This document shows, piece by piece, positions 1-64,000 of a DNA stretch of 64,000 nucleotides. The notes beneath the pieces are model-generated. The model did not search any database and had not been told where the DNA came from. It was given only the letters and a program-made list of their open reading frames with translations. Positions within the stretch are counted from its first letter, which is position 1, and the number at the start of each line of letters is the position of its first letter. Origin of the DNA: an uncultured Acidobacteriota bacterium (GTDB lineage: Bacteria; Acidobacteriota; Terriglobia; Terriglobales; Acidobacteriaceae); assembly GCA_963815925.1 (NCBI GenBank), contig CAWFIV010000007.1:43313-107312 (forward strand), written 5' to 3'. Both the position numbers and the translations under genes were made by a program.

Positions 1-2
1 GT

Positions 3-839
3 GCCGAGCGCGATGAGTGGGAGGAACTCCCCAGTTCGCTCGTTGACTGGCCGGCAACAGAAAAATACGAAAAGGAACGTGCCGCCGGAGCCGCCGTCCC
101 CGAGGCTGCGGCCCTCGACAAGGAACTCGAGAATGAACACGAGCGAGCAGAAGCCCTGATGCCGCAGGTCGCACCCGGTTTGCGCTTGCCCGAGGAGTCG
201 GGTGTCTTCCTGTTGGACAGCTTTCAGGGCGAGCCGCAGATAGTGGAAATTCAGCAGACGGCCGGCGACGTCAACCGCAACGCCAAGGCCAACATTTTCC
301 GCGGCGCAATCAATCCGGTCGCCGGCCTCAAGCAGACCGTCGAACTCGATGGCGCCCACGCGGCCGTACAGGCCCATGTCGACGTTCCCTCGCTCTACAT
401 CAATATCGACGACGCTCCGGATCAGCCCGCCGCACAGAGCGATTCCACCCGCACCCCGCAGGGTCCACAGAAGCCGCAGCAAGCGCAACAGCCGCAGCAG
501 CCGAGCGTGCCGTTCAACCGCTTTCGCGTCGTCCACACAGAAGTCAAAGGCGGCAAGCGCATCGTAGGGGAGGTCAAGCGCCAGGTCACAGGCAAAATCA
601 CTGAGGATCAGCACCTCGTCAAAACAACCATCACCGGAATCAGCGGCGGCTGGCTCAAAGTCACCGCCACCGAAAGTCTCGCACCCGGAGAATATGTCCT
701 GGTGGAAATGATGGCCGCGGAAGGCGCTGACGCCAAAGGCGGCATGAACCTCTATGTATGGGACTTCGGCGTCAACCCCAAGGCCCCTGCCAACGCCAAT
801 CCGTGGAAACCCGACCCCCCGAAACCAAAGACGCATTGA
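3..839 (+). CDS. hypothetical protein, 5'-partial (open to the window edge)
   Basis: The frame of the 159..839 ORF stays open back to nt 3 (AERDEWEELPSSLVDW...). A Pro/Gln-rich linker (PQGPQKPQQAQQPQQP) separates two regions. No motif recognised. Confidence 0.55.
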   Translation, partial: AERDEWEELPSSLVDWPATEKYEKERAAGAAVPEAAALDKELENEHERAEALMPQVAPGLRLPEESGVFLLDSFQGEPQIVEIQQTAGDVNRNAKANIFRGAINPVAGLKQTVELDGAHAAVQAHVDVPSLYINIDDAPDQPAAQSDSTRTPQGPQKPQQAQQPQQPSVPFNRFRVVHTEVKGGKRIVGEVKRQVTGKITEDQHLVKTTITGISGGWLKVTATESLAPGEYVLVEMMAAEGADAKGGMNLYVWDFGVNPKAPANANPWKPDPPKPKTH

Positions 840-924
840 TTCGGAAAAATGGCCCTTGTTTTCTTCAAGGGGCCGGAAATGGGGCAGTTGAAAGATCTTC
901 CGTGGCGTAGATTCCAACTATGCA

Positions 925-1173
925 ATGATGCAACGATCAAATCTCTTCAATCGAGAGAAGCCTATGTATCACTATGATCCTAAAACCGCGCTGGAAGAGT
1001 TGAATGAGGATGCTACATTGCCGAACCCGGTGCATGTGCGGGACATGATTCTGCGCAAGCATCCGTCGACGGATAAGGCGTTGGAGTTGAACCGGCTGTT
1101 TTTGGAGTATCAGAAGTTCTTCGGGGAGTCGCAGAAGCTTGGGAAAGAGATTTTGAAGCAGCTGGCGGGTTAG
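925..1173 (+). CDS. small hypothetical protein (82 aa)
   Basis: ORF only. The composition looks protein-like (helical, charged). No family recognised. Confidence 0.35.
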   Translation: MMQRSNLFNREKPMYHYDPKTALEELNEDATLPNPVHVRDMILRKHPSTDKALELNRLFLEYQKFFGESQKLGKEILKQLAG

Positions 1174-1182
1174 TGAGCGCTC

Positions 1183-1611
1183 TCAGACAGGAACGCGAGT
1201 CAAAGGTACGATGAATTGGATGCCTGGCACTTGCTTGTTCTGGAGCCGATCGTCATTGGTAATGAAGAGGTCTACTCCGACGCTCGCGGCACAGGACAGC
1301 TGTACGGCGTCTGGCGCTTGCACTGACCGGCTCATCTTGATCGAGGCGTAGTGCCTCGCCGCCTCGATATCGAACGGAATCAGCGTTGCTGCCGATGAAA
1401 TAGCCCTCTCATATATTCGACAACGCTCCATATCTCCCGCCTGCCTCGGTTTAACCAATACTTCGCCAAGGGTGATCGTAGAGGTTAGGAGTTGGTCGCC
1501 CCGCCTCAGCATTTTTGTTCGTAACTCCTTGGTCATCACCGAAAACTCTTCTTTCTGCTCCAGAAGATAAATAAAGAGGTTCGTGTCCCAAAAGACGCGG
1601 CTCATTCCCAT
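1183..1611 (-). CDS. vapC: PIN-domain ribonuclease, VapC-like toxin
   Basis: 142 aa. N-terminal VFWDTNLFIY (first acidic PIN residue) and C-terminal LFITNDDRL. Its start overlaps the stop of the upstream ORF by 10 nt, typical of translationally coupled toxin-antitoxin pairs. Confidence 0.8.
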   Translation of the reverse strand: MGMSRVFWDTNLFIYLLEQKEEFSVMTKELRTKMLRRGDQLLTSTITLGEVLVKPRQAGDMERCRIYERAISSAATLIPFDIEAARHYASIKMSRSVQAPDAVQLSCAASVGVDLFITNDDRLQNKQVPGIQFIVPLTRVPV

Positions 1612-2099
1612 CCCTCACGAAGTCGCCGCACGTAGTCGTCGGCCTTCTCGTCGGCCCAAAGGTCTTTGCCATCGCCATATAAGGCGAGCAGAGGATCGTT
1701 CTCGATCCGATCTTCAATGCTGTCCTGATTCCAGTCTCGATACCAGTCCAGAAGGGGCGCGTGTTCAGACGGAATATCTTCCGTCGCAGGGACTGTCTTG
1801 GCATCTTCGCGAGCGAGATCGTAGTTGTCTCCGCTACGAAACAAGCGGCGCCGACCGGGCGCGCTCTCGTAGAGCATTCGGTAACGACCAGGATTCGGCG
1901 GACGGTTCGCGACGCAATGCTGGACTATGTGGACATAGACTCCTGGACGGAGGGGTTGTTGCCCCGCCTCTTTGGACGCGCGCTGGATGATTTCTTCTAT
2001 CGAGAAATCTGCACGGTCGGGATGTTGTCGATGGAGGAGGGCTGTCGCTATCCAGACCTCGTCGGCGACTTTGATTTGTATTCCCGATGTGATCGTCAT
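1602..2099 (-). CDS. putative cognate partner (antitoxin-position protein) of the PIN toxin, atypically large (~165 aa)
   Basis: Start placed at MTITSGIQIK (nt 2099), not the ORF-track start at 2180. N-terminal globular region (ATALLHRQHPDRADFSIEEI...HIVQHCVANRPPNPGRYRML). Acidic C-terminal tail ...DLWADEKADDYVRRLREGWE overlaps the vapC start. Confidence 0.55.
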   Translation of the reverse strand: MTITSGIQIKVADEVWIATALLHRQHPDRADFSIEEIIQRASKEAGQQPLRPGVYVHIVQHCVANRPPNPGRYRMLYESAPGRRRLFRSGDNYDLAREDAKTVPATEDIPSEHAPLLDWYRDWNQDSIEDRIENDPLLALYGDGKDLWADEKADDYVRRLREGWE

Positions 2100-2122
2100 G
2101 CTTGTCTCCTCATGATTCAACT

Positions 2123-2320
2123 TCACAGCGCTCGAATGACCAGCTTTTCTTGTATGCCGGAATGGCTCTTTGCCGCACAAGCTTCATGGGCCCGCTGAAA
2201 CCCATTGCACAAGGACAGGGTAGTAACGATTGCAACCTCCTGCCTCCGAGGCAGATTCAGCCCAATCTTGATGCAGTCATCGCAAAACGCACCAGGCTTA
2301 CCGCCACGCAAGAAAGCCAC
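2123..2320 (-). CDS. small Cys-containing hypothetical protein (65 aa), possibly first gene of the PIN operon
   Basis: ORF GGKPGAFCDDCIKIGLNLPRRQEVAIVTTLS..FQRAHEAC. It lies 23 nt upstream of the 1602..2099 gene on the same strand. Family only vaguely recalled. Confidence 0.3.
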   Translation of the reverse strand: MAFLRGGKPGAFCDDCIKIGLNLPRRQEVAIVTTLSLCNGFQRAHEACAAKSHSGIQEKLVIRAL

Positions 2321-2585
2321 AACCTTTTTCCGGTATCGTCATGGCCTTCACCTCCGAAGTAACGATATCAAAACAAGGAACTGATCGTCAAGAACTAGTT
2401 GTATAGGTAATTACTAATACGTTATGGTATATCTGTTGGTGCGAGGGCGACACACGCAGGAGCCTTGGCCCCTCCCGTCTGAACGACACTATTGATTACG
2501 ATGAGTGCGGTCCTGGGGGGCAAACGATCGGAATCTAGCCCGCTGGTACAATAACCAATTCCACTTTTACGGGAATCGTTCACCT

Positions 2586-4355
2586 ATGCATCGATGGTCT
2601 GAAAGCTTCATTCCTACGTTGCGCGAGGCGCCGGCGGATGCCGAGGTGGCTTCGCATAAATTTCTGGTGCGGGCGGGGTATATCCGGCAGCTCGCGGCGG
2701 GAATTTACTCCTATCTTTTTCTCGGGAACCGGTCCTTTCACAAGATCATGCGAATTGTGCGCGAGGAGATGGACAAGATCGGGCAGGAGTTTTACTTGCC
2801 GGCGCTGCATCCCCGGGAGCTTTGGGAAGCGAGCGGGCGCTGGGCGTTGATGGGCGAGAACCTTTTTCGGCTGAAAGACCGCAAGGGCGCAGAGATGGCT
2901 CTGGGCATGACGGAAGAAGAAGTCATGACTTCCATCGCGCTGAAAGACCTGCGGAGTTACAAGCAGCTGCCGCAGATCTGGTATCAGATTGCGCCGAAGT
3001 TTCGGGACGAGCCGCGGCCGCGATCTGGGCTGCTGCGGGTACGGCAGTTCATGATGAAGGACTCGTATTCGTTCGACATCGATGCGGGGGGGCTGGATAT
3101 TTCGTACAAGAAGCATTACGAAGCTTACTGCCGGATTTTTGATCGGTGCGGGCTGAAATACATGGTGGTCGAAGCCGATTCGGGGGCGATGGGCGGGAAG
3201 GAGTCGCACGAATTCATGGTACGCACTTCGGCAGGAGAAGATCAGATTGTGAGCTGCGACGGGTGCAATTACGCGGCGAACATGGAGAAGGCGATTTCGA
3301 AGCTGGAAGCGTGGGGAGATCTCGCGCCGGAAGCCGATGGGAAGCCGCTGGAGGTGCACACTCCGGGGCAGAAGACGATTGAAGATGTCGCGCGATTTTT
3401 AGGAGTGTCGCCGAAAAACAAGATCAAGACTCTGGCCTACATGGCGGAAGAGAAGGACGAGAAGACAGGCAAGACGAAGCTGCGCGGAATTGTCGTGCTG
3501 ATGCGCGGGGATCATCAGCTGAACGAGGCCAAGTTGAATGGCGCGGTGGGCGGGGCTATGCGTCCGATGGATGAGAGTGAGATCAAGGCGCTATTCAAGT
3601 CTCCGGCGGGATATTTGGGCCCGGTGGGCATCGAGTGGGCACGCGATCGAAAGAAGGATGCGGACAAGGCGGTGCTCTTTGTCGACAAGGCGCTCGAAGG
3701 CCGTGTGAATCTGATTGGTGGCGCGAACAAAGAAGACTATCACCTGAAGAACATCACGCCGGGGAAGGATTTTCAGCCGACGGCGTACGTGGATCTGCGC
3801 GCCGTGACGGCGGGCGAGGGATGTCCAACGTGCGGGAATGGGTTGCGCATCGACACGGCGGTCGAAGTGGGCCACATCTTCAAGCTGGGATACCGGTATT
3901 CGGAATCGATGGGGGCGCGAGTGCTCGACAAGAACGGCAAGGGAGTGATGCCGATCATGGGGTGCTACGGGATTGGGATCGAGCGCATTCTGACGGCCGC
4001 GGTGGAGCAGAGCAACGATGTGAATGGCTTCTGGCTGCCGCCCTCGATTGCGCCGTTCGAGATTGTGGTGTCGCCGGTCAACGTGAAGGATGAAGCGGTG
4101 CGGGCGGCGGCGGCGGACATTGCGAAGCAACTGGAGGCGGCAGGCTTCGATGTGATTCTGGATGATCGGAACGAACGGCCGGGAGTGAAGTTCAAGGATG
4201 CGGATTTAGTCGGTATCCCTTTTAGAATCACGGTTGGAAGCAAGGTTACCGAAGGTACCGTGGAGGTCGTTTTACGTTCGACTCGTGAAGTTCGCGATGT
4301 TAGGATCACGGCGGTTGTGGAATCTTTTCGGGAGTTGCTTGGCCGGACGGGATGA
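2586..4355 (+). CDS. proS: prolyl-tRNA synthetase (bacterial type with editing insertion)
   Basis: Start set at [36 protein letters not shown] (ATG 2586). Class II motifs present ([32 protein letters not shown]) and a C-terminal anticodon-binding region. Confidence 0.95.
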
Positions 4356-4392
4356 AGTGGTTCCTGGTCCCCGGTTGAGCAGATCGTGGGAC

Positions 4393-4749
4393 ATGGGAAC
4401 TATTAAAGCGATTATCGGGATTCTGGTCATGGTGGGTTGCGTCTATGCCTTGTTTCAGGTCGTTCCGCCGGAGCTGACGAACTATTCCTTTCAGGACGAC
4501 TTGCGGGATGTGGCAATGATGGGCGGCAGTAACGTCCATCTGACCGACCAGCAACTGGTTGATTCCGTGATCAAGAAAGCTGCCGAACATCAAATCGATC
4601 TCGCCCCTGAAAACGTGACCGTTCAGCGGATTGGTTCGCCAGGGTCGCTGGGCGTGTATGTGGCTGCGGAGTACAGCGTTCCTGTGACTCTGCCAGGTTA
4701 TTCCTTCACTTTACATTTCACTCCTTCCAGCGGAAATAAGGGCTTCTAG
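4393..4749 (+). CDS. membrane-anchored hypothetical protein (118 aa)
   Basis: Start set at MGTIKAIIGILVMVGCVYALF (one N-terminal TM helix). The longer ORF-track version would overlap the proS 3' end. Confidence 0.5.
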   Translation: MGTIKAIIGILVMVGCVYALFQVVPPELTNYSFQDDLRDVAMMGGSNVHLTDQQLVDSVIKKAAEHQIDLAPENVTVQRIGSPGSLGVYVAAEYSVPVTLPGYSFTLHFTPSSGNKGF

Positions 4750-5114
4750 CCCGGCCCTCACTCGCACGTTGTCTACGTATTGGTTTCTTTCGCCCCTGTA
4801 GGGTGCTCAGTTTTTCCAATTCACCGACGGCTTGCGCTGGTGGGCGGCATCCTTATCACCACCTTGAGGCCTCCAATCGAGAGTCGCTGAAAGAAGGCGT
4901 AAGAATCTTCGAGCTTCGCGCGGCCGTTCTCGCGTTCACCGCGCGAAAGGCTCGCTACTAGAATCCAATGCATACTGGGCGCGGCGGAATTTAGGTTTGG
5001 CCAATGACGTTCGTAACCTTGTCACTTGGTTACGAGGCACCTAACATCGCCATGGGAAAAGAGTTTTTTCGCGCGATCTGTGAGGATCGATTTCAGAAAA
5101 TCTCCGGAGAAGTC

Positions 5115-6371
5115 ATGGCGATGAAGCTTCGAGCGCTCTTTAGTTTCGTTGTAGTGCTGGCCACGATGGGTCTGGCGGGCTGCGGCCACTACACATGTGG
5201 AATCACGTTTGGCGCCTCCACTTGTACGCCGTCGGGCAGTGGCATTGGGCAAGGCGGGGGCACCTCCACGAATGCTGCCTATATTTTCGCCGTGGATAGT
5301 TCGTCGGGCACAATCGATGGCTATACGCTCAACACTACGGCCAACACTCTGGGTCCAACGACCAGCTACACGGCACCCACGATTCCAAAAGACACGGGCG
5401 CGGGCATGGTCGTGGCTCAGGGCACGTATCTCTATGCGGCGTTCCGCACCACGAACCAGATTTTTGGATGGACGATTTCGAGCGGTGGCGGCTTGACGAG
5501 CATCACCGGCAGCCCGTATTCGGCGTCATTTTTGACATCGATCAACAGTGGGGCCGTTGCTCAGCAAAACATGATCACTAACCCCGCAGGAACATTCTTG
5601 TTTTTCTCGGATCCGGTGCAAAACACGATCTACGTATATTCGATCGGGACCGGAGGAGCTTTGACTGCAGTGGCAGGCTCTCCTTTCCCTGCGGGGATCT
5701 CGCCGCTGAACCTCGCTACGGACGGTTTAGGCAAATATCTGTATGCGAGTGACGGGTTTTACGGGAATCATACTGGGTCGTCTGTGGCCGCTTTTGCCAT
5801 CAGCAGCACCGGTGCTCTGACGACGGTGCCGGGTAGCCCATTTGCGTTTCCGATGTGGCAGGTTGCGGGAGAGGCGACCGGCCAGTTCCTGATCGGGACG
5901 ACCGGAAATTCCATACCCAGCAGCGGTGTCGACGACAATCACCTATACATCTTCAGCATCAACCAGACCAACGGCGCACTTTCGCAGGTGGGCACCCCCG
6001 TTCCCACGGTGTATTCGCCATTCACGATTGCGGTGCAGCAGAACAAGGGTGGCAGTCTGGTGTATTCGTTCGGAATCAATGACACGGATACGGCCTACAA
6101 TGCGATCGAGGGTTACCAGATCGGTACTGGGGGCAGCCTCATGGCAGTGAGCGGATCTCCGTTCAGTGGTGTGGCCACCGGCTACTGGGGGCAGTTTGAT
6201 CAGAGCGGCGCTTTCCTGTTCGATTACAGCAGCGTCGAGGACACGAGCACCAATACCGTTGTCACCACGTTGGGTGGTCTCACTGTGGGCACGGGCGGAG
6301 TTCTCACGCAGCCGACTACGCCGTTGACGCTGACGACGGGCGGCTACTGGGTCGTGACGGACGTACCGTAA
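5115..6371 (+). CDS. lipoprotein with beta-propeller-type repeats (lactonase/7-bladed-propeller-like)
   Basis: Lipobox VVLATMGLAGC after the M at 5115. Repeated ...G.L..V.GSPF... / Y.Y... blades. Followed by an intrinsic terminator. Confidence 0.65.
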   Translation: MAMKLRALFSFVVVLATMGLAGCGHYTCGITFGASTCTPSGSGIGQGGGTSTNAAYIFAVDSSSGTIDGYTLNTTANTLGPTTSYTAPTIPKDTGAGMVVAQGTYLYAAFRTTNQIFGWTISSGGGLTSITGSPYSASFLTSINSGAVAQQNMITNPAGTFLFFSDPVQNTIYVYSIGTGGALTAVAGSPFPAGISPLNLATDGLGKYLYASDGFYGNHTGSSVAAFAISSTGALTTVPGSPFAFPMWQVAGEATGQFLIGTTGNSIPSSGVDDNHLYIFSINQTNGALSQVGTPVPTVYSPFTIAVQQNKGGSLVYSFGINDTDTAYNAIEGYQIGTGGSLMAVSGSPFSGVATGYWGQFDQSGAFLFDYSSVEDTSTNTVVTTLGGLTVGTGGVLTQPTTPLTLTTGGYWVVTDVP

Positions 6372-6410
6372 ACTTCGGGGCCGGGCAGGGGCACGATCGT
6401 AGAGAGGTCT

Positions 6411-6445
6411 GAGACCCGCATGTACCGCGGGTCTCTTTTCGTTTC
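6411..6445 (+). terminator. rho-independent terminator
   Basis: gagacccgc / gcgggtctc 9-bp stem, 7-nt loop, then ttttcgttt. Located 40 nt after the stop at 6371. Confidence 0.65.
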
Positions 6446-6654
6446 TGTGAGAGGGGTACAATAAAAGACATCCTTTGCGTTGCGGGCCAGGTTGCGCCTC
6501 TGCGAAAGTGTCTCCGAAGATGCAACTAGGGAGAGGCAATACAAACCTTTTGGCCCGTACTGACGTCTGAGAGAATGAGGAACCGTTTCACTCGTATAGC
6601 ACTGGCGCAGTCGAAGGCTTCCCAACTGTAATCGTGACCCCGTGACCACGACCT

Positions 6655-9183
6655 GTGACCATTAAGATCAAAATTCCGAAAGCTGGCGGAGGGGACTCGA
6701 AGCCAATTCGCGGACTGCCTCGCGATCCCGTGCTGCGCGCGGCGCTGGTCGTGTTTCTGCTGCTCGCGGTGTCGTTTACGGTTCTATTTTCTTACTTTTA
6801 CATCAAGTATGACCGGGTGATCGAGAAGCGGTTCCGGTCTCCGGTATTCGCCAATTCGGCGAAGATTTACGCGCTGCCGAAGATCGTGCGAAATGGCGAG
6901 ATGGCCACGGTGCGAGAGATAGCGACCGACCTGGAGCGCGCCGGATATTCCGCTAAAGACGGGGAATCGAAGCTCGGCAGCTTTCGCATCTTGAAGGACG
7001 GCATCGAGATTAAGCCCGGGCCGGAGTCGTATCACAGTCCGGAGGCGGCGAGAATCAGCATTCATGACGGGCAGATTGATCAGATCAGCAGCAACGGAAA
7101 TGATCTTTCCGCCTACGAACTCGAACCGCAACTGGTGACGGCGCTATTCGACGCGGAGCAGCGATCGAAACGCGAATTGGTGAAGTACGACGATATCCCT
7201 CCCGTCATGGTGCAGGCGGTGCTCGCGATCGAGGATCGTCGCTTCTTTGAACACAGCGGCGTGAACTTTCTGCGCATGGGGGAAGCCGCGTGGATTGACG
7301 TAGTGCGCGGACGACATGAGCAGGGCGGATCGACGCTCACGATGCAGCTTTCGCGCGGATTCTTTCTGACGCCGGAAAAGACGATCCGGCGCAAGCTGAC
7401 CGAGATGCTGATCGCCGAAGAACTGGAACAGAAGTTCACCAAGAAACAGATTTTCGAGTTCTATGCGAACTGGGTGGACCTGGGTCAGCGAGGTTCGTTC
7501 GCCATCAGCGGGTTCGCGGAGGCGTCGAAGGCGTACTTCAATAGAGATCTGAAAGACATCACCCTCTCGGAGGCGGCGTTGCTGGCGGGACTGATTCAGC
7601 GGCCGAGTTATTTGTCGCCGTACCGGCATCCGGAGCGCGCGCTGGAGCGTCGGAATCTGGTGCTGGAATCGATGGTGGAAACCCACGCGATCACGCGCGA
7701 GCAGGCAGATAAAGCCAAGGCTGTACCTCTGAAACTGGCTCCGCCGAACGTGGAAGCGAGCGACGCGCCGTATTTCGTCGATATGGTGCGCGATCAGCTG
7801 ATCAGCAAGTTTAATGAGAACGAGTTGAACGACCAGTCGTACCGGATCTATACGACGCTCGATCCCGACTTGCAGAAAGCTGCGGCGCAAGCGGTAGAGA
7901 CGGGCATCAAGCTGGTGGACGATCAGGTCAAGAAGCTGCGCACCAAGAAAGTGAAAGTCGGAAAGAAGTTTGAGACGACGGTGTCGCCGGGTCCTCAGGC
8001 ACAGGTTGCGATGGTGGTGCTCAATCCGCACACGGGCGCGGTGCTGGCTCTGGTGGGCGGGCGCGATTACGGCTGGAGCCAGTTGAATCACGCAGTGGCC
8101 AAGCGGCCGACGGGATCGATTTTCAAACCGTTCGTATATGCGGCGGCAATGAACACCGCGCTGGATGGATCGCAGACGGTGCTGACTCCGGCGTCCATCG
8201 TTACGGATGCGCCTACGAGCTTTGCCTATGGCGACCAGATCTACGAGCCGCGCAATTACAAAGAGGAGTACAGGGGCGACGTTTCGTTGCGCTACGCGCT
8301 GGCGATGTCGCTGAACAATGCGACGGTGAAGGTCGCCGAGGAGGTTGGGTACGACAAGGTGGCCGACCTGGCGCGCACGGCCGGGATTGTCTCCGTTAAA
8401 GCTACTCCAGCGATGGCGCTGGGTTCGTATGACGCTTCTCCGCTCGACATGTCGGGCGCGTATACGGCATTCGCGAACAATGGCGTGAGGCTGTCTCCGA
8501 TCCTGCTGCGCTCGGTACGCAATGGCAAGGGAGACGTGATCGCGAACTACACCACCGATCAAAAGCAAGTTCTGGATCCGCGCATCGCTTACGTCATGAC
8601 CAACATGATGGAAGGCGTGATCAACAATGGACTCGGCTATACGGCAGTTCGGCTGCGAGGGTTTACTCCGCCCGCGGCGGGCAAGACCGGCAGTTCGCAT
8701 GACGGTTGGTTCGCGGGATACACATCCAATCTGCTCTGTATTGTCTGGGTGGGTTACGACGATTACAGCGATCTGCGCTTGAGCGGCGCGATGACGGCGG
8801 CGCCGATCTGGACCGAGTTCATGAAGAAGGCGTCGACGCTGCCGCAGTATGCCGACATGAAGGAGTTCCAGCAACCGACGGGCGTGGTCGACGTGCAGTT
8901 GGATAAGATCACCAACCGACTGGCAACGCCCACCTGCCCGGATGACTATACCTCCGCTTTTGTGGCGGGAACGGAGCCGCGGGAGACTTGCGATGCGCAG
9001 GAGGGAATGAAGGGGTTCTTTTCCCGTATGTTTGGCGGGGATAAGGCGGTCCAGCCGCAGCAGGCCCAAACGGCAGATGGGCAGGATCCCAGTAATCCTC
9101 AGGACCCTAAGAAAAAGAAGGGGTTGTTCGGCAAGATCGCCGGGATATTTAAGGATGACAAAACCGCAGGCTCCGGTGTCTAA
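6655..9183 (+). CDS. mrcA: class A penicillin-binding protein (glycosyltransferase + transpeptidase), PBP1A-type
   Basis: GT51 motifs EDRRFFEHSGV and GGSTLTMQL. Transpeptidase motifs TGSIFKP (SxxK), SLNN (SxN) and KTGS (KTG). N-terminal TM helix and a Pro/Gln/Lys-rich tail. Confidence 0.92.
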   Translation: MTIKIKIPKAGGGDSKPIRGLPRDPVLRAALVVFLLLAVSFTVLFSYFYIKYDRVIEKRFRSPVFANSAKIYALPKIVRNGEMATVREIATDLERAGYSAKDGESKLGSFRILKDGIEIKPGPESYHSPEAARISIHDGQIDQISSNGNDLSAYELEPQLVTALFDAEQRSKRELVKYDDIPPVMVQAVLAIEDRRFFEHSGVNFLRMGEAAWIDVVRGRHEQGGSTLTMQLSRGFFLTPEKTIRRKLTEMLIAEELEQKFTKKQIFEFYANWVDLGQRGSFAISGFAEASKAYFNRDLKDITLSEAALLAGLIQRPSYLSPYRHPERALERRNLVLESMVETHAITREQADKAKAVPLKLAPPNVEASDAPYFVDMVRDQLISKFNENELNDQSYRIYTTLDPDLQKAAAQAVETGIKLVDDQVKKLRTKKVKVGKKFETTVSPGPQAQVAMVVLNPHTGAVLALVGGRDYGWSQLNHAVAKRPTGSIFKPFVYAAAMNTALDGSQTVLTPASIVTDAPTSFAYGDQIYEPRNYKEEYRGDVSLRYALAMSLNNATVKVAEEVGYDKVADLARTAGIVSVKATPAMALGSYDASPLDMSGAYTAFANNGVRLSPILLRSVRNGKGDVIANYTTDQKQVLDPRIAYVMTNMMEGVINNGLGYTAVRLRGFTPPAAGKTGSSHDGWFAGYTSNLLCIVWVGYDDYSDLRLSGAMTAAPIWTEFMKKASTLPQYADMKEFQQPTGVVDVQLDKITNRLATPTCPDDYTSAFVAGTEPRETCDAQEGMKGFFSRMFGGDKAVQPQQAQTADGQDPSNPQDPKKKKGLFGKIAGIFKDDKTAGSGV

Positions 9184-9386
9184 ACCTGCAGACAGTGGGC
9201 AGACGGCGCCGCACTGACGAGTATTGGGAGTTAGCTGCCACACCTGAAGTAACCACCCCAGGTTACTGCCAGGCTCCGTGTTCCAGAGGCCTGCAGGCTA
9301 ACCACTGAACCCCCGTATTTCGTCACAAAATCGTCGCCGATCAGCCAAAACTGTGCCAGAATGTGTCCAATAGCTGGGGGTGGCCT

Positions 9387-10211
9387 ATGTCGTCCTGCCC
9401 GAGGATTTTGCTGGCTCCGGTTTCACTTCTCACAGTTTGTGTCTGTACCTTGTCGATTGCATCATGGGGACAGGCCCGCGCCGAACAGGTTCAGGTAAAA
9501 CCTCCGTTGCTGCGATTGGTCGATCCTCCGGCGGCCGACGCCACAGTGGCCGATCTCGAGAAGCGGGCCGATGAGTTGCGCACAGAGAAGCTCTATCTGG
9601 ACGCGCTCGACTACTATCACGCGGCGATGGTTAAGCAGCCGAACTCCGCGGGTGTGCTGAACAAGGTTGGCATCACCGAACTGATGATGCAGCGTTATCG
9701 CGAGGCGAAGAAGTCGTTTGATCAATCGATCAAATGCGACCACAAGTTTGCTGACGCCTACAACAATCGCGGCGTGGTGTATTACGAAGAGCGGAAGTAC
9801 GGCCCGGCCGTGAAGGAGTATCGCCGGGCTATCGCCATCGACAGCACATCGGCATCGTTTTTCAGCAACCTGGGCGCGGCGCTGTTCGCCAAGAGGGAAT
9901 TCGAGCCGGCGGTGGTGGCTTACGACCACGCGCTCGCTCTCGATCCTGACGTGTTTGAGCGGACGTCGCGCGGCGGTGTGCAAGCGCAGTTGCCCAGCCC
10001 GGGCGATCGAGCACGGTACGATTTCCTGGTGGCGAAGTTATACGCCAAGATGGGGTATTCGGATCGTTCGCTGGAATATCTGAAGAAGGCGCTCGAAGAA
10101 GGATACAAAGACTTCAACAAAGTGTATACCGACGAAGTATTCGCCGGCTTGCGCAAAGATAAAAGATTTGCGGAGTTGGTGGCGTCGAAACCTCCGGCGT
10201 TACCAGAATAG
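9387..10211 (+). CDS. secreted TPR-repeat protein
   Basis: Signal-like N-terminus (ILLAPVSLLTVCVCTLSIASWGQA) followed by several 34-aa TPR units (YNNRGVVYYEERKYGPAVKEYRRAIAIDS...). Confidence 0.8.
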   Translation: MSSCPRILLAPVSLLTVCVCTLSIASWGQARAEQVQVKPPLLRLVDPPAADATVADLEKRADELRTEKLYLDALDYYHAAMVKQPNSAGVLNKVGITELMMQRYREAKKSFDQSIKCDHKFADAYNNRGVVYYEERKYGPAVKEYRRAIAIDSTSASFFSNLGAALFAKREFEPAVVAYDHALALDPDVFERTSRGGVQAQLPSPGDRARYDFLVAKLYAKMGYSDRSLEYLKKALEEGYKDFNKVYTDEVFAGLRKDKRFAELVASKPPALPE

Positions 10212-10538
10212 AAGTTCGAAGACCAGCGCAGCGAAACGTGCGCAATGCGGTTCGTTCCTTCGTCTCCCGGCAATATACCCGGCGTGAAAATTGGTCGCTG
10301 CTACGACCTCAAACGCTTGCTCGAGATCGCCGGCCGTTTTGTTTGGTGGTTCTGCACCATCGCGCAAAACAGAAAAACTTACGTTTTGCATGCGACGACG
10401 TCGTCCGTTTGCGCTGATTTTATCGTGTTCCGATGTTTTACAAAGCTTTACAAAATTAGACGGAACTTCCGCGCAATCGGGTGTTTAATTTGTCTACATA
10501 CTCCTGAAAACAACAGGGTGAGTAAGGAGAAACGGTAG

Positions 10539-10592
10539 CCCATCGGATGCTGACCCGAGCACGCCCCAAGCAAGCATCCGGTGGGTTTTTTT
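10539..10592 (+). terminator. strong rho-independent terminator with no coding gene immediately upstream
   Basis: 12-bp stem cccatcggatgc / gcatccggtggg (one G-U pair), 23-nt loop, then T7. It lies 330 nt after the nearest + strand stop (10211). Confidence 0.7.
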
Positions 10593-10773
10593 ATTAGCTT
10601 CGAGCTACGAGCCGCGAGCTCTTGGCTAACCTGCAAAGTACGCATCGATAACGCTCAAGATTTTTCACTGAACTGCTAACTGCAAACTAGATTGGGCTCG
10701 GAGCAGTGTGGAGTCGATGAGACCCGCTTCTCGCGAAAGGACGCGAGAAACAGGGTACCTGGAAAGATTCGAG

Positions 10774-11370
10774 CTAGAAGCTGTCTCCGACGTACTCTTC
10801 CAGAACTTTCTTCCACCTGCCCTGTGCTTTGAGGATGAATTCGACGGCATCGCGCAGAGCGCCGTCGCCGCCGGCGTGGGGTGTGGTGTAGTGGGCCTCG
10901 CGCTTTACTTCGGTGCGCGCGTTCTTTACGGCGATCGCGAGTCCCGCAGCGCGCATGGCGGGGAGATCGATCACATCGTCGCCCACGAAGGCGGCTTCCT
11001 CCATCGTGAGACCCTCCTGTTTGGCGATATCTTCGAGACAGCCGCGCTTGTCCCGAATTCCCTGCCGGATGTATTCAATCTTGAGATCGCGGGCCCGGAG
11101 CTCGACGGTTTCCGAACTGCGGCGGGTGATCAGGCCGGTCTTGATTCCAGCGATCCGCGCGAGGGAGTTGGCGACGCCGTCATGCGCGTGGAATCCTTTG
11201 ATCTCGATTTGGCCTTGCGCGGTCCTCTCCATAGAAGGTGACGTTGAACTCGACCGGTGTAGCGAGTCCTGCGGAACGAAGAAGAGTTTGCCATCGGTGA
11301 GAACACCGTCGACGTCGAAGATCAGAAGCTTGATTTTGCGGGCGCGGGCTTGCGGGGAGAGTTTGGGCAT
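10774..11370 (-). CDS. kdsC: 3-deoxy-D-manno-octulosonate 8-phosphate phosphatase (HAD family)
   Basis: Start set at [27 protein letters not shown] (HAD motif I DxDG). Also [13 protein letters not shown] (motif IV). About 15 extra residues between motif I and the cap, compared with my recollection of E. coli KdsC. The 334-aa ORF-track version is an upstream run-on. Confidence 0.85.
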
Positions 11371-11584
11371 CGGCGGAATTTTAGCAGCGTTTGCCGCGCG
11401 GATGCGGGCGGGACAGGCTCGGCTCGCAACCAATACGCCGGCAATCTTTGAGACGTCCAGCGAAACACTCACTCCTTCCCGGGCCCGAGGAGCTACACAC
11501 TGTCGGGTATTGAAAGCTGGACCAGCAGGGCAGAATCTTGGCACTCCGCTCCAAAAACCACTTTTGACACTCCTAGGAGTGATT

Positions 11585-11781
11585 ATGACCAAGTCGTCCT
11601 TCGCCTGCGTCCTGGCGCTGTGTGCGGTGCCGATCGCGGCGGAAGCCCAGTCCTCGTGCACATTCACACTTTTTAAGTATCCACTTACGACGCGTTGCCG
11701 AATCGCATGCACCGCTACGGCAATGTCGTTGGCTATTACCACTGCCCAAACATCGCCGGTACGGTGAACGAGTGCCAACGA
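11585..11781 (+). pseudogene. possible frameshifted fragment of an HAF/HGF-repeat secreted protein
   Basis: aggag-N6-ATG, then signal peptide MTKSSFACVLALCAVPIAAEAQ and SSCTFTLFKYP. The repeat signature ...YGNVVGYYHCPNIAG... follows in the +2 frame and ends at TGA 11779-11781. Confidence 0.3.
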
Positions 11782-11875
11782 TGATGGTTTGTGAACAACC
11801 GTCCTCGAGGCCTACCTTTAGCGAGAAAAGCGCATCGTATACCGCGCAGTTTTGGATTCCATCAAGGAGTTCGCG

Positions 11876-12907
11876 ATGATCGCCAATCGATCTGCTCTGG
11901 CCCCTCTGTCTTTGGTAAGGAATCGGAAACAGATAGGCCTTTGCTTAGCTCAGTGGCTGCTGTTGAGCACCTGCGCGCTTGCCCAAGAGCCTGCAATCAT
12001 GAGCTTCGACCCTCCTGGCTCCCGCCAGACTGTGGCTCTGAGTATCAATACCGGCGGCTCCATTGCGGGATACTACTCGGATGGGGGCGGCATTCATGGC
12101 TTTTTGCGTAACCCCGACGGCAGCTTTACTGCGGTCGATGTGCCGGGCGCGAGTTACACCTATGCCTGGAGCATCAACGCCACGGGATGGATTACGGGAT
12201 ACTTCGGCGCGGGCCAGAGGTCCCACGGCTTCGTGCGAACCCCGGGCGGATCCTACATCGCATTCGACCCGCCGGGCTCATCTGACACCATGCCCCAGGC
12301 CATAAACTCAGCCGGCATGGTTACAGGTTATTACAACCAGCCGCACGGCTCCTCTCACGGCTTCGTGCGAGCTCCGGATGGCTCCATTACCAGTTTCGAT
12401 CCTTCGGGTTCGAGTTCTACGCGGCCCGCCGGCATCAACTCGACTGGAAAGATTACCGGCTATTACATGGATTCCGCCCAGTTGTACCACGGCTTCGTGC
12501 GCGCTTCAGACGGCACGATTACTACTTTCATGGTTCAGTCTGGGCAGAATACGCAACCGGCGGCCATGAACTCCGCGGGCGAGATTACGGGAGCGTATGG
12601 CCCGCTCAATGCCCCTTTTGGCTTCTTGCGCACGCCTGACGGGACGATTACTACGTTCACGGTGGAAAACTCGACCTCGGTCTCTCCCTATAGCGTCAAC
12701 GATGAGGGAACGATCACTGGCTTCTATGTTGACAACCGCGGCATCGGCCACGGTTTCATACGACATCCCGACGGCACCGTAGCAAACTTCGGGAACCCAA
12801 GCGTAAACTTCATCTTTCCTTTCAGCATCAACTCCGCGGGGGAGATCACTGGCTACTATCAAGACAGTGTATACACGACCTCGCACGGCTTCCTGCTCAG
12901 TCCGTAG
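11876..12907 (+). CDS. secreted repeat protein, HAF-family-like (HGF variant) extracellular repeats
   Basis: aaggag-N8-ATG at 11876 and a signal peptide ending ALAQE. Seven units of the form HGF[LV]R.PDG..T.F..PGS..T....IN..G.ITGYY. Confidence 0.75.
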   Translation: MIANRSALAPLSLVRNRKQIGLCLAQWLLLSTCALAQEPAIMSFDPPGSRQTVALSINTGGSIAGYYSDGGGIHGFLRNPDGSFTAVDVPGASYTYAWSINATGWITGYFGAGQRSHGFVRTPGGSYIAFDPPGSSDTMPQAINSAGMVTGYYNQPHGSSHGFVRAPDGSITSFDPSGSSSTRPAGINSTGKITGYYMDSAQLYHGFVRASDGTITTFMVQSGQNTQPAAMNSAGEITGAYGPLNAPFGFLRTPDGTITTFTVENSTSVSPYSVNDEGTITGFYVDNRGIGHGFIRHPDGTVANFGNPSVNFIFPFSINSAGEITGYYQDSVYTTSHGFLLSP

Positions 12908-13043
12908 GTCAGCGAGCCAAATCGTCTACTTACAGAAACCATGGTCCGGTCATTTTCCCGAGTCTGTGAAAAGAGATCCGCAATCCGAGTCGGTCGACTG
13001 GCGAACAGTTGGCGAAAATGGCGATTCGGGCTAGAATATTCGG

Positions 13044-16000
13044 ATGCAGTCCCTTCCTTCGTCCCTGACCTGGGCGCACCCTCTGGTGGCGGAGTGGTTC
13101 GTGCGGAAGTTTGGCACTCCGACCGAGCCGCAAGAGCAGGGGTGGCCGCACATTCTGGCTGGGCGAACTACGCTGATTTCGGCTCCCACCGGATCGGGTA
13201 AAACCCTGGCGGCATTTCTGGCTTGTATTGACCGCCTGGTGCGCAAGGCGCTGGCTGGTGATCTGGCCGCCCGCACCGAAGTGCTCTACGTTTCTCCGCT
13301 GAAGGCGCTGGGCAACGATATACAGAAAAATCTCGAAGGGCCGCTGGGAGAAATTCTTGCCTTGGCTGGCGAGCGCGGACTGCTGATGCCGGAGATTCGT
13401 ACCGCAGTACGCACCGGCGACACGCTGCAGCACGAGCGGCGAGCCATGCTGAAACGGCCTCCGCATATTCTGGTGACCACGCCCGAGTCGCTCTACATTC
13501 TCCTGACCGCCGACAAGAGCCGGGCCATTCTGCGCGATGTTGAGACGGTGATCGTCGACGAAATTCATGCCGTCGCCGACGACAAGCGCGGCGCGCATCT
13601 GACGCTGTCATTGGAGCGGTTGGAGGCGCTGTCTCACAGGCCGCCGATTCGCATCGGGCTGTCGGCAACGCAGAAGCCGATCGAAGAAGTTGCGCATTTC
13701 TTGACCGGAACCGGAAGACCTGCGCCGGTGATTGTCGACATCGGGCACAAACGGAAACTCGATCTTGCCGTCGAAGTGCCTCCAATGCCGTTGGGACCGG
13801 TGGCCTCGAATGAGTTGTGGGACGCAATTTACGACCGTCTCGTGGCCTTGGTGGCCGAGCATCGTTCGACGCTTGTGTTTGTGAATACACGCAGGATGGC
13901 CGAGCGCTTGTGCCATGAACTGGGCGAGCGTATCGGCGAAGAGAATGTGGCGGCGCATCACGGAAGCCTGTCACGGAAGCTGCGCCTCGCGGCAGAGAAG
14001 AAGCTGAAAGAGGGGCAAGTGCGAGTGCTGGTGGCGACGGCCTCGCTCGAGTTGGGAATTGATGTGGGCACCGTCGACCTGGCAGTGCAGATCAACTCTC
14101 CGCGGGCGATTGCGGTTGCCCTGCAAAGAGTTGGGCGTTCGGGTCACTGGCGGGGCGCAATTCCCAAGGGCCGATTTTTTGCCACGACGCGCGACGATCT
14201 GATGGAATGTGCCGCTTTGGTGCGTGCGATCAAACAGGGCGATTTGGATCGGCTGATCATCCCCGAAGCTCCACTGGACGTGCTCGCGCAGCAGATTGTG
14301 GCCTCGTGCGCAGCGATGAGCGGCGATGTGGCGCGGGCGCCCCGTCCGCGTGCTTCCGGAAACGATGCTGATGTGAGCGAAGGTAATGGCAGCGCGTCTG
14401 GACTGACGGCCTCATCTCGGGATCTGGGGACTGAGGTTGCGTTTACGGATGCGCGGGCGGGGGCACCCACGCCACATGGTGACGGCTGGGATGAGGACGA
14501 GCTATTCACGCTCGCGAAAAGGGCCTACCCCTATCGGAATTTGAAGCGCGAAACGTTCGATTCCATTCTCGAAATGCTTTCGGAGGGGATCGCGGCGGAA
14601 CGCGGGCGCTACGGGGCGTATGTGCATCGCGATCGCGTGAATGGAACGTTGCGGGCGCGGCGTGGGGCGCGACTGGCGGCCATTACAAGTGGCGGGGCGA
14701 TTCCGGATAACTCTCTCTACACCGTGGTCGCCGAGCCGGACCTCGTGGTGGTGGGCACCGTGGATGAAGATTTTGCGGTAGAGAGCAATCGCGGCGACAT
14801 AATGCTGTTGGGCAACACGTCGTGGATGATTCATCGCATTGAGACCAATGCCGGGCGCATGCTGGTGCAAGATGCGCACGGTGCCCCGCCGAGCGTTCCG
14901 TTCTGGAGGGGAGAGGCTCCCGCGCGCACGCAGGAATTGTCGGCGCAGGTCGGCGAGTTGCGAAAAGAAATCAGCGAGAGGCTGCCGAGCACTTCGCCCG
15001 TCGGATTTTCGGCGACACAGCCCGACGTTGCTGAAACAGTGAGTTGGCTGAAGGAAGAGTGCGGGCTCGACGATTCCGGCGCCGAACAGATGATCGAATA
15101 CGTGGTGCAAGGGCGCGCGGTGCTGGGCGCGGTGCCAACGCAGACGACAGTGATCGCGGAGCGGTTCTTCGATGAAGGGGGCGGGATGCAACTGGTGATC
15201 CACGCGCCATTCGGCGGGCGGATCAACAAAGCCTGGGGACTTTCTCTGCGCAAGCGGTTCTGCGTTGGTTTCAATTTTGAGTTGCAGGCGGCGGCTACCG
15301 ACAACGGGTTGAACATCGCACTGGCTGAACAGCACAGTTTTCCTCTGGGGGATGTGTTTCATTTCCTGCAGGCGGAAACGGTGCAGCCGATTCTGGAGCA
15401 GGCCGCACTGGATTCTCCAATCTTTGCTACACGCTGGCGCTGGGACGCGAATCGCGCACTGGCGCTGCTGCGCTTTCAGAATGGCAAGAAAGTTCCCCCG
15501 CAGATTCAGCGTATGCGTTCCGACGATCTGCTCGCGTCTGTTTTTCCCGACGCCGCAGCCTGTTTCGAGAATATCGAGGGCGAGAGAAAGATTCCCGATC
15601 ATCCGCTGGTGGGCGAGGTAATGAAAGACGTACTCACCGAAGCGATGGATGTGGAGGGATTGAAGTCCCTTCTGCGGCGTATGGCTTCTGGGGAGATTCG
15701 CGTGCTGGCGGTGGATACGCCAGTGCCGTCGCAGTTCTCGCACGAGATTCTGAATGCGAATCCGTATGCCTATCTGGACGACGCGCCGCTGGAAGAACGC
15801 CGGGCGCGCGCTGTCAACATGCGCCGGGTGCTGCCGGAGTCGGTGCTGGAGGAAGTCGGAGGGCTGGATCCTGCGGCAATTGCTCAAGTGCGGGAAGAGG
15901 CTTGGCCAGATGTGCGGGATGCGGATGAACTGCATGATGTGTTGCACACGCTGGTGGCGCTGCCGGAAGCGTTTTCCGCTGACATGACCGGACTGGCTAT

Positions 16001-17756
16001 GTGGGGACAGCCGCCTTCGGCTGTCCAATCGAGCGAAGTTCGACCGGCCTTGGCAGGTATACCTGCGATTGTGAATGACGACGGCTCAGCCGTGCTGAGC
16101 CGGACGGCCGATGGCGGCCTTTTCCACATGAGTGTTGCTTCAAGTCAATGGGGCGGCTTCTTCGAGCGGTTGGTGAATGAAGGTCGGGCCGGAGTTGCTG
16201 TGGTTGCCGAGGCTGAGACGGCCTCCGGACGGTCAGTGGGACGCCGGCGCTACTGGGTGGCGGCCGAGCGTGCGCGGAGTTTCATTTCACTGTTTCCTTC
16301 CGCAGAATTCGAACAGAATCTGGCCGACGTGGAGTCAGGGCAGAGTTCTCGCGAGGATGCTCTTCTGACACTGGTCACCGGATGGATGTCGCATCTGGGG
16401 CCAGCGACTGCTTCGCAGATTGGGGAGTCATTAGGGCTGGCTGCTTCGGACATCAAGAAAACTCTGCTGCGGATGGAAGCCAACGGCACTGTCCTTCGGG
16501 GCAAGTTCACTGGTGCCGTAGGCACGCGGGCAGGAGTGCCCGAGTCACACGTGCCCGCGCCACAGCAGGCTGCGCTAAACGAACCTGAGATCGAATGGTG
16601 CGAGCGGCGGTTGCTGGCGAGGATTCACCGGCTGACCGTTGGAATCCTGCGGAAGCAGATCGAGCCGGTGACCGCGGCCGCATTCATGCGATGGCTGATG
16701 CGGTGGCAACATGTGGCTGCCGGCACGCAGGTTGTCGGCGAGCGCGGCACTATGGAAGTGCTGCAGCAGTTGCAGGGATTTGAAATCCCGGCAAACGCCT
16801 GGGAACGGCAGATACTGGCATGCAGAATTGCTGACTACGATCCCAAGTGGCTGGATCAGCTTTGTCTGAAGGGGGCGGTGGGATGGGGAAGGCTGTCGCC
16901 GCATCCGGCAACGGTTGATTCAGCGGCAACCACGAGCGGCAACGGAGATGCGCCAAACGCCCGCCAACGCCGGGTGATTCCCACCAGCGTCGCGCCGATC
17001 ACGTTTTTCGTGCGGGAAGAGGCCGATTGGATGATTCCGCGGCATGCCGCGGGCGAGGAGGCTGAGGCGCGCGGCCTGAGCCATGGGGCGCGGTTAGTGC
17101 TTGAATTTCTACGGCAGCGCGGCGCTTCGTTCTTTGCCGACATCGTGCGCGGTACGGGCAAGCTCAAGGCCGAGATCGAAACTGGACTCTGGGAATTGGT
17201 TGCAGCCGGGCTGGTAACCGCCGACGGGTTCGACAATCTGCGTGCTTTGATCGATCCGAAGCGGCGCGCCGGGCAGGGGAGTGGGCGCAGCACGCGCCCG
17301 CGGCACAGTTCGGGTCGTTGGGCGCTGCTCCACGCGGACGTCGCTGCCGAGCGCAACCGTGCAGTCGAAGCGTCGTGCTGGATGCTACTGCGGCGTTATG
17401 GGATTGTCATTCGCGATCTGCTGGTGCGGGAGTCGAACCTGCCTCCCTGGCGCGAGTTGCTGATGGCCTTCCGGCGTCTCGAAGATCGTGGCGAGATTCG
17501 TGGCGGCCGTTTTGTCGATGGCTTCCTCGGCGAGCAGTTCGCCTTGCCGGTTGCGGTGGAATCGGTGCGAAGCATGCGTAGCTTACCCCTGAGCGGCGAG
17601 ACGATGACGCTCTCGGCGGCCGATCCCCTGAATCTGGTCGGGATTCTGGTGCCCGGCGAAAGAGTTCCTGCCATCTCCGCCAGAACTGTCAGCTACCGCG
17701 ATGGGATCGCAGTTGTGCCTGCAGAATCGGCCGAACAGAATCGTGCCGCCGGGTGA
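13044..17756 (+). CDS. lhr: large ATP-dependent helicase Lhr (1570 aa, long form with C-terminal extension)
   Basis: Superfamily-2 motifs APTGSGKT, DEIH, SAT(Q), VATASLELGIDVG and QRVGRSGH. These are followed by the DEAD/H-associated region and a ~700-aa C-terminal extension. Confidence 0.92.
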   Translation: MQSLPSSLTWAHPLVAEWFVRKFGTPTEPQEQGWPHILAGRTTLISAPTGSGKTLAAFLACIDRLVRKALAGDLAARTEVLYVSPLKALGNDIQKNLEGPLGEILALAGERGLLMPEIRTAVRTGDTLQHERRAMLKRPPHILVTTPESLYILLTADKSRAILRDVETVIVDEIHAVADDKRGAHLTLSLERLEALSHRPPIRIGLSATQKPIEEVAHFLTGTGRPAPVIVDIGHKRKLDLAVEVPPMPLGPVASNELWDAIYDRLVALVAEHRSTLVFVNTRRMAERLCHELGERIGEENVAAHHGSLSRKLRLAAEKKLKEGQVRVLVATASLELGIDVGTVDLAVQINSPRAIAVALQRVGRSGHWRGAIPKGRFFATTRDDLMECAALVRAIKQGDLDRLIIPEAPLDVLAQQIVASCAAMSGDVARAPRPRASGNDADVSEGNGSASGLTASSRDLGTEVAFTDARAGAPTPHGDGWDEDELFTLAKRAYPYRNLKRETFDSILEMLSEGIAAERGRYGAYVHRDRVNGTLRARRGARLAAITSGGAIPDNSLYTVVAEPDLVVVGTVDEDFAVESNRGDIMLLGNTSWMIHRIETNAGRMLVQDAHGAPPSVPFWRGEAPARTQELSAQVGELRKEISERLPSTSPVGFSATQPDVAETVSWLKEECGLDDSGAEQMIEYVVQGRAVLGAVPTQTTVIAERFFDEGGGMQLVIHAPFGGRINKAWGLSLRKRFCVGFNFELQAAATDNGLNIALAEQHSFPLGDVFHFLQAETVQPILEQAALDSPIFATRWRWDANRALALLRFQNGKKVPPQIQRMRSDDLLASVFPDAAACFENIEGERKIPDHPLVGEVMKDVLTEAMDVEGLKSLLRRMASGEIRVLAVDTPVPSQFSHEILNANPYAYLDDAPLEERRARAVNMRRVLPESVLEEVGGLDPAAIAQVREEAWPDVRDADELHDVLHTLVALPEAFSADMTGLAMWGQPPSAVQSSEVRPALAGIPAIVNDDGSAVLSRTADGGLFHMSVASSQWGGFFERLVNEGRAGVAVVAEAETASGRSVGRRRYWVAAERARSFISLFPSAEFEQNLADVESGQSSREDALLTLVTGWMSHLGPATASQIGESLGLAASDIKKTLLRMEANGTVLRGKFTGAVGTRAGVPESHVPAPQQAALNEPEIEWCERRLLARIHRLTVGILRKQIEPVTAAAFMRWLMRWQHVAAGTQVVGERGTMEVLQQLQGFEIPANAWERQILACRIADYDPKWLDQLCLKGAVGWGRLSPHPATVDSAATTSGNGDAPNARQRRVIPTSVAPITFFVREEADWMIPRHAAGEEAEARGLSHGARLVLEFLRQRGASFFADIVRGTGKLKAEIETGLWELVAAGLVTADGFDNLRALIDPKRRAGQGSGRSTRPRHSSGRWALLHADVAAERNRAVEASCWMLLRRYGIVIRDLLVRESNLPPWRELLMAFRRLEDRGEIRGGRFVDGFLGEQFALPVAVESVRSMRSLPLSGETMTLSAADPLNLVGILVPGERVPAISARTVSYRDGIAVVPAESAEQNRAAG

Positions 17757-17831
17757 GGTTTTTGCATGTCTGCGGCACTCTGTCGCGCGGGCCAGCGGGC
17801 CGGGTACGATAGAATTTTAAAGGGAGCCCGA

Positions 17832-18773
17832 ATGCCTGCCATCATCCTTGACGGAACCAAGATCGCCCAAGACATTCGCAGCGAAGTTGCTGCTGAAGTG
17901 AAGGCCATGGCCGCTTCGGGAGTACGTCCCGGACTCGCGGTCGTGCTGGTCGGACATAATCCCGCATCCGAGATTTATGTGCGCGGCAAGGTCAAAGCCT
18001 GCGAAGAAGTTGGCCTCTATAGCGAGAAGCTGACGCCGCTAGAGTCCGCCGCGACCGCTGAACTTCTGGCTTTGATCGAAGATCTGAACCGCCGCGACGA
18101 TATCGATGGGATCCTCGTGCAGTTGCCGCTGCCTGCCCAAGTCGACGCCAAGAAAATATTGATGGCGGTCGACCCAGCCAAAGACGTTGATGGATTTCAT
18201 CCCGTCAACGTGGGTTTCCTTTCCACGCAGCGTCCCGGGCTCGTGCCTTGCACGCCCGCGGGAGTGATCGAGATTCTGAAACGCAGCAATATTCCGATCG
18301 CGGGTAGGGAAGCAGTCGTTGTGGGCCGCAGCGACATCGTAGGCAAGCCCGCAGCCATGCTGCTTCTCAACGCCAATGCCACTGTGACCGTGTGTCACTC
18401 CAAGACGCACGAGCTGCCGGAAGTTTGCCGCCGCGCCGATATTCTGGTCGCCGCCATTGGGTGTGCGGGGATGATCACGCGTGATTTCGTGAAACATGGC
18501 GCCGCCGTGATCGATGTTGGTATGAACACTGTTACGGATCCTGCCGAATTCCGGCGTTTCTTTGCCGGCAACGTGAAAAGGGAAGAGAACTTCCGCAAGA
18601 AGGGCTCGACGCTAATCGGCGACGTGCATCCTGAGGTCGCAGAGGTTGCTGGAGTACTGACGCCGGTTCCGGGCGGCGTCGGCCCATTGACGATCGCGAT
18701 GTTGATGTTCAATACGGTGAAAGCCGCGAAGATGCGGCGGGGAAATCGTGTCCCGGAACTCTCGCGAGTGTAA
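17832..18773 (+). CDS. folD: bifunctional methylenetetrahydrofolate dehydrogenase/cyclohydrolase
   Basis: agggag SD, then MPAIILDGTKIAQDIR. Also YVRGKVKACEEVG, GILVQLPLP, DVDGFHP and GGVGPLTIAML. Confidence 0.93.
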   Translation: MPAIILDGTKIAQDIRSEVAAEVKAMAASGVRPGLAVVLVGHNPASEIYVRGKVKACEEVGLYSEKLTPLESAATAELLALIEDLNRRDDIDGILVQLPLPAQVDAKKILMAVDPAKDVDGFHPVNVGFLSTQRPGLVPCTPAGVIEILKRSNIPIAGREAVVVGRSDIVGKPAAMLLLNANATVTVCHSKTHELPEVCRRADILVAAIGCAGMITRDFVKHGAAVIDVGMNTVTDPAEFRRFFAGNVKREENFRKKGSTLIGDVHPEVAEVAGVLTPVPGGVGPLTIAMLMFNTVKAAKMRRGNRVPELSRV

Positions 18774-18778
18774 GCATC

Positions 18779-18856
18779 CACCACGGAGACGCGGAGTCAC
18801 GGAGAAAGCCAGTTTTTGATTGTTGGTTTTCTACGTGGCTTCGTGTCTCCGTGGTG
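18779..18856. repeat. imperfect 23-bp inverted repeat built from tandem 8-mers (RCGGAGNN)
   Basis: Left arm caccacggagacgcggagtcacg (18779-18801). Right arm cgtggcttcgtgtctccgtggtg (18834-18856). 20 of 23 positions are complementary. Starts 6 nt after the folD stop. Confidence 0.7.
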
Positions 18857-18876
18857 AAAATGTTTTTGGGAGCCTC

Positions 18877-19524
18877 ATGCTGAAAGTTGGTCTGACCGGT
18901 GGAATCGCCTCCGGTAAATCGGTGGTCGGTGAGATGTTTGTCACGGCGGGCGCGCATTTGGTGCAAGCGGATCGCATCGCGCATTCGCTGATGCGGCCGG
19001 GCGAGGCCGTCTACAACGAAGTCGTGCGCCATTTCGGACGCGAGATTCTCAACCCGGACCTGAGTGTGAACCGGGCAAAGATGGCCGAGGTTGCGTTTGG
19101 TCCGGCCGATGCTCCGGAGGGCCGTCGCGCATCCCGTATCGAGGAACTAAACCGTATTGTGCATCCCGCGGTGATCCGTAGCCAGGATGAGTGGCTGCAG
19201 GCTGTGGGCAACCACGACCGACATGCCGTTGCCATTGTAGAGGCCGCGCTCCTTCTTGAGGCTGGCGCCGCCGACCATTTCGACCGGATGATCGTCGTCA
19301 CCTGCAGCGAAGAGCAGCGCGTCACGCGCTTTGCCGCTCGCCAGAAGATCGACGTTGAGTCCGCGCGCAAAGAAGTCGCGCGCCGCATGGCTGCTCAACT
19401 TCCCGACGTCGAGAAGGTCAAAGCCGCCGACTACGTGATCGACAATTCCGGTTCGCTCGATCACACCCGCGAGCAGGTCCTCCAAGTGTGGCAGAAGCTA
19501 GGTAGCGAAGCGGGAGGGACCTGA
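18877..19524 (+). CDS. coaE: dephospho-CoA kinase
   Basis: MLKVGLTGGIASGKSVVGEMF (P-loop at the N-terminus). Length and order typical of CoaE. Confidence 0.9.
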   Translation: MLKVGLTGGIASGKSVVGEMFVTAGAHLVQADRIAHSLMRPGEAVYNEVVRHFGREILNPDLSVNRAKMAEVAFGPADAPEGRRASRIEELNRIVHPAVIRSQDEWLQAVGNHDRHAVAIVEAALLLEAGAADHFDRMIVVTCSEEQRVTRFAARQKIDVESARKEVARRMAAQLPDVEKVKAADYVIDNSGSLDHTREQVLQVWQKLGSEAGGT

Positions 19525-19768
19525 TCAAGCTATGATCTCGATACTGGGCGGCGTTCTTTGCCGCGAACGACCTATGCGCGTGGCTAGGAGTCCAGAGTCC
19601 TTCGCCTCGCTCAGGATGACATGGAACTAGTATGCGGGGCGTGCTTCGGGGTAGGGCATTGTTTAAAATCAAAGTAGGGACCTTTCTACTCCCCCTCATC
19701 GTACTTATCTTTGTACGTTGAATCGAAGAACGGTCGAATCGAACGGTTTGAAATCGGATGGTTGAATT

Positions 19769-20920
19769 ATGAAAGTCATGCGGCCCATAATCTTTGCGCT
19801 GGCCATTGCCGGGGCGTTCTTCTATTTCACGACCTGGCGTTCGAACTCGCTGGCGGGCGGCCTGCATCCCTCGAACTGGCTGAGCCATCCGGGTCAAGTT
19901 GAGATCACCGAGGCGGCCCCGAACGAAACGCTCGACGGCGAAGAACAGAACAATATTTCCGTCTACAAGAAAAACATTCCCTCGGTGGTGAATGTTACGT
20001 CGCGTGCGATGACCTTTGATTTCTTCTATGGCCTGGTGCCGCAGGAAGGGCAAGGGTCGGGATTTGTGATCGACAAAGAAGGCCACATCCTGACCAACTA
20101 TCACGTGATCGCCGAAGCGCGCCAGGTCGAAGTCACCATGCACAACCGCAAGAAATATAAGGCCACGGTGGTAGGCACGGATCCTCCGCACGATCTGGCA
20201 GTGATTCAAATCAAGGCTACCGACCTGGTCCCGGCGGTGCTGGGTGACTCGCGCAATCTGCAAGTTGGGCAAAAAGTTTATGCGATCGGCAATCCATTTG
20301 GCCTGGCAGGAACAATGACGCGCGGAATCGTCAGTTCGATCCGGCCAGTGCGCGAGCCCAACGGCGCTACGATTGATGAGGCCATTCAAACCGATGCGGC
20401 GATCAATCCGGGAAACTCCGGCGGTCCGCTCATGAACTGGCACGGGGAAGTCATCGGGATCAACACTATGATTCTTTCGAATGCGAACCAGAGCGCTGGC
20501 ATCGGTTTTGCCATTCCCATCAATACTGCGAAGGCTGTGCTGAATGATCTGATGACCTTGGGGCGGGTGCGGCGGCCAGCACTGGGGGTCCGCACGATTC
20601 CGATTACCCCTGAGTTGGCAGATGAAATCGGCCTGCCTGCCGACTACGGATTGCTCATCATTCAAGTCACGCCGGGCGGCTCGGCCGATATGGCGGGGCT
20701 TCGCGCCGGCAGTGAGCGCGCTTATCTCGGAAATACTCCGATCATGCTGGGCGGCGACCTGATCGTGGCCATTGACGATCAAAAGGTGCAGGACGAAGAC
20801 GACCTTTCGCAAGTGATGAACAACCACCGGGCCGGAGATACCGTGAAGATCACAATCTACCGCAACAAGAAAAAGATGGATGTGAGCGTATCGCTGGGTG
20901 AGGCGCGGCAGCAGGTGTGA
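19769..20920 (+). CDS. htrA: HtrA/DegP-family serine protease with one PDZ domain
   Basis: N-terminal TM helix. Catalytic triad context TNYHVI / HDLAVI / GNSGGPL. C-terminal PDZ (GLLIIQVTPGGSADMAGLRAG...). Confidence 0.9.
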   Translation: MKVMRPIIFALAIAGAFFYFTTWRSNSLAGGLHPSNWLSHPGQVEITEAAPNETLDGEEQNNISVYKKNIPSVVNVTSRAMTFDFFYGLVPQEGQGSGFVIDKEGHILTNYHVIAEARQVEVTMHNRKKYKATVVGTDPPHDLAVIQIKATDLVPAVLGDSRNLQVGQKVYAIGNPFGLAGTMTRGIVSSIRPVREPNGATIDEAIQTDAAINPGNSGGPLMNWHGEVIGINTMILSNANQSAGIGFAIPINTAKAVLNDLMTLGRVRRPALGVRTIPITPELADEIGLPADYGLLIIQVTPGGSADMAGLRAGSERAYLGNTPIMLGGDLIVAIDDQKVQDEDDLSQVMNNHRAGDTVKITIYRNKKKMDVSVSLGEARQQV

Positions 20921-21116
20921 GTCTTTGCTCTTTGCGGCGGCCGGCACACTCGCCGAGTTTCGCCGACGGGGCTTACAGACGGCTCTGCTCCGTGCCCGAA
21001 TGGCCACCGCGGTCGAAGCCGGGTGCGAGTATGCCGTGGTGGTGACGAACGGTGGGACTACTTCGCAGCGAAACGCTAAGCGACTGGGGTTCCGTGTGGG
21101 GCCTACAGCAAAGTGA
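20898..21116 (+). pseudogene. C-terminal remnant of a GNAT N-acetyltransferase
   Basis: GTLAEFRRRGLQTALLRARMATAVEAGCEYAVVVTNGGTTSQRNAKRLGFRV is the acetyl-CoA motif A/B region only. The N-terminal half is absent and the frame runs into the htrA 3' end. Confidence 0.5.
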
Positions 21117-21515
21117 CGATAATCAAGCAGCTAAGGCGTGAGTGCCGACCTAATAGCGCCGGCATCCTGCCAGCTGTGCCGGTGGACGCCCTTGGTGCCA
21201 CTGCCGCACACTGCGTTTCTACCCAACAAGTAAATCGCGACTTGAGGCGATCACGAGAGTGCGCGCAAATTCTTCCGGAGCCGCCCAAGGTCGCCATCGG
21301 GAAGCAAGAGTCAATTTCCCGGTGTGTGCTCTGCCAAATGGGAGCGGCGCGCACATGGTCGGACGGCACGGCTGACGTCACGTGCAGTGATGCGACGACC
21401 CGGGGATGGCCGGTCGGGCATCCCCGCGATTTGGACGTCCCGAGGTGGTCCAAGGTGAGCCGTGGTCAGTCCGCGTCCTTGTGCGAAACTAGTGGGATCT
21501 CACCGAGGCGTTGCT

Positions 21516-21926
21516 ATGAATGTCGAGTCGATTCGCGCTTACTGCCTGTCACTTCCCGCGGCAACCGAGAAGCTGCAGTGGGGTGACGCCCTGTGCTTCA
21601 AGGTAAGAGAAAAGATGTTCGCCGTGCTGGGCTTGGATCATGTGCGACTGACCTTCAAGTGCACTCCGGAGATGTTTGTTGAACTCGTCGAACGCCAGAA
21701 CATTCGCCCCTCGCCCTACCTCGGGCGCCACAACTGGGTGATGCTCGACCGGTTGGACGCGCTGCCGAAGGATGAGATCCAACATCTGCTGCAGCAATCG
21801 TACGAGATGGTGTCGGCGAAGGCGCCACGTCGGAAAAAGGTTAGCCAGACCGCGAAGGAGAAGGTGGTTCGGATTCGAGCCAGCCACGGTGTGCGCAAGA
21901 ACAACAAGAACAAGAGGAAGAGTTGA
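21516..21926 (+). CDS. MmcQ/YjbR-family protein
   Basis: MNVESIRAYCLSLPAATEKLQWGDALCFKVREKMFAVL...HNWVML matches my recollection of YjbR-like proteins. Lys-rich tail. Confidence 0.7.
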   Translation: MNVESIRAYCLSLPAATEKLQWGDALCFKVREKMFAVLGLDHVRLTFKCTPEMFVELVERQNIRPSPYLGRHNWVMLDRLDALPKDEIQHLLQQSYEMVSAKAPRRKKVSQTAKEKVVRIRASHGVRKNNKNKRKS

Positions 21927-22040
21927 TCAGGCCCTTGCAGAGACTACCCCCGGCGTAACGCCTGCTAGCCTGATTTGACTCCGCTTGGCGCCGTCGGCTA
22001 GCCTCAGAGTTTGCCCCGAGGCTTTGAGGCCGTGCACCGC

Positions 22041-23801
22041 ATGCGAACTGCGCATAAATCATTGATTTTGTTGCTGATGGCGCTTCTAGCGCTGGAAGCT
22101 GCATCCCCTCTCAACGGTTCCACATATCCTGTCCGCGCGCCGCACGCGATTGTGGTTAGCGTGCATGACCTGGCGTCCTATGTTGGCGTAGACATCATGC
22201 AGGCTGGCGGCAACGCCATCGATGCCGCGGTCGCCACCGGATTCGCGCTGGCGGTTGTGCATCCTCCCGCGGGAAACATCGGCGGCGGCGGGTTCATGCT
22301 CATCCGCATGGCCGACGGCAAGGCGCACTTCATTGACTACCGTGAGAAAGCTCCCGGGGCGGCGACGCCGGGCATGTATCTCGATGCACAAGGCAATGTA
22401 ATCGCCGGTGCCAGTGAAATCGGATACAAGTCCATTGCCGTGCCTGGATCGGTGGCCGGCCTCGTGTACGCGGAGCAGAAATATGGCAAGCTGACGCTTA
22501 AGCAGGTGATGGCCCCCGCCATTCGCCTGGCGCGCGAGGGATATCCACTAACCTCGGCCGAGGCTCGAGACTTCCAGCACGACAAGCATCTTGCTCAGTT
22601 CCCAGAATCGCGGCGAATCTTTCAGCGCAACGGTGACTACTACAAACCTGGCGATGTTTTCCGCCAACCTGACCTGGCGCGGACCCTCGAGCGCATCGCG
22701 GAAAAGCCCGACGATTTCTATCACGGCGCGCTCGCTCGCGAACTGGCCGCCGCCATGCAAAAGGGCGGAGGCCTGATTACCGCTGACGATCTGGCACAGT
22801 ATGAAGTGAAAGAGCGCGAGCCCGTTCGTGGCTCTTATCGCGGATATGAAGTCATCAGCGCGCCGCCGCCGTCGTCGGGTGGAGCGGTGCTGATTGAGTC
22901 CCTGAATATTCTGGAAGGCTACGATCTCGCAAAGATGGGCGACCGGTCGGCTGAGTCGATTCACTACACGACCGAGGCCTTCCGGCGGGCATTTTTCGAT
23001 CGCGCGGAGTTCATGGGCGATCCGGACTTCGCGAAAATCCCGGTCGCACAGCTGATCGACAAGAAATATGCTGCCGCTTGGCAGGAGACGATCGATGCCG
23101 CGCACGCTACGCCCAGCAAGGATATCAAGCGGCCAGCTGTTTTTAGCCAACTGGAGCAGTACGCTGCCGCCCATCCGCCCGCAACGCCGCAGGAAGGCAA
23201 CCACACCACGCACTACTCCGTAATGGACGACGCTGGCAATGCGGTCTCGGTGACGACCACGATCAACGACTGGTTCGGATCGCGGGTGACGGCCGACGGC
23301 CTGGGTTTCCTGTTGAACGATGAGATGGACGATTTCTCTGCGAAGCCCGGCGTGCCCAATTCCGATGGCCTGCTGCAGAGCGATATGAACGCGATTGGTC
23401 CGGGCAAGCGTCCGCTGTCGTCGATGACCCCGACAATCGTCGTGCACGACGGCAAGACTGTTATGGTGCTGGGTTCCCCCGGCAGTTCCAAGATCATTAC
23501 GACGGTCGCAAATGTTCTAATGGGAGTAGTGGACTACGGCATGAACATCCAGGAAGCGGTGAACGCGCCCCGCTTTCACAATCAATGGATGCCCGACGTA
23601 CTCAACCTGGAACCGTGGTTTTCGCCTGACACCATGAATCTGCTGCGGCGCATGGGATACAACATCGAGATCGGCCTGCACTATGGCAACGAGGTATACC
23701 CTTATTGGAGCGACGCGGAGTGCATTGCGGTCGATACCAAAACCGGCGACCGGTTGGGGGCTAGCGATGGGCGGGGCCCAGGAAAGGCTGAGGGCTATTA
23801 G
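22041..23801 (+). CDS. ggt: gamma-glutamyltranspeptidase
   Basis: Signal peptide present. Autoprocessing/catalytic Thr context EGNHTTHYSVMD, then GSPGSSKIITTV near the C-terminus. Confidence 0.92.
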   Translation: MRTAHKSLILLLMALLALEAASPLNGSTYPVRAPHAIVVSVHDLASYVGVDIMQAGGNAIDAAVATGFALAVVHPPAGNIGGGGFMLIRMADGKAHFIDYREKAPGAATPGMYLDAQGNVIAGASEIGYKSIAVPGSVAGLVYAEQKYGKLTLKQVMAPAIRLAREGYPLTSAEARDFQHDKHLAQFPESRRIFQRNGDYYKPGDVFRQPDLARTLERIAEKPDDFYHGALARELAAAMQKGGGLITADDLAQYEVKEREPVRGSYRGYEVISAPPPSSGGAVLIESLNILEGYDLAKMGDRSAESIHYTTEAFRRAFFDRAEFMGDPDFAKIPVAQLIDKKYAAAWQETIDAAHATPSKDIKRPAVFSQLEQYAAAHPPATPQEGNHTTHYSVMDDAGNAVSVTTTINDWFGSRVTADGLGFLLNDEMDDFSAKPGVPNSDGLLQSDMNAIGPGKRPLSSMTPTIVVHDGKTVMVLGSPGSSKIITTVANVLMGVVDYGMNIQEAVNAPRFHNQWMPDVLNLEPWFSPDTMNLLRRMGYNIEIGLHYGNEVYPYWSDAECIAVDTKTGDRLGASDGRGPGKAEGY

Positions 23802-23825
23802 AAGGGAATTAATAATTGTTGCGTT

Positions 23826-23897
23826 TTGATAGTTGATTGAAGTCGAAAGGGTTTCGCGTTTTTGGCTTTCAATCATCAATTAAAAACAATCAATCAA
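23826..23897. repeat. periodic 7-mer (TTGATNG / TCAATCA) inverted arrays flanking a short hairpin plus T-run
   Basis: Left arm ttgatagttgattgaag. Central hairpin cgaaa-ggg-tttcg followed by cgttttt. Right arm ctttcaatcatcaattaaaaacaatcaatcaa. Starts 25 nt after the ggt stop. Confidence 0.55.
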
Positions 23898-23917
23898 CGA
23901 TTCCCCAAGGGACACGC

Positions 23918-24739
23918 ATGCTGAAAGCGGTTTCAACCTATTTGTTCGTGAAAGAACGGCTGCATCCGGGCATTCTGGATGGGCTGGCTCGCAACGGGGT
24001 GCAGGCGGTTGAGATATTTGCGGCGCGTCAGCATGTCGATTATGCCAACCGCAAGGCGCACGTGAAAGAGCTAGCCGAGTGGTTCCGCAGCAGCGGGATC
24101 CCGCTCAATTCGGTCCACTCACCGCTCTACTCCGATTACGAGTGGGGCCGAGCCGGCGCCCCGCCGGTGAATGTAGCCTCCACCGATCGGGCTGCACGCG
24201 TTGAAGCGATGGACGAGATCAAGCGAGCCCTCGAAATTGCCGAGCAGATTCCGTTCCGCTTCCTGGTGCAGCATCTGGGAACGCCAAACGAGAGTTTCAG
24301 CGACAAAAAGTTCGAGGCTGCGATGACGTCGATTGAGCACCTGCGGGCGTTTGCCAAGCCGCTGGGCGTTCGTATCCTGTTGGAAAACATTCCCAACGAA
24401 CTGTCGACGCCCGATCGGCTGGTCGAATTAATTCGCGGGGCGCACTTTGATGACGTAGGAGTGTGCTTCGATGTTGGTCATGCGCACATGGCAGGATCCG
24501 TGCGCGAAGGTTTTGAGATTTTGAAGAGTCAGATTTGCTCCACCCATATTCACGACAACGACAAGAATAAAGATTCTCATCTATGGCCGGGCCAGGGAAC
24601 CATCGACTGGAAAGAAGCGATGGAGTTGCTGCGTTCGGCACCGCAAACTCCGCCTCTGCTGCTCGAACTCGGGGAAGATGAGAAGGTGAATCCGCTGGAG
24701 AAGCTCTCGGAAACATTCGATCAGCTGGAAGGGGCGTAA
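23918..24739 (+). CDS. sugar phosphate isomerase/epimerase (xylose-isomerase-like TIM barrel)
   Basis: MLKAVSTYLF...VQHLG...ILLENIPNE...VCFDVGHAH...HIHDN pattern of the AP endonuclease 2/xylose isomerase-like fold. Confidence 0.8.
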   Translation: MLKAVSTYLFVKERLHPGILDGLARNGVQAVEIFAARQHVDYANRKAHVKELAEWFRSSGIPLNSVHSPLYSDYEWGRAGAPPVNVASTDRAARVEAMDEIKRALEIAEQIPFRFLVQHLGTPNESFSDKKFEAAMTSIEHLRAFAKPLGVRILLENIPNELSTPDRLVELIRGAHFDDVGVCFDVGHAHMAGSVREGFEILKSQICSTHIHDNDKNKDSHLWPGQGTIDWKEAMELLRSAPQTPPLLLELGEDEKVNPLEKLSETFDQLEGA

Positions 24740-24744
24740 GAAAA

Positions 24745-24840
24745 GTTTCAAGGTTTCAAAGTTTCAAGGAAATTCCCGCGAACCGGAACGGCTTGCAGTC
24801 CGGAGATTTTGAAACCTTACAACGTTAAAACTTTGAAACC
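24745..24840. repeat. periodic 8-mer (GTTTCAAR x3) with inverted degenerate 8-mers, flanking a short hairpin plus T-run
   Basis: gtttcaag gtttcaaa gtttcaag (24745-24768). Central ccgga...tccgg hairpin then agatttt. Right side ttttgaaa ccttacaa cgttaaaa ctttgaaa (24807-24838). Starts 6 nt after the stop at 24739. Confidence 0.7.
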
Positions 24841-24849
24841 TGACTCATT

Positions 24850-26175
24850 ATGTCTTCACCTATTACTACTATTGCTGAAATCGGCAAGCATGAAGGCCAG
24901 ACGGTTACCATCCGCGGCTGGCTCTACAATCTACGCGAAAGCGGGAAGCTGCTGTTCCCGCAATTCCGCGACGGCTCGGGCATCATTCAAGGAGTCGTTC
25001 CTAAGAACGCCGTGACACCAGAAGTATTCGACGCGATCAAAACTCTGACGCAGGAGTCGAGCGTGATCGTGGAAGGCAAAGTCCGCGCCGACAAGCGTGC
25101 CCACGGCGGCTACGAACTCGATGTTGCCAACGTGCAGGTCGTACAGCGCGTACCCGAGTCTTCGCCATATCCCATCACTCCCAAAGAGCATGGCACCGAC
25201 TTTCTCATGGAGCATCGTCATCTCTGGGTGCGCTCGCAGCGGCAGGCGGCGATCTTGCGCGTGCGCGCGGAGATCATCAAAGCGGCCCGCGACTTCTTCG
25301 ACGAACGCGGCTTCACCCTGACTGATCCGCCGATCATTACTCCTGCGGCGTGTGAAGGCACAACCACACTTTTCCCCGTCGATTATTTCGACGAGCAGGC
25401 TTACCTGACGCAGTCGGGCCAGCTCTATGTAGAGGCGACGGCAATGGCGCTAGGCAAGGTGTATTCGTTCGGGCCAACGTTTCGCGCCGAAAAGTCCAAG
25501 ACGCGCCGCCATCTCACCGAGTTCTGGATGGTCGAGCCAGAGGTTGCCTATGCCCAGCTTGACGACGTGATGGAACTCGCGGAAGGGTCGATCACTTTCA
25601 TCGTGAAGCGCTGCCTGGAAAAGCGCCGCGTCGATCTGCAGACCATTGGCCGCGATATCTCCAAGCTGGAAAAAATCGATGCGCCTTTTCCGCGCATCAG
25701 CTACGACGACGCCGTGAAGAATCTGCAGGAAGGCCACGCAAAAGGCGCGCTGGAATCGAAGTTCGAATGGGGCGGCGACTTGGGCTCGCCCGACGAAACT
25801 TATCTTTCCGCGCAGTTCGACAAGCCCGTCATGGTCCATCGCTATCCGGCGAAGGTCAAGGCGTTCTATATGGAGCCCGACCCGCAGCGTCCGGAGCTTG
25901 CTTTATGCGTCGATGTGCTCGCGCCCGAAGGCTACGGAGAAATCATCGGCGGCTCGCAGCGCACGGCATCGCACGAACTGCTGCTGCAACGCATCCATGA
26001 ACACGGCCTGCCCGAAGAAGCTTTCAAATGGTATCTCGACCTGCGCAAATTTGGGAGCGTTCCGCACGGCGGCTTCGGCATGGGTATTGAACGCGCGGTG
26101 GCATGGATTTGCGGCCTGGAACATGTGCGCGAGACGATTCCGTTCCCGAGAATGCTGTACCGGCTTTATCCGTAG
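24850..26175 (+). CDS. asnS: asparaginyl-tRNA synthetase
   Basis: OB-fold N-terminus ([26 protein letters not shown]). Class IIb motifs [21 protein letters not shown] and GGFGMGIER. Confidence 0.93.
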
Positions 26176-26197
26176 GCTGTTCGAAGTTCCAGGACAA

Positions 26198-26443
26198 ATG
26201 CTGACTAGACTCAAACTCTCGACCATAGTTGGGACAGTCAGCTTTGTCATTGGACTGTCGTGGCTGGCGATCTGGAGTTATTTCGTTCACCGAAATTCTT
26301 TGGATTGGCTCGCGAACGAGCTAAGACCGCCGCTCGGCGCCCGACTATTTGCATGGTTAGGCGCGGTTGTTTTGGTGGCTAAAGGGATTCTGTGGCTGAT
26401 CGGAAGGGCGACCAGCAAGGCTCGCTCGAAAGTGATTTCCTAG
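26198..26443 (+). CDS. small membrane protein (81 aa, two predicted TM helices)
   Basis: MLTRLKLSTIVGTVSFVIGLSWLAIWSYF...LFAWLGAVVLVAKGILWLIG. Start chosen downstream of the asnS stop. Confidence 0.45.
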   Translation: MLTRLKLSTIVGTVSFVIGLSWLAIWSYFVHRNSLDWLANELRPPLGARLFAWLGAVVLVAKGILWLIGRATSKARSKVIS

Positions 26444-26492
26444 CATTGTCCCGGCGTGCTCGTCGGTACATAGATAAATTCGCTAACGACCT

Positions 26493-27434
26493 ATGATGAC
26501 CACAGCAAGCTCCTCCAACATCACTCCCAGAAAAATCCGCGTCATCGGTGTTCCTCTCGATCTTGGCCAGTCCCGGCGCGGCGTCGACATGGGGCCGTCG
26601 GCCGTCCGCGTGGCCGGACTTGAGGCGCGCCTTGAGGCCCTTGGGCACGAAGTGGAAGATGGCGGCAACGTGCCCGTCGCCATTCCTGAACAGAAGAAAG
26701 AAGGCGACACCCACGCCAAGTATTTGAAAGAGATCACAGCTACCTGCACGAAGCATGCCGAACTGGTGATCAAAACGCTCGAGGCGGGGAAGGTCCCACT
26801 TGCTCTCGGCGGAGATCATTCTATGGCCGCCGGCACGGTTTCGGGTGTTGCCGAATTCTACCGCCGCCAGAATCAGCACGTCGGCTTGATCTGGATCGAT
26901 GCCCACACCGACATCAACACACCAGACTCATCCCCAAGCGGCAACGTGCACGGCATGCCGCTCGCCGCTCTCATGGGCCTGTGGCCGTCGGAACTGGCAA
27001 ACATTTTCGATTTTTCTCCAAAGGTGAAACCGCAGAACTGCGTGCTGGTTGGAGTGCGCGACATCGATGCCGTAGAGAAAGAGAACGTAGTCCGCGCAGG
27101 CATCGGTGTCTTCACTATGCGCGACATCGACGAGCGCGGCATGCGCACTGTGATGGAAGAAGCTCTCCGCATTGCTGCTCGCGGCACTGCCGGATATCAC
27201 ATCTCGCTCGACATGGACTGGGTCGATCCCGAGGATGCACCTGGCGTGGGAACTCCTGTGCGCGGAGGCGCCACCTATCGTGAGGCGCACCTTGCCATGG
27301 AGATCATCGCCGATCACGGCCGCATGCTGAGCTTCGAGATCGTCGAAGTGAATCCCGTCATCGACGAGCACAACCGAACGGCCGATCTGGCGGTGGAACT
27401 GGCATTGTCGGCGTTTGGGAAGAAGATTCTTTAG
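26493..27434 (+). CDS. rocF: arginase (ureohydrolase family)
   Basis: Mn-ligand motifs GGDHSMA, IWIDAHTDINT and SLDMDWVDP. Also GNVHGMPLA. Confidence 0.88.
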   Translation: MMTTASSSNITPRKIRVIGVPLDLGQSRRGVDMGPSAVRVAGLEARLEALGHEVEDGGNVPVAIPEQKKEGDTHAKYLKEITATCTKHAELVIKTLEAGKVPLALGGDHSMAAGTVSGVAEFYRRQNQHVGLIWIDAHTDINTPDSSPSGNVHGMPLAALMGLWPSELANIFDFSPKVKPQNCVLVGVRDIDAVEKENVVRAGIGVFTMRDIDERGMRTVMEEALRIAARGTAGYHISLDMDWVDPEDAPGVGTPVRGGATYREAHLAMEIIADHGRMLSFEIVEVNPVIDEHNRTADLAVELALSAFGKKIL

Positions 27435-27508
27435 CCACGGATTTCACGGATTCAGACGGATCAAACAAAGACAAGGAAATGTCCACGCAAATCGGCGCCA
27501 ATCCGTGG
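27435..27508. repeat. periodic 9-mer (YCACGGATT x2.5) with one inverted copy
   Basis: ccacggatt tcacggatt cagacggat (27435-27461) and aatccgtgg (27500-27508). Starts 1 nt after the arginase stop. Confidence 0.6.
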
Positions 27509-27575
27509 CCAAAGTTTTCTCCGAACCATCACTGCGATTGACGCGCGCCTTAGCTCGCGTCCACACTGGAACATC

Positions 27576-28766
27576 ATGGAAAAGATTCGGGTCGGCATCT
27601 TATTCGGCGGGCGCAGCGGGGAGCATGAAGTTTCGCTCCTTTCGGCCGCGTCAGTTCTCAACGCAATCGACAAGGAAAAGTATGAGGTCGTTCCCATCGG
27701 CATCACCAAAGATGGCCGCTGGCTCACGGCCGAGCACGCTGAGAATCTTTTGACCGGCAAGCTCGTTCTCGAGCCGCGCAACCTGCGCGCGGGCGACCCG
27801 CAGAACACCGAAGCCGCCGCCGTTCTCGCCCGCGGAGAAGCCGTGGTTGTCCCACCCGAACCGGTACACCGTCAGAGAGGTCTGGTTCCCTTTCAGACTG
27901 ACGCCGGTCCAATGCGCCGTGCCAGCGACCGTGCCATCAATGTAGATGTAATCTTCCCGGTGCTGCACGGTACTTTTGGCGAGGATGGCACCATCCAGGG
28001 CCTGCTCGAACTCGCCGACATTCCCTACGTCGGCGCGGGCGTTCTCGGCTCGGCAGCAGGCATGGACAAGGACATCATGAAGTCTTTGTTCATCGCTGCC
28101 GGAATTCCCATCGTCAAGCATGTCACGATTCTGCGCAGCGCGTGGGAGAACGATCCGAAGCAGGTTCAGAAGAAAGTCGAAAGCAAGCTGACCTACCCGG
28201 TATTCGTGAAACCCGCGAATCTAGGCTCGTCGGTGGGCATCAGCAAGGCGCATAACCGCAAGGAACTCGGCCCCGCGATCGAAGAAGCCGCGAAGTTCGA
28301 CCGAAAGATCGTCATCGAACAGGGCGTCGGTGGCAAGAAAGACAAAGCCCGCGAGATCGAATGCTCCGTGCTGGGTAACGACGAGCCCGCGGCGTCGGTA
28401 CCCGGCGAGATCGTGCCCGGCAAAGAGTTCTACGACTACACCGCAAAATATGTCGATGAAGGTTCGCAGCTGATCATCCCGGCCAAGCTGACGAAAGCGG
28501 AAACGAAGAGGGTGCAAAGCCTTGCGGTGGCGGCATTCCAGGCTGTGGATTGCTCTGGTCTAGCCCGCGTCGATTTTCTGATGGATCCAAAGACGCGCAA
28601 GATTTATCTGAACGAGATCAATACCATGCCGGGATTCACGGCGATCAGCATGTATCCCAAGCTGTGGGCAGCATCAGGGCTGGAGTATGCTGACCTGATC
28701 GACCGGCTTATTCAACTTGGCATCGAGCGCCACGACGATAAGAAGAAAAATCAGTACAGCCGGTGA
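27576..28766 (+). CDS. ddl: D-alanine--D-alanine ligase (long form)
   Basis: MEKIRVGILFGGRSGEHEVSLLSA, ATP-grasp region (PVFVKPANLGSSVGISK) and C-terminal NEINTMPGFT. Confidence 0.92.
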   Translation: MEKIRVGILFGGRSGEHEVSLLSAASVLNAIDKEKYEVVPIGITKDGRWLTAEHAENLLTGKLVLEPRNLRAGDPQNTEAAAVLARGEAVVVPPEPVHRQRGLVPFQTDAGPMRRASDRAINVDVIFPVLHGTFGEDGTIQGLLELADIPYVGAGVLGSAAGMDKDIMKSLFIAAGIPIVKHVTILRSAWENDPKQVQKKVESKLTYPVFVKPANLGSSVGISKAHNRKELGPAIEEAAKFDRKIVIEQGVGGKKDKAREIECSVLGNDEPAASVPGEIVPGKEFYDYTAKYVDEGSQLIIPAKLTKAETKRVQSLAVAAFQAVDCSGLARVDFLMDPKTRKIYLNEINTMPGFTAISMYPKLWAASGLEYADLIDRLIQLGIERHDDKKKNQYSR

Positions 28767-28852
28767 ATGCGTTGGATGATGAATGCCGTGAAATATCACG
28801 AAGTTTTCTGAGGTATGGTTTCTTTTGTGTCCTTCGTGTTTAATACTTTTCT

Positions 28853-30448
28853 CTATTTCCCGCACACGAAGTTCGCCGCATTATTAGTGTCGCCAGTACC
28901 CTTGTACTTGGCAGCCTGCGGATACGCGCACAGCGGCCGAGTCATGGTGGCCGGCTGATTGTCACTACCCGCGTACTTTGAGGCAATGATGGTCGAGGGT
29001 GCGACTCCCTTCTCAACCCACTGTACTAGCGCCGCAGCGACGCTATGCTGCGGATCTTCGAACGTCAACCTGCCAACCTGCCCGAAAGAATCTGCGCCGG
29101 GGCCGTTATCGCAGTGCTGCATGCCCGGCACCATGTAGAGCCGCACGAACGAATCGGTGTCGTGGCCCATCTTTGTCACGACACGGTCATAATATTGGAC
29201 GGTGCTGAGCGCCGGAATCGCGGGATCGTTCCAACCGTGATACAGAATCAGCTTTCCACCCCGCGCTGCAAACGGCTTCAGATTGGCGTCCGTCGCATTC
29301 AGAGCACTTGCGGATTTTTCCTCGGCAGCTTTCAGGCCGTCGTCCATCTTGAAGGTTTTATAGTTCCAGCCAGGCTCTTCATACACCATGTCAGAGAAGT
29401 ACCCGAGCCCGAAGAATGCCATCAGGCTCTTGACCGGCGCCGGGCCGGTGATCCACAGTGCCCAGCCTCCGGGCCCATCCTCGGCGCCCGGCAAGAAGCC
29501 GGGAAACACTTGGTGGCCATGGGCGTCGAGCAGTCCCCCGTAGATCTTTTTCAGTGCGGCCACTTGCGGCGCGGTCAGGCACTTGTCGGTGTCTTCGCCA
29601 GCCTTGCACTCGATTGTCGACGGATCGAAGTGACACTGCCGGGGATCGTTTAAGACTCCATCGCGCACTCCGTCGATCTGATCGCACGCCGCCACCACCG
29701 CCGCTGCGATCGAGGGAATCTTTGCCTGTGGAATGAAACTTGCAGGGTTGAGCGTCAAAGCTTGCGTGTCTGACACAGCGGTGGAGAACAAAGGTGTCCA
29801 ATTGTTCGCCGGCGCTCCGGCAAGAATTCCATCGTAATCGGCGGGATAGCGCTGCGCCTCGATGAGCGCCTCGCGTCCGCCATCGGAGCAACCGGCAAAA
29901 TATGAATGCTGCGCATCTTTCCCGGAGTACGCGTGTACCGCGGCTTTGGCGATGCGCGTCATCTCATGAATGCCGCGGTGTCCAAAATCGGCGACCCTCT
30001 CCGGATGTCCGACCGCCCAGCCCGCGTCAATCGGAGTGCCCTCGTGGCCAGTGTCGGTCGCGGTGGCCGCATACCCATGGCTCACGGCCACGCCGAGTTG
30101 CATGAAATCGATTAGCCCGGCGAACCCTCCGTTGCCGATTCCCAACAACTTGCCATTCCAGCCGGAAACGGGCATCCAGACTTCCAGCCGGATGTTGGAA
30201 TCCGTACTGGGCGTTGCGATGCCTACCACGCGGCAGAACGCTGGAAGACTCTTGTAGAACGCGCTCTGATCGCGGCCAGTGAACGATGCCGGAGGCCCGA
30301 CGAATCTTCCCGCCTCCACGGTCTGCGCGAAAATGATTTTCGCATGCGGAATTTTCAGCTCGCCGACTTTGTCGCAGGACTCGTCCCCAAATGCGACGAC
30401 ACTGGCGATCAAGACAAAAGATGCCAACAACAGAAGTATTTTTCTCAT
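28853..30448 (-). CDS. tannase/feruloyl-esterase-family alpha/beta hydrolase, secreted
   Basis: Signal peptide MRKILLLLASFVLIASVVAFG. Family nucleophile motif GCSDGG (FAGCSDGGREAL). Confidence 0.85.
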   Translation of the reverse strand: MRKILLLLASFVLIASVVAFGDESCDKVGELKIPHAKIIFAQTVEAGRFVGPPASFTGRDQSAFYKSLPAFCRVVGIATPSTDSNIRLEVWMPVSGWNGKLLGIGNGGFAGLIDFMQLGVAVSHGYAATATDTGHEGTPIDAGWAVGHPERVADFGHRGIHEMTRIAKAAVHAYSGKDAQHSYFAGCSDGGREALIEAQRYPADYDGILAGAPANNWTPLFSTAVSDTQALTLNPASFIPQAKIPSIAAAVVAACDQIDGVRDGVLNDPRQCHFDPSTIECKAGEDTDKCLTAPQVAALKKIYGGLLDAHGHQVFPGFLPGAEDGPGGWALWITGPAPVKSLMAFFGLGYFSDMVYEEPGWNYKTFKMDDGLKAAEEKSASALNATDANLKPFAARGGKLILYHGWNDPAIPALSTVQYYDRVVTKMGHDTDSFVRLYMVPGMQHCDNGPGADSFGQVGRLTFEDPQHSVAAALVQWVEKGVAPSTIIASKYAGSDNQPATMTRPLCAYPQAAKYKGTGDTNNAANFVCGK

Positions 30449-30494
30449 GATGTTTTTGGACCGCAAAACACTGTGTTCTCCGTGGACACCGTGG

Positions 30495-32153
30495 TTAAGG
30501 ATTTGCCTTACCCATGAACGCTGCCTGATCTGACTTCATCTTTTTGAGCCCTTCCATCGGCAGGTACACCATATGTCCCGACTCGTAAGTCGCAAATGAA
30601 ATATTCTCCCGATACTTCTGCGGCAAGTTGAGATGATCGACCGTATAGTTAGCCGCGTAGTACGGTGTTGCCAGATCGTAGTAGCCTTCCATGACCAGAA
30701 CCTTCAGATAAGGATTCTTCACAATCGCTTGCCGCATCGCCGTGGCTGTGTCGGGGAAGCCCTGGATCGCCGTACCCCAATCCCACTGCAAGCCACCGCT
30801 CTCGGCGCGCACGTTGTAGGGCATGTCGGTCTTGTACCCGAGTTCGGTGCGCAGGTAGTTGTTGAATACCGAGGTAAAAGGCGGCTGCGTCGCCGATCCG
30901 GTCGGATCGTAGAACGGCGTGTCGAGCAGCCCATTGGGATCAGGCCCAGTGTAGCGCGCATCAAGGCGGCCAATGCGCAGCTTCTGATCGATCAGCAGGT
31001 AGTGCGTGAATTTGCGAACGTTGATGCGCAGGTCAGCTTCGTCGATTACCTCTTTGCTGAGTCCAGTGAATCGCGCCAATTGGTCGATGACTTTCTGCCG
31101 TTCCTGCGGAGTGAGCGAGTCGCCCTTGGCCAGAGCTTGCGCGTATTCTGTGGAAGCCCACTGCTCTGATTCCTGGCGCGCCCGGTTCATATCCTGCGCC
31201 AGATCGGGAGCCAGCTTGTGGTGATAGCCGGCGATCATCGTGAACGATGGAATCAGAAAAATATATGGCTGATCGTTCGTGTTGTTGTCTTCGAGCGTTT
31301 CGAAGTTCAGCACCGTTGAGAGCAACGTGATGCCGTTAAACGAAATGCCGCGATCCGCCAGATACCCGGCGATCCCGGCGGATCGCGTCGTTCCGTAACT
31401 TTCTCCGAACAAGAACAGCGGCGAGGCCCACCGCTCATTTCTAGTTATGTAGAGCCGTATAAATTCGCTGAACGCCTCTATGTCTCCCTTAACGCCCCAG
31501 AATTTCTTGAACAACTCAGTGTCCGCGGCGCGGCTGAAGCCCGTGCCGATCGCATCGATCAGCACCAGGTCGCTCTTGTCGAGCAACGTGTAGGGATTGT
31601 CTTCCATTCGGTAGGGCGCGGGAGGCATGAACCCATCCGGTTGCAGCACGACCCGCCGCGGTCCAAGAGCCCCCATGTGCAGCCAGATTGACGATGATCC
31701 CGGGCCGCCATTGAACGCGAACGTGAGCGGACGCTTCGCAGCTTCCTGCCCATCGAGCGTGTACGCGACGTAGAACATCTCCGCTTCAATCTTGCCGTCG
31801 CCACGCTTGATGGGAAGGCGTCCCGTCGTCGCCGTGTATCTCAGGAGCTTCCCGTCGACGGTGATCTGGTGATGCGTCGCCACCGGGGACGCCTCGGTCA
31901 TGTCGAAATGCTCTTCTTTATCTTTGTCTCCGGAACTCTCGCGGGGTGGCGCTTTTTGCTCTGCGGGAGCCTCGGGCTTGGCAGCGTTTTCCGCCGGTTT
32001 TTCGGGAGATTGCGCCGCCGTGTTCTTCGCGGCGGGTTTGGAGGGCGCCGCTTGCTGCGCGGACGAGGTTGCAGAGATTGACATCCCAAAAACCAAGCCG
32101 AAACCAATCAAGACGGCAGCGAACCTCCGTGAAAATCGTTTCATAGTCTCCAT
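30495..32153 (-). CDS. serine-carboxypeptidase-like (S10-type) secreted hydrolase
   Basis: Start set at [22 protein letters not shown] (signal). Low-complexity Ala/Pro/Lys linker. GESYG nucleophile elbow ([13 protein letters not shown]). Confidence 0.72.
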
Positions 32154-32374
32154 TCCACAATAAGGTCTATTCGACCGGATTTCCTGGACAGGGCGAGTGG
32201 CAGGAATTGTACACCGCTGCGGCCACAGAGCACGCGGCGGAAATGCTATCCTTCCGCGCATGCGCCGTCCGGCTTACTGCATCGAGGCTCGATACCCGAA
32301 AGCCGGAAGCCAGAAGGGATCATCCAGTAGTAACCAAAGTCGGGCGCCGTTGGTTTGCTCATCTCTCCTGCTCA

Positions 32375-33226
32375 ATGGGACAATACAAACATATGCATAA
32401 ACCGCTCGTAATTCTGTCCCAACTATTGGCCGCCGGGATGATGCTGCTGGGCAACGCCCCGGCGCAGCAAACTCCGGCAGCGACGACTTCTCAATCCTCA
32501 CAACCCGCCGCTTCCGCCAAGCCGTCGTCGGCGACAGCTGCCAAGAAGGCTCCCGTGACCGCCAAAAGCGCAACTGCCGTGACGCTCAAGACTCAGAAGG
32601 ATAAAGCCAGCTACGCCTTGGGCATGAAGATTGGCAATGACCTTCGCCGCCAAGGCGTGAATGCGTCCGTCGATCCGGCACTCACCGCGCGCGGCTTGAA
32701 AGACGCTCTGGCCGGCAGCAAAGCGCTGCTGACGGAAGATGAAGAGAAGGCCGCTCTAACCCAATTGCAGACCGACGTCCGCGGACAAATGGAAGCCAAA
32801 GCGCACACGGAAGGCGCCGCCGCCCGCAAAGAAGGCGAAGCATTTCTCGCCGCCAACAAGACTAAACCCGGAGTCGTGACTCTGCCCAGCGGACTGCAGT
32901 ACAAGATTCTGACCGCAGGCAACGGACCAAAGCCGACGGCCAGCGACACCGTCAGCTGCAATTATCGTGGCACTCTGATCAATGGCAAGGAATTCGACAG
33001 CTCGTATAAACGTGGACAGCCCGTATCGTTTCCCGTCGGCGGCGTGATCAAAGGCTGGACCGAAGCGCTGCAGTTGATGCCCGTGGGATCGAAGTGGCAG
33101 CTGTTCATTCCCGCCGACATGGCGTATGGCGACCGTGGCGCTGGCGCCGACATCGGTCCGGGCCAAACTCTCATCTTTGAAGTCGAGCTGCTGAAGATTG
33201 AGGAGCCGAAGAAATCTGGGCAATAA
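32375..33226 (+). CDS. fkpA: FKBP-type peptidyl-prolyl cis-trans isomerase, FkpA/Mip-like
   Basis: Signal peptide, then an N-terminal dimerisation helix region (ASYALGMKIGNDLRRQGV). C-terminal FKBP domain (YRGTLINGKEFDSSY...VIKGWTEALQLMPVGSKW..IPADMAYG). The start could instead be 32393. Confidence 0.88.
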   Translation: MGQYKHMHKPLVILSQLLAAGMMLLGNAPAQQTPAATTSQSSQPAASAKPSSATAAKKAPVTAKSATAVTLKTQKDKASYALGMKIGNDLRRQGVNASVDPALTARGLKDALAGSKALLTEDEEKAALTQLQTDVRGQMEAKAHTEGAAARKEGEAFLAANKTKPGVVTLPSGLQYKILTAGNGPKPTASDTVSCNYRGTLINGKEFDSSYKRGQPVSFPVGGVIKGWTEALQLMPVGSKWQLFIPADMAYGDRGAGADIGPGQTLIFEVELLKIEEPKKSGQ

Positions 33227-33305
33227 ATACGAACCCAGCAGCGAACATAGATTGTCTCTAAGCGAATCAAAGATCGGTTGATTCGAACTGATTCATTTGA
33301 ACAGA

Positions 33306-33336
33306 GCCGCCCGCTTCCCGCGGGCGGCCTTTTTTT
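33306..33336 (+). terminator. rho-independent terminator
   Basis: gccgcccgc / gcgggcggc 9-bp stem, 5-nt loop, T7 run. Downstream of the FKBP gene. Confidence 0.7.
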
Positions 33337-33381
33337 GTCTCGGGCAGCCTCGGACTCCGCGGCGTCCCCTTCTAAAGCGCT

Positions 33382-33846
33382 GTGCCCCGGCTGCCGATAG
33401 AGATTGCAGCGGGGGAGAACAATGTGAAGATTCTCTTAGTGGAGGACAGCAAGCCCATCCGACGGGAGAACGAATCGGTATTGCACCAGGCAGGATACGA
33501 AGTGATCTGTGCCGAAGACGGGGAGACTGCGCTGATGTTGGCGCGAGCGCAACATCCCGACTTGATCCTGCTCGATATGATCTTGCCCAAGATCAGCGGA
33601 CCGGACGTCTTATGGCACCTGAAGAAAGACCGGGCAACCACCGAGATCCCGGTTGTCGTGCTCAGCAGCCTCTCCGAGAAGAACCGGCAACGGCTACTGG
33701 ATGCTGGAGCGGAAGAGTATTTGGAGAAGAATGCCCTCATGCCAGGTCGCGGCGTCAATACGCTGCCGAAGGCACTGGAGAACGTGATCTGCCGCATCAA
33801 TCGCAAGCGCGGAATCGCATTCTCAAAAGTCCCGGTTCCAAAGTGA
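33382..33846 (+). CDS. single-domain response regulator (CheY-like receiver)
   Basis: KILLVEDSKPIR...PDLILLDMILPKISG...PVVVLSS...EEYLEK. A GTG at 33424 preceded by gggggag is an equally plausible start. Confidence 0.85.
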   Translation: MPRLPIEIAAGENNVKILLVEDSKPIRRENESVLHQAGYEVICAEDGETALMLARAQHPDLILLDMILPKISGPDVLWHLKKDRATTEIPVVVLSSLSEKNRQRLLDAGAEEYLEKNALMPGRGVNTLPKALENVICRINRKRGIAFSKVPVPK

Positions 33847-33850
33847 GGTT

Positions 33851-34735
33851 TTACAGAGCGCGTTGCAGATGTTCTTCGGCCGAAAGATTGGCCCCTGCCA
33901 GCAGTAACAGTCCAGACAGAAACGCCCAGAACATCATGCTCACCGAAAGCGCGAAGGGGCCGTAGACTTCCTGAAAGTTCAACCACGGCAGCGCCAGAAT
34001 GTACGCATACTTAAGCGCCTCAGAAAGCAATCCCATGATGATGGCTGCGGGCAAAACGGCGCGCGCCGGCACTTTTCCGTTCGGCAGCACCCAGTAGATC
34101 AGGAAGAAGATTGCAATGCTCGCGCCGAGGGCGAAGACCTTCATCATCAGGAATCCGACCACGCGGACGAATCCCGTTCCATACCCACGCAGCACGAACT
34201 CCATGAAGGCGACCGGACCCGCGGTAAGCGCAATCGACAGCAACGCCAGCACACCACACGCGAATGCCAGGCTGAGCGAGATGATCTGATTGCCCAGGTA
34301 GGAGCGGTTGTTCTCGAATCGCCAGATGCGGTTCAGCGCGACTTCAAGCGGCAGGAACACTCCCGACGAAGTCACTAGCAGGATGAGCAACGAAACCGCT
34401 TGTACCCGCTGCCTCGAGTTCACCATGGAATTGAGGTTGCGGATGACGAAGTCCTGACCAGCGGGCAAGTAGTCGCGCAACAACTCCAGCACAACGTCGT
34501 ACATCACGCGCGAATGAAACACACGGCGGATCAGGGTCATCAGCAGGACGACGAAAGGAAAGAACGACAGAATGGAGTTGGCCGCGACGGAAAAAGCGAA
34601 AGTGTGCACGTCGGTCCGCATCAAGTACTTGACGGTAGAAAAAACCAGGCTTGGCGGGCGGCGCGGCAGCGGTGGCACTGTACGCGGCCGTACCGTGTTG
34701 TTCTGAGGAAACGTTGGAATGGGAGGGTTGGCCAT
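33851..34735 (-). CDS. YihY/BrkB-family inner membrane protein
   Basis: Six hydrophobic segments. N-terminal ...DVHTFAFSVAANSILSFFPFVVLLM... and ...YGPFALSVSMMFWAFLSGLLLL... are typical of the family. Confidence 0.82.
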   Translation of the reverse strand: MANPPIPTFPQNNTVRPRTVPPLPRRPPSLVFSTVKYLMRTDVHTFAFSVAANSILSFFPFVVLLMTLIRRVFHSRVMYDVVLELLRDYLPAGQDFVIRNLNSMVNSRQRVQAVSLLILLVTSSGVFLPLEVALNRIWRFENNRSYLGNQIISLSLAFACGVLALLSIALTAGPVAFMEFVLRGYGTGFVRVVGFLMMKVFALGASIAIFFLIYWVLPNGKVPARAVLPAAIIMGLLSEALKYAYILALPWLNFQEVYGPFALSVSMMFWAFLSGLLLLAGANLSAEEHLQRAL

Positions 34736-35214
34736 GTCGCCGATTCATCGTATCAGAGGGCGTTGGCGCGGGCTGAGAATGACGCCGGCTGGATAAACCG
34801 AAGTTCCAGAAGCGGTTACCGGACTATTTCTTTATCTGTGTCAAAGTTATTGGAAATGACCAGTGGTCATGTTACGTTTCCCTTCTAATTCTTCTTGCGA
34901 ATCGTTTTAATAGCGCTTATTATCTGTTGCTCATTACCGGGGATTGGTCCGGTGGTGAGACCAGTAGATGGTTGACGTTGCTTGGGTGTGTTGGAAACGC
35001 GCCAAATTGTCGGGCTCCGAAAGTTCACGCAGCAAGCGGATGTAGCCGCAGCGGGGACTGAGGAGTCTTTTCCTTTTTTGGAGTAGTTCCTTGCGCACAT
35101 CGCGGACGCAACCGAAAGTTCTACCGGCTTCTTTGAGGGGGCTTCAAACGACCGGGGCGACGATCGAGAAAGCTGGAGAATAATTCTTAGCAATTGGTGA
35201 AAGGAGTTTTATCC

Positions 35215-35418
35215 GTGAGAGAGAAAGGTACAGTGAAGTGGTTCAACGGGGCGAAGGGATATGGATTTATCCAGCGCTCCACGGGGGAAGATGTATTCGT
35301 GCACTTCTCCGCGATCCAGGAGAACGGCTACCGCACGCTCAACGAGGGTGAGACCGTGGAGTTCGACTTGCTGAAAGGCCCCAAGGGCTTTCAGGCGGCA
35401 AATGTCGTCCGCGCATAA
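35215..35418 (+). CDS. cspA: cold-shock protein (CspA family)
   Basis: aaaggag-N8-[18 protein letters not shown] (RNP1) and DVFVHFSAI (RNP2). 67 aa. Confidence 0.93.
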
Positions 35419-35445
35419 ACTGCGAACCATCTGAGAACTTGAGAA

Positions 35446-35474
35446 CCCTCCCGGTCCCAGCGGGAGGGTTTTTT
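35446..35474 (+). terminator. rho-independent terminator
   Basis: ccctcccg / cgggaggg stem, 7-nt loop, T6. Located 28 nt after the csp stop. Confidence 0.75.
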
Positions 35475-35681
35475 ATGGACGCAATGCGGAAGAACTCACG
35501 TACCGGGTTGTGAATGCAATGGGAAGTGGCCGACCTGAGGGGTTTCGTTTTTACGTATCCCCGTCTCGCCAAAAAACATCCAAGGGCTAAGTCTGGGCGG
35601 GGGCCGCTCACTAATTCTCCGACTACCAAGCGGAGGATTCTTGCCCGCGGTCGCACGAGTCATGCATAAAGGATTTCGCTG

Positions 35682-36206
35682 ATGAAGAAGAAGAAGATCG
35701 GGTTTATCGCCGCGATCGTGCTGGTCGCAGTGGTACTTCTATCGACCCGCTACACCGAGGTGGACTTGCCGGTATGGCATTTTCTGGGCGGTGGCACGGG
35801 ACCCGATCCGGCCACGTTGCACGTGAGAGGCGAATTCGTAGAGAGCAACCTCGGTGCGGCGGAGGATCCGGAGGGCTCCCTCACCGTGCGCATGATTGCG
35901 CAGCAATATGTTTTCGTGCCGCAATGCATTGTCGTCCCCGCCGGCGTTCCCATCCGCTTTCGAATAACGAGCGCCGATAACGTGCACATGTTGAGCTTTC
36001 TCGGCACCGATTACGGGCTCAAAGCTGTGCCCGGAACGATCACCGAAGCCAGTTTCACATTTTCTAAACCAGGCGAATTCAAGATTCCCTGTCATGAATT
36101 CTGTGGACCGGGGCACTACGCGATGAGAGGACAATTGCAGGTGGTCCCGCGGGATCAGTTTGCTACGTTGAGTCTCGGGGAAAGGAGGACTTGTGAATCC
36201 CGCTAG
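35682..36206 (+). CDS. CuA-type cupredoxin, ba3-oxidase-subunit-II-like membrane protein
   Basis: N-terminal TM helix. Cupredoxin core IRFRITSADNVHMLSF and a complete CuA ligand set in CHEFCGPGHYAM (H...CxxxCxxxHxxM). Confidence 0.8.
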   Translation: MKKKKIGFIAAIVLVAVVLLSTRYTEVDLPVWHFLGGGTGPDPATLHVRGEFVESNLGAAEDPEGSLTVRMIAQQYVFVPQCIVVPAGVPIRFRITSADNVHMLSFLGTDYGLKAVPGTITEASFTFSKPGEFKIPCHEFCGPGHYAMRGQLQVVPRDQFATLSLGERRTCESR

Positions 36207-36969
36207 ACAGGATGCTCGCTTGCAGACGCAGGTCCGATGGCGTGCAACGCTCGTGGCTGTGTTATTGGCGATTCCGCTCCTATGGTTAAGAGCAGATTCG
36301 TCGGCGCAGCAGTCCGCCGCGGAACCTCCCGTTCGCGTTCCATCGAATGTGGCATGGACGCATGAAACGCTTGCGCTGGTTTCCCGGGGCGATGCATTTC
36401 GCGGGCTGATCCTCGCCCGGCGCTGCAGTCATTGCCATGGCGAGGAGGGATTCAGCGCGTCTCCAGACTTCCCGAACCTTGCCGGCGCGGACCGGCTGTC
36501 GTTCTGGAAACAGATGGAGGATTTTCGCTCAGGGAAACGTGCGTCTCCAGTAATGCAAAGCCAGGTCGCGGGACTCTCCACCCGAGACTCAGCGGATTTG
36601 GCTGCGTACTACTCCATGCTGCCCACGGCGAGCGATCCCCAGGACAGCCGGGTGTTTCCCGAAGCGATGAAGGATCCCTCGCGTGCTTCGGTTGCAATCC
36701 GACTCATTCTTTTCGGGGATGGCCAGCGCGGCATTCCGCCATGCCAATCGTGCCATGGCCCCGTCAGTTACGTGAACGGCGCACCGCTGCTCGCGGTTCA
36801 GAACGGAAGTTATTTGGAGGAACAACTTGACAACTTTGCGAACGGGTCGCGCAGCAACGACATCAACGTTCGAATGCGCAGTATCGCGCGGCAGCTGACG
36901 GCGGAGGAGAAAGAGGCGATCGCGGAATACTATGGCGCCGGACTCGGGCCGGGAGTCTACCCAAGATAG
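36193..36969 (+). CDS. dihaem c-type cytochrome (c4-like)
   Basis: aaggagg SD then GTG at 36193, overlapping the previous gene by 14 nt. Signal/TM segment. Two CxxCH motifs (CSHCHG, CQSCHG). Confidence 0.8.
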   Translation: MNPARQDARLQTQVRWRATLVAVLLAIPLLWLRADSSAQQSAAEPPVRVPSNVAWTHETLALVSRGDAFRGLILARRCSHCHGEEGFSASPDFPNLAGADRLSFWKQMEDFRSGKRASPVMQSQVAGLSTRDSADLAAYYSMLPTASDPQDSRVFPEAMKDPSRASVAIRLILFGDGQRGIPPCQSCHGPVSYVNGAPLLAVQNGSYLEEQLDNFANGSRSNDINVRMRSIARQLTAEEKEAIAEYYGAGLGPGVYPR

Positions 36970-37120
36970 CGCAAGGGATTTCTCGAAAAGCTTTGTAAAG
37001 GATGTCACGGGACCGGCTTCTCGCGAAAATAGCGAGAGGAACTCACCGCACAGTTCCCCTGCCACGCTAACGTAACCTCAACGATCACGACGCCATCAAA
37101 ATGGATTTATCGAGGTCGAT

Positions 37121-37825
37121 ATGGAAAAGCTAGTTGCTTTCGCCGCGTCAGTTCTTATGGCTTGGTCCACCACGGCCCAGACCACTGCTAACCCGACAAA
37201 TGCCGAAGCGCCTCAATCCCAGAAACCCGCCAGCGTCCTGCTTCCGGAGCTACAGTTATGCGGATCGGTGCCGACAATGTTTGCGATGCTGGTTAATCAA
37301 GCCGGCCTATCGGGCGGCGTGGCTACGTCGAACGAGGGATGCTCCGATGGTCAGGAGGGGACGGTATCCGTTCCGGCCGGAACCAACTTCGACAAAGCAG
37401 TCGCGCAGGTTGCAAAACTCAGAGCTCCGTCTAAATGGCAAGTCCGGAATGGCGTGGCAAACTTTTTCCCCGGGGGCATTGTACCGCCGTTACTCCTGGT
37501 GCATATCCGTAACTTCGCCTGGGACAAGTCAACCCCCATCCGGGAGGTTCTTGGGCGTTTGCGCCAGTTACCCGAACTGACGGAAGAGGCGTCGAAGCTT
37601 GGGCTACGGGAGGCTCCGATCGAGGGTGGGGCGAGCACGATTTGCATCCGCGGCGATTGCAGTGAAACATCAAAGCCGGAGAAAATTCCAGAGACTGAGG
37701 AAGCTGTTTCGCTGCTTACTGTGCTGAACCGAGTAGTGCAGGCCCACAACGGAGCTGTCTGGAGTTACTCGGAATATCCCTGCGACAATGGCACATTATT
37801 TTCCCTAAACGTCATTGCTGAATGA
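37121..37825 (+). CDS. secreted hypothetical protein
   Basis: Signal peptide MEKLVAFAASVLMAWSTTAQT. No family recognised. Confidence 0.5.
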   Translation: MEKLVAFAASVLMAWSTTAQTTANPTNAEAPQSQKPASVLLPELQLCGSVPTMFAMLVNQAGLSGGVATSNEGCSDGQEGTVSVPAGTNFDKAVAQVAKLRAPSKWQVRNGVANFFPGGIVPPLLLVHIRNFAWDKSTPIREVLGRLRQLPELTEEASKLGLREAPIEGGASTICIRGDCSETSKPEKIPETEEAVSLLTVLNRVVQAHNGAVWSYSEYPCDNGTLFSLNVIAE

Positions 37826-37909
37826 GGGCGCGCTCAGATAACATCTCAGAACGACAACGTTGGTAAGGTCAATGCCATGGTTTTCGGGCGACTACCCGCA
37901 ACCCCAATC

Positions 37910-39973
37910 CTACTTCGTAATTCCGCGGAATTCTTCGTCCATCCACAGCTTGAAGGCGTCCAGGTTCTGCGGGCGCCCGAGGAAGCCGCTGATCAGTTCC
38001 GTGCCAGGCTTGGAGCCTCCGGGTTCCAAAACCGTTTTGCGGTAACGCATCGCAGCTTCTCCGCCCAGCAGGTTGTTCTTGTCGAACTGGCTAAAGAAAT
38101 CCACGGCGATGACTTTGTCGAGCACGTAGGTGTAGTAGTTCGAGGTATAGCCCATCAGGTGGCCGAAGCTGGCGTAGAAGCGATTGCCGTCCACGAACGG
38201 GTACGGATAGAAACGCGTGTAATCGGCGCGGAGCATGGCATCGAGATCGATGGCGTCGGGTGCACGCTCGTGGACATCGAGCGAGTAAGTCGAGTAGAAA
38301 AGTTGGCCCTGCACCCAACTGGCTCGGCCGAAGGCGCTGGCGCGGTTCATGCGATCAATTAGGTCGACGGGAAGCACTTCGTTAGTCTGGTAGTTTTTGG
38401 CAAACGAACGCAGGATGGTGGGATCGCGGAAGAATTCTTCCAGCATTTGCGATGGCGCTTCGACGAAGTCGGTCTCGGTGGAGAATCCGGTGATGCCGCT
38501 CCATTCCTGCTGTCCGCCGAGAATGTTGTGCATGAGATGGCCGAACTCATGGAAGAACGTGACAACATCGTCATACTGCATCAGGCCGGGATCGCCGGGC
38601 TTGCCTCCGGCGAAGTTGCAGATGAGCACGCCTTCGGGCAACTGGCGGCCTTTGATTCCGGGCACGACGGGGCTGGAGCTGAACCATTTGTCTTTGCCGT
38701 CGCGCGGGTGCATGTCGAGATAAACGCGCCCCACCAGTTTGCCTTCATCGAAAACGTTCCACGCGGACACGGACGGATCCCAGACAGGGGCAGCCGTTGC
38801 GGGTTTAAAAGAAAGATGAAAGAGCTTGGCCGCGGTGTCGAGCACTCCTTGTTGCACGCGATCATAAGTGAAGTAGGGCCGCACCGATTGAGAGTCGAAA
38901 TTAAAGGTAGTGCGCGCGTATTGATCGTCCCAATAGAAGCGGCCATAGGCGGGAATGGCAGCGAGGCCGGGCTGCTTCTGACGGGCGAACGCTAGCAGCA
39001 TGTCGTATTCGCGGCGCGATGCAGGGCGGGAGGCGACATCCACTTCGTTCAGAAACGCCTTCATGTTCGCCGCTGATCCGATCATCTGATCGGCCGTCGC
39101 GAGATCGGCGAAGCTGGCGTATCCGAGAATCCTGGCCATTTCGTAGCGGGACTTCAGCACGTCGAGCAGGACGTCCTTATTCACCGGGTAGGCTCGAGTG
39201 GTGTACGCCAGATACATCTTTTTGCGCAAGTCTTCACTGGTGGCGTACGTCATCACGGGCGTGTAATCGGTTTCATCCGTGGAAAGAATGATCGATCCGT
39301 CCGCCTCCGGCTTGTGGGAAGAGATGAAGTCGGCAGGCAGGCCGTCCAATTCGGCTGCGTTCTTGGCGACGATGTGATTGGGATGTTCCTGGATGTTGCG
39401 GCCGAAATTGAGCGCGGCCTCGGTGATGTGATCCTGGAGTTTCTTCACCTGGGCGCGGGTAGCAGCATCTTTATCGACGCCCGCGAGACGGTACTCGAGG
39501 AGCGTCCGTTCGATGTAGTGCTTGGTGGCGGGGTCTGCGCTCGAGATGTCGATTGCGGCGAGTGCCCGGTATACATCCTGATTCAAATAGAGGACGGTAT
39601 TGACCTGCTGGACCTGCTGGGCGAGGGCCTGGCCCGCGTCGCGAACTTCTTTCTGAGGCGCCACGGCGAACATGAGATACGCCTCGGAGCCAGCCAAGCC
39701 AAGTTCATTCTGGGCGTTGTCGAAGGGGCGCAGAGTGTTCTCGATCGTGCGTGGAGTTTTCGCTGCGAGCAATTCGTCGACGTACTTTTGTTCCTTGGCG
39801 ATGTGGTCGCCAACCCATTTTTCCGCGGAAGCGCGATTCAGGGTTCCAACCCAGATGTGAAGCGGATCGCTTTGGGCGAAGCCCCGCGAGTGCGCGGAAA
39901 CCAGAAACAAGCCAATCCACAGGCCCGTCAGAAACACACCGCGAAATGCCTGGGAACGATGAGAATGCGACAT
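37910..39973 (-). CDS. M3-family zinc metallopeptidase (oligopeptidase/dipeptidyl carboxypeptidase-like), secreted
   Basis: HEXXH in FFHEFGHLMH and a downstream EAPSQMLE glutamate motif. Start set at MSHSHRSQAFRGVFLTGLWIGLFLV. Confidence 0.9.
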   Translation of the reverse strand: MSHSHRSQAFRGVFLTGLWIGLFLVSAHSRGFAQSDPLHIWVGTLNRASAEKWVGDHIAKEQKYVDELLAAKTPRTIENTLRPFDNAQNELGLAGSEAYLMFAVAPQKEVRDAGQALAQQVQQVNTVLYLNQDVYRALAAIDISSADPATKHYIERTLLEYRLAGVDKDAATRAQVKKLQDHITEAALNFGRNIQEHPNHIVAKNAAELDGLPADFISSHKPEADGSIILSTDETDYTPVMTYATSEDLRKKMYLAYTTRAYPVNKDVLLDVLKSRYEMARILGYASFADLATADQMIGSAANMKAFLNEVDVASRPASRREYDMLLAFARQKQPGLAAIPAYGRFYWDDQYARTTFNFDSQSVRPYFTYDRVQQGVLDTAAKLFHLSFKPATAAPVWDPSVSAWNVFDEGKLVGRVYLDMHPRDGKDKWFSSSPVVPGIKGRQLPEGVLICNFAGGKPGDPGLMQYDDVVTFFHEFGHLMHNILGGQQEWSGITGFSTETDFVEAPSQMLEEFFRDPTILRSFAKNYQTNEVLPVDLIDRMNRASAFGRASWVQGQLFYSTYSLDVHERAPDAIDLDAMLRADYTRFYPYPFVDGNRFYASFGHLMGYTSNYYTYVLDKVIAVDFFSQFDKNNLLGGEAAMRYRKTVLEPGGSKPGTELISGFLGRPQNLDAFKLWMDEEFRGITK

Positions 39974-40105
39974 GAGGGCCTCCGCAAAAAAGTTAGACTC
40001 GCGAAACACAAATCGGTGAGTAGAGGATTATAGCGTTTCTAAGAGAAGGTTGAGGTGTTGCGGAGCAATCAAGCTGGAAGTGTTGTTGTTATTCCGGCGG
40101 TTCAG

Positions 40106-42166
40106 TCACCGCATTTCCAAAGAGACTACATCGCCGTTCGTCAATCCTCCGGGCTTGTAGTTCACCGTAACCTGGCGGTCGCGCCATTCGCAGGAGAAGT
40201 CATCGGCGCCGATCAGGACCAGCGATTTGTAATCGGGGGCGCGCAGCTTCAGCGTTGAGCCTCCGGAAGCGACGGTCAGAATCGCCGCAGGACTAGTCGA
40301 GCAGTCCACTGTGACGAGGCGGCCTTTGACGAACTTCGTGGGACGCGCGTCGGCCGTTGTAGTTGTGTTTTCGTCGGCGGCGCGCTTGGCGGCATCTTCT
40401 TCCAGCACATCGAATGGCGATTTCTGTGGCTCGAGTTTGGGTTGCGACACGTTGGCTGCGCCCAGCGGGATGCCGTATTTGCGCTCAGATCCGGCCTTCT
40501 CTTGCAATTCGCTTGCGAGTGTGGCGATGTCTGGATCGTCGCTGGTTTTCAGACGATCGAGCAGGACCTGCGCCGCGTCCCATTTCTTGCTGGCTACGTA
40601 AATCTGAGCCAGGTGGTAAGTGAAGAACTGATTGCGCGGGCTTAGGTTCATGGCAGCGCGCTCGGACTGCATGGCGGCGGGAGTGCTTCCGCCTTCATTA
40701 CGCGCCACCGCCAGCAGGTCGTAAGCGCCAGCCATTTCCGGATACCACTCGAGCACCGCCCTCAGATCCATCATCATGTTAGGGAGACCCTGCATGTCGG
40801 TGTGTTTGGACTGGGCAACGCGGTACTTCAGAATCGAGAGGTAATAACGGAGCCACATGTCGCGCTGATTGAGTGTTGCGGCGTCGGACAATTCGGTCGC
40901 AGCCTGGTCGAAGTCGCTGTGCTGGATTTCGTCCCAGGCTAGGACGCGATGGGCGAGCGGACTGCCGATGGCGTTGCTGGGAAGCTGGTCAGGATCCTCG
41001 GCGGGTCGTTTCTCCTGGTTCTTAGCTTCAAACTTCTTATCCGCGACGGTGGGCACGGTGGCCAATGCATGCAATTGTTGCAGGCCGGCGTCGCGGCGCT
41101 CGGGGATGCGAACTTCTACCTCAGCGTAGAGTGCGCGCTCGTCGTCCTCGGGCAAAGGCTTGGCGGTAATCACCGCATCGTCGGGACCGACGGGAGCAGC
41201 GAAGCGATAAACCTGGCCGGGGTTGGTGGCGCTAGCCTTGGAGTCGGTTTGCCGGGCGGCGTCGAGCGCAGTGAGTGCCCCGCTTTGCGAGTGGAAGTAC
41301 TCTTTCACCGCCTGTTCCAGTTGCGCCGAACTCATGCCGTAGGCCTGCTGGATGGCGTCTTCGACCGGGACATGCTGGTTAAGAGTGAGACCGAAGTAGG
41401 CTCCAGTTTCCGGCAGCTTCTTCTCGTGCAGAAGATAGTGCATGACGATCCACGACTCGGCTTCGAACAGAGCGTGACGCGTGTCTTGGTTGGGTGTCGA
41501 GGAATCGCGCTTCATGGTGAAGAGCTCGGGCAGCGGGAGCCAGGCCTGCGCGACGAGAACATCGGTGAGCGACTTGGGCGAACGAGCCTCGCGATGGTTG
41601 CCGCCGGGGTTTTCATTAACAGGTGGAAGCAATCCGGGGTCACCGCCGAGCTCGACCTGCTTGTCGTTGAGGCGAATCGAACTGAAATATTCGAGGAGGC
41701 CTTCGTCGAACCATGCCTGGGCAGGCGGGTAGTTGTAATTCAGCAGCATGGCCGCGAAGTCATGGGCGACGGCGCACCATGCGTCGTCTTCGGAAAGATT
41801 GAGTGCGATGAAATCCTGATCTTCGCCGGCAAGAAAGAATCCGGGGACGTCGATGGGCTGGCCGTTCTGTAGCGGCGCGAGCTGGTAGTAGGACTTGTCA
41901 TTGTTGAACGCGAGGATGGTGAGTGGCACTGACTGGTTGAGGCGATCTTTTCCCAGCAGTTGGGCAAAGACTGAACGCATCTGTTCGAAGCGCAGGGCAA
42001 CTTCGCGGCCTCGCTTGTCCCCGGCGTCGGTGATAACGGTGACGTGCGTCGAGTGGATTTCGAGCCAAGGCGGTTCGGCAGCTGGGGCCGAGGCGGGCAA
42101 CGCAAGACACAAACCAAGCGATACTGCCACGAAGAATGGAACGCGATTGCGGTTCAAGCCTGTCAT
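40106..42166 (-). CDS. large secreted hypothetical protein with helical-repeat (TPR-like) middle part and C-terminal beta domain
   Basis: Signal peptide (FFVAVSLGLCLALPASAPA). 686 aa with no catalytic motif I can defend. Confidence 0.6.
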   Translation of the reverse strand: MTGLNRNRVPFFVAVSLGLCLALPASAPAAEPPWLEIHSTHVTVITDAGDKRGREVALRFEQMRSVFAQLLGKDRLNQSVPLTILAFNNDKSYYQLAPLQNGQPIDVPGFFLAGEDQDFIALNLSEDDAWCAVAHDFAAMLLNYNYPPAQAWFDEGLLEYFSSIRLNDKQVELGGDPGLLPPVNENPGGNHREARSPKSLTDVLVAQAWLPLPELFTMKRDSSTPNQDTRHALFEAESWIVMHYLLHEKKLPETGAYFGLTLNQHVPVEDAIQQAYGMSSAQLEQAVKEYFHSQSGALTALDAARQTDSKASATNPGQVYRFAAPVGPDDAVITAKPLPEDDERALYAEVEVRIPERRDAGLQQLHALATVPTVADKKFEAKNQEKRPAEDPDQLPSNAIGSPLAHRVLAWDEIQHSDFDQAATELSDAATLNQRDMWLRYYLSILKYRVAQSKHTDMQGLPNMMMDLRAVLEWYPEMAGAYDLLAVARNEGGSTPAAMQSERAAMNLSPRNQFFTYHLAQIYVASKKWDAAQVLLDRLKTSDDPDIATLASELQEKAGSERKYGIPLGAANVSQPKLEPQKSPFDVLEEDAAKRAADENTTTTADARPTKFVKGRLVTVDCSTSPAAILTVASGGSTLKLRAPDYKSLVLIGADDFSCEWRDRQVTVNYKPGGLTNGDVVSLEMR

Positions 42167-42540
42167 AGGCCGCCACCAGACTACCTGATAAGGAAAGCGT
42201 AACAGAATCCAGTCGTGGTTTCAGCAGTCTGCGTGGCGCAGAATCGCCATTGTGGAGCAGAAAAAAGCGGCATGGGTTGCTCCCACGCCGCCCGGAAGAT
42301 TCTCGCTGTTTACGGCACCACGAAGTTCACGAGTGTCTTGCAGGGCGCGGACTTCTTCACCATCGAGAATTTTGGCTTGCCGTCGAATATTGTGCTAGGC
42401 AACGGGTTTGGATTTGTCAGTAAGACCGCGGAAACATCGCACGGTATCGCTGGAAAACTCGGGGTTTCAGCATACGCACGTGGAGAGCAAGATGAAGGTG
42501 GTCGGGCCCGTCGAATGAACACGGCGAACCGGATCAACCT

Positions 42541-43074
42541 CTACTGGTCAGCGCCGCGACGCAGGATTTGAACCTCCATCGGCTGCAGATTGACCCGCAC
42601 CACGTGGAGAGGGCCTTGTCCGGTCGAGCCATCCACTTCCTGCACCGTGGCTGCGCCCTGGGCGATGAATCGAACGGGTTGAGGTGCGGTCGCGCCCGCT
42701 TGATTACTGTACAAGATGTTAAACACGTCGCCGTCCGCGCTGAGCACGATCTCCACGATGACGTCGAGTTGCTGCGACTGCGCGGGGTTGGCGTTGGCCG
42801 CGACGAGAACTTCCTGATCGTTCAGAATCCGCGAGAAAGCGACCACCCCTTGAGGGAATCCAGAGACTCCGAACGTGACTCCGTCTCCAGAGAGCGGACG
42901 AAAATAGAAGCGTCCGTAACGCAGCGCAGACTGCTGCGCCCGCACGGCGGCGATCTGCTGGATGTGCTGGTAAAAAACGCTCTGCTCGCTAAAGCCGGGA
43001 CCTCCCCAGAGCGCTTCGCGTACCGCAGGATCGCTGCCGACGCCGGGAGAATCCCACCGGCAGTTCCACGGCGT
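42541..43074 (-). pseudogene. C-terminal fragment of a GH13 (alpha-amylase-family) protein, 5'-truncated
   Basis: The minus frame reads ...DSPGVGSDPAVREALWGGPGFSEQSVFYQHIQQIAAVRAQQSALRYGRFYFRP..., then a beta-sandwich C-domain. It is closed upstream by TGA at 43075-43077, and the catalytic barrel is absent. Confidence 0.65.
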
Positions 43075-43080
43075 TCATGA

Positions 43081-44629
43081 TTAACGGAACAATTCAAGAC
43101 GTTTATGTACGGGTCTTACATCATCGACCCGTCCAGCCGGCTCACCATGATGGCAAGCGCGTCCTACAGCGACTTTCGAGGTGCCCAATACGCCGGGCGT
43201 TGGCATCGGGAACGGCTCCCGGGGGCGATACCTTGCGCTCGCCATGACACCCGGCAACTGTTCCGCTCCGGGCACTTTCAATTCCGCCAACAACAACGAA
43301 AATCAAAACGAGCAGAATTATTACACGCGTCCTGACTTACCAGAAATCCGCCGGCGATTTGGACTTTCAGATCTCCGCCTTTGGCCGCGAGAGCGAACAG
43401 CATTTCACGCCGGACCCGATCGGCGACCTCTACCTCAACGGCGAGGCCAGCGAGGTGCATCGCTACCTTTACTCCGCCGGCTTGCAAGCCGACGCCAGTT
43501 ATCAATTGGGCGACTACCATACCATCCGCGCCGGCGGATCAGTTCCTGGCCGAGGGCGACTCAAAATAATACCTCCACCACCGTCTTCAACCTGGACGCC
43601 AGCGGCAATCCGACCGACCCTGGCAAATATCACGGACAACCATCCCCTCTACGGTCTGTTTGCCGGGCTGTATTTGCAGGATGAATGGAAAATCTTCCCC
43701 ACGCTCACCCTCAATGTCGGCGCGCGCTTCGACGTTTTCTCTTCCTCCTTTGACGACGAAAATCAACTCAGCCCGCGCGCCAATCTCATCTATAAACCGT
43801 TCAAATCGACCACGCTGCACGCCGGTTACTCGCGTTACTTCACCCCGCCGCCCGTGGAGGACGTCGGCGGCGGCAGCCTGGCGAAATTCGCCGGCACCTC
43901 CGGCGCCCCGGCCACGTTTCAGGACGATCCGGTCAAAGCCGAGCGCGCCAACTATTACGACGCCGGCATCACCCAGACCATTCTTCCCGGCTGGAACATG
44001 GGCTTGGACGGTTACTACAAAACCGCCCAGCAACCAACTCGATGACGGGTTGTTCGGGCAGACGCTTATTCTCTCGGCCTTCAACTATGAAAAAGGCCGG
44101 GTCTATGGGCTTGGAATTCACGACCTCTTACGAGAACGAACGGCTTCAGCGCCTATGCCAACGCCGCTTATTCCGTCGCCCAGGGCGAAAATTGGGACTC
44201 GGCGCAATTCCTGTTTGATCCGGCGCGACATGGCCTACGTCCAGAATCATTGGATTTATCTGGACCACGACCAGGCTTATAGCGGCACGGCCGGCGTTTC
44301 TTATCGTTACAACGAGTCGCGCACGACCAGCACCATGGGTTACATGGACGTGGTTGCCGGCAGCGGATTGCGGCAGGACGCGACGGCTGCCGATCGGCGC
44401 AGCAACCCATCCCCAACGGCGCGTCCGTTCCGGACTATTACTCGCTCAACGTCGGCGTGCGAACAAACCTTCAAAGTGGCGCACAAGCAATATTTGAAAG
44501 CCCGACTCGATGTCGTCAACGTGACCGACAACACTTATGAGTTGCGCAGCGGATCGGGCGTGGGCGTCAATGCCGCCGCAATATGGCGAGCGCCGCGGGA
44601 TTTTTGGTTCGTTGAGTTACTCGTTCTAA
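43081..44629 (+). pseudogene. TonB-dependent receptor, 5'-truncated, with at least 7 frame changes
   Basis: Barrel segments lie in alternating frames: YGSYIIDPSSRLTMMASASYSDF / EVPNTPGVGIGNG...NENQNEQNYYT / LTYQKSAGDLDFQISAFGRESEQHF / TDNHPLYGLFAGLYLQDEWKIFPTLTLNVGARFD...HAGYSRYFTPPP / ...PRGIFGSLSYSF-stop (terminal Phe). Confidence 0.8.
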
Positions 44630-44702
44630 CATATTGACGGAAGCCGGGCATATCCGAAAAACTGTCTTATGGCCGCTGCCGCCTATCAATTAAAGTCCGA
44701 AC

Positions 44703-45377
44703 TTGGCCCGGGTTTGTCTGCCCGCGCCGGAGCGCGACGCCTATCGGCGGCTGGCCTGGATCAATTCCATCTGCTTCTTTTTCCTGATCGTCGGCGTGTC
44801 CGGCGCGCGCTCCCGGTTGCCTGTTCCGAACCGTCCCGCCGCCGATCGAACAGCCGGTGCCGATCATCATCCAGCCGCTGCCGCCGACGCCGCCGCCCCG
44901 ACGGAAGCAAAACAAATGGAGCCGCAAAACGAGGACCAAAAGCGAAATCGCGCCGCGAGTCGTGGTGGTGACGCCGGATTCCCCGGCCATCAATTTTTCC
45001 GTGCCGACCATCGGCAATGTCGTTGTTCCCAATGCCGTCGCCCGCGCCCCGCCGGTCGCGCCGCTCAAGGCCGACCGCGCCGGTTCACCACGAGCCGACA
45101 GACCATCGGCAGCACAGGCGAAGGCGGAGACCGCCCCCAGCCGCCCTACCCGGAGATGGCCCTCAAATTCGGCCAGCAAGGCACGGTCGTGTTGTTGTTG
45201 ACAGTCGATGACAGTCGGCCTGGTGCAGTCCATCGATCAAGGAAACTTCCGGCTCGCCCATTCTGGACCGAAGCGCCGTCGAATTCGTCAAACGCCATTG
45301 GATTGCCGCCGCCCATGAGCGGCGGCCATGTTTTTCAAGCCACCATTTCTACCAGCTCAATGAACCGATTAGCATGA
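44703..45377 (+). pseudogene. tonB: TonB-like energy transducer, frameshifted
   Basis: TM anchor YRRLAWINSICFFFLIVGV. Pro-rich spacer IIIQPLPPTPPP in another frame. C-terminal domain PPYPEMALKFGQQGTVVLLLTVDD back in the first frame. Confidence 0.7.
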
Positions 45378-45437
45378 AGATTAAGATTAAGATTAGGAGC
45401 GGAAACACTCTTCTTTTCCTAATCTTAATCTTAATCT
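45378..45437. repeat. 21-bp perfect hairpin built from tandem AAGATT hexamers
   Basis: agattaagattaagattagga (45378-45398) pairs with tcctaatcttaatcttaatct (45417-45437). 18-nt loop. Starts directly after the tonB stop. Confidence 0.8.
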
Positions 45438-45468
45438 AATCCTAATCTCCCCTCTCCATTTACACTTT

Positions 45469-46136
45469 ATGATGGCAAATATTGTTTTTGATTTTTTTCT
45501 CAAAGGCGGCCCGGTCATGGTGGCCGATCCTCATTTGCGCGCTGGTCGCCGTGGCCGTGGTGGGCGAGCGCTCGTTTTGGTGGCTGCGCGAAGGCCGCCG
45601 CCGCGACCCCAAGAAACTGGAGCAAATCCTGGCCGCGCTGGAAAACGGCGACATCCCCGCCGCCATCCAAATCGCCGAAGGCTCGCACGACCCGGTCATC
45701 CGCATGATTCACCGCGGCATTGAACCACGTCCACACCTCCATGCAAGGCGCGTTGCAATTGGCCGCGGGCATCGAATTGGAACGCGCCGGGCGGTTTCTG
45801 ACCGTCATGGACACGCTGGTCACGCTGGCGCCGCTGCTCGGCCTGCTGGGGACCGTCACCGGCTTGATGCGCGCCTTCCTCAGCGTCGGCAGCGCGGAAT
45901 TGTCGGTCGTCGCGGTCACCGGCGGCATCGGCGAGGCGTTGATCGCCACGGCCTGCGGCCTGGGCATCGCCATTTTTTCGCTCATCCCGTTCAATTATTT
46001 CACCGGCCGGCTGGCCCGCCTGCAATTTGAACTGGAAGCCGCGGCCACCAACGTCGAAATGATGGTCGCGCCAATGCAGTGCGGAAGCCGTCAAATTGGA
46101 CCAAGCGCCGTACCGGCTCCCGTCGAATCGGCCTGA
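45469..46136 (+). pseudogene. exbB: MotA/TolQ/ExbB-family proton channel, two frame changes
   Basis: MMANIVFDFFLKGGPVM | WPILICALVAVAVVGERSFWW... | ...LTVMDTLVTLAPLLGLLGTVTGLMRAF...GGIGEALIATACGLGIAIFSLIPFNYF. Shifts near 45520 and 45715. Confidence 0.8.
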
Positions 46137-46140
46137 GCAA

Positions 46141-46565
46141 ATGAAGCTGTCCTCTCCAGTCAAGCGCCGCCATTCGCGCATCGAGATCATTCCGTTGATC
46201 GACATCATGTTCTTTCTGCTGGCCTCCTTCATGATGGTCAGCCTGCAAATGGACCGCACCCAAAACATCAAGGTCAATCTGCCCGCCGCCAGCATGGCCC
46301 GCGCCGATTACAAGCCGGACATGATCAACATCGCCGTGGACAAGGCCGGCGCCGTCTGGCTGGAGAAAAAGGAAATCACCCTGCCGGAATTGGACCAGGT
46401 CCTGAGCAACCGCTTCCGCGTCGACACCAATCTGCCGGTCTATATCAGCGGCGACGCCGCCACGCTGCACGGCTCGATGGTGCGATGTGCTGGAGGCCGT
46501 GCGCCGCGCCGGCGTGCAGAAAGTGGCCTTCATGGTCGACGGGCGCGCACCAACCAGGCCAGCCC
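46141..46565 (+). pseudogene. exbD: ExbD/TolR-family protein, frame change near the 3' end
   Basis: MKLSSPVKRRHSRIEIIPLIDIMFFLLASFMMVSLQM...NLPVYISGDAATLHGSMV, then DVLEAVRRAGVQKVAFMV in another frame. Confidence 0.75.
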
Positions 46566-46995
46566 ATGAAAATCCGCTCCCCCATTGCCCGCAAGCGCAC
46601 CCGCCTGGAGATCATTCCGCTGATTGACATCATGTTTTTTCTCCTCGCCTCCTTCATGATGGTCAGCCTGCAAATGCAAAAAGTCCGCACGCTCAAAGCC
46701 AGCCTGCCCACCGCCACCCTGGCCACCTCCACCAAGAAACCCGACATCATCAACCTCAAAGTCGATCGCGACGGCCAGGTTCGAATTGGACAAGCAAACT
46801 GCTGTCCTTCCCGCGAACTTGCTCACCGTCCTGTCCAACCGCCATCAGCTCAACACCAACGTTCCCGTCTATCTCAGCGGCAGCCGCGACGCCACGCACG
46901 GCGCGATGATGTATGTGCTGGATTTCGTCAAACGCGCCGGCATCCAGCACGTGGCCGTCGCCATCAAGGCCGATCCATCCCGCCCGGCCGAATAA
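46566..46995 (+). pseudogene. exbD: second ExbD/TolR-family protein, one frame change (~46780)
   Basis: MKIRSPIARKRTRLEIIPLIDIMFFLLASFMMVSLQM...IINLKVDRDGQV | ...VPVYLSGSRDATHGAMMYVLDFVKRAGIQHVAVAIKADPSRPAE-stop. Confidence 0.75.
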
Positions 46996-46997
46996 CC

Positions 46998-47543
46998 ATG
47001 AAAAATTTTCAACAAAACCTGTTCATCGTCCTGGCCCTCGGCCTGTGCGGCACTGTGCGCCTGGCAATGGTACTTGCAGACCGTCCAGCTCAACACCATC
47101 GAGAGACTCGAACCAGATCATTTATCAACAATCCGCCGACATCCAGGGCTACACCAACTCCATCAACGCATGGACGCCGAAATCGCCGGACTGCAGACCG
47201 CATCACCGAGCTCAAGCAAACCGCCATGAGCAACGACCATGGCCATCTCACCGAGAAACGCGAAGTCGCCCGCCTGCAATCCGCCGGCGACATCATGAGC
47301 AACGAGATCGTCCAATACAAGGCGCGTCGACAAATCTTCTGGAAGCCAAACTCAAAGAAGCCTACGACGGCATAAAGAAGCAAAACGACGCCATCGCAAA
47401 ACTGGTCGCCGAGCGCGACGAATTCGTCAGGCAAATTCAACGACAGCGTCAAGGCGCGAAACGAACTGGTGGAGAAATACAACGACCTGGTCCAACAAAT
47501 GAAAAAACTCCAGGACGCCGAAAATTCCAAAGGGAGCAAATAA
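46998..47543 (+). pseudogene. membrane-anchored coiled-coil protein, several frame changes
   Basis: MKNFQQNLFIVLALGLC..., then heptad-like segments in three frames (IIYQQSADIQGYTNSINA / ITELKQTAMSNDH / LLEAKLKEAYDGIKKQNDAIAKLVAERDEFVRQ / ELVEKYNDLVQQMKKLQDAENSKGSK-stop). Confidence 0.5.
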
Positions 47544-47660
47544 CCCCTTCCGATGACCAATAACAGATTCCCAATGACCAATTCTCAATCGAGAAGTCAG
47601 AAATCCCAAGGTGAATTGCTTCGCCAACAAGACTTACCCAAGAAAGTGAAATGCACCTGA

Positions 47661-47697
47661 GCAACGGTTTTGCAACGTTTTGCGACGTTTACCGTTT
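47661..47697 (+). repeat. tandem ~10-nt direct repeats (GCRACGTTTT x3.5)
   Basis: gcaacggtttt gcaacgtttt gcgacgttt accgttt. Located 160 nt upstream of the histidine-kinase start. Confidence 0.6.
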
Positions 47698-47855
47698 GAT
47701 TTCCCTGTGTTCGGGCTGTAAACTGCCGTGTTGTCGGGTGTCAAACGAAGCGAGGTGTCATTGCCGAACAAACCGCATTCGCATTTTGGCCTGGTTACGC
47801 TGGCTCTCGGGCCAGCGGCGCGGTTTCTCGTCTCTGAAATGGTTCCATCTTCCCC

Positions 47856-49452
47856 ATGAAACAAATCCCGCCTTCCGACGACAGCCTCAGCAATGTCGGC
47901 AAAGAACGATTCCAGCTCATCGCCCGCGCCGGCAACGATGTCATTTGGGATTGGAATATCCAAAGCGGCGTCTCATGGCAGAGCCACACTCTCCGTCAGT
48001 TCGGCTACTCCGAAGCCACCCAGCCGGGCGAACGCCCTTGGCTTGATCACGCCCATCCGGACCACTTCCAACGCGTGCTCAAGGGCCTCGAAGATGTCCT
48101 CGCCGGCCAGACGCTGTATTGGTCGGACGAATACCCATTCCATCGCCGCGACGGCGCCGTTGTCGAAGTTTTCAATCGCGCTTGCGTGGTCCGCAATGCC
48201 GAAGGACGCGCCATCCGAATGGTCGGAGCGATGATCGATATAACCGATCGCAATAAAGCAAGGGAAACAATCAACGCGCAACGAGCAGACCACCAGAAGA
48301 TCGAAACCCAATTCCTGCGCGCCCAGAGGTTGGAGAGCATTGGCGCGCAGGTCGGGCGCATTGCTCACGACCTCAACAATGTCTTTTCGCCCATCCTGAT
48401 GGGCGTGCCGTTCTTGAGGGATATTGCCGGCGATCCTTCCAGCCGCAAAATCCTGGCCGACATGCGAATCCAGCGCCGAGCGTGGCGTCGCGGATTGTCA
48501 AAGAGTTTTTGACACTGGCTCTGCGGCGCCCGAAACCGAGCGCACCCGGCTCCGGCCCAATCAACTTATTCAGGAAACGGTCAATGTCCTCGGCGAGACT
48601 TTTCCCAAATCCATTCGGGTCAAGACCTCTTGCGATCCTGCGCGTCTGCGAGATCGAAGGCGACGCCATGGAACTTCACCAGGTCCTCCTCAATCTCTGT
48701 GTCAACGCGGGGGATGCGATGCCAGACGGCGGGGGCTTTGACCCTCTCTTCGCACAATGTCACTCTGCAAGAGCCGGTTTTCTGCGCCGGACTCTCCGGC
48801 CCGTCCGGTGAATACGTGCAAATCCAGGTCGCCGATACCGGCATTGGCATGTCCGAGGAACTGCAAACGAAAATATTCCAGCCTTACTTCACCACCAAGG
48901 AGCCCGGGCAAAGGCAGCGGGCCTGGGCCTCTCGACCATCGTGAGAATTCTCCAAAGCCACGGCGCCATGCTCGGCTTGGAAAGCGCCCCGGGACACGGC
49001 ACGGCCTTTTCCATTTATTTTCCCGCCAAACTCCGCCGCCCTCAGACCGATGCCGCTGCCCTCGCGCCCGCGCCGCCCGCCGGCAACCAGAGACTAGTCC
49101 TGCTTGTGGACGATGAGGAGGCGATTCGCGAAATGTGCCAGTTGATCCTGGAAAGCTCCGATTACCGCGTCTTGACCGCCGAAAACGGCGTCGAGGCGCT
49201 GTCGCTGACCGAACGCTACAAAGACGAAATCTCCGCCGCCATAGTGGATATGATGATGCCTGTGATGGACGGCGCGGCTGCGATTCGAGCCATGCCGCTG
49301 GTGCGCGCCGCAATTGAAGATCATCGCCACCAGCGGCCTTTCGCAAAAAGAACAATCCGCCGCCCTGGGTGATGCCGCGCCGGATCATCTTCCTCCAAAA
49401 GCCGTACACCGCGGACCAGTTGGTGGCCGCGCTGGCTGGCGTGCTCCGTTGA
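47856..49452 (+). pseudogene. hybrid PAS sensor histidine kinase / response regulator, at least 5 frame changes
   Basis: PAS (FQLIARAGNDVIWDWN...[10 protein letters not shown]). H-box [13 protein letters not shown]. ATPase N/G boxes ([51 protein letters not shown] implied). Receiver (LVLLVDDEEAIREM...IVDMMMPVMDG...KIIATSG). Segments sit in alternating frames. Confidence 0.8.
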
Positions 49453-49494
49453 CGGCCAATTCCAAACACGCGCTCCGGCGTCACATTCCGATCG

Positions 49495-50899
49495 TCAGTG
49501 CCGCCTCATTTTCCCGTTCCTCGTTCTCACCCCGCCGCTTCCGGCCCCGCTGAACCTGCACCAGGTTGACCGGCAGCCAGGCCTCCCGGAAGGAATCCAG
49601 GTAATCCAGCGACGCCAGCAATCCCGGCGTCGACCGTGTCCAGTTCGCCGGCGCGCCACACCGCATGACGCAGGCATTCCTGATGCGCCATGACCTTTTC
49701 GGCAATGTCCTCGTCGCACAGAAGATTCCCCAGCGTCGGAGTCGCCCGCAACGCCGCCGCAATGTCATCGAGCAGCGGCGTCCTTACTGCGCAGCCCCCT
49801 CTCCAGATGCGGACAACTTCAGCCGGGTTGAAATCAAACCCATGCCGCGCCGAGCCTGCGGCCAGCAGCGCCAAACCCTCCGCGTAAGCAATGATCATCG
49901 CGGCGTGACAGCGCCCCGCGCAATTCATCCAGCACGCTCTCTGCGTCCTCTCCAAAACGCCCTGCGGGATGCCGGAACGGTGTCATAATCAACGATCGCT
50001 GCCGTTCCCGCGCTGAAAAACACTGCGTGCCCAGCGCCGCGTCGATTGTCGGCGTCCGCACCCCCAACTCCCGCGCGCATTGCGAAATCCGCCGGGCCGC
50101 CGCGTCGTTCTTGAGAGCGTTAAGCTTCCCCTTGATCTGGCCCCGCTCCATCCCTTCATCAACGGGATTGAAAACATGCCCGGAAACTTCGGCCAGGTAA
50201 CCGTTGAGAACACCGACGTTCAAGGCGCCGGAGGCATCGCGCAAATTCCTCGCCCCCAAACGCCAGCGTCCGTTGCATCAACTCAAACGTTTCAAACACC
50301 AGTTCCATCAACCCGTATTCGATGCCGGAATGTGCCATGCGCGCAAAGCACGCGGCTGCAGCGGAATCAAAATAGCCGACAGCCGGTTCGCCGTTGACGT
50401 TGGCTGCCAGCGCCTCCAGTATTGGGCGCATCCGCGCGCAGACTTCGCGCCGTCCGCCCGCCATGATGATGATCCCGTCTGCGCCGCCGCATCGCCCCCG
50501 GCGATTCCCAGGCTCATGAACTCGACGGATCGTTCCGACAGCTTCCGGGCGCGACGCTCCGCGTCCTTGAAGTACGAATCTCCAGCGTCAATTATAAGGT
50601 CTCGCGGGGCCAGGTGCGGCAGCAACTCATTAACCATTCCGTCCGTCTGCGCTGCGGTTTCTCCAAAAACAAAAATCGTCCGCGGCCGACTCACCAATCC
50701 GGCCAGTTCAGAAAGGGATCGTGCCTGAAGAAATGGTCCGCCTGCCAGGCCCTGCGGCAAGTTCGCGGGTTGGCGGAGGAGCGCAGTTCCCACGTCGCCA
50801 CCTGAAATAGATGGCTGGAAATATTCTGCGCGACGCTGACTCCACTGCCGAACAAGCCGGCCACGCCAACATCACACTTGCCTGAATCCGAATCCGACA
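49495..50899 (-). pseudogene. gnd: 6-phosphogluconate dehydrogenase (decarboxylating), at least 5 frame changes
   Basis: CDVGVAGLFGSGVSVAQNISSH / IIDAGDSYFKDAERRARKLSERSVEFMSLGIAGG / MAHSGIEYGLMELVFETFELM / GYLAEVSGHVFNPVD / MIIAYAEGLALL...VVRIWRGGC / LDYLDSFREAWLPVNLVQ, on successive minus-strand frames. Confidence 0.8.
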
Positions 50900-51210
50900 T
50901 TTGACCGTCAATCTGCCCAAACATCCAACGACTTTTTGAAATCACAAATTAATAAGAAGCCATTGGCGTTGGTTTTTCCCGATACTCCCGCCGATGCGGC
51001 GGCCGAGTCAACTATTTCGAGCGAAAAGTTATTCACACTCCCGTGCATTTTTGTTGACGCAAGAATAACAGTCGCGCCCTCTCACTCCCACCTGAATCGA
51101 CTATCAGGACATCCCCCACTACCCTCTCTTGTAGCCTACAGATTCCACCCACAACCTGTAGTGCATTTCTCATCCAAGTTGCTTCTACTGGCAGTGACAT
51201 AATCCTTCCG

Positions 51211-51273
51211 TCTCCTGTCTTCTGACCTCTGACCTCTGTCCTCTGACTTCTGTCTTCTGACTTCTGACTTCTG
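51211..51273 (+). repeat. nine tandem heptanucleotides (consensus WCYTCTG)
   Basis: tctcctg tcttctg acctctg acctctg tcctctg acttctg tcttctg acttctg acttctg. No inverted partner seen nearby. Located 305 nt upstream of the repeat-protein start. Confidence 0.85.
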
Positions 51274-51578
51274 TCAATTTGCCCCTGCGAAATGGCTTGC
51301 CAATCCGGGCGGTGGGAAGATCATCACGAAAACAGCCACAAACAATTCATTTACGCCATAAGCAACAAACCAAATGGGAAATCCCGGTTTAGATCAGAGC
51401 CAGTTTCCCCAATTGCGGGAGGTTTGTGCTAAATCAAAAATCATCAACATCAACCGGGGCCACAATGCGCCGTTTTGGCGCGGGCTGGCTAAAATCGGCT
51501 GTGTGTCCAAGCGAAGGCAGTTCTCCCCGCAACTTGGTTTCATTTCCCGTTCAACTCTCAATAACTAAACGAATCATT

Positions 51579-53983
51579 ATGAAAAATCAAATTAAACAAG
51601 CCCTCACCTCGCTGATCCTGTTATCAGCGCTCAACTCAACCGTTTTCGCCCAGGGCACGGCGTTCACATATCAGGGACAGCTCCAGAACAACGGGAGTCC
51701 GGCCAGTGGCACCTACAACCTAACCTTCACACTATTCAACACCAACACCAGTGGTGCGCCTATCGTGGAACCGGTGACCAACAATGCTGTCGTTGTCGCC
51801 AACGGTCAGTTCACGGTGCTGATTGATTTTGGCCCAGGCGTGTTTACGGGCCGACCAACTGGTTGCAGATTGGAGTGGAAACGAACGGCGACAGCAGTTT
51901 CACCACGCTAACGCCGCGTCAGGAATTGACCCCCACGCCGTACGCCATTTACGCGGAAAGCGCCAACACTTTAAGCGGCACGTTGTCGGCCTCTGAATTG
52001 ACCAGCATCGGCAATACCACTGATATAAACGCTCAAAACTTCTTCATTGGTTTTGCGGGCAATTCGACGACCGGTGGTGCGGCTAACACGGCCGCCGGTT
52101 ATATGGCTTTTAACGAGAACACGGGCGGCTCCAACAACACCGCCTATGGCTTCCAAGCGCTTGTCGACAACACGAGTGGCTCGGGCAACACCGGCATTGG
52201 CTTGACGGCCCTTGCCGCCAACAGCAGTGGAATCCAAAATACAGCCGTTGGCGAGGAGGCAATGTATATGGGCGGCAGCAGCATGGGCGGCAGGCTGCCA
52301 TGACAATTCCGCCTTCGGTGTCCTCGCGCTCGGCAACAACCAGGGCTCATTCAACTTGGCCAGTGGCGTGTATGCGCTTTACGGCAACGGCCTGGGCAGC
52401 TACAACACGGCCAACGGCGCATTTGCGCTTTACAGCAACGGCGGCACCGGGAACGGCAACTACAACACGGCCAATGGCTATGAGGCGCTTTACTCCGGCG
52501 GCACCGGGGGCAGCAACGTGGCCGACGGCGCCTTGGCGCTTTACAGCAGCGTGACCGGCGGCAACAACATCGCGCTGGGCCATCAGGCCGGTTACTATAT
52601 CACCTCGGGCAGTTCCAACATTGACATCGGCAACCCGGGTCTGCCCACGGACACCAACCTCATCCGCATTGGCACCGGCCAGACGCAGACGTTCATTGCC
52701 GGCGTCATCAACGGCAACGGCGCGGGTCTGACCAATCTCAACGTGATGAATTTCAGCGGCACCCTTCCACTAACGCAATTGCCGGTCGCGGTGGTGACCA
52801 ACACTGAATCGAATGTCTCGCTGGGCAGTTTGACGCTGGGCAGTAGTTTGGTTTTGTCGGCACCCGCCGCCGTTTATTCCGGCGGCAACAGCCTTTTAAT
52901 TGCCGACAATGACTTTGACTTCTACGCCGGTCCGTTGGCCGGTAATTTTACCACCACTGGTCCCGCTAACACGGGCCTTGGCTTTGGCGCTCTTTCGATG
53001 AACGGCGGCGGCGCATTCAACGCGGCCGTGGGCGCCGGTGCTTTGGGAAAAAACTCCGTTGGAAACAACAACACAGCCTTAGGTTATGAGGCGCTGTACA
53101 ACAACTCAACCGGCTCAAATAATGTGGCCAACGGCTACTGGGCGCTTTTGGCAAACACGAGCGGCTACAACAACACGGCCAATGGCTATGAGGCGCTTTA
53201 CGACAACTCGACCGGCTATCTCAACACGGCCGTGGGCTATAATGCGCTTAACAACAACACGAGCGGCTACGTCAACACGGCCGTGGGTCATGACGCCTTG
53301 AAATTGAATCAAATTGGCAATCAAAACGTGGCCGTGGGCGATTTGGCTATCTCGGCCGAGAACGTCTGGCAACAACAACACGGCTGTGGGCGATTCTGCA
53401 GGCTCCAGCATTACCTCCGGCAGCAACAACATTTACATTGGCAATTTGGGAAATTCCAGCCGAGAGCGGCGTCATTCGCATCGGCACGCCAGGGACGCAG
53501 ACCCAGACCTACATGGCCGGGCACATTGAAGTCTGACCTGCAATACCATCACCATTACCGGAGGCTCCGACCTGGCCGAGCCGTTTGCCATCTCCACGGC
53601 GGACCAGACGGTTTCCGAGGGCGCGGTGGTGGTGATTGACGAGGCGAATCCGGGCCAGTTGAAATTGACCGACCAGCCTTACGACACCCGCGTGGCCGGC
53701 GTGGTCAGCGGCGCCAACGGCATTCATCCCGGCATCCAGATGCAGCAGCAGGGCTTGCTCGAAGGCGGCAAGAATGTGGCGCTCACCGGCCGCGTTTATG
53801 TTCAGGCCGACACCTCCAACGGGGCCATCAAACCGGGCGACTTGCTGACCACTTCCAGCACTCCGGGCCGAAGCGATGAAAGTCACCGATCACGTCCGCG
53901 CGCAGGGCGCGATTCTGGGCAAAGCCATGACCGAGTTAACGGCAGGCAAGGGCATGGTGCTGGTGCTGGTCACGTTGCAATAA
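51579..53983 (+). pseudogene. large secreted repeat protein (YadA-head-like NTAxG..AL repeats) with conserved C-terminal domain, at least 5 frame changes
   Basis: Signal MKNQIKQALTSLILLSALNSTVFAQG. Dozens of NTA.G..AL..NT.G..N units. C-terminus ITITGGSDLAEPF...VVVIDEANPGQLKLTDQPYDTRVAGVVSGA...GRVYVQADTSNGAIKPGDLLTTSSTPG...GKGMVLVLVTLQ-stop. Confidence 0.65.
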
Positions 53984-54011
53984 CCGCCTGGTCGTTCATG
54001 AAAGAAACCTG

Positions 54012-55737
54012 ATGAAAACTCAAAATTTAGTGCTCCGTGGAGCAGTTATACGGACCGGCTGGGCGGTTGTCTTATTGGGATTACTGGTCCCCTGCCGGGC
54101 TGGCACCTGGACACAACTGACCCAACCCTCACCCGGCGCTGTCAACCTGATGCTCTTGCTCCCCAATGGGACGGTCATGGCTAAGGAAAACGACGATTAC
54201 ACTTATAATAATAATTGGTACCTGTTGACCCCGGATGGTCAAGGTCACTACGCCGACGGCCAGTGGACGACTTTGAACCCGATGAATTACAGCCGTCTGT
54301 GCTTCTCGTCGCAAGTGCTGCCCAACAATCAAGTCTTTGTGGCCGGTGGCGAGTACGGGACCGGGGGGTCCACAGCCGAGTTGTTTGATATCGTCTCCGG
54401 GCAGTGGACCGTGGTCAATCCGCCAAGTTCCATAGTGAATCCTACCAACGCCACTATCCTTGATGCGAATTCGGTAATGTTGGCCGGTGGAAACGTGATG
54501 ATTCAGCCGGTCCGAGGGATCACGTCCATATTCTTCAATCCCAATTCAAATAGTTGGTCGTCTTTAGGTTCGCCAGACTATCCGTCAGCAGGCTGAGAAT
54601 AGTTGGGTTAAATTGGCGGACGGCAGCATCCTTACGGTCGATCCTATAGTAACCCTTACCAACGGTGTTTCATATAACGGCAATGGCACCAATTCGGAAC
54701 GGTACCATTCCCGGCTTGACAAAATGGATCCCGGACGCAGACCTACCCGTATCCACATTTGCGGCGCTGGCAGGCTATTTTGGTGAAACCGGACCCGCGT
54801 TTCTGCTGCCGAATGGCAATGCGTTTTTCCTGGGCGGCAACGGCAATACTGCCATCTACACGCCTTCCGGGAACACCAATCAAGGGAATGGCAGGAAGGG
54901 GCGAATATACCCCAGGAGTTGGTTTCTGCCGACACTCCCGCAGCCATGATGCCCAACGGCAAGATTCTTTGTGCGGTCGCCGCGATCCCCTATATTGACG
55001 ACAGCGACATGCCTCAATTCCCCAGGCCAACCAGCTTTTTTGAATATGATTACACCAGCAATTCATTCACGCAGGTAGGCAGTCCCACGGGCGGCCTGAC
55101 CGACGACATTCCTACTTACATGGCCACCATGCTCGTGCTGCCGGATGGAACCGTGCTCTACTCCCATATGGGCACCGACCTGTACGTTTATCAGCCCGAC
55201 CCGCCATCGTTAGCCTCAGGCAAGCCAGCCATCACCAGCATCAGCCTGAACCCGGATGGTTCATACCACCTCGTTGGTACCGGGCTTAACGGCATCTCCC
55301 AGGGGGCGGCTTATGGCGACGATGCGCAGATGGACAGTAACTACCCGCTTGTGCGCCTGACGGATTCCAGCAACAACGTCTATTATGGCAGCACCTACAA
55401 TTGGAGCAGCACCGGCGTCCAGACCGGCACCAACCTGGTGACCACGGAATTTACTGTGCCGGTTTCCGGGGGTCAATATTCTCTGGCGGTGATCGCCAAT
55501 GGCATCGCCTCGGATCCAGTCACATTCTTTGGGCCGGTCTGGGTGGATTTCAACTACAGTGGAATTTTCCAGCTCGGCACCTACGATCTTCCATACTCGA
55601 CACTGGCTTCGGGAGTAAGCGCCGTGACCACCGGCGGAACGATTTTCATCAAGCCCGGTCAAAGCTCGGAGACCCTGACGATTTCAAAGGCGATGACGAT
55701 TAACGCAGTTGGCGGCTTGGCTACCATCGGTCAATGA
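54012..55737 (+). pseudogene. secreted kelch/galactose-oxidase-like beta-propeller protein, at least 3 frame changes
   Basis: Signal peptide present. LLLPNGTVM, VLPNNQVFVAGGEYG, AAMMPNGKILCAV, LVLPDGTVLYSH blades. C-terminal Ig-like part (SISLNPDGSYHLVGTGLNGISQGAAYGDD). Confidence 0.55.
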
Positions 55738-55753
55738 AGGGACAATTACAGTG

Positions 55754-57713
55754 ATGATCGCGATGAGAATGACCCTGGCCGTGGCACTGGTCAATGGCGC
55801 ATGCTGGTTTGCGGTTGTTGCTCGCGCTCAGGATAACGATGCTTTCGGTAACAGCAACATCGGCGAGCGTCTGTTCTTGGAGACACGGTTCGCGCAATTT
55901 TTCTTCACCAATTCGGGTGGCAACGCGAATTTCGCCCTTGACCAACGGCGATCCGGTGATGAACACCACGGTCACCATTAACGGGCCGTTGCCGGGGCCG
56001 TTTGCCGGCCAATCCATGAACTGCCGCGCCTGCCATATGGTTGAAGAACAGGAAAACACCGGCAATCGCACTTATTGTGATTTCGCCCCGCGCAGTCCGA
56101 TCCCGGCCAGGGCGATGGACTGACGCACGACGCACCGCAATGCCATTGATCTGGTCAATTCCCTGCTGCCTCATTCCACCCCGTTGTTTCTCCACTACGA
56201 CGGGCAGTTCGCCACGCCCCAGGACTTGATCATTTCCACCTTGACGGGGCGGAATTTCGGCTGGGAGCCGACGGAATATGCCACGGCCATATCCCAAATT
56301 GTGAATGTCATTCGGAACGACAACGGCAGCGACGGCCTGGCGCAACAATATGGCGGGTGGTCTTATGCGCAGACATTTGCAGGGCTCGAGTGCAAATTCG
56401 AGAGCCAATACTAGATATCAATTCACGAATCGTCTCTTTGACGTGTCGGTGACGAACCCCGCCGACCCCAATTATGTGAGTGACGAGCCTGATTATGCGG
56501 GATGTTGCCGCTTTGATCCAGGCCTACTTGGAAACCCTGGTTTTCTCGCAGGACGCCACCGGACAGTTTAACGGTTCGCCTTATGACGTTTTTTTGATCA
56601 AGAATGGCCTGCCCCGGTCGCCAGCGGCAAATGAAACGCCGCTGCAATACAGCCAGCGTCTGCTTCGAGCTTGTTGACAACCTGCCCAATCCCCAATATG
56701 TGACCGATCCGGCTGACGGTCATTTTGACCAACCCACGATCAACTCTATCAATTTGGCCCGACGGAGCTGGCGGGGTTGAAGATTTTTTTGACGACAGCG
56801 CAATCTGAGCGGCCAGAACTCAGGGCGCTCAGACTGGCAATTGTGTGGCTTGCCACAGCCCGCCGGCTTTCACCGATTTTCTTTTCCACAACACCGGGGC
56901 GGCGCAGGAGGAATACGACTCCATTCATGGCGCGGGCGTCATTCATGGCGCTGGCCATACCAGGCTTTAGCGAGCGCCAGACCAACTACAACGCCTATCT
57001 GCCGGCGACGACGAATCATCCCAATGCCCTGGGCATGTTTATCACGCCGCCCAGCCTGGCGCAGCCGGGACAGGTTGACCTGGGATTATGGAATGTTTAT
57101 GCCAACCCCGACATGCCATGCGCCCCAAGCCAGCCTGCAAGCGATTATGCCGCAACTCATGGGCATCCAGCTGACATCGCCGCAATTCTGCGGCACGGCG
57201 ACGACTGGGAACAATCTCGTTTTTGACGGGCACAAATGGCACGCCGGGCTGGTCATATTATGTTCTGGCCTCGACGAATCTGATGCTGCCGCAAACCAAC
57301 TGGAGCGTCATTATCCACCAACACCTTTGACAGCCAGGGGAATTTCAACTTCACCAACGACACGCTGGCCAACGGCGCAGGAGTTTTATCAGTTGTCGTT
57401 GGCACGGCCCACCGCCCGCCGTGGCCTTGCCGCTCATGATCGCCCTGTTCAAGACCCCGCAATCTCCGTGACCTTGGAAGCTCCCAACCTTACTTGCATA
57501 CTGGCCGGATGAACACGCATTGAGGAGGTCATCGCTTTTTATCAAAACTTTTCCAGCCTAGGCCAGCGCCGGCGACCGTCAGAAACGCCGACCCCCAATT
57601 GAGCGGGATATTCATTGGACAGTGCCGCCGTCGCCCCGCTGGCGGCCTTCCTGAGTTCGCTGAACGAGGAGGATTACTTCGATATTCCGTGCCCGTGCCG
57701 AACTACACCATGA
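55754..57713 (+). pseudogene. dihaem cytochrome c peroxidase-like protein, many frame changes
   Basis: Signal peptide present. First haem motif NCRACH (GQSMNCRACHMV) and second NCVACH (TGNCVACHSPPAFTDFLFHNTG). C-terminal ...LFKTP...LEEVIAFYQNF... in other frames. Confidence 0.55.
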
Positions 57714-58020
57714 ACACTTATTCTTGGCGGTCGATTTTTATTTCGCAGTTTTCAGCGTCCGCCGTGATCCGATCTCCCGCTTTGACCTCGCCGTTTAACA
57801 GTTTCGCCGCCCGTCGGCGCGTCAATGTAAGGCTCGCCCTGTTGCCCTCTGCGCTCCACATTGACCCCCGCCCGGCTCCGGGAGTTTTGCGTTTAGGATT
57901 CGGCTTGTGGAGAATTGCTTGCGACAAGAATGGCCATCCGGGTGACAATGCCATTAAGGCATTGCATGCGGTCAGCGCGCGCTTTAACGTGGCCTTTAGA
58001 CGGTGCGGTTTACTTTACTT

Positions 58021-59453
58021 ATGAAACTTGATGCGGTGCTTAGTGTCATTGCGGCGGCCGCCGCGTTCGCGGCCGATGGCGCGACTCCAGCCTGGCCAGG
58101 GTTTCGCGGGCCGAACAGTTCGGGCGTCGGCGACGGGGGCGCGCCGCCCATCAACATCAGTCCCACCAACTCGGTTTTGTGGAAGGTCCAGGTGCCTTGG
58201 TCGCCATCTTCGCCGTGCATCTGGGACGACCAGATTTTTCTGACCACCTTTAGCGACAACGAACTCCAAACCCGATGTTATCGCCGCCAGGATGGCACGC
58301 TGGCCTGGTCTCGCGGATTGAAGCCGGACAAAGTCGAATCCTTTCACAGCACTGAGAGCAGCCCCGCCGTCCCCACACCGGCGACCGACGGCCGGCGGGT
58401 GGTCAGTTATTTCGGCTCTTTCGGGCTGGTTTGCTACGACCGCAAGGGCGCGGAACTGTGGCGGCATCCGATGCCGCTGGCCTTTAGCATGGGCGGATAC
58501 GGCACCGCATCGTCCCCGCTTATCGCGGGAGACCTCGTCGTCATCAACCGCGACCAGAACGACGTCTCGTCCCTGCTGGCAGTGGACTTGGGCACGGGCA
58601 AGACAGCCTGGGAAACGCCGCGGCCCGACGCGCATGGCAGCTTTGGCACGCCGATCCTCTGGCGGAACAACGGCGTTGACGAGGTCATCACCCCTGGGTC
58701 CCTGCGCCTCAAGGGCTACGCGCTCAAGACGGGTGTGGAAGACTGGTTGGTTCAGGGAACAGCCTCGTTTGCCTGCACCACGCCGGTGGTCGGGCGACGG
58801 ACTGCTCTTCTTCGCGGCCTGGTCCAACGGCAAGGCCGATGCTCCCTGGCCCACGTGGGAAAAGTTTCTGGAGGGCTATGACAAGGACAAACGACGGTGT
58901 GATATCAGCCTCGACAAAATCGATCCCGTCATGCGCGACTACATGCGCGGCCTTGACCTGAACCGCGATGGAAAGATCGACAAAGCCGAATGGGATGAGA
59001 TTCAGGCGAATGCCGCCAAAGGGGAAAATATCCTGGTGGCGGTCAACCCGGGAGGCCGTGGGGACATCACCCAGAGTCATGTGGCCTGGAAGTTTACCCG
59101 CGGGCTGCCCTACGTCTCTTCGCCGCTTTTCTACGATGGCCGGATTTACCTCGTCAAGACCGGTGGCATGTTCTCAGTTGGATGCCAAGACCGGCAAACC
59201 TTATTACACCCAGGAGCGCCTGGATGCGCCGGGGGATTACTATTCCTCGCCCGTGGCTGCCGGCGGGCGGATTTACGTCGCTTCACTGTCCGGCAAACTC
59301 AGCGTGGTCAAGGCCGGCGGTGACAAGCCTGAAATTCTTCACCAGGCGGAGTTTGGCGAGCGCATTCTCGCCACGCCGGCGCTGGTCGGGGACAATCTCT
59401 ATCTCCGCACCCAGTCCACGCTCTATGCCTTCGGTCCCCAAACCCTCCATTAG
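58021..59453 (+). pseudogene. PQQ-like beta-propeller repeat protein with EF-hand insert, two frame changes
   Basis: Signal MKLDAVLSVIAAAAAFAA. WPGFRGPNSSG, repeated ...G...W blades. DLNRDGKIDKAEWDE loop. Shifts near 58790 and 59170. Confidence 0.7.
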
Positions 59454-59804
59454 CCGCCTGAACTGCCAATAACCTCAGCCGAACCGAGTGATTGCCTTCG
59501 GGCTTCCTTTGCCAAAACGGCGGCGCGCATTTTATCAGCGAATGGAAAGCGCGAAGCGTCTTGGACTGCGGTGGTCCTCTACCGCTCCTTCCCAGAAGAG
59601 TATTGAGGCTCACGACAAGCCTTCACCCGTCGCTCATCGTGCCATCAAGCCAAAATGCGCGTTTTGTTGTTGCCGCCGAGTGGATTATCGATAATGTTGC
59701 TTGACCCGAAACAATATGAACGATGCGGCTTCAGGCAGAGAGTGCCGCGGTACAGACCAATTTCGCAAGGCCGTAATCCATCTGCAAACCCACCTGAACG
59801 CTGC

Positions 59805-60222
59805 ATGAATATTGAGAATCTTAGTGACGGGAAAATCCTCTACTTCCCGACAATCGAATTCCAAAGTGACGCCTGGCTGAAATCAGCATTGTGTGTGTGG
59901 GAGAGAATTTATCGAATCGTTCCAGCATCTTACGATCCGCTGGATTCTGATGAAACCAAAGAGGCTATTAATGCCGGTCTTATCGAGTCCGTGAAATTGA
60001 GCAGTGGCGATTTGACAAAAACCGCACTGACTTTCAAACATTCATCGGCAAGGCGGCTGAATTTCCGGCAGCCCTGCAAGGCCACGACAATATCCGACTT
60101 CATGAGGATAAGGTGGATGACCGAATCCTTCCGATCCTCAAAAGCTTGGCCAAAAAGATTGATCCCAGTGGATGGCTTTCTGTTTCCGAACCTGTCGCTA
60201 ACGCGTACATGCTTTTCCTAAG
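59805..60222 (+). pseudogene. hypothetical protein (DUF6236-like by recollection), frameshifted and cut at the IS end
   Basis: MNIENLSDGKILYFPTIEFQSDAWLKSALCVWERIYRIVPASY... One frame change near 60040. The reading frame ends at the left IS inverted repeat. Confidence 0.4.
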
Positions 60223-60336
60223 TAGAGCCAGTCCCAAATGAACTTTCCGAGAGGGATTTTCGTTTTGGTGCGCCCCATAACCGGCTGACTTTGCCCAAAA
60301 GCGGCAAAATCTGCGATTATAAGTCGTCCCGGAGGT

Positions 60337-60552
60337 TCAGGTTTTGCTAAAGCGGTGTTTGGCGGCGGGCGGCGGGGCTTGGAGGCGAACCAAGCGCAGT
60401 TCGCTCCGGTCGAGCAACTCCCATTGGACTTGATCGCCCGGGTTGAGGCCGATGGCGGCGGCCAAGGCCAGGGGAAAACTCACGTAGAGCCGGGGCTGCT
60501 GTCCCTGCGAGCGAATGGCTTGGATTTTCAACGGATAGGTGGTCGGCTGCAT
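60337..60552 (-). CDS. AbrB/MazE/SpoVT-type small DNA-binding protein inside the IS
   Basis: MQPTTYPLKIQAIRSQGQQPRLYVSFPLALAAAIGLNPGDQVQWELLDRSELRLVRL is a swapped-hairpin-type pattern (..P..LA.A.GL.PGD.V.W). Confidence 0.6.
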   Translation of the reverse strand: MQPTTYPLKIQAIRSQGQQPRLYVSFPLALAAAIGLNPGDQVQWELLDRSELRLVRLQAPPPAAKHRFSKT

Positions 60553-60592
60553 TTTTTTTGATCTTTCTTTCAAATAATGTTTGACTTTTATA

Positions 60593-60612
60593 AGCTAGAT
60601 TATAATCTAGCT
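60593..60612. promoter_or_regulatory. perfect 20-bp palindrome between the divergent AbrB-like and transposase genes (candidate operator/promoter)
   Basis: agctagattataatctagct contains tataat. ttgact lies 14 nt upstream. The transposase ATG (60615) follows 2 nt after the palindrome. Confidence 0.45.
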
Positions 60613-60614
60613 CC

Positions 60615-62256
60615 ATGACGAACGCCACGATTATCCCCTTTCAGGTGCCGCTGCCGCAAGCCCTGCCCACCATCGAGGGCAACGTCGATTACCGCCAGTT
60701 CCGCGACAACTTCCTGCACATCGATCAACTCCTGCTGGCAGAGCGGCTTGGAAACCCAACTCCTGCAGAGCCGATCTCCAGCGCTGGCTGGCCCAGCGCA
60801 CAAAAGTCAGCCCCCGCGCCCAACAAAACCACCAACTCCACAGCCGCCGCGCTTTGCGCTGCAACATCGCCCGCCAGTTGCTCCGGGAGGACTATCGCGG
60901 TCTTCGCCGCCCGGCTGGCCGACAGCCCGCTGCTCCAATACTTCTGCGGCCTCGGCGAGGTGGGCTGCGTCAAGGTGCCCAGCAAAAGCACGCTCCAACG
61001 TTATGACGTGTGGTGGAAGGAAACGGAGGTGCGCCACGTCATCCATCAACTCTTGAACCTGGGCGCCACCGCCCCGCAGCAACTCCATCTGCCCGCAAGC
61101 GGTCGATTTGGAAAGCGCCTTTCTGGACACCACCTGCCTGGAGGCCAACATCCACTACCCGGTCGATTGGGTCTTGTTGCGCGACGCCACCCGCACCCTG
61201 ATGAAAGCGGTGCGCCTGATCCGCGACCAGGGCCTCAAACACCGGATGGAAGAGCCGGAGAGTTTTTATCACGCGCATCAACACCCTTTGCATCCAAATG
61301 ACCCATGCCGGCAACAAGACCGACAGCCAGCGCCAGCGCAAGAAAACTCTCCGCCAAATGGACAGCCTGGTGGGCGTCGTGCGCCAGCATGCCCGGCGCT
61401 ACCGCGCTTTGCTGGATGAGCAATGGCAGAAAACCGACTGGACCCGGCCCCAGGCCGAACAAGTGCTCCAGCGCATGGACCAGGTGCTGGAGCAATTGCC
61501 CAAGGCCCGCCAACAGGCGCGCCAGCGGATTCTGCAGGAACAACCGGTGGCCAATGCAGACAAAATCTTGAGCCTTTACGAGCCGGACATCCACGTCATC
61601 GTGCGCAAGAAGGCCGGGGCCGAGGTGGAGTTTGGCAACACGTTTTTCCTGGCCGAAAACCCCCAGGGCCTGACTGCTCGATTGGGAACTCTTTCAAGAG
61701 CAGGCCCCGCCCGATAACCAATTGCTGCCGCGCAGCGTGGGCCGGATGGAGCAAGTTTACGGCGCGCGACTCAAGGCGGCCACCGCCGACCGTGGATTTG
61801 ACAGCTACAGCAACCGGGTCGGCCTGGCCGACGAGGGCATTTACAACGGGGTTTGCCCGCGTTCTCCCGACGGCGCTGCAAGAGCGCGGACACTCTTGGA
61901 AATTCAAGCGCTTACAACGACGGCGGGCCCAGACGGAAGGGCGCATCGCGATTGTCAAGAATGTGTTTTTGGGCGGGCGCATGCGCGGCAAAGGGTTTGC
62001 GCACCGCCAACTGACCGTCACTTGGACCGTCCTGGCGCACAACCTTTGGGTGCTTGGCCAGGTTGCAACGCTCGGCCGATGGCCGAACCCCAAGCCCAGG
62101 CGGCCTGAACGCCGCCCACGAAACTCCTGGAGCACTCATCCGGGAGGCGCTGCGTATGCCGAGTGGCCGGAAATAGGCCAAACTCCTAGTCTTGACATCA
62201 GTAAAGTGATTTTTTTTGAACTTTCCCAGCGAATCACTGTCAATTGTCTAGATTGA
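60615..62256 (+). pseudogene. DDE transposase (IS4/IS5 superfamily), at least 6 frame changes
   Basis: FLDTTCLEANIHYPVDWVLLRDA (first D), ADRGFDSYSN (second D), RRRAQTEGRIAIVKNVF...LAHNLWVL (E region). Also ILSLYEPDIHVIVRKKAGAEVEFGN. Segments are spread over all three frames. Confidence 0.75.
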
Positions 62257-62310
62257 AAACGCCCCGCGCCCCAAAATAATTCCGAATGCGACCTTTTGGG
62301 ACTGGCTCTA

Positions 62311-62372
62311 TGTAGAGGCTATCGTCATCATTCCACACGACAAATCTCAAATACTGGTCTTCAGTCTTTCAT
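62311..62372 (-). pseudogene. hicB: 5' remnant of a hicB antitoxin gene
   Basis: The ATG overlaps the hicA stop (ATGA). After one frame correction it reads MK(T)EDQYLRFVVWNDDDSLY, which I recall as a HicB N-terminus type. It then runs directly into the IS right end. Confidence 0.4.
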
Positions 62373-62569
62373 TTGGCCGCCTCACGAATCGCGTTGCGCA
62401 CTTGTTTCTCCTGGTAATGGCGAGCGTCATCACCATTGCCGCCGCTTAATATCACCGAACCGGGAATTCGCGGGTGGCGAAATTTACGATGCGACCCTTT
62501 GCCTCCCGGCACAAGCATAAACCCCGACTTGGTCAGATCGGATACCAATTGGCGAATTTTTCGCGGCAT
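62369..62569 (-). CDS. hicA: HicA-family mRNA interferase toxin
   Basis: 66 aa. MPRKIRQLVSDLTKSGFMLVPGGKGSHRKFRHP is the YcfA/HicA signature (GSH.K). One of the few intact ORFs in this half. Confidence 0.85.
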   Translation of the reverse strand: MPRKIRQLVSDLTKSGFMLVPGGKGSHRKFRHPRIPGSVILSGGNGDDARHYQEKQVRNAIREAAK

Positions 62570-62705
62570 CTGTCTTCAATGCAATACCACCGTGACCGCA
62601 GCCCGTCAACTGGTGCGCGGAATCGTGTAATCACGGCGAACCGCGTTCAAGCGGATTGACAACGCGCCGCGTTACGCTTATGTATTTGAGACTGAACACA
62701 AATCT

Positions 62706-63256
62706 ATGAATACATTTCACACCTGCGTCCGCTGGATTTTCGCGGCGACTTTCGCGATCACCGCAATGCCACTGCTGGCCGCAGTTTCCCTCCGGGAAGG
62801 CGATAACGCTCCGCTGTTCTCCGGCCACGACCAGGATGGCGCCACGGTTCAACCTCAAATCGAAGATCGGCAGAAGAGATCGTGCTGCTCTATTTCTATC
62901 CCAAGGACGATACCATGGGCTGCACCGCCGAGGCTTGCGGGCTGCGCGACAAAATGGTTGAACTCAAAAAGCGCGACGTCGATGTTGTCGGCGTCAGTTT
63001 CGATAATGCCGAAAGCCATCAAACGATTCGTTTTCAATACAACCTGAACTTTCCACTGCTTGCCGACACCAGCGGCGATATTGCGGATGCATATGGGGTT
63101 CGCTTGGGACCGGATAAGCACATGGCGCGGCGCGTGAGCTTTTTGATCGGGTTGAGCGGCCGGATCGTGCATATCACCGATTCGCCGGATCCGGCGGTTC
63201 ACTTGCGCGAGATGCAGGAGGCCATCGCGCAAATGGAGGGAAAGCCCGCGCACTGA
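62706..63256 (+). pseudogene. bcp: secreted peroxiredoxin (Bcp/AhpC-TSA family), one frame change
   Basis: Signal peptide, LREGDNAPLFSGHDQDGATV | VLLYFYPKDDTMGCTAEACGLRD (peroxidatic Cys context), VVGVSFDNAESH. Shift near 62860. Confidence 0.75.
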
Positions 63257-63319
63257 ATGATCTTCTTGCCCCTTGTTGAACGCGTCCAGCACCAAGCCAC
63301 TCCGGAATAGCCGGGCGGG

Positions 63320-63914
63320 TCAGCAAAAATCCGCCAGGCCGGCGAGGTGCGAGCGCAACAACTGTCGCGCACGAGAAATCCTGCCTTCCACGGCCTTGAC
63401 GGAGCAGCCCGAGATGGCGGCGATTTCCGCATGGGAATGCCGTTCGTATTCGGAGAGGACAATGGCGGTGCGCAAATCCTCCGGCAGTCGGGCGACAGCG
63501 CGGCGCACGGCATCGGCGCGCTCCGCGTGCTGCATTTGTTCGGCCGGGCCGGGATTGTCGATCGGCCAGCGCATCGCCCAGGGTTCCCCCGGTGGACTCA
63601 TTTTCGGCCTCGAGGGCAACTTGCGGGTGCCGGCCGCGCCAGCGAAACCGGTCGCGCGCGAGATTCGTGGCGATGGTGTATAGCCAGGTGCTGAATCGGG
63701 CGGCGGGATCAAACCTGGCGCGGTTTTGATAGACCCGCACGAAGGTTTCCTGGGCGAGATCGGCGGCATCAGCCTCGCTCTGGAGCTGGCGGATGAGGTA
63801 ATGGAACACTTTCTCCCCGTGGCGTTCCATCAGGGAATTGAGCGCGGCGTCATGGCCCTCCACCAGCCGCGCCATGTCTGCCGCGTCCTGGGTGTCAGTG
63901 GTGTCCGGGGTCAT
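63320..63914 (-). pseudogene. ECF (sigma-70 family group 4) sigma factor, one frame change
   Basis: Region 2 DAADLAQETFVRVYQNRARFDPAARFSTWLYTIATNLARD. Region 4 LPEDLRTAIVLSEYERHSHAEIAAISGCSVKAVEGRISRAR in another frame. Shift near 63580. Confidence 0.8.
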
Positions 63915-64000
63915 GGGCGGACTGGGCAGGACGTGTCAGGCATGTTTTGCATGGCGCCGAGGTTTTTTCGGCAACCCAGGCGAGATAGCGTTTTCCTTCG

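Follow-up and report, generated by a model that had tools for sequence, protein, structure and literature searches.

Bacterial pseudogenes are expected to show a deletion bias, and decay is expected to bring nonsense mutations and a loss of the third-position pattern of coding sequence. Acquired genomic islands that contain such genes place DNA of foreign composition and taxonomy beside native DNA. Broken reading frames are also found in low-coverage long-read consensus sequence, where 1-nt indels split genes whose coding sequence is otherwise sound, and the usual signature of nanopore error is the deletion of bases in homopolymers. A further class of long-read artefact is the inter-genome chimeric contig of metagenome assemblies, which is marked by an abrupt, repeat-free join and by a change in sequence quality at that join. 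Chimeric nanopore reads, interspecies chimeras included, make up 1.7-8.2% of datasets (PMC10025935), and the authors of an assembler count chimeric reads among the causes of chimeric assemblies (bioRxiv 10.1101/2025.09.05.674543).

Here we describe a junction between two truncated genes near position 43,045 of a 64-kb stretch of DNA (the window, by which we mean the whole stretch analysed) assigned to an uncultured Acidobacteriota bacterium. An earlier note on this DNA had considered a chimeric assembly join and a decaying foreign segment as explanations. Our comparison of each side with its relatives favors the former: we put the probability at roughly nine in ten that the junction arose in assembly, with Acidobacteriota sequence joined blunt to Verrucomicrobiota sequence in a chimeric contig that spans two phyla.

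Results

Two genes are cut mid-frame and joined blunt

The earlier note had seen two 5'-truncated genes standing head to head within 43040-43110, and this arrangement is indeed present, with a GH13 fragment on the minus strand and a TonB-dependent receptor (TBDR) fragment on the plus strand. Compared base by base with six GH13 and six TBDR relatives, the window shows GH13 homology through 43045 and TBDR homology from 43047. In the nucleotide alignments the match of all GH13 relatives ends between 43038 and 43045, and that of nearly all close TBDR relatives starts at 43047. We place the breakpoint at 43045|43047, with a single G at 43046 that lies outside both homology blocks. This is about 30 nt to the left of 43075-43081, where the junction had first been placed, and the two features that marked that position turn out to be side effects of the join. 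The TGA at 43075-43077 is simply the stop that the GH13 frame reaches after running past 43045 into antisense TBDR sequence. The frame that appears to open at 43081 does so because 1-nt deletions at 43073 and 43083 push the TBDR frame out of register. Both genes are cut mid-ORF, and because the join interrupts a GH13 gene to its left and a TBDR gene to its right, two 5'-truncated genes face each other.

The GH13 fragment (42544-43045, minus strand) is the 3' end of an alpha-amylase-family gene. Delimited by the C-termini of intact 609-aa orthologues, with which it shares 77-84% amino acid identity, it comprises the last 167 of about 609 codons. In one intact orthologue (L002, 8675-10504, 609 aa) the PF00128 domain occupies residues 42-444. 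The window retains residues 443-609 only, so the catalytic domain is wholly gone, which agrees with the earlier reading that the entire catalytic barrel was missing, and the only remaining profile match is a weak one to Malt_amylase_C. The fragment has no private indels relative to seven relatives. Nothing above 84% identity, other than the fragment itself, was found that could represent an intact GH13 copy from the same strain. Judged by its domain content, the left fragment is the remnant of a GH13 gene and not a functional GH13 member.

The TBDR fragment (43047-44634, plus strand), delimited by alignment to L076 and by a Pfam TonB_dep_Rec_b-barrel match, corresponds to the 3' 70% of its gene, codons 220-740, interrupted by many 1-nt indels. 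Window position 43047 aligns to position 10658 of L076, 219 codons into a 740-aa gene. Going by the usual architecture of these receptors, the N-terminus that is missing would be the normal position of the plug; no strong Plug match is recorded for the closest TBDR relatives. The barrel domain (PF00593) is present, the plug region is absent and the frame is broken many times, and the fragment does not amount to a plug followed by a 22-strand barrel. The fragment had been described as lacking both the plug and most of the barrel. The first part holds, but the second does not, as the protein lacks only the first 219 of 740 residues and about 70% of it, including most of the barrel, is kept. Once corrected for indels, the TBDR reads through 520 codons with no stops and has full-length homologues at up to 86% identity.

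What lies at the join itself? A repeat search found neither direct nor inverted repeats at the junction, and there is no microhomology beyond 1 nt. The landmarks that would mark the edge of an acquired island (tRNA, integrase, IS end, direct repeats) were not found at the join; no tRNA was found anywhere in the 64-kb window, and the sole IS lies about 17 kb into the right segment. No sequence beyond chance 15-20-mers was found to be shared between the two sides. The cumulative GC skew changes direction near 43 kb. This flip prompted us to consider a fold-back (inverted-duplicate) chimera. We rejected this possibility, as the left side does not recur on the right in reverse-complement form and the two have no sequence in common.

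Relatives and composition assign the two sides to different phyla

The left segment (1-43045) is an accurate stretch of Acidobacteriota-type sequence, Sulfotelmatobacter-like and within Terriglobia. More than 40 consecutive genes had been reported here; we count about 35 uninterrupted ones, plus one natural gene remnant at 42350-42466, near the join. When GTDB species genomes were scanned with the GH13 fragment, 12 loci emerged, mostly titled Candidatus Sulfotelmatobacter, Acidobacteriaceae or Terriglobia. These loci carry orthologues of the adjoining 686-aa TPR gene, and two of them (L008 and L005) also carry genes further left in the same order. More generally, the gene order of the left side is common to the GTDB MAG loci L001-L011, at 66-84% nucleotide identity. 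Additionally, the FolD protein of the left side falls into a 90%-identity cluster with Candidatus Sulfotelmatobacter proteins.

The right segment (43047-64000) is Limisphaerales-like by its named homologues, its colinearity with a metagenome contig and its composition. In metagenomes the TBDR fragment matched 63 loci, and the TBDR homologues to which NCBI gives a name are 'Limisphaerales bacterium' (81%) and 'Verrucomicrobiota bacterium' (78% and 76%). The TBDR-TonB-ExbB-ExbD-ExbD cluster is intact in L076-L079, one of which (L077) is a Limisphaerales MAG contig. The most informative relative is L082 (JBLFKN010040986.1), a 51-kb NCBI metagenome contig whose positions 1-16206 are colinear with window positions 43997-60229 and in which 13 of 13 genes across the colinear stretch are intact.

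In the window, the TBDR fragment is followed on the plus strand by genes for TonB, ExbB, ExbD, ExbD and a 180-aa protein (44669-47543; Pfam MotA_ExbB and ExbD), all frameshifted. Next come a PAS/histidine kinase/receiver hybrid (47856-49452, plus strand), which is 98.2% identical to L082 and has 10 one-nt insertions, and the 6-phosphogluconate dehydrogenase gene gnd (49481-51048, minus strand), which is 98.1% identical to L082, has seven frame-breaking indels and matches 6PGD and NAD_binding_2 over several frames. A run of plus-strand genes (51579-60229) then encodes an 800-aa repeat protein, a 568-aa Kelch-like protein, a 655-aa protein, a 476-aa PQQ/EF-hand propeller and the first 191 codons of a 407-aa gene, and again all are frameshifted. 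The propeller, at 58 kb, has named Verrucomicrobiota homologues. The alignment with L082 stops at 60229, where an IS element sits (60223-62155, plus strand). Its frameshifted DDE transposase gives weak matches to DDE_Tnp_1 and DUF772, and the element has 86% nucleotide identity to positions 10744-12670 of L016. The cargo of the right side is ordinary core chromosome (gnd, TonB-ExbBD, a two-component system), arranged in the same order as in a Verrucomicrobiota contig.

NCBI taxonomy places the names of the left relatives in Acidobacteriota and those of the right relatives in Verrucomicrobiota, and the relatives of either side carry no genes of the other side within 10 kb. Composition needs more care. 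Both genomes are about 58% GC and similar in overall composition. The comparison of tetranucleotides between the two sides, which had been suggested for this junction, gave two answers. An untrained z-score correlation detected no break (0.60-0.67 between left and right, 0.63 between the two left halves), whereas a trained score flips sign at the join. The latter is a log-likelihood ratio trained on Acidobacteriota versus Verrucomicrobiota loci and applied to 4-kb chunks, most of which have no homologue in the training loci. All 11 chunks up to 44 kb score from +16 to +40 and all five from 44 kb onward score from -24 to -44; the leave-one-out controls lie at +24 to +41 and -24 to -59. We therefore do not take the untrained result as evidence against a chimera, since that test is underpowered and the trained score separates the sides cleanly.

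Judged by GTDB titles, the FolD cluster, named homologues and the trained score, the left side is Acidobacteriota, the right side is Verrucomicrobiota and the flanks are from different organisms. This bears out the taxonomic switch that the earlier note had proposed. The proteins of the two sides, assigned separately by named homologues or record titles, belong to different phyla and not to the same lineage.

Frame-breaking indels begin at the join

The earlier note had also set a clean left side against a right side full of frameshifts, and the numbers agree with it. Left of the join, the longest stop-to-stop ORF has 1,573 codons and ORFs of 200 codons or more contain 85% of the bases, whereas on the right no ORF exceeds 477 codons. 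Segmentation by codon usage yields 1.02 coding segments per kb on the left (44 in all, averaging 286 aa) and 3.25 per kb on the right (68 in all, averaging 91 aa). In the frame plot, the best frame right of the join switches every few hundred bases. Private 1-nt indels number 0 in the 2.5 kb aligned on the left and 30 in the 4.4 kb aligned on the right.

The accuracy of the left side can be read from an independent assembly of the Logan collection, whose matches cover the interior of this side only. One contig of run ERR11523662 (L080) matches 36501-40424 at 100% over 3,924 bp with no gaps, and a second from the same run (L081) matches 4171-7047 at 99.93% with two mismatches and no gaps. Together they cover 6,801 bp of the left side with two mismatches and no indels. 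Moreover, no private 1-nt indels were found in the 2.5 kb compared with relatives (40106-42082 and 42555-43045), which brings the left side to 0 indels in more than 9 kb compared.

On the right side, comparison with L082 over 14.6 kb of coding sequence reveals 88 indels that break the frame, with all 13 genes affected. Most of them are +1 insertions (59), and 11 are -1 deletions. Within the cluster next to the TBDR, TonB has 11 frame-breaking indels, ExbB has 6, the two ExbD genes have 2 each and the 180-aa gene has 6. Comparison with seven relatives over the first 4.4 kb (43047-47491) identified 30 private 1-nt indels in the window (24 insertions, 6 deletions), in addition to 2-nt events, against 0-1 per relative. 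Private indels set in at 43073, 27 nt to the right of the join, and indel density on this side is about 6 per kb. Taxonomy, the trained tetranucleotide score and the error rate switch together, none of them more than 27 nt from the breakpoint.

Are these frameshifts the product of decay? Genes that are nearly identical to an intact relative are still broken: the 800-aa gene is 97.1% identical and has seven indels, the Kelch-like gene is 99.5% identical and has three, and the 407-aa gene is 100% identical over 575 nt and has one. The histidine kinase gene has its 10 insertions beside only 29 substitutions, and evolution cannot plausibly explain that many frameshifts with so few substitutions in one gene. 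When the indels are removed, four stops remain in 4,837 codons, and the differences from L082 at codon positions 1, 2 and 3 number 386, 253 and 749. For TBDR, ExbB and ExbD, the comparison of the window with a relative resembles that of one relative with another. Neither nonsense mutations nor a relaxed codon-position pattern nor a deletion bias marks the right side as decayed. Judging by these patterns, the right side is a set of functional genes under consensus noise, not decaying pseudogenes.

The insertions do not cluster at homopolymers: 7 of 23 are homopolymer-adjacent, compared with 10.2 expected at random. We also considered errors at methylation motifs, as some of the 24 private insertions lie in CGA or TCGA, and rejected this source because the enrichment is weak and the larger set looks random. 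In the near-identical genes the few substitutions are non-synonymous about as often as synonymous, which suggests an added component of substitution errors on the right side, amounting to a few tenths of a percent.

Products of both sides share one public contig

The products of both sides are already in the public databases. Exact matches to eight left products (P0244, P0245, P0246 and P0261-P0265, including the 134-aa GH13 remnant) are recorded by NCBI and ENA on a 109,232-bp contig, and exact matches to seven right products (P0121, P0266, P0386, P0401, P0402, P0407 and P0409) are likewise recorded on a 109,232-bp contig. Exact-sequence look-ups gave a single contig for the product of the remnant (P0264) and for those of the right side, and P0121 contains the frameshifted tail that is present in the window. 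Since exact products of both sides lie on one public contig, the chimera was not made by cutting out the window.

Discussion

We propose that this junction is an artefact of assembly. The phylum switch, the blunt join free of landmarks and the step in error rate at the join all favor the chimeric join that had been offered as one option. The left side would come from an abundant, well-covered Acidobacteriota genome and the right side from an unrelated, rare and poorly covered Verrucomicrobiota genome, and the error step would then reflect a collapse in read depth. The consensus of the right side would be near single-read quality, with an error of roughly 1% made up of about 0.6% random indels and perhaps 0.3-0.5% substitutions. 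The likeliest seed would be a long read that was itself chimeric, or else an overhang of low coverage, which the assembler may have accepted. A blunt junction without repeats favors a chimeric read over a repeat-driven error in the assembly graph. Several of the relatives come from a soil project that used nanopore sequencing, Flye and Medaka, which is circumstantial for this contig.

Could the junction instead be real? To our knowledge, blunt cross-phylum insertions on the scale of at least 21 kb are extremely rare. A junction carried by a rare subpopulation of Sulfotelmatobacter-like cells, which would have acquired at least 21 kb of Verrucomicrobiota DNA very recently by blunt illegitimate recombination, would likewise leave the left side accurate and the right side noisy, because few reads would cover the foreign part and many the shared left part. 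A genuine spanning read and a chimeric read also look the same from sequence alone. If true, this reading would mean that cross-phylum recombination has been caught in the act. We nevertheless consider it very unlikely. Both genes are cut blunt and mid-ORF with no integrase, IS end, tRNA, direct repeat or microhomology above 1 nt, the cargo is core chromosome in its native Verrucomicrobiota order, and chimeric reads are common (1.7-8.2%; PMC10025935). A transfer that had become fixed in an Acidobacteriota genome and then decayed into pseudogenes, the other option of the earlier note, would account for the foreign composition and taxonomy of the right side and for the truncated genes at its border. 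Such a history is contradicted by frameshifts in genes 98-100% identical to an intact relative, by an excess of insertions over deletions (59 to 11) that runs against the deletion bias of pseudogenes, by insertions that are not of the slippage type, and by only four stops in 4,837 corrected codons together with divergence concentrated at third positions. Moreover, one genome at one depth should not change its consensus accuracy within 27 nt. We regard fixation followed by decay as highly improbable.

A scar left by a deletion or inversion in one genome, combined with uneven polishing, would fit the turn of the cumulative GC skew at about 43 kb, and the natural remnant at 42350-42466 indicates that deletions do occur in this neighborhood. 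Against a scar of this kind, named homologues, gene order and the trained composition score place the flanks in different phyla, and no relative of one side carries genes of the other side within 10 kb. In our judgment it is scarcely credible.

What does an artefactual join mean for those who use the contig? It offers no new element or mechanism to biology, and its practical value lies in flagging contamination and fake pseudogenes. In the deposited 109-kb contig at least 21 kb comes from another phylum, and there are dozens of frameshifted gene fragments, some of which (P0121, P0266, P0401, P0402 and P0407, for example) are already separate entries in protein databases. Such contigs can give false signals of horizontal transfer and of pseudogenes, inflate the counts of novel proteins, and mislead both the taxonomic assignment and the metabolic reconstruction of MAGs. 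The case is also instructive for detection. Untrained tetranucleotides missed this cross-phylum chimera, whereas error density, relatives and a trained score located the join to the base.

How does the locus compare with known systems? Like the acquired genomic islands that contain pseudogenes, it has foreign composition and taxonomy beside native DNA and broken genes. However, it has no boundary elements, its cargo is core chromosome in native order, and its indel spectrum and few nonsense mutations are unlike those of decay. It shares with the fragmented ORFs of low-coverage long-read consensus the 1-nt indels that split genes of sound coding sequence, but here the errors lie on one side of a breakpoint and are not concentrated in homopolymers. 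In its abrupt, repeat-free join and in the change of quality at that join, the locus resembles the inter-genome chimeric contigs of long-read metagenomes, from which it differs in its bias toward +1 insertions, an insertion-biased and homopolymer-independent pattern that is not the usual one of nanopore error.

The Acidobacteriota part and the join

The cumulative GC skew of the window climbs steadily up to ~43 kb and declines thereafter. Such a turn at ~43,000 resembles a replication origin or terminus, but its source is the chimeric join, at which two segments of opposite skew meet.

Within the Acidobacteriota part, positions 42350-42466 (plus strand) carry the remnant of a large TonB-dependent-like outer-membrane protein of the OMP_b-brl type, of which the last ~39 codons are left, the last dozen of them degraded. 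The remnant shares 51-62% identity with the C-terminus of a 1144-aa gene that in relatives sits between the GH13 gene and a 686-aa TPR gene. Relative to three Acidobacteriota loci (L002, L007 and L008), at least ~3.3 kb is absent from the window at this point. The remnant looks like the leftover of a natural deletion within the accurate Acidobacteriota part.

The Verrucomicrobiota arm

The indel spectrum in 43047-60229 is unusual, with 59 +1 insertions versus 11 -1 deletions. The insertions are not concentrated at homopolymers (7 of 23 lie adjacent to one, against 10.2 expected at random), and the density of events along the same interval is uneven: ~26 fall in 56.1-57.7 kb and zero in 57.6-58.8 kb.

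Identity to the colinear metagenome contig JBLFKN010040986.1 (L082), whose genes are intact, is mosaic when compared over 43998-60229. It is 76-87% across the TonB/Exb cluster, 97-100% in 47856-55737 and 59655-60229, and 78-85% in 55754-59453. Strains of Verrucomicrobiota may have recombined with one another to give this pattern, or the consensus may combine more than one strain.

Colinearity with L082 ends at 60229, within a 407-aa gene. The interval 60223-62155 holds an IS element, frameshifted too, whose matches to DDE_Tnp_1 and DUF772 are weak; a Verrucomicrobiota metagenome contig has a copy of it at 86% identity (L016, 10744-12670). The stop at 60229 marks either insertion of the IS in this strain or a second, within-phylum breakpoint. 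Beside the IS lie small, apparently intact genes: one for a 71-aa protein (60337-60552, minus strand), whose 90%-identity cluster has a variant found on 62 contigs that come from many different metagenomes; the other is a HicA-toxin-like ORF, next to which sits a further small ORF (62252-62569).

How does the frameshifted arm compare with other public assemblies? In a 3.04-Mb public long-read contig (L076; ENA ERZ25039544 contig_2078), the TonB gene at 12230-12924 is called as pieces of 174 and 71 aa, whereas in the Limisphaerales MAG contig L077 it is a single 232-aa gene. Comparable frameshift noise is therefore present in other deposited long-read contigs.

Follow-up and report, generated by a model that had tools for sequence, protein, structure and literature searches.

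The window, the whole 64,000-nt stretch of DNA that was analysed, consists of a clean acidobacterial left part and, from position 43046 to its end, a block of about 21 kb that carries predicted genes for TonB-dependent uptake, a sensor kinase, 6-phosphogluconate dehydrogenase (gnd) and repeat proteins, all of which are found intact in other assemblies. Every gene in 43046-64000 is readable only with frame changes and, judged from sequence comparison, each is split by private single-base insertions or deletions at about 3-9 per kb. The features across the join between the two parts and along the broken block are given below, where frameshifts are counted against orthologues in L082, a 51-kb contig from a different assembly.

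42544..43044, minus strand: GH13 alpha-amylase-family gene, of which the C-terminal 167 codons are present; final feature of the clean left part
43045..43046, no strand: chimeric assembly join, a base-precise meeting of two unrelated sequences in one deposited contig
43046..44626, plus strand: TonB-dependent receptor, truncated by the join and missing its first ~215 residues; 16 frameshifts
44669..45361, plus strand: TonB, with a fragment of Pfam TonB_C; 9 frameshifts; intact in L082 (229 aa)
45469..46141, plus strand: ExbB; 4 frameshifts (45520, 45725, 46080, 46102); intact in L082 (227 aa, with MotA_ExbB)
46141-46561 and 46566-46992, plus strand: two ExbD proteins (Pfam ExbD); 1 and 2 frameshifts; both intact in L082 (141 aa each)
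46998..47540, plus strand: coiled-coil-like protein of 180 aa; 6 frameshifts; orthologues in L082, L083 and L088 are intact
47856..49449, plus strand: PAS sensor histidine kinase with receiver domain; 8 frameshifts; 528 aa in L082
49484..51048, minus strand: 6-phosphogluconate dehydrogenase, gnd; 7 frameshifts; 520 aa in relatives
51579..53980, plus strand: 800-aa secreted repeat protein; 6 frameshifts; orthologue intact in L082 and L084
54030..55734, plus strand: kelch-repeat protein, 568 aa; 3 frameshifts
55754..57710, plus strand: 655-aa protein, earlier called peroxidase-like, in which no Pfam domain was found; 18 frameshifts and the sole in-frame stop, at 56412
58021..59450, plus strand: PQQ-like beta-propeller protein, 476 aa; 2 frameshifts
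59655..60238, plus strand: start of a gene for a 407-aa protein (~192 codons); 1 frameshift
60218..62315, plus strand: IS element of ~2.1 kb with 21-nt inverted repeats at its ends
60615-62073, plus strand: DDE transposase within the IS element; at least 5 frame changes
62706..63253, plus strand: bcp/peroxiredoxin; one frame change at ~62875
63323..63914, minus strand: ECF-type sigma factor split between two frames, one for region 2 (63564-63914) and another for region 4 (63323-63562)

Two genes are truncated where the parts meet, the GH13 gene on the left and the receptor gene on the right. In tblastn, the GH13 fragment aligns with orthologues of 630 aa over their residues 464-630, at 80-86% identity; relatives of this protein are ~630 aa long, with the Pfam Alpha-amylase domain at residues 63-465 in the L060 orthologue, and the catalytic domain is absent here, the gene having been cut by the join. 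The receptor orthologue in L082 is intact at 739 aa, the alignment of the window to it starts at residue ~216, and the Pfam match (TonB_dep_Rec_b-barrel) is partial. Further along, the annotated fragment of gnd is the 141-aa product P0121, while its frame-joined reading is 94% identical to the intact protein P0001; the names attached to gnd matches (Baltobacteraceae, Saccharimonadales, Verrucomicrobiae) are inconsistent as a guide to the taxonomy of the right part. When its two frames are joined, bcp covers positions 2-123 of the 124 in the AhpC-TSA profile. The remainder of the 407-aa gene was sought after the IS element and is absent from the window.

In a frameshift-aware protein-to-DNA alignment against the intact L082 orthologues, 83 frameshifts were located gene by gene across 13 genes over 17.2 kb from 43046 onward (60 of type +1, 5 of +2 and 18 of -1), with a single in-frame stop over the same distance; the IS transposase, the sigma factor and bcp together add at least seven more frame changes. 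The positions come from this custom alignment, as plain tblastn HSPs ran through the shifts and blurred them. A first-pass annotation had read the block as frame-broken in nearly every gene, with few in-frame stops and a hop between frames every 150-400 bp, and each of these observations holds, the mean spacing being ~1 per 230 bp. Its minimum counts are exceeded for the receptor (at least seven claimed), the kinase and gnd (at least five each), its two exbB shifts, placed near 45520 and 45715, recur at 45520 and 45725, and the breaks that it saw in tonB, both exbD, the repeat, kelch-like, peroxidase-like and PQQ proteins, bcp and the sigma factor were all recovered. Two of its statements stand in part: the transposase is broken, with a count here of at least five in place of at least six, and the breakage, which it began at 43081, has its true onset 35 bases earlier, at 43046. 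Once the frames are corrected, the protein sequences share 71-99% identity with those of L082.

The left part behaves differently. Long stop-to-stop ORFs run throughout 1-42.2 kb (maximum 1573 aa), whereas in ~43-64 kb the longest reach 200-477 aa and Pfam domains are partial only. A frame tracker based on codon usage, with the left part as its training set, counted 0 same-strand frame changes at a distance of 12 nt or less across the left 43 kb, against 17 across the right 21 kb (1 and 22 at 30 nt or less), and the median coding segment was 820 nt on the left and 234 nt on the right. When the frameshift-aware aligner was run on the left 43 kb as a control, no frameshift was called in any genuine long orthologue, although shadow ORFs of relatives gave 13 spurious calls over 28.8 kb. 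A Logan contig of independent origin agrees with the left part at 3924 of 3924 positions. A suspicious spot at 34888-35472 turned out to be a gene-poor stretch adjoining an intact gene.

The boundary between the two parts, which the first-pass annotation had overlooked, is a chimeric assembly join at 43045/43046, where frameshift density rises from 0 to about 8 per kb. DNA homology of L022, L051, L058, L060 and L066 to the left part stops at 43044/43045, and synteny with relatives (80 Acidobacteriaceae/Sulfotelmatobacter loci; 40+ relatives) extends only as far as ~43.04 kb. Beyond it the independent sequences diverge: the left relatives continue from ...gccg with TGCAGTCC... into the amylase-family gene, and the right side is entered from ...ggcgt with GGAGAATCC... 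by L082, by L083 and by a loose end of run X17, which carry on the receptor gene. Tetranucleotide correlation is 0.78-0.81 for right versus left, as against 0.93 for left versus left and 0.95 for right versus L082, and sample distribution changes in the same way, with identical contigs in X13 for the left side only and in X1 and X2 for the right side only. The join is spanned in none of the indexed public runs. At the breakpoint there is essentially no mobile-element end, no repeat or shared sequence of more than a few bases was seen, and the short conserved elements on the left side of the join yielded no tRNA or other RNA genes. The right-hand DNA has been shown to come from a different genome than the left. 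A concatenation of separate records was considered and rejected: left-part proteins and the right-part product P0121 each lie on a contig of 109,232 nt (the same nucleotide total, given without a record name), which is present in ENA and NCBI. Since both sides stand on one deposited contig, the join is one of assembly, and the sharp start of the breakage follows from it.

The genes of the right part are whole elsewhere. L082 aligns to 43046-60229 in one HSP and carries 13 of 13 genes as single ORFs, and gnd is intact in five further assemblies. The window is a mosaic relative to L082, at ~85% identity in 43.0-47.5 and 56-59.5 kb and ~99% in 47.5-55.7 and 59.5-60.2 kb. Within 47.5-55.7 kb, where six assemblies were compared, all 35 indels are of 1 nt and private to the window (for example at 48465, 48490, 48522, 48536, 50753, 50766 and 50781), and for nearly all of them each reference that covers the site disagrees (5/5 or 6/6). 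Four soil metagenomes of short reads (X1-X4) lack, at 100% of depth, the twelve indels listed for 48.4-50.3 kb, and none of the nine bases inserted in the kinase at 48465-49294 is present in the six assemblies or these runs. Together these ten independent datasets sample a population 98-99% identical to the window. A second assembly of the locus with a Flye-style name, L088 ('contig_157841'), has gnd in at least three pieces and the kinase in two, by non-homopolymer indels at sites mostly unlike those of the window.

The substitutions tell of genes under selection. Codon position 3 takes 53-57% of them and roughly one in two is synonymous, whether the segment is near-identical or 85% identical, and likewise among window-private substitutions, and from this bias it follows that the genes evolved under purifying selection. 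The comparison of substitution load with orthologues that had been proposed earlier thus gave a third-position bias, and not the even spread expected of decay. Window-private indels stand to private substitutions as 35:116.

Taken together, the 21 kb from 43046 can be regarded, with a probability of roughly 93%, as an error-laden stretch of a chimeric metagenome contig and not as a set of decayed genes; the broken genes are real in the deposited sequence and almost certainly not in the organism, whose own copies would be intact and selected. The right part was probably built from very few noisy long reads, so that consensus polishing would have been unable to remove the indels, and a single read of chimeric origin, or a strain of low abundance joined in error, may have been its source. 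The ratio of insertions to deletions is about 3:1, and none of 26 insertions makes a run of three or more bases, where 4.9 would be expected at random (P~0.003); deletions likewise lie outside homopolymer runs. The suggested check for indels in homopolymers is therefore negative, a homopolymer origin is rejected, and the classic Nanopore/HiFi homopolymer signature is not seen. The error profiles of Nanopore and HiFi reads do not match an insertion excess combined with avoidance of homopolymers. A long-read origin of the window's record is no more than circumstantial, suggested by relatives that are Nanopore MAGs, by Flye-style contig names in related records, by the like defect in L088, and by a related MAG catalogue that is Nanopore only and was assembled by metaFlye with one Medaka round (PMC12313526). 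The earlier attribution to uncorrected long-read errors is accordingly upheld as to error, by the private indels, the selection and the 83:1 ratio of frameshifts to stops, and is circumstantial as to read type.

Gene-fragmenting indel artefacts in long-read assemblies are a class described in two published reports (PMC12007338; PMC11017572). The window resembles under-polished Nanopore or PacBio CLR assemblies in its dense single-base indels, short ORFs and few nonsense codons, in the absence of its lesions from short-read data of the same population, and in that L088 has breaks of the same kind, mostly at other sites; it differs from them in its insertion excess, in showing no homopolymer enrichment, and in having errors limited to one part while the other is error-free. 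With chimeric metagenome contigs it shares a base-precise join, each side of which runs on differently in all other data, a truncated gene to the left and to the right of it, and a change in composition and sample distribution, but its breakpoint is unlike theirs in having no repeat or shared sequence beyond a few bases. Genuine mass pseudogenisation is exemplified by Mycobacterium leprae and by recently host-restricted symbionts. There, too, many adjacent genes are unreadable without frame changes; here, as opposed to those cases, the lesions are private to a single assembly, the marks of selection are preserved, hardly any stops occur and the breakage sets in at an assembly join.

How the errors arose admits of another account, in which coverage was not thin and at least two co-occurring strains, 85-99% identical, were merged, leaving consensus indels where they differ. 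This is possible, if doubtful. Frameshift density along the right part is uneven (8.5, 3.0, 9.2 and 1.4 per kb) and partly follows divergence from L082, peaking in two of the divergent segments of the mosaic, a variation that a simple uniform-coverage model does not explain. Nonetheless, 3 indels per kb remain in the near-identical segments, no more than 2 frameshifts occur in the PQQ gene despite its divergence (84% aa identity), and substitutions in the divergent segments look like clean third-position divergence with no jumble. It is also conceivable, though unlikely, that the indels are errors while the join is biological, as a real rearrangement or foreign DNA insertion in a poorly covered strain. 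The IS element in the right part makes the region mobile-element-associated, and gene content from the amylase gene to a 686-aa gene is already unlike that of relatives; yet two genes are cut mid-domain with essentially no mobile-element end, the jump in error rate falls on the very base of the join, composition and sample distribution change there, and no independent dataset spans it.

The alternative raised in the first-pass annotation, very recent mass pseudogenisation, is very improbable; it would need a lineage in which single-base indels had just inactivated ~17 neighbouring genes, gnd and exbBD among them. The frameshifts do stand in the public record and in gene calls such as P0121, and a handful of substitutions in the divergent segments create stops relative to L082. 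Against this, the lesions occur in one assembly while ten datasets keep the frames intact, substitutions remain third-position biased beside the 35:116 ratio, and one stop accompanies 83 frameshifts, in a breakage that begins exactly at the chimeric join. Neutral decay in bacteria should yield far more substitutions, evenly spread, and natural 1-bp indels are biased towards slippage, whereas no indel here lies in a homopolymer run of three or more. Slighter still is the chance that the right part is real DNA of a rare lineage, or relic extracellular DNA, in which an unusual indel-prone process has lately struck an entire block of housekeeping-type genes with non-slippage single-base insertions, and which was joined to acidobacterial sequence by illegitimate recombination. 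Programmed recoding, by ribosomal frameshifting or transcriptional slippage, has nothing in its favour beyond the need for frame changes in reading and has a negligible likelihood; genes carry 1-18 shifts each, in both directions and with no common context or motif, and it is refuted by orthologues that are ordinary, intact single ORFs.

The reading as an error-laden chimeric contig bears chiefly on data quality, as a public MAG contig of 109 kb appears to be chimeric between genomes, with a right part at about raw-read accuracy. Gene calls from it place spurious truncated families in protein databases, for example the 141-aa 'gnd' fragment, and pseudogene counts, completeness and contamination estimates, and pangenome or HGT inference would be distorted if the contig were used. 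The abrupt onset of frameshifts at a junction offers a cheap, reference-free flag of chimeric long-read contigs. The frame breakage is not a biological feature, and it has no biological importance, since the population has these genes in ordinary, intact form.

The frame changes that the first-pass annotation had described in the right part of the window were confirmed throughout, and their sharp onset, which had gone unnoticed, lies at a chimeric assembly join, 43045|43046. The first 42 kb are covered by long stop-to-stop ORFs (up to 1573 aa), and past ~43 kb the longest such ORFs reach 200-477 aa, with Pfam matches to partial domains (TonB_dep_Rec_b-barrel, TonB_C, ExbD, PAS, Kelch, PQQ_2, DDE transposase and Sigma70_r2). 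A homology-free frame tracker, based on codon usage and trained on the left part, gave 35 coding segments on the left (median 820 nt) and 50 on the right (median 234 nt), with 17 same-strand frame changes no more than 12 nt apart in the right 21 kb versus none in the left 43 kb. Frameshift-aware protein-to-DNA alignment with homologues, as had been proposed, was run with the proteins of L082, a 51-kb contig from another assembly, and located the indels gene by gene. In this alignment 13 genes carry 83 frameshifts (60 of +1, 18 of -1 and 5 of +2) and a single in-frame stop, at 56412, in keeping with the scarcity of stops reported earlier; the two shifts claimed for ExbB, at 45520 and ~45715, were recovered at 45520 and 45725. 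The frame-joined window proteins are 71-99% identical to their L082 orthologues.

Frameshifts per gene in the window, and length of the single ORF in L082 (the first four lines are uptake genes)
Receptor: 16 frameshifts; 739 aa
TonB: 9 frameshifts; 229 aa
ExbB: 4 frameshifts; 227 aa
ExbD, two genes: 1 and 2 frameshifts; 141 and 141 aa
180-aa protein: 6 frameshifts; 180 aa
PAS-kinase-receiver protein (kinase): 8 frameshifts; 528 aa
gnd: 7 frameshifts; 520 aa
Repeat protein: 6 frameshifts; 800 aa
Kelch protein: 3 frameshifts; 568 aa
655-aa protein: 18 frameshifts; 655 aa
PQQ propeller: 2 frameshifts; 476 aa
407-aa protein: 1 frameshift; 407 aa

Past the synteny with L082, bcp switches frame at ~62875 (its joined reading covers AhpC-TSA profile positions 2-123 of 124), regions 2 (63564-63914) and 4 (63323-63562) of an ECF sigma factor sit in separate frames, and a full reading of the IS transposase takes at least five frame changes. 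In the left part, genuine long orthologues (65-89% identity) used as a control gave no frameshifts, and 3924 of 3924 bases are identical to an independent Logan contig. Spurious calls arose in a control at 34750-35670, a ~0.9-kb gene-poor stretch in an otherwise densely coding left part, where the adjoining gene (33854-34744, minus strand) is intact.

Features near the join and at the right end
40106-42166: gene for a 686-aa protein
42167-42543: spacer between this gene and the amylase-family remnant
42353-42440: ~85-nt element conserved at the DNA level
42432-42515: 25-28 codons matching only the C-terminal end of relatives' proteins of ~290-370 aa (75-88%)
42544-43044, minus strand: just residues 464-630 of a 630-aa GH13 alpha-amylase-family protein
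60218-62315: IS element (~2.1 kb), with 21-nt inverted repeats at 60218-60238 and 62295-62315

The 686-aa protein is encoded at 80 loci from Acidobacteriaceae/Ca. Sulfotelmatobacter MAGs, whose synteny with the window extends from 32.3 kb to 43.04-43.09 kb at most and never beyond. DNA homology on the left stops at 43044/43045, within an amylase-family gene that runs on in relatives, and the L082 alignment begins at 43046, 644 nt into the receptor gene, so that the window receptor lacks ~215 N-terminal residues. Across the breakpoint the left relatives read ...gccg|TGCAGTCC..., and L082, L083 (a further locus of the same block) and a loose contig end in sequencing run X17 read ...ggcgt|GGAGAATCC...; the two are joined in the window only, and a search of the indexed runs found no join-spanning sequence. 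The first 40 bases past the join already hold three 1-base indels. The spacer measures ~380 nt in the window versus 3-9 kb in relatives, had no match among the tRNA and Rfam families searched, and may have been shortened by a deletion specific to the lineage, within the clean left part.

Tetranucleotide correlation is 0.93 between the halves of the left part, 0.91-0.94 between the left part and acidobacterial relatives, and 0.95 between the right part and L082, as against 0.78-0.81 between the right and left parts. The left part is held by public runs X13-X16 and the right part by others, X1-X12; identical contigs in X13 occur only left of ~42.1 kb, and those in X1 and X2 only from ~47.3 kb on. 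Judged by composition and distribution, the two sides appear to be different genomes. Concatenation of separate records was rejected as the origin of the join: in NCBI and ENA, the records of the window's own 141-aa gnd fragment and of three proteins from the left part each give a contig of 109,232 nt, and by this shared length the join is internal to one deposited contig.

Whole versions of the broken genes occur in other assemblies. The frame-joined gnd query retrieved an intact 520-aa 6-phosphogluconate dehydrogenase, P0001 (94% identical). Six contigs, each of a different NCBI assembly, encode precisely this protein, and one of them, L082, contains the whole block with every gene as a single ORF. 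L082 matches the window in one blastn HSP (43046-60229), with identity of ~99% at 47.5-55.7 kb and about 99-100% at 59.5-60.2 kb, and of ~85% at 43.0-47.5 kb and 56-59.5 kb, a mosaic that could reflect either strain recombination or a mixed-strain consensus. L088, another locus of the block, is 98.6% identical to L082 even in stretches where the window reaches only 85%.

Private indels were counted in the near-identical stretch (47.5-55.7 kb), where alignment to L082 is unambiguous. All 35 are of 1 nt, of which 26 add a base to the window and 9 remove one (~3:1), and at almost every site all the references that cover it disagree with the window (5/5 or 6/6). Of the added bases, the 12 recorded at 48.4-50.3 kb are all absent, at the same coordinates, from 100% of the depth in four short-read soil metagenomes of another study (X1-X4). 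L088 (ENA ERZ25039509, contig_157841, a Flye-style name) is also frameshifted, gnd being split into three or more pieces (101, 175 and 120 aa) and the kinase into two (410 and 133 aa); the gene for the 180-aa protein is intact in it, as are ExbB and the two ExbD genes. Its nine non-homopolymer indel events relative to L082 lie at sites unlike those of the window, save one spot near L082 10295. Two assemblies broken at different sites, with ten other datasets unbroken, have the look of assembly-specific noise. The shared spot, 50753-50781 in the gnd N-terminal region, is the sole place where both carry indels relative to L082; P0001 and P0122, another intact gnd protein, also differ there, and the N-terminal extension of the 520-aa gnd is probably of low conservation and truly variable at this spot. 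The location of indels in homopolymers, which the first-pass annotation had raised, did not hold: none of the 26 insertions makes a run of three or more bases, where 4.9 would be expected under random insertion (P~0.003), and no deletion in the near-identical stretch falls inside a run.

Substitutions relative to L082 fall at third-codon positions in 53-57% of cases and about half are synonymous, in near-identical and divergent segments alike. The 116 window-private substitutions keep this bias (62, 36 and 17 at positions 3, 1 and 2), and the right part accordingly derives from a genuine, distinct strain with maintained coding frames, on which 35 frame-breaking indels per 8 kb are superimposed. 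Roughly estimated from the mix of codon positions, noise could account for no more than about one in three private substitutions, and total error in the near-identical segment would then be near 1%, an inferred rather than a measured value.

At the right end, synteny with L082 stops at 60229, within the left inverted repeat of the IS element, the 407-aa gene is interrupted, its last ~215 codons being absent from the whole window, and related IS copies in run X1 have ~40x depth versus ~6x for the flanks, so that either a genuine rearrangement or a further mis-join could lie at this repeat.

Uncorrected error, which the earlier reading had preferred to pseudogenisation, is supported by the private indels, the selection signatures and the intact orthologues. 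Real pseudogenisation of the right-part genes is very unlikely, as the lesions occur in a single assembly, lack slippage context, begin exactly at the assembly join, and comprise 83 frameshifts against one stop, with private indels to private substitutions at 35:116 and selection signatures intact. Programmed recoding is excluded by orthologues that are single ORFs and by the 1-18 shifts per gene, in both directions. Strain collapse is a possible alternative artefact route, to which the 85%/99% identity mosaic and the higher error density in two of the divergent segments point, but as a sole cause it is opposed by the divergent PQQ gene, with two shifts only. The account based on uncorrected error has an established part, in which the join is chimeric, the single-base indels are private, the orthologues are intact and selection was purifying. 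To this it adds the proposal that very few noisy long reads underlie the right part, so that polishing would have been unable to correct it; this could have come about through a contig end extended by a chimeric read or through the mis-joining of a strain of low abundance. The broken right part is no biological feature of the organism, and together with the join it is of use as a data-quality flag on the public record.
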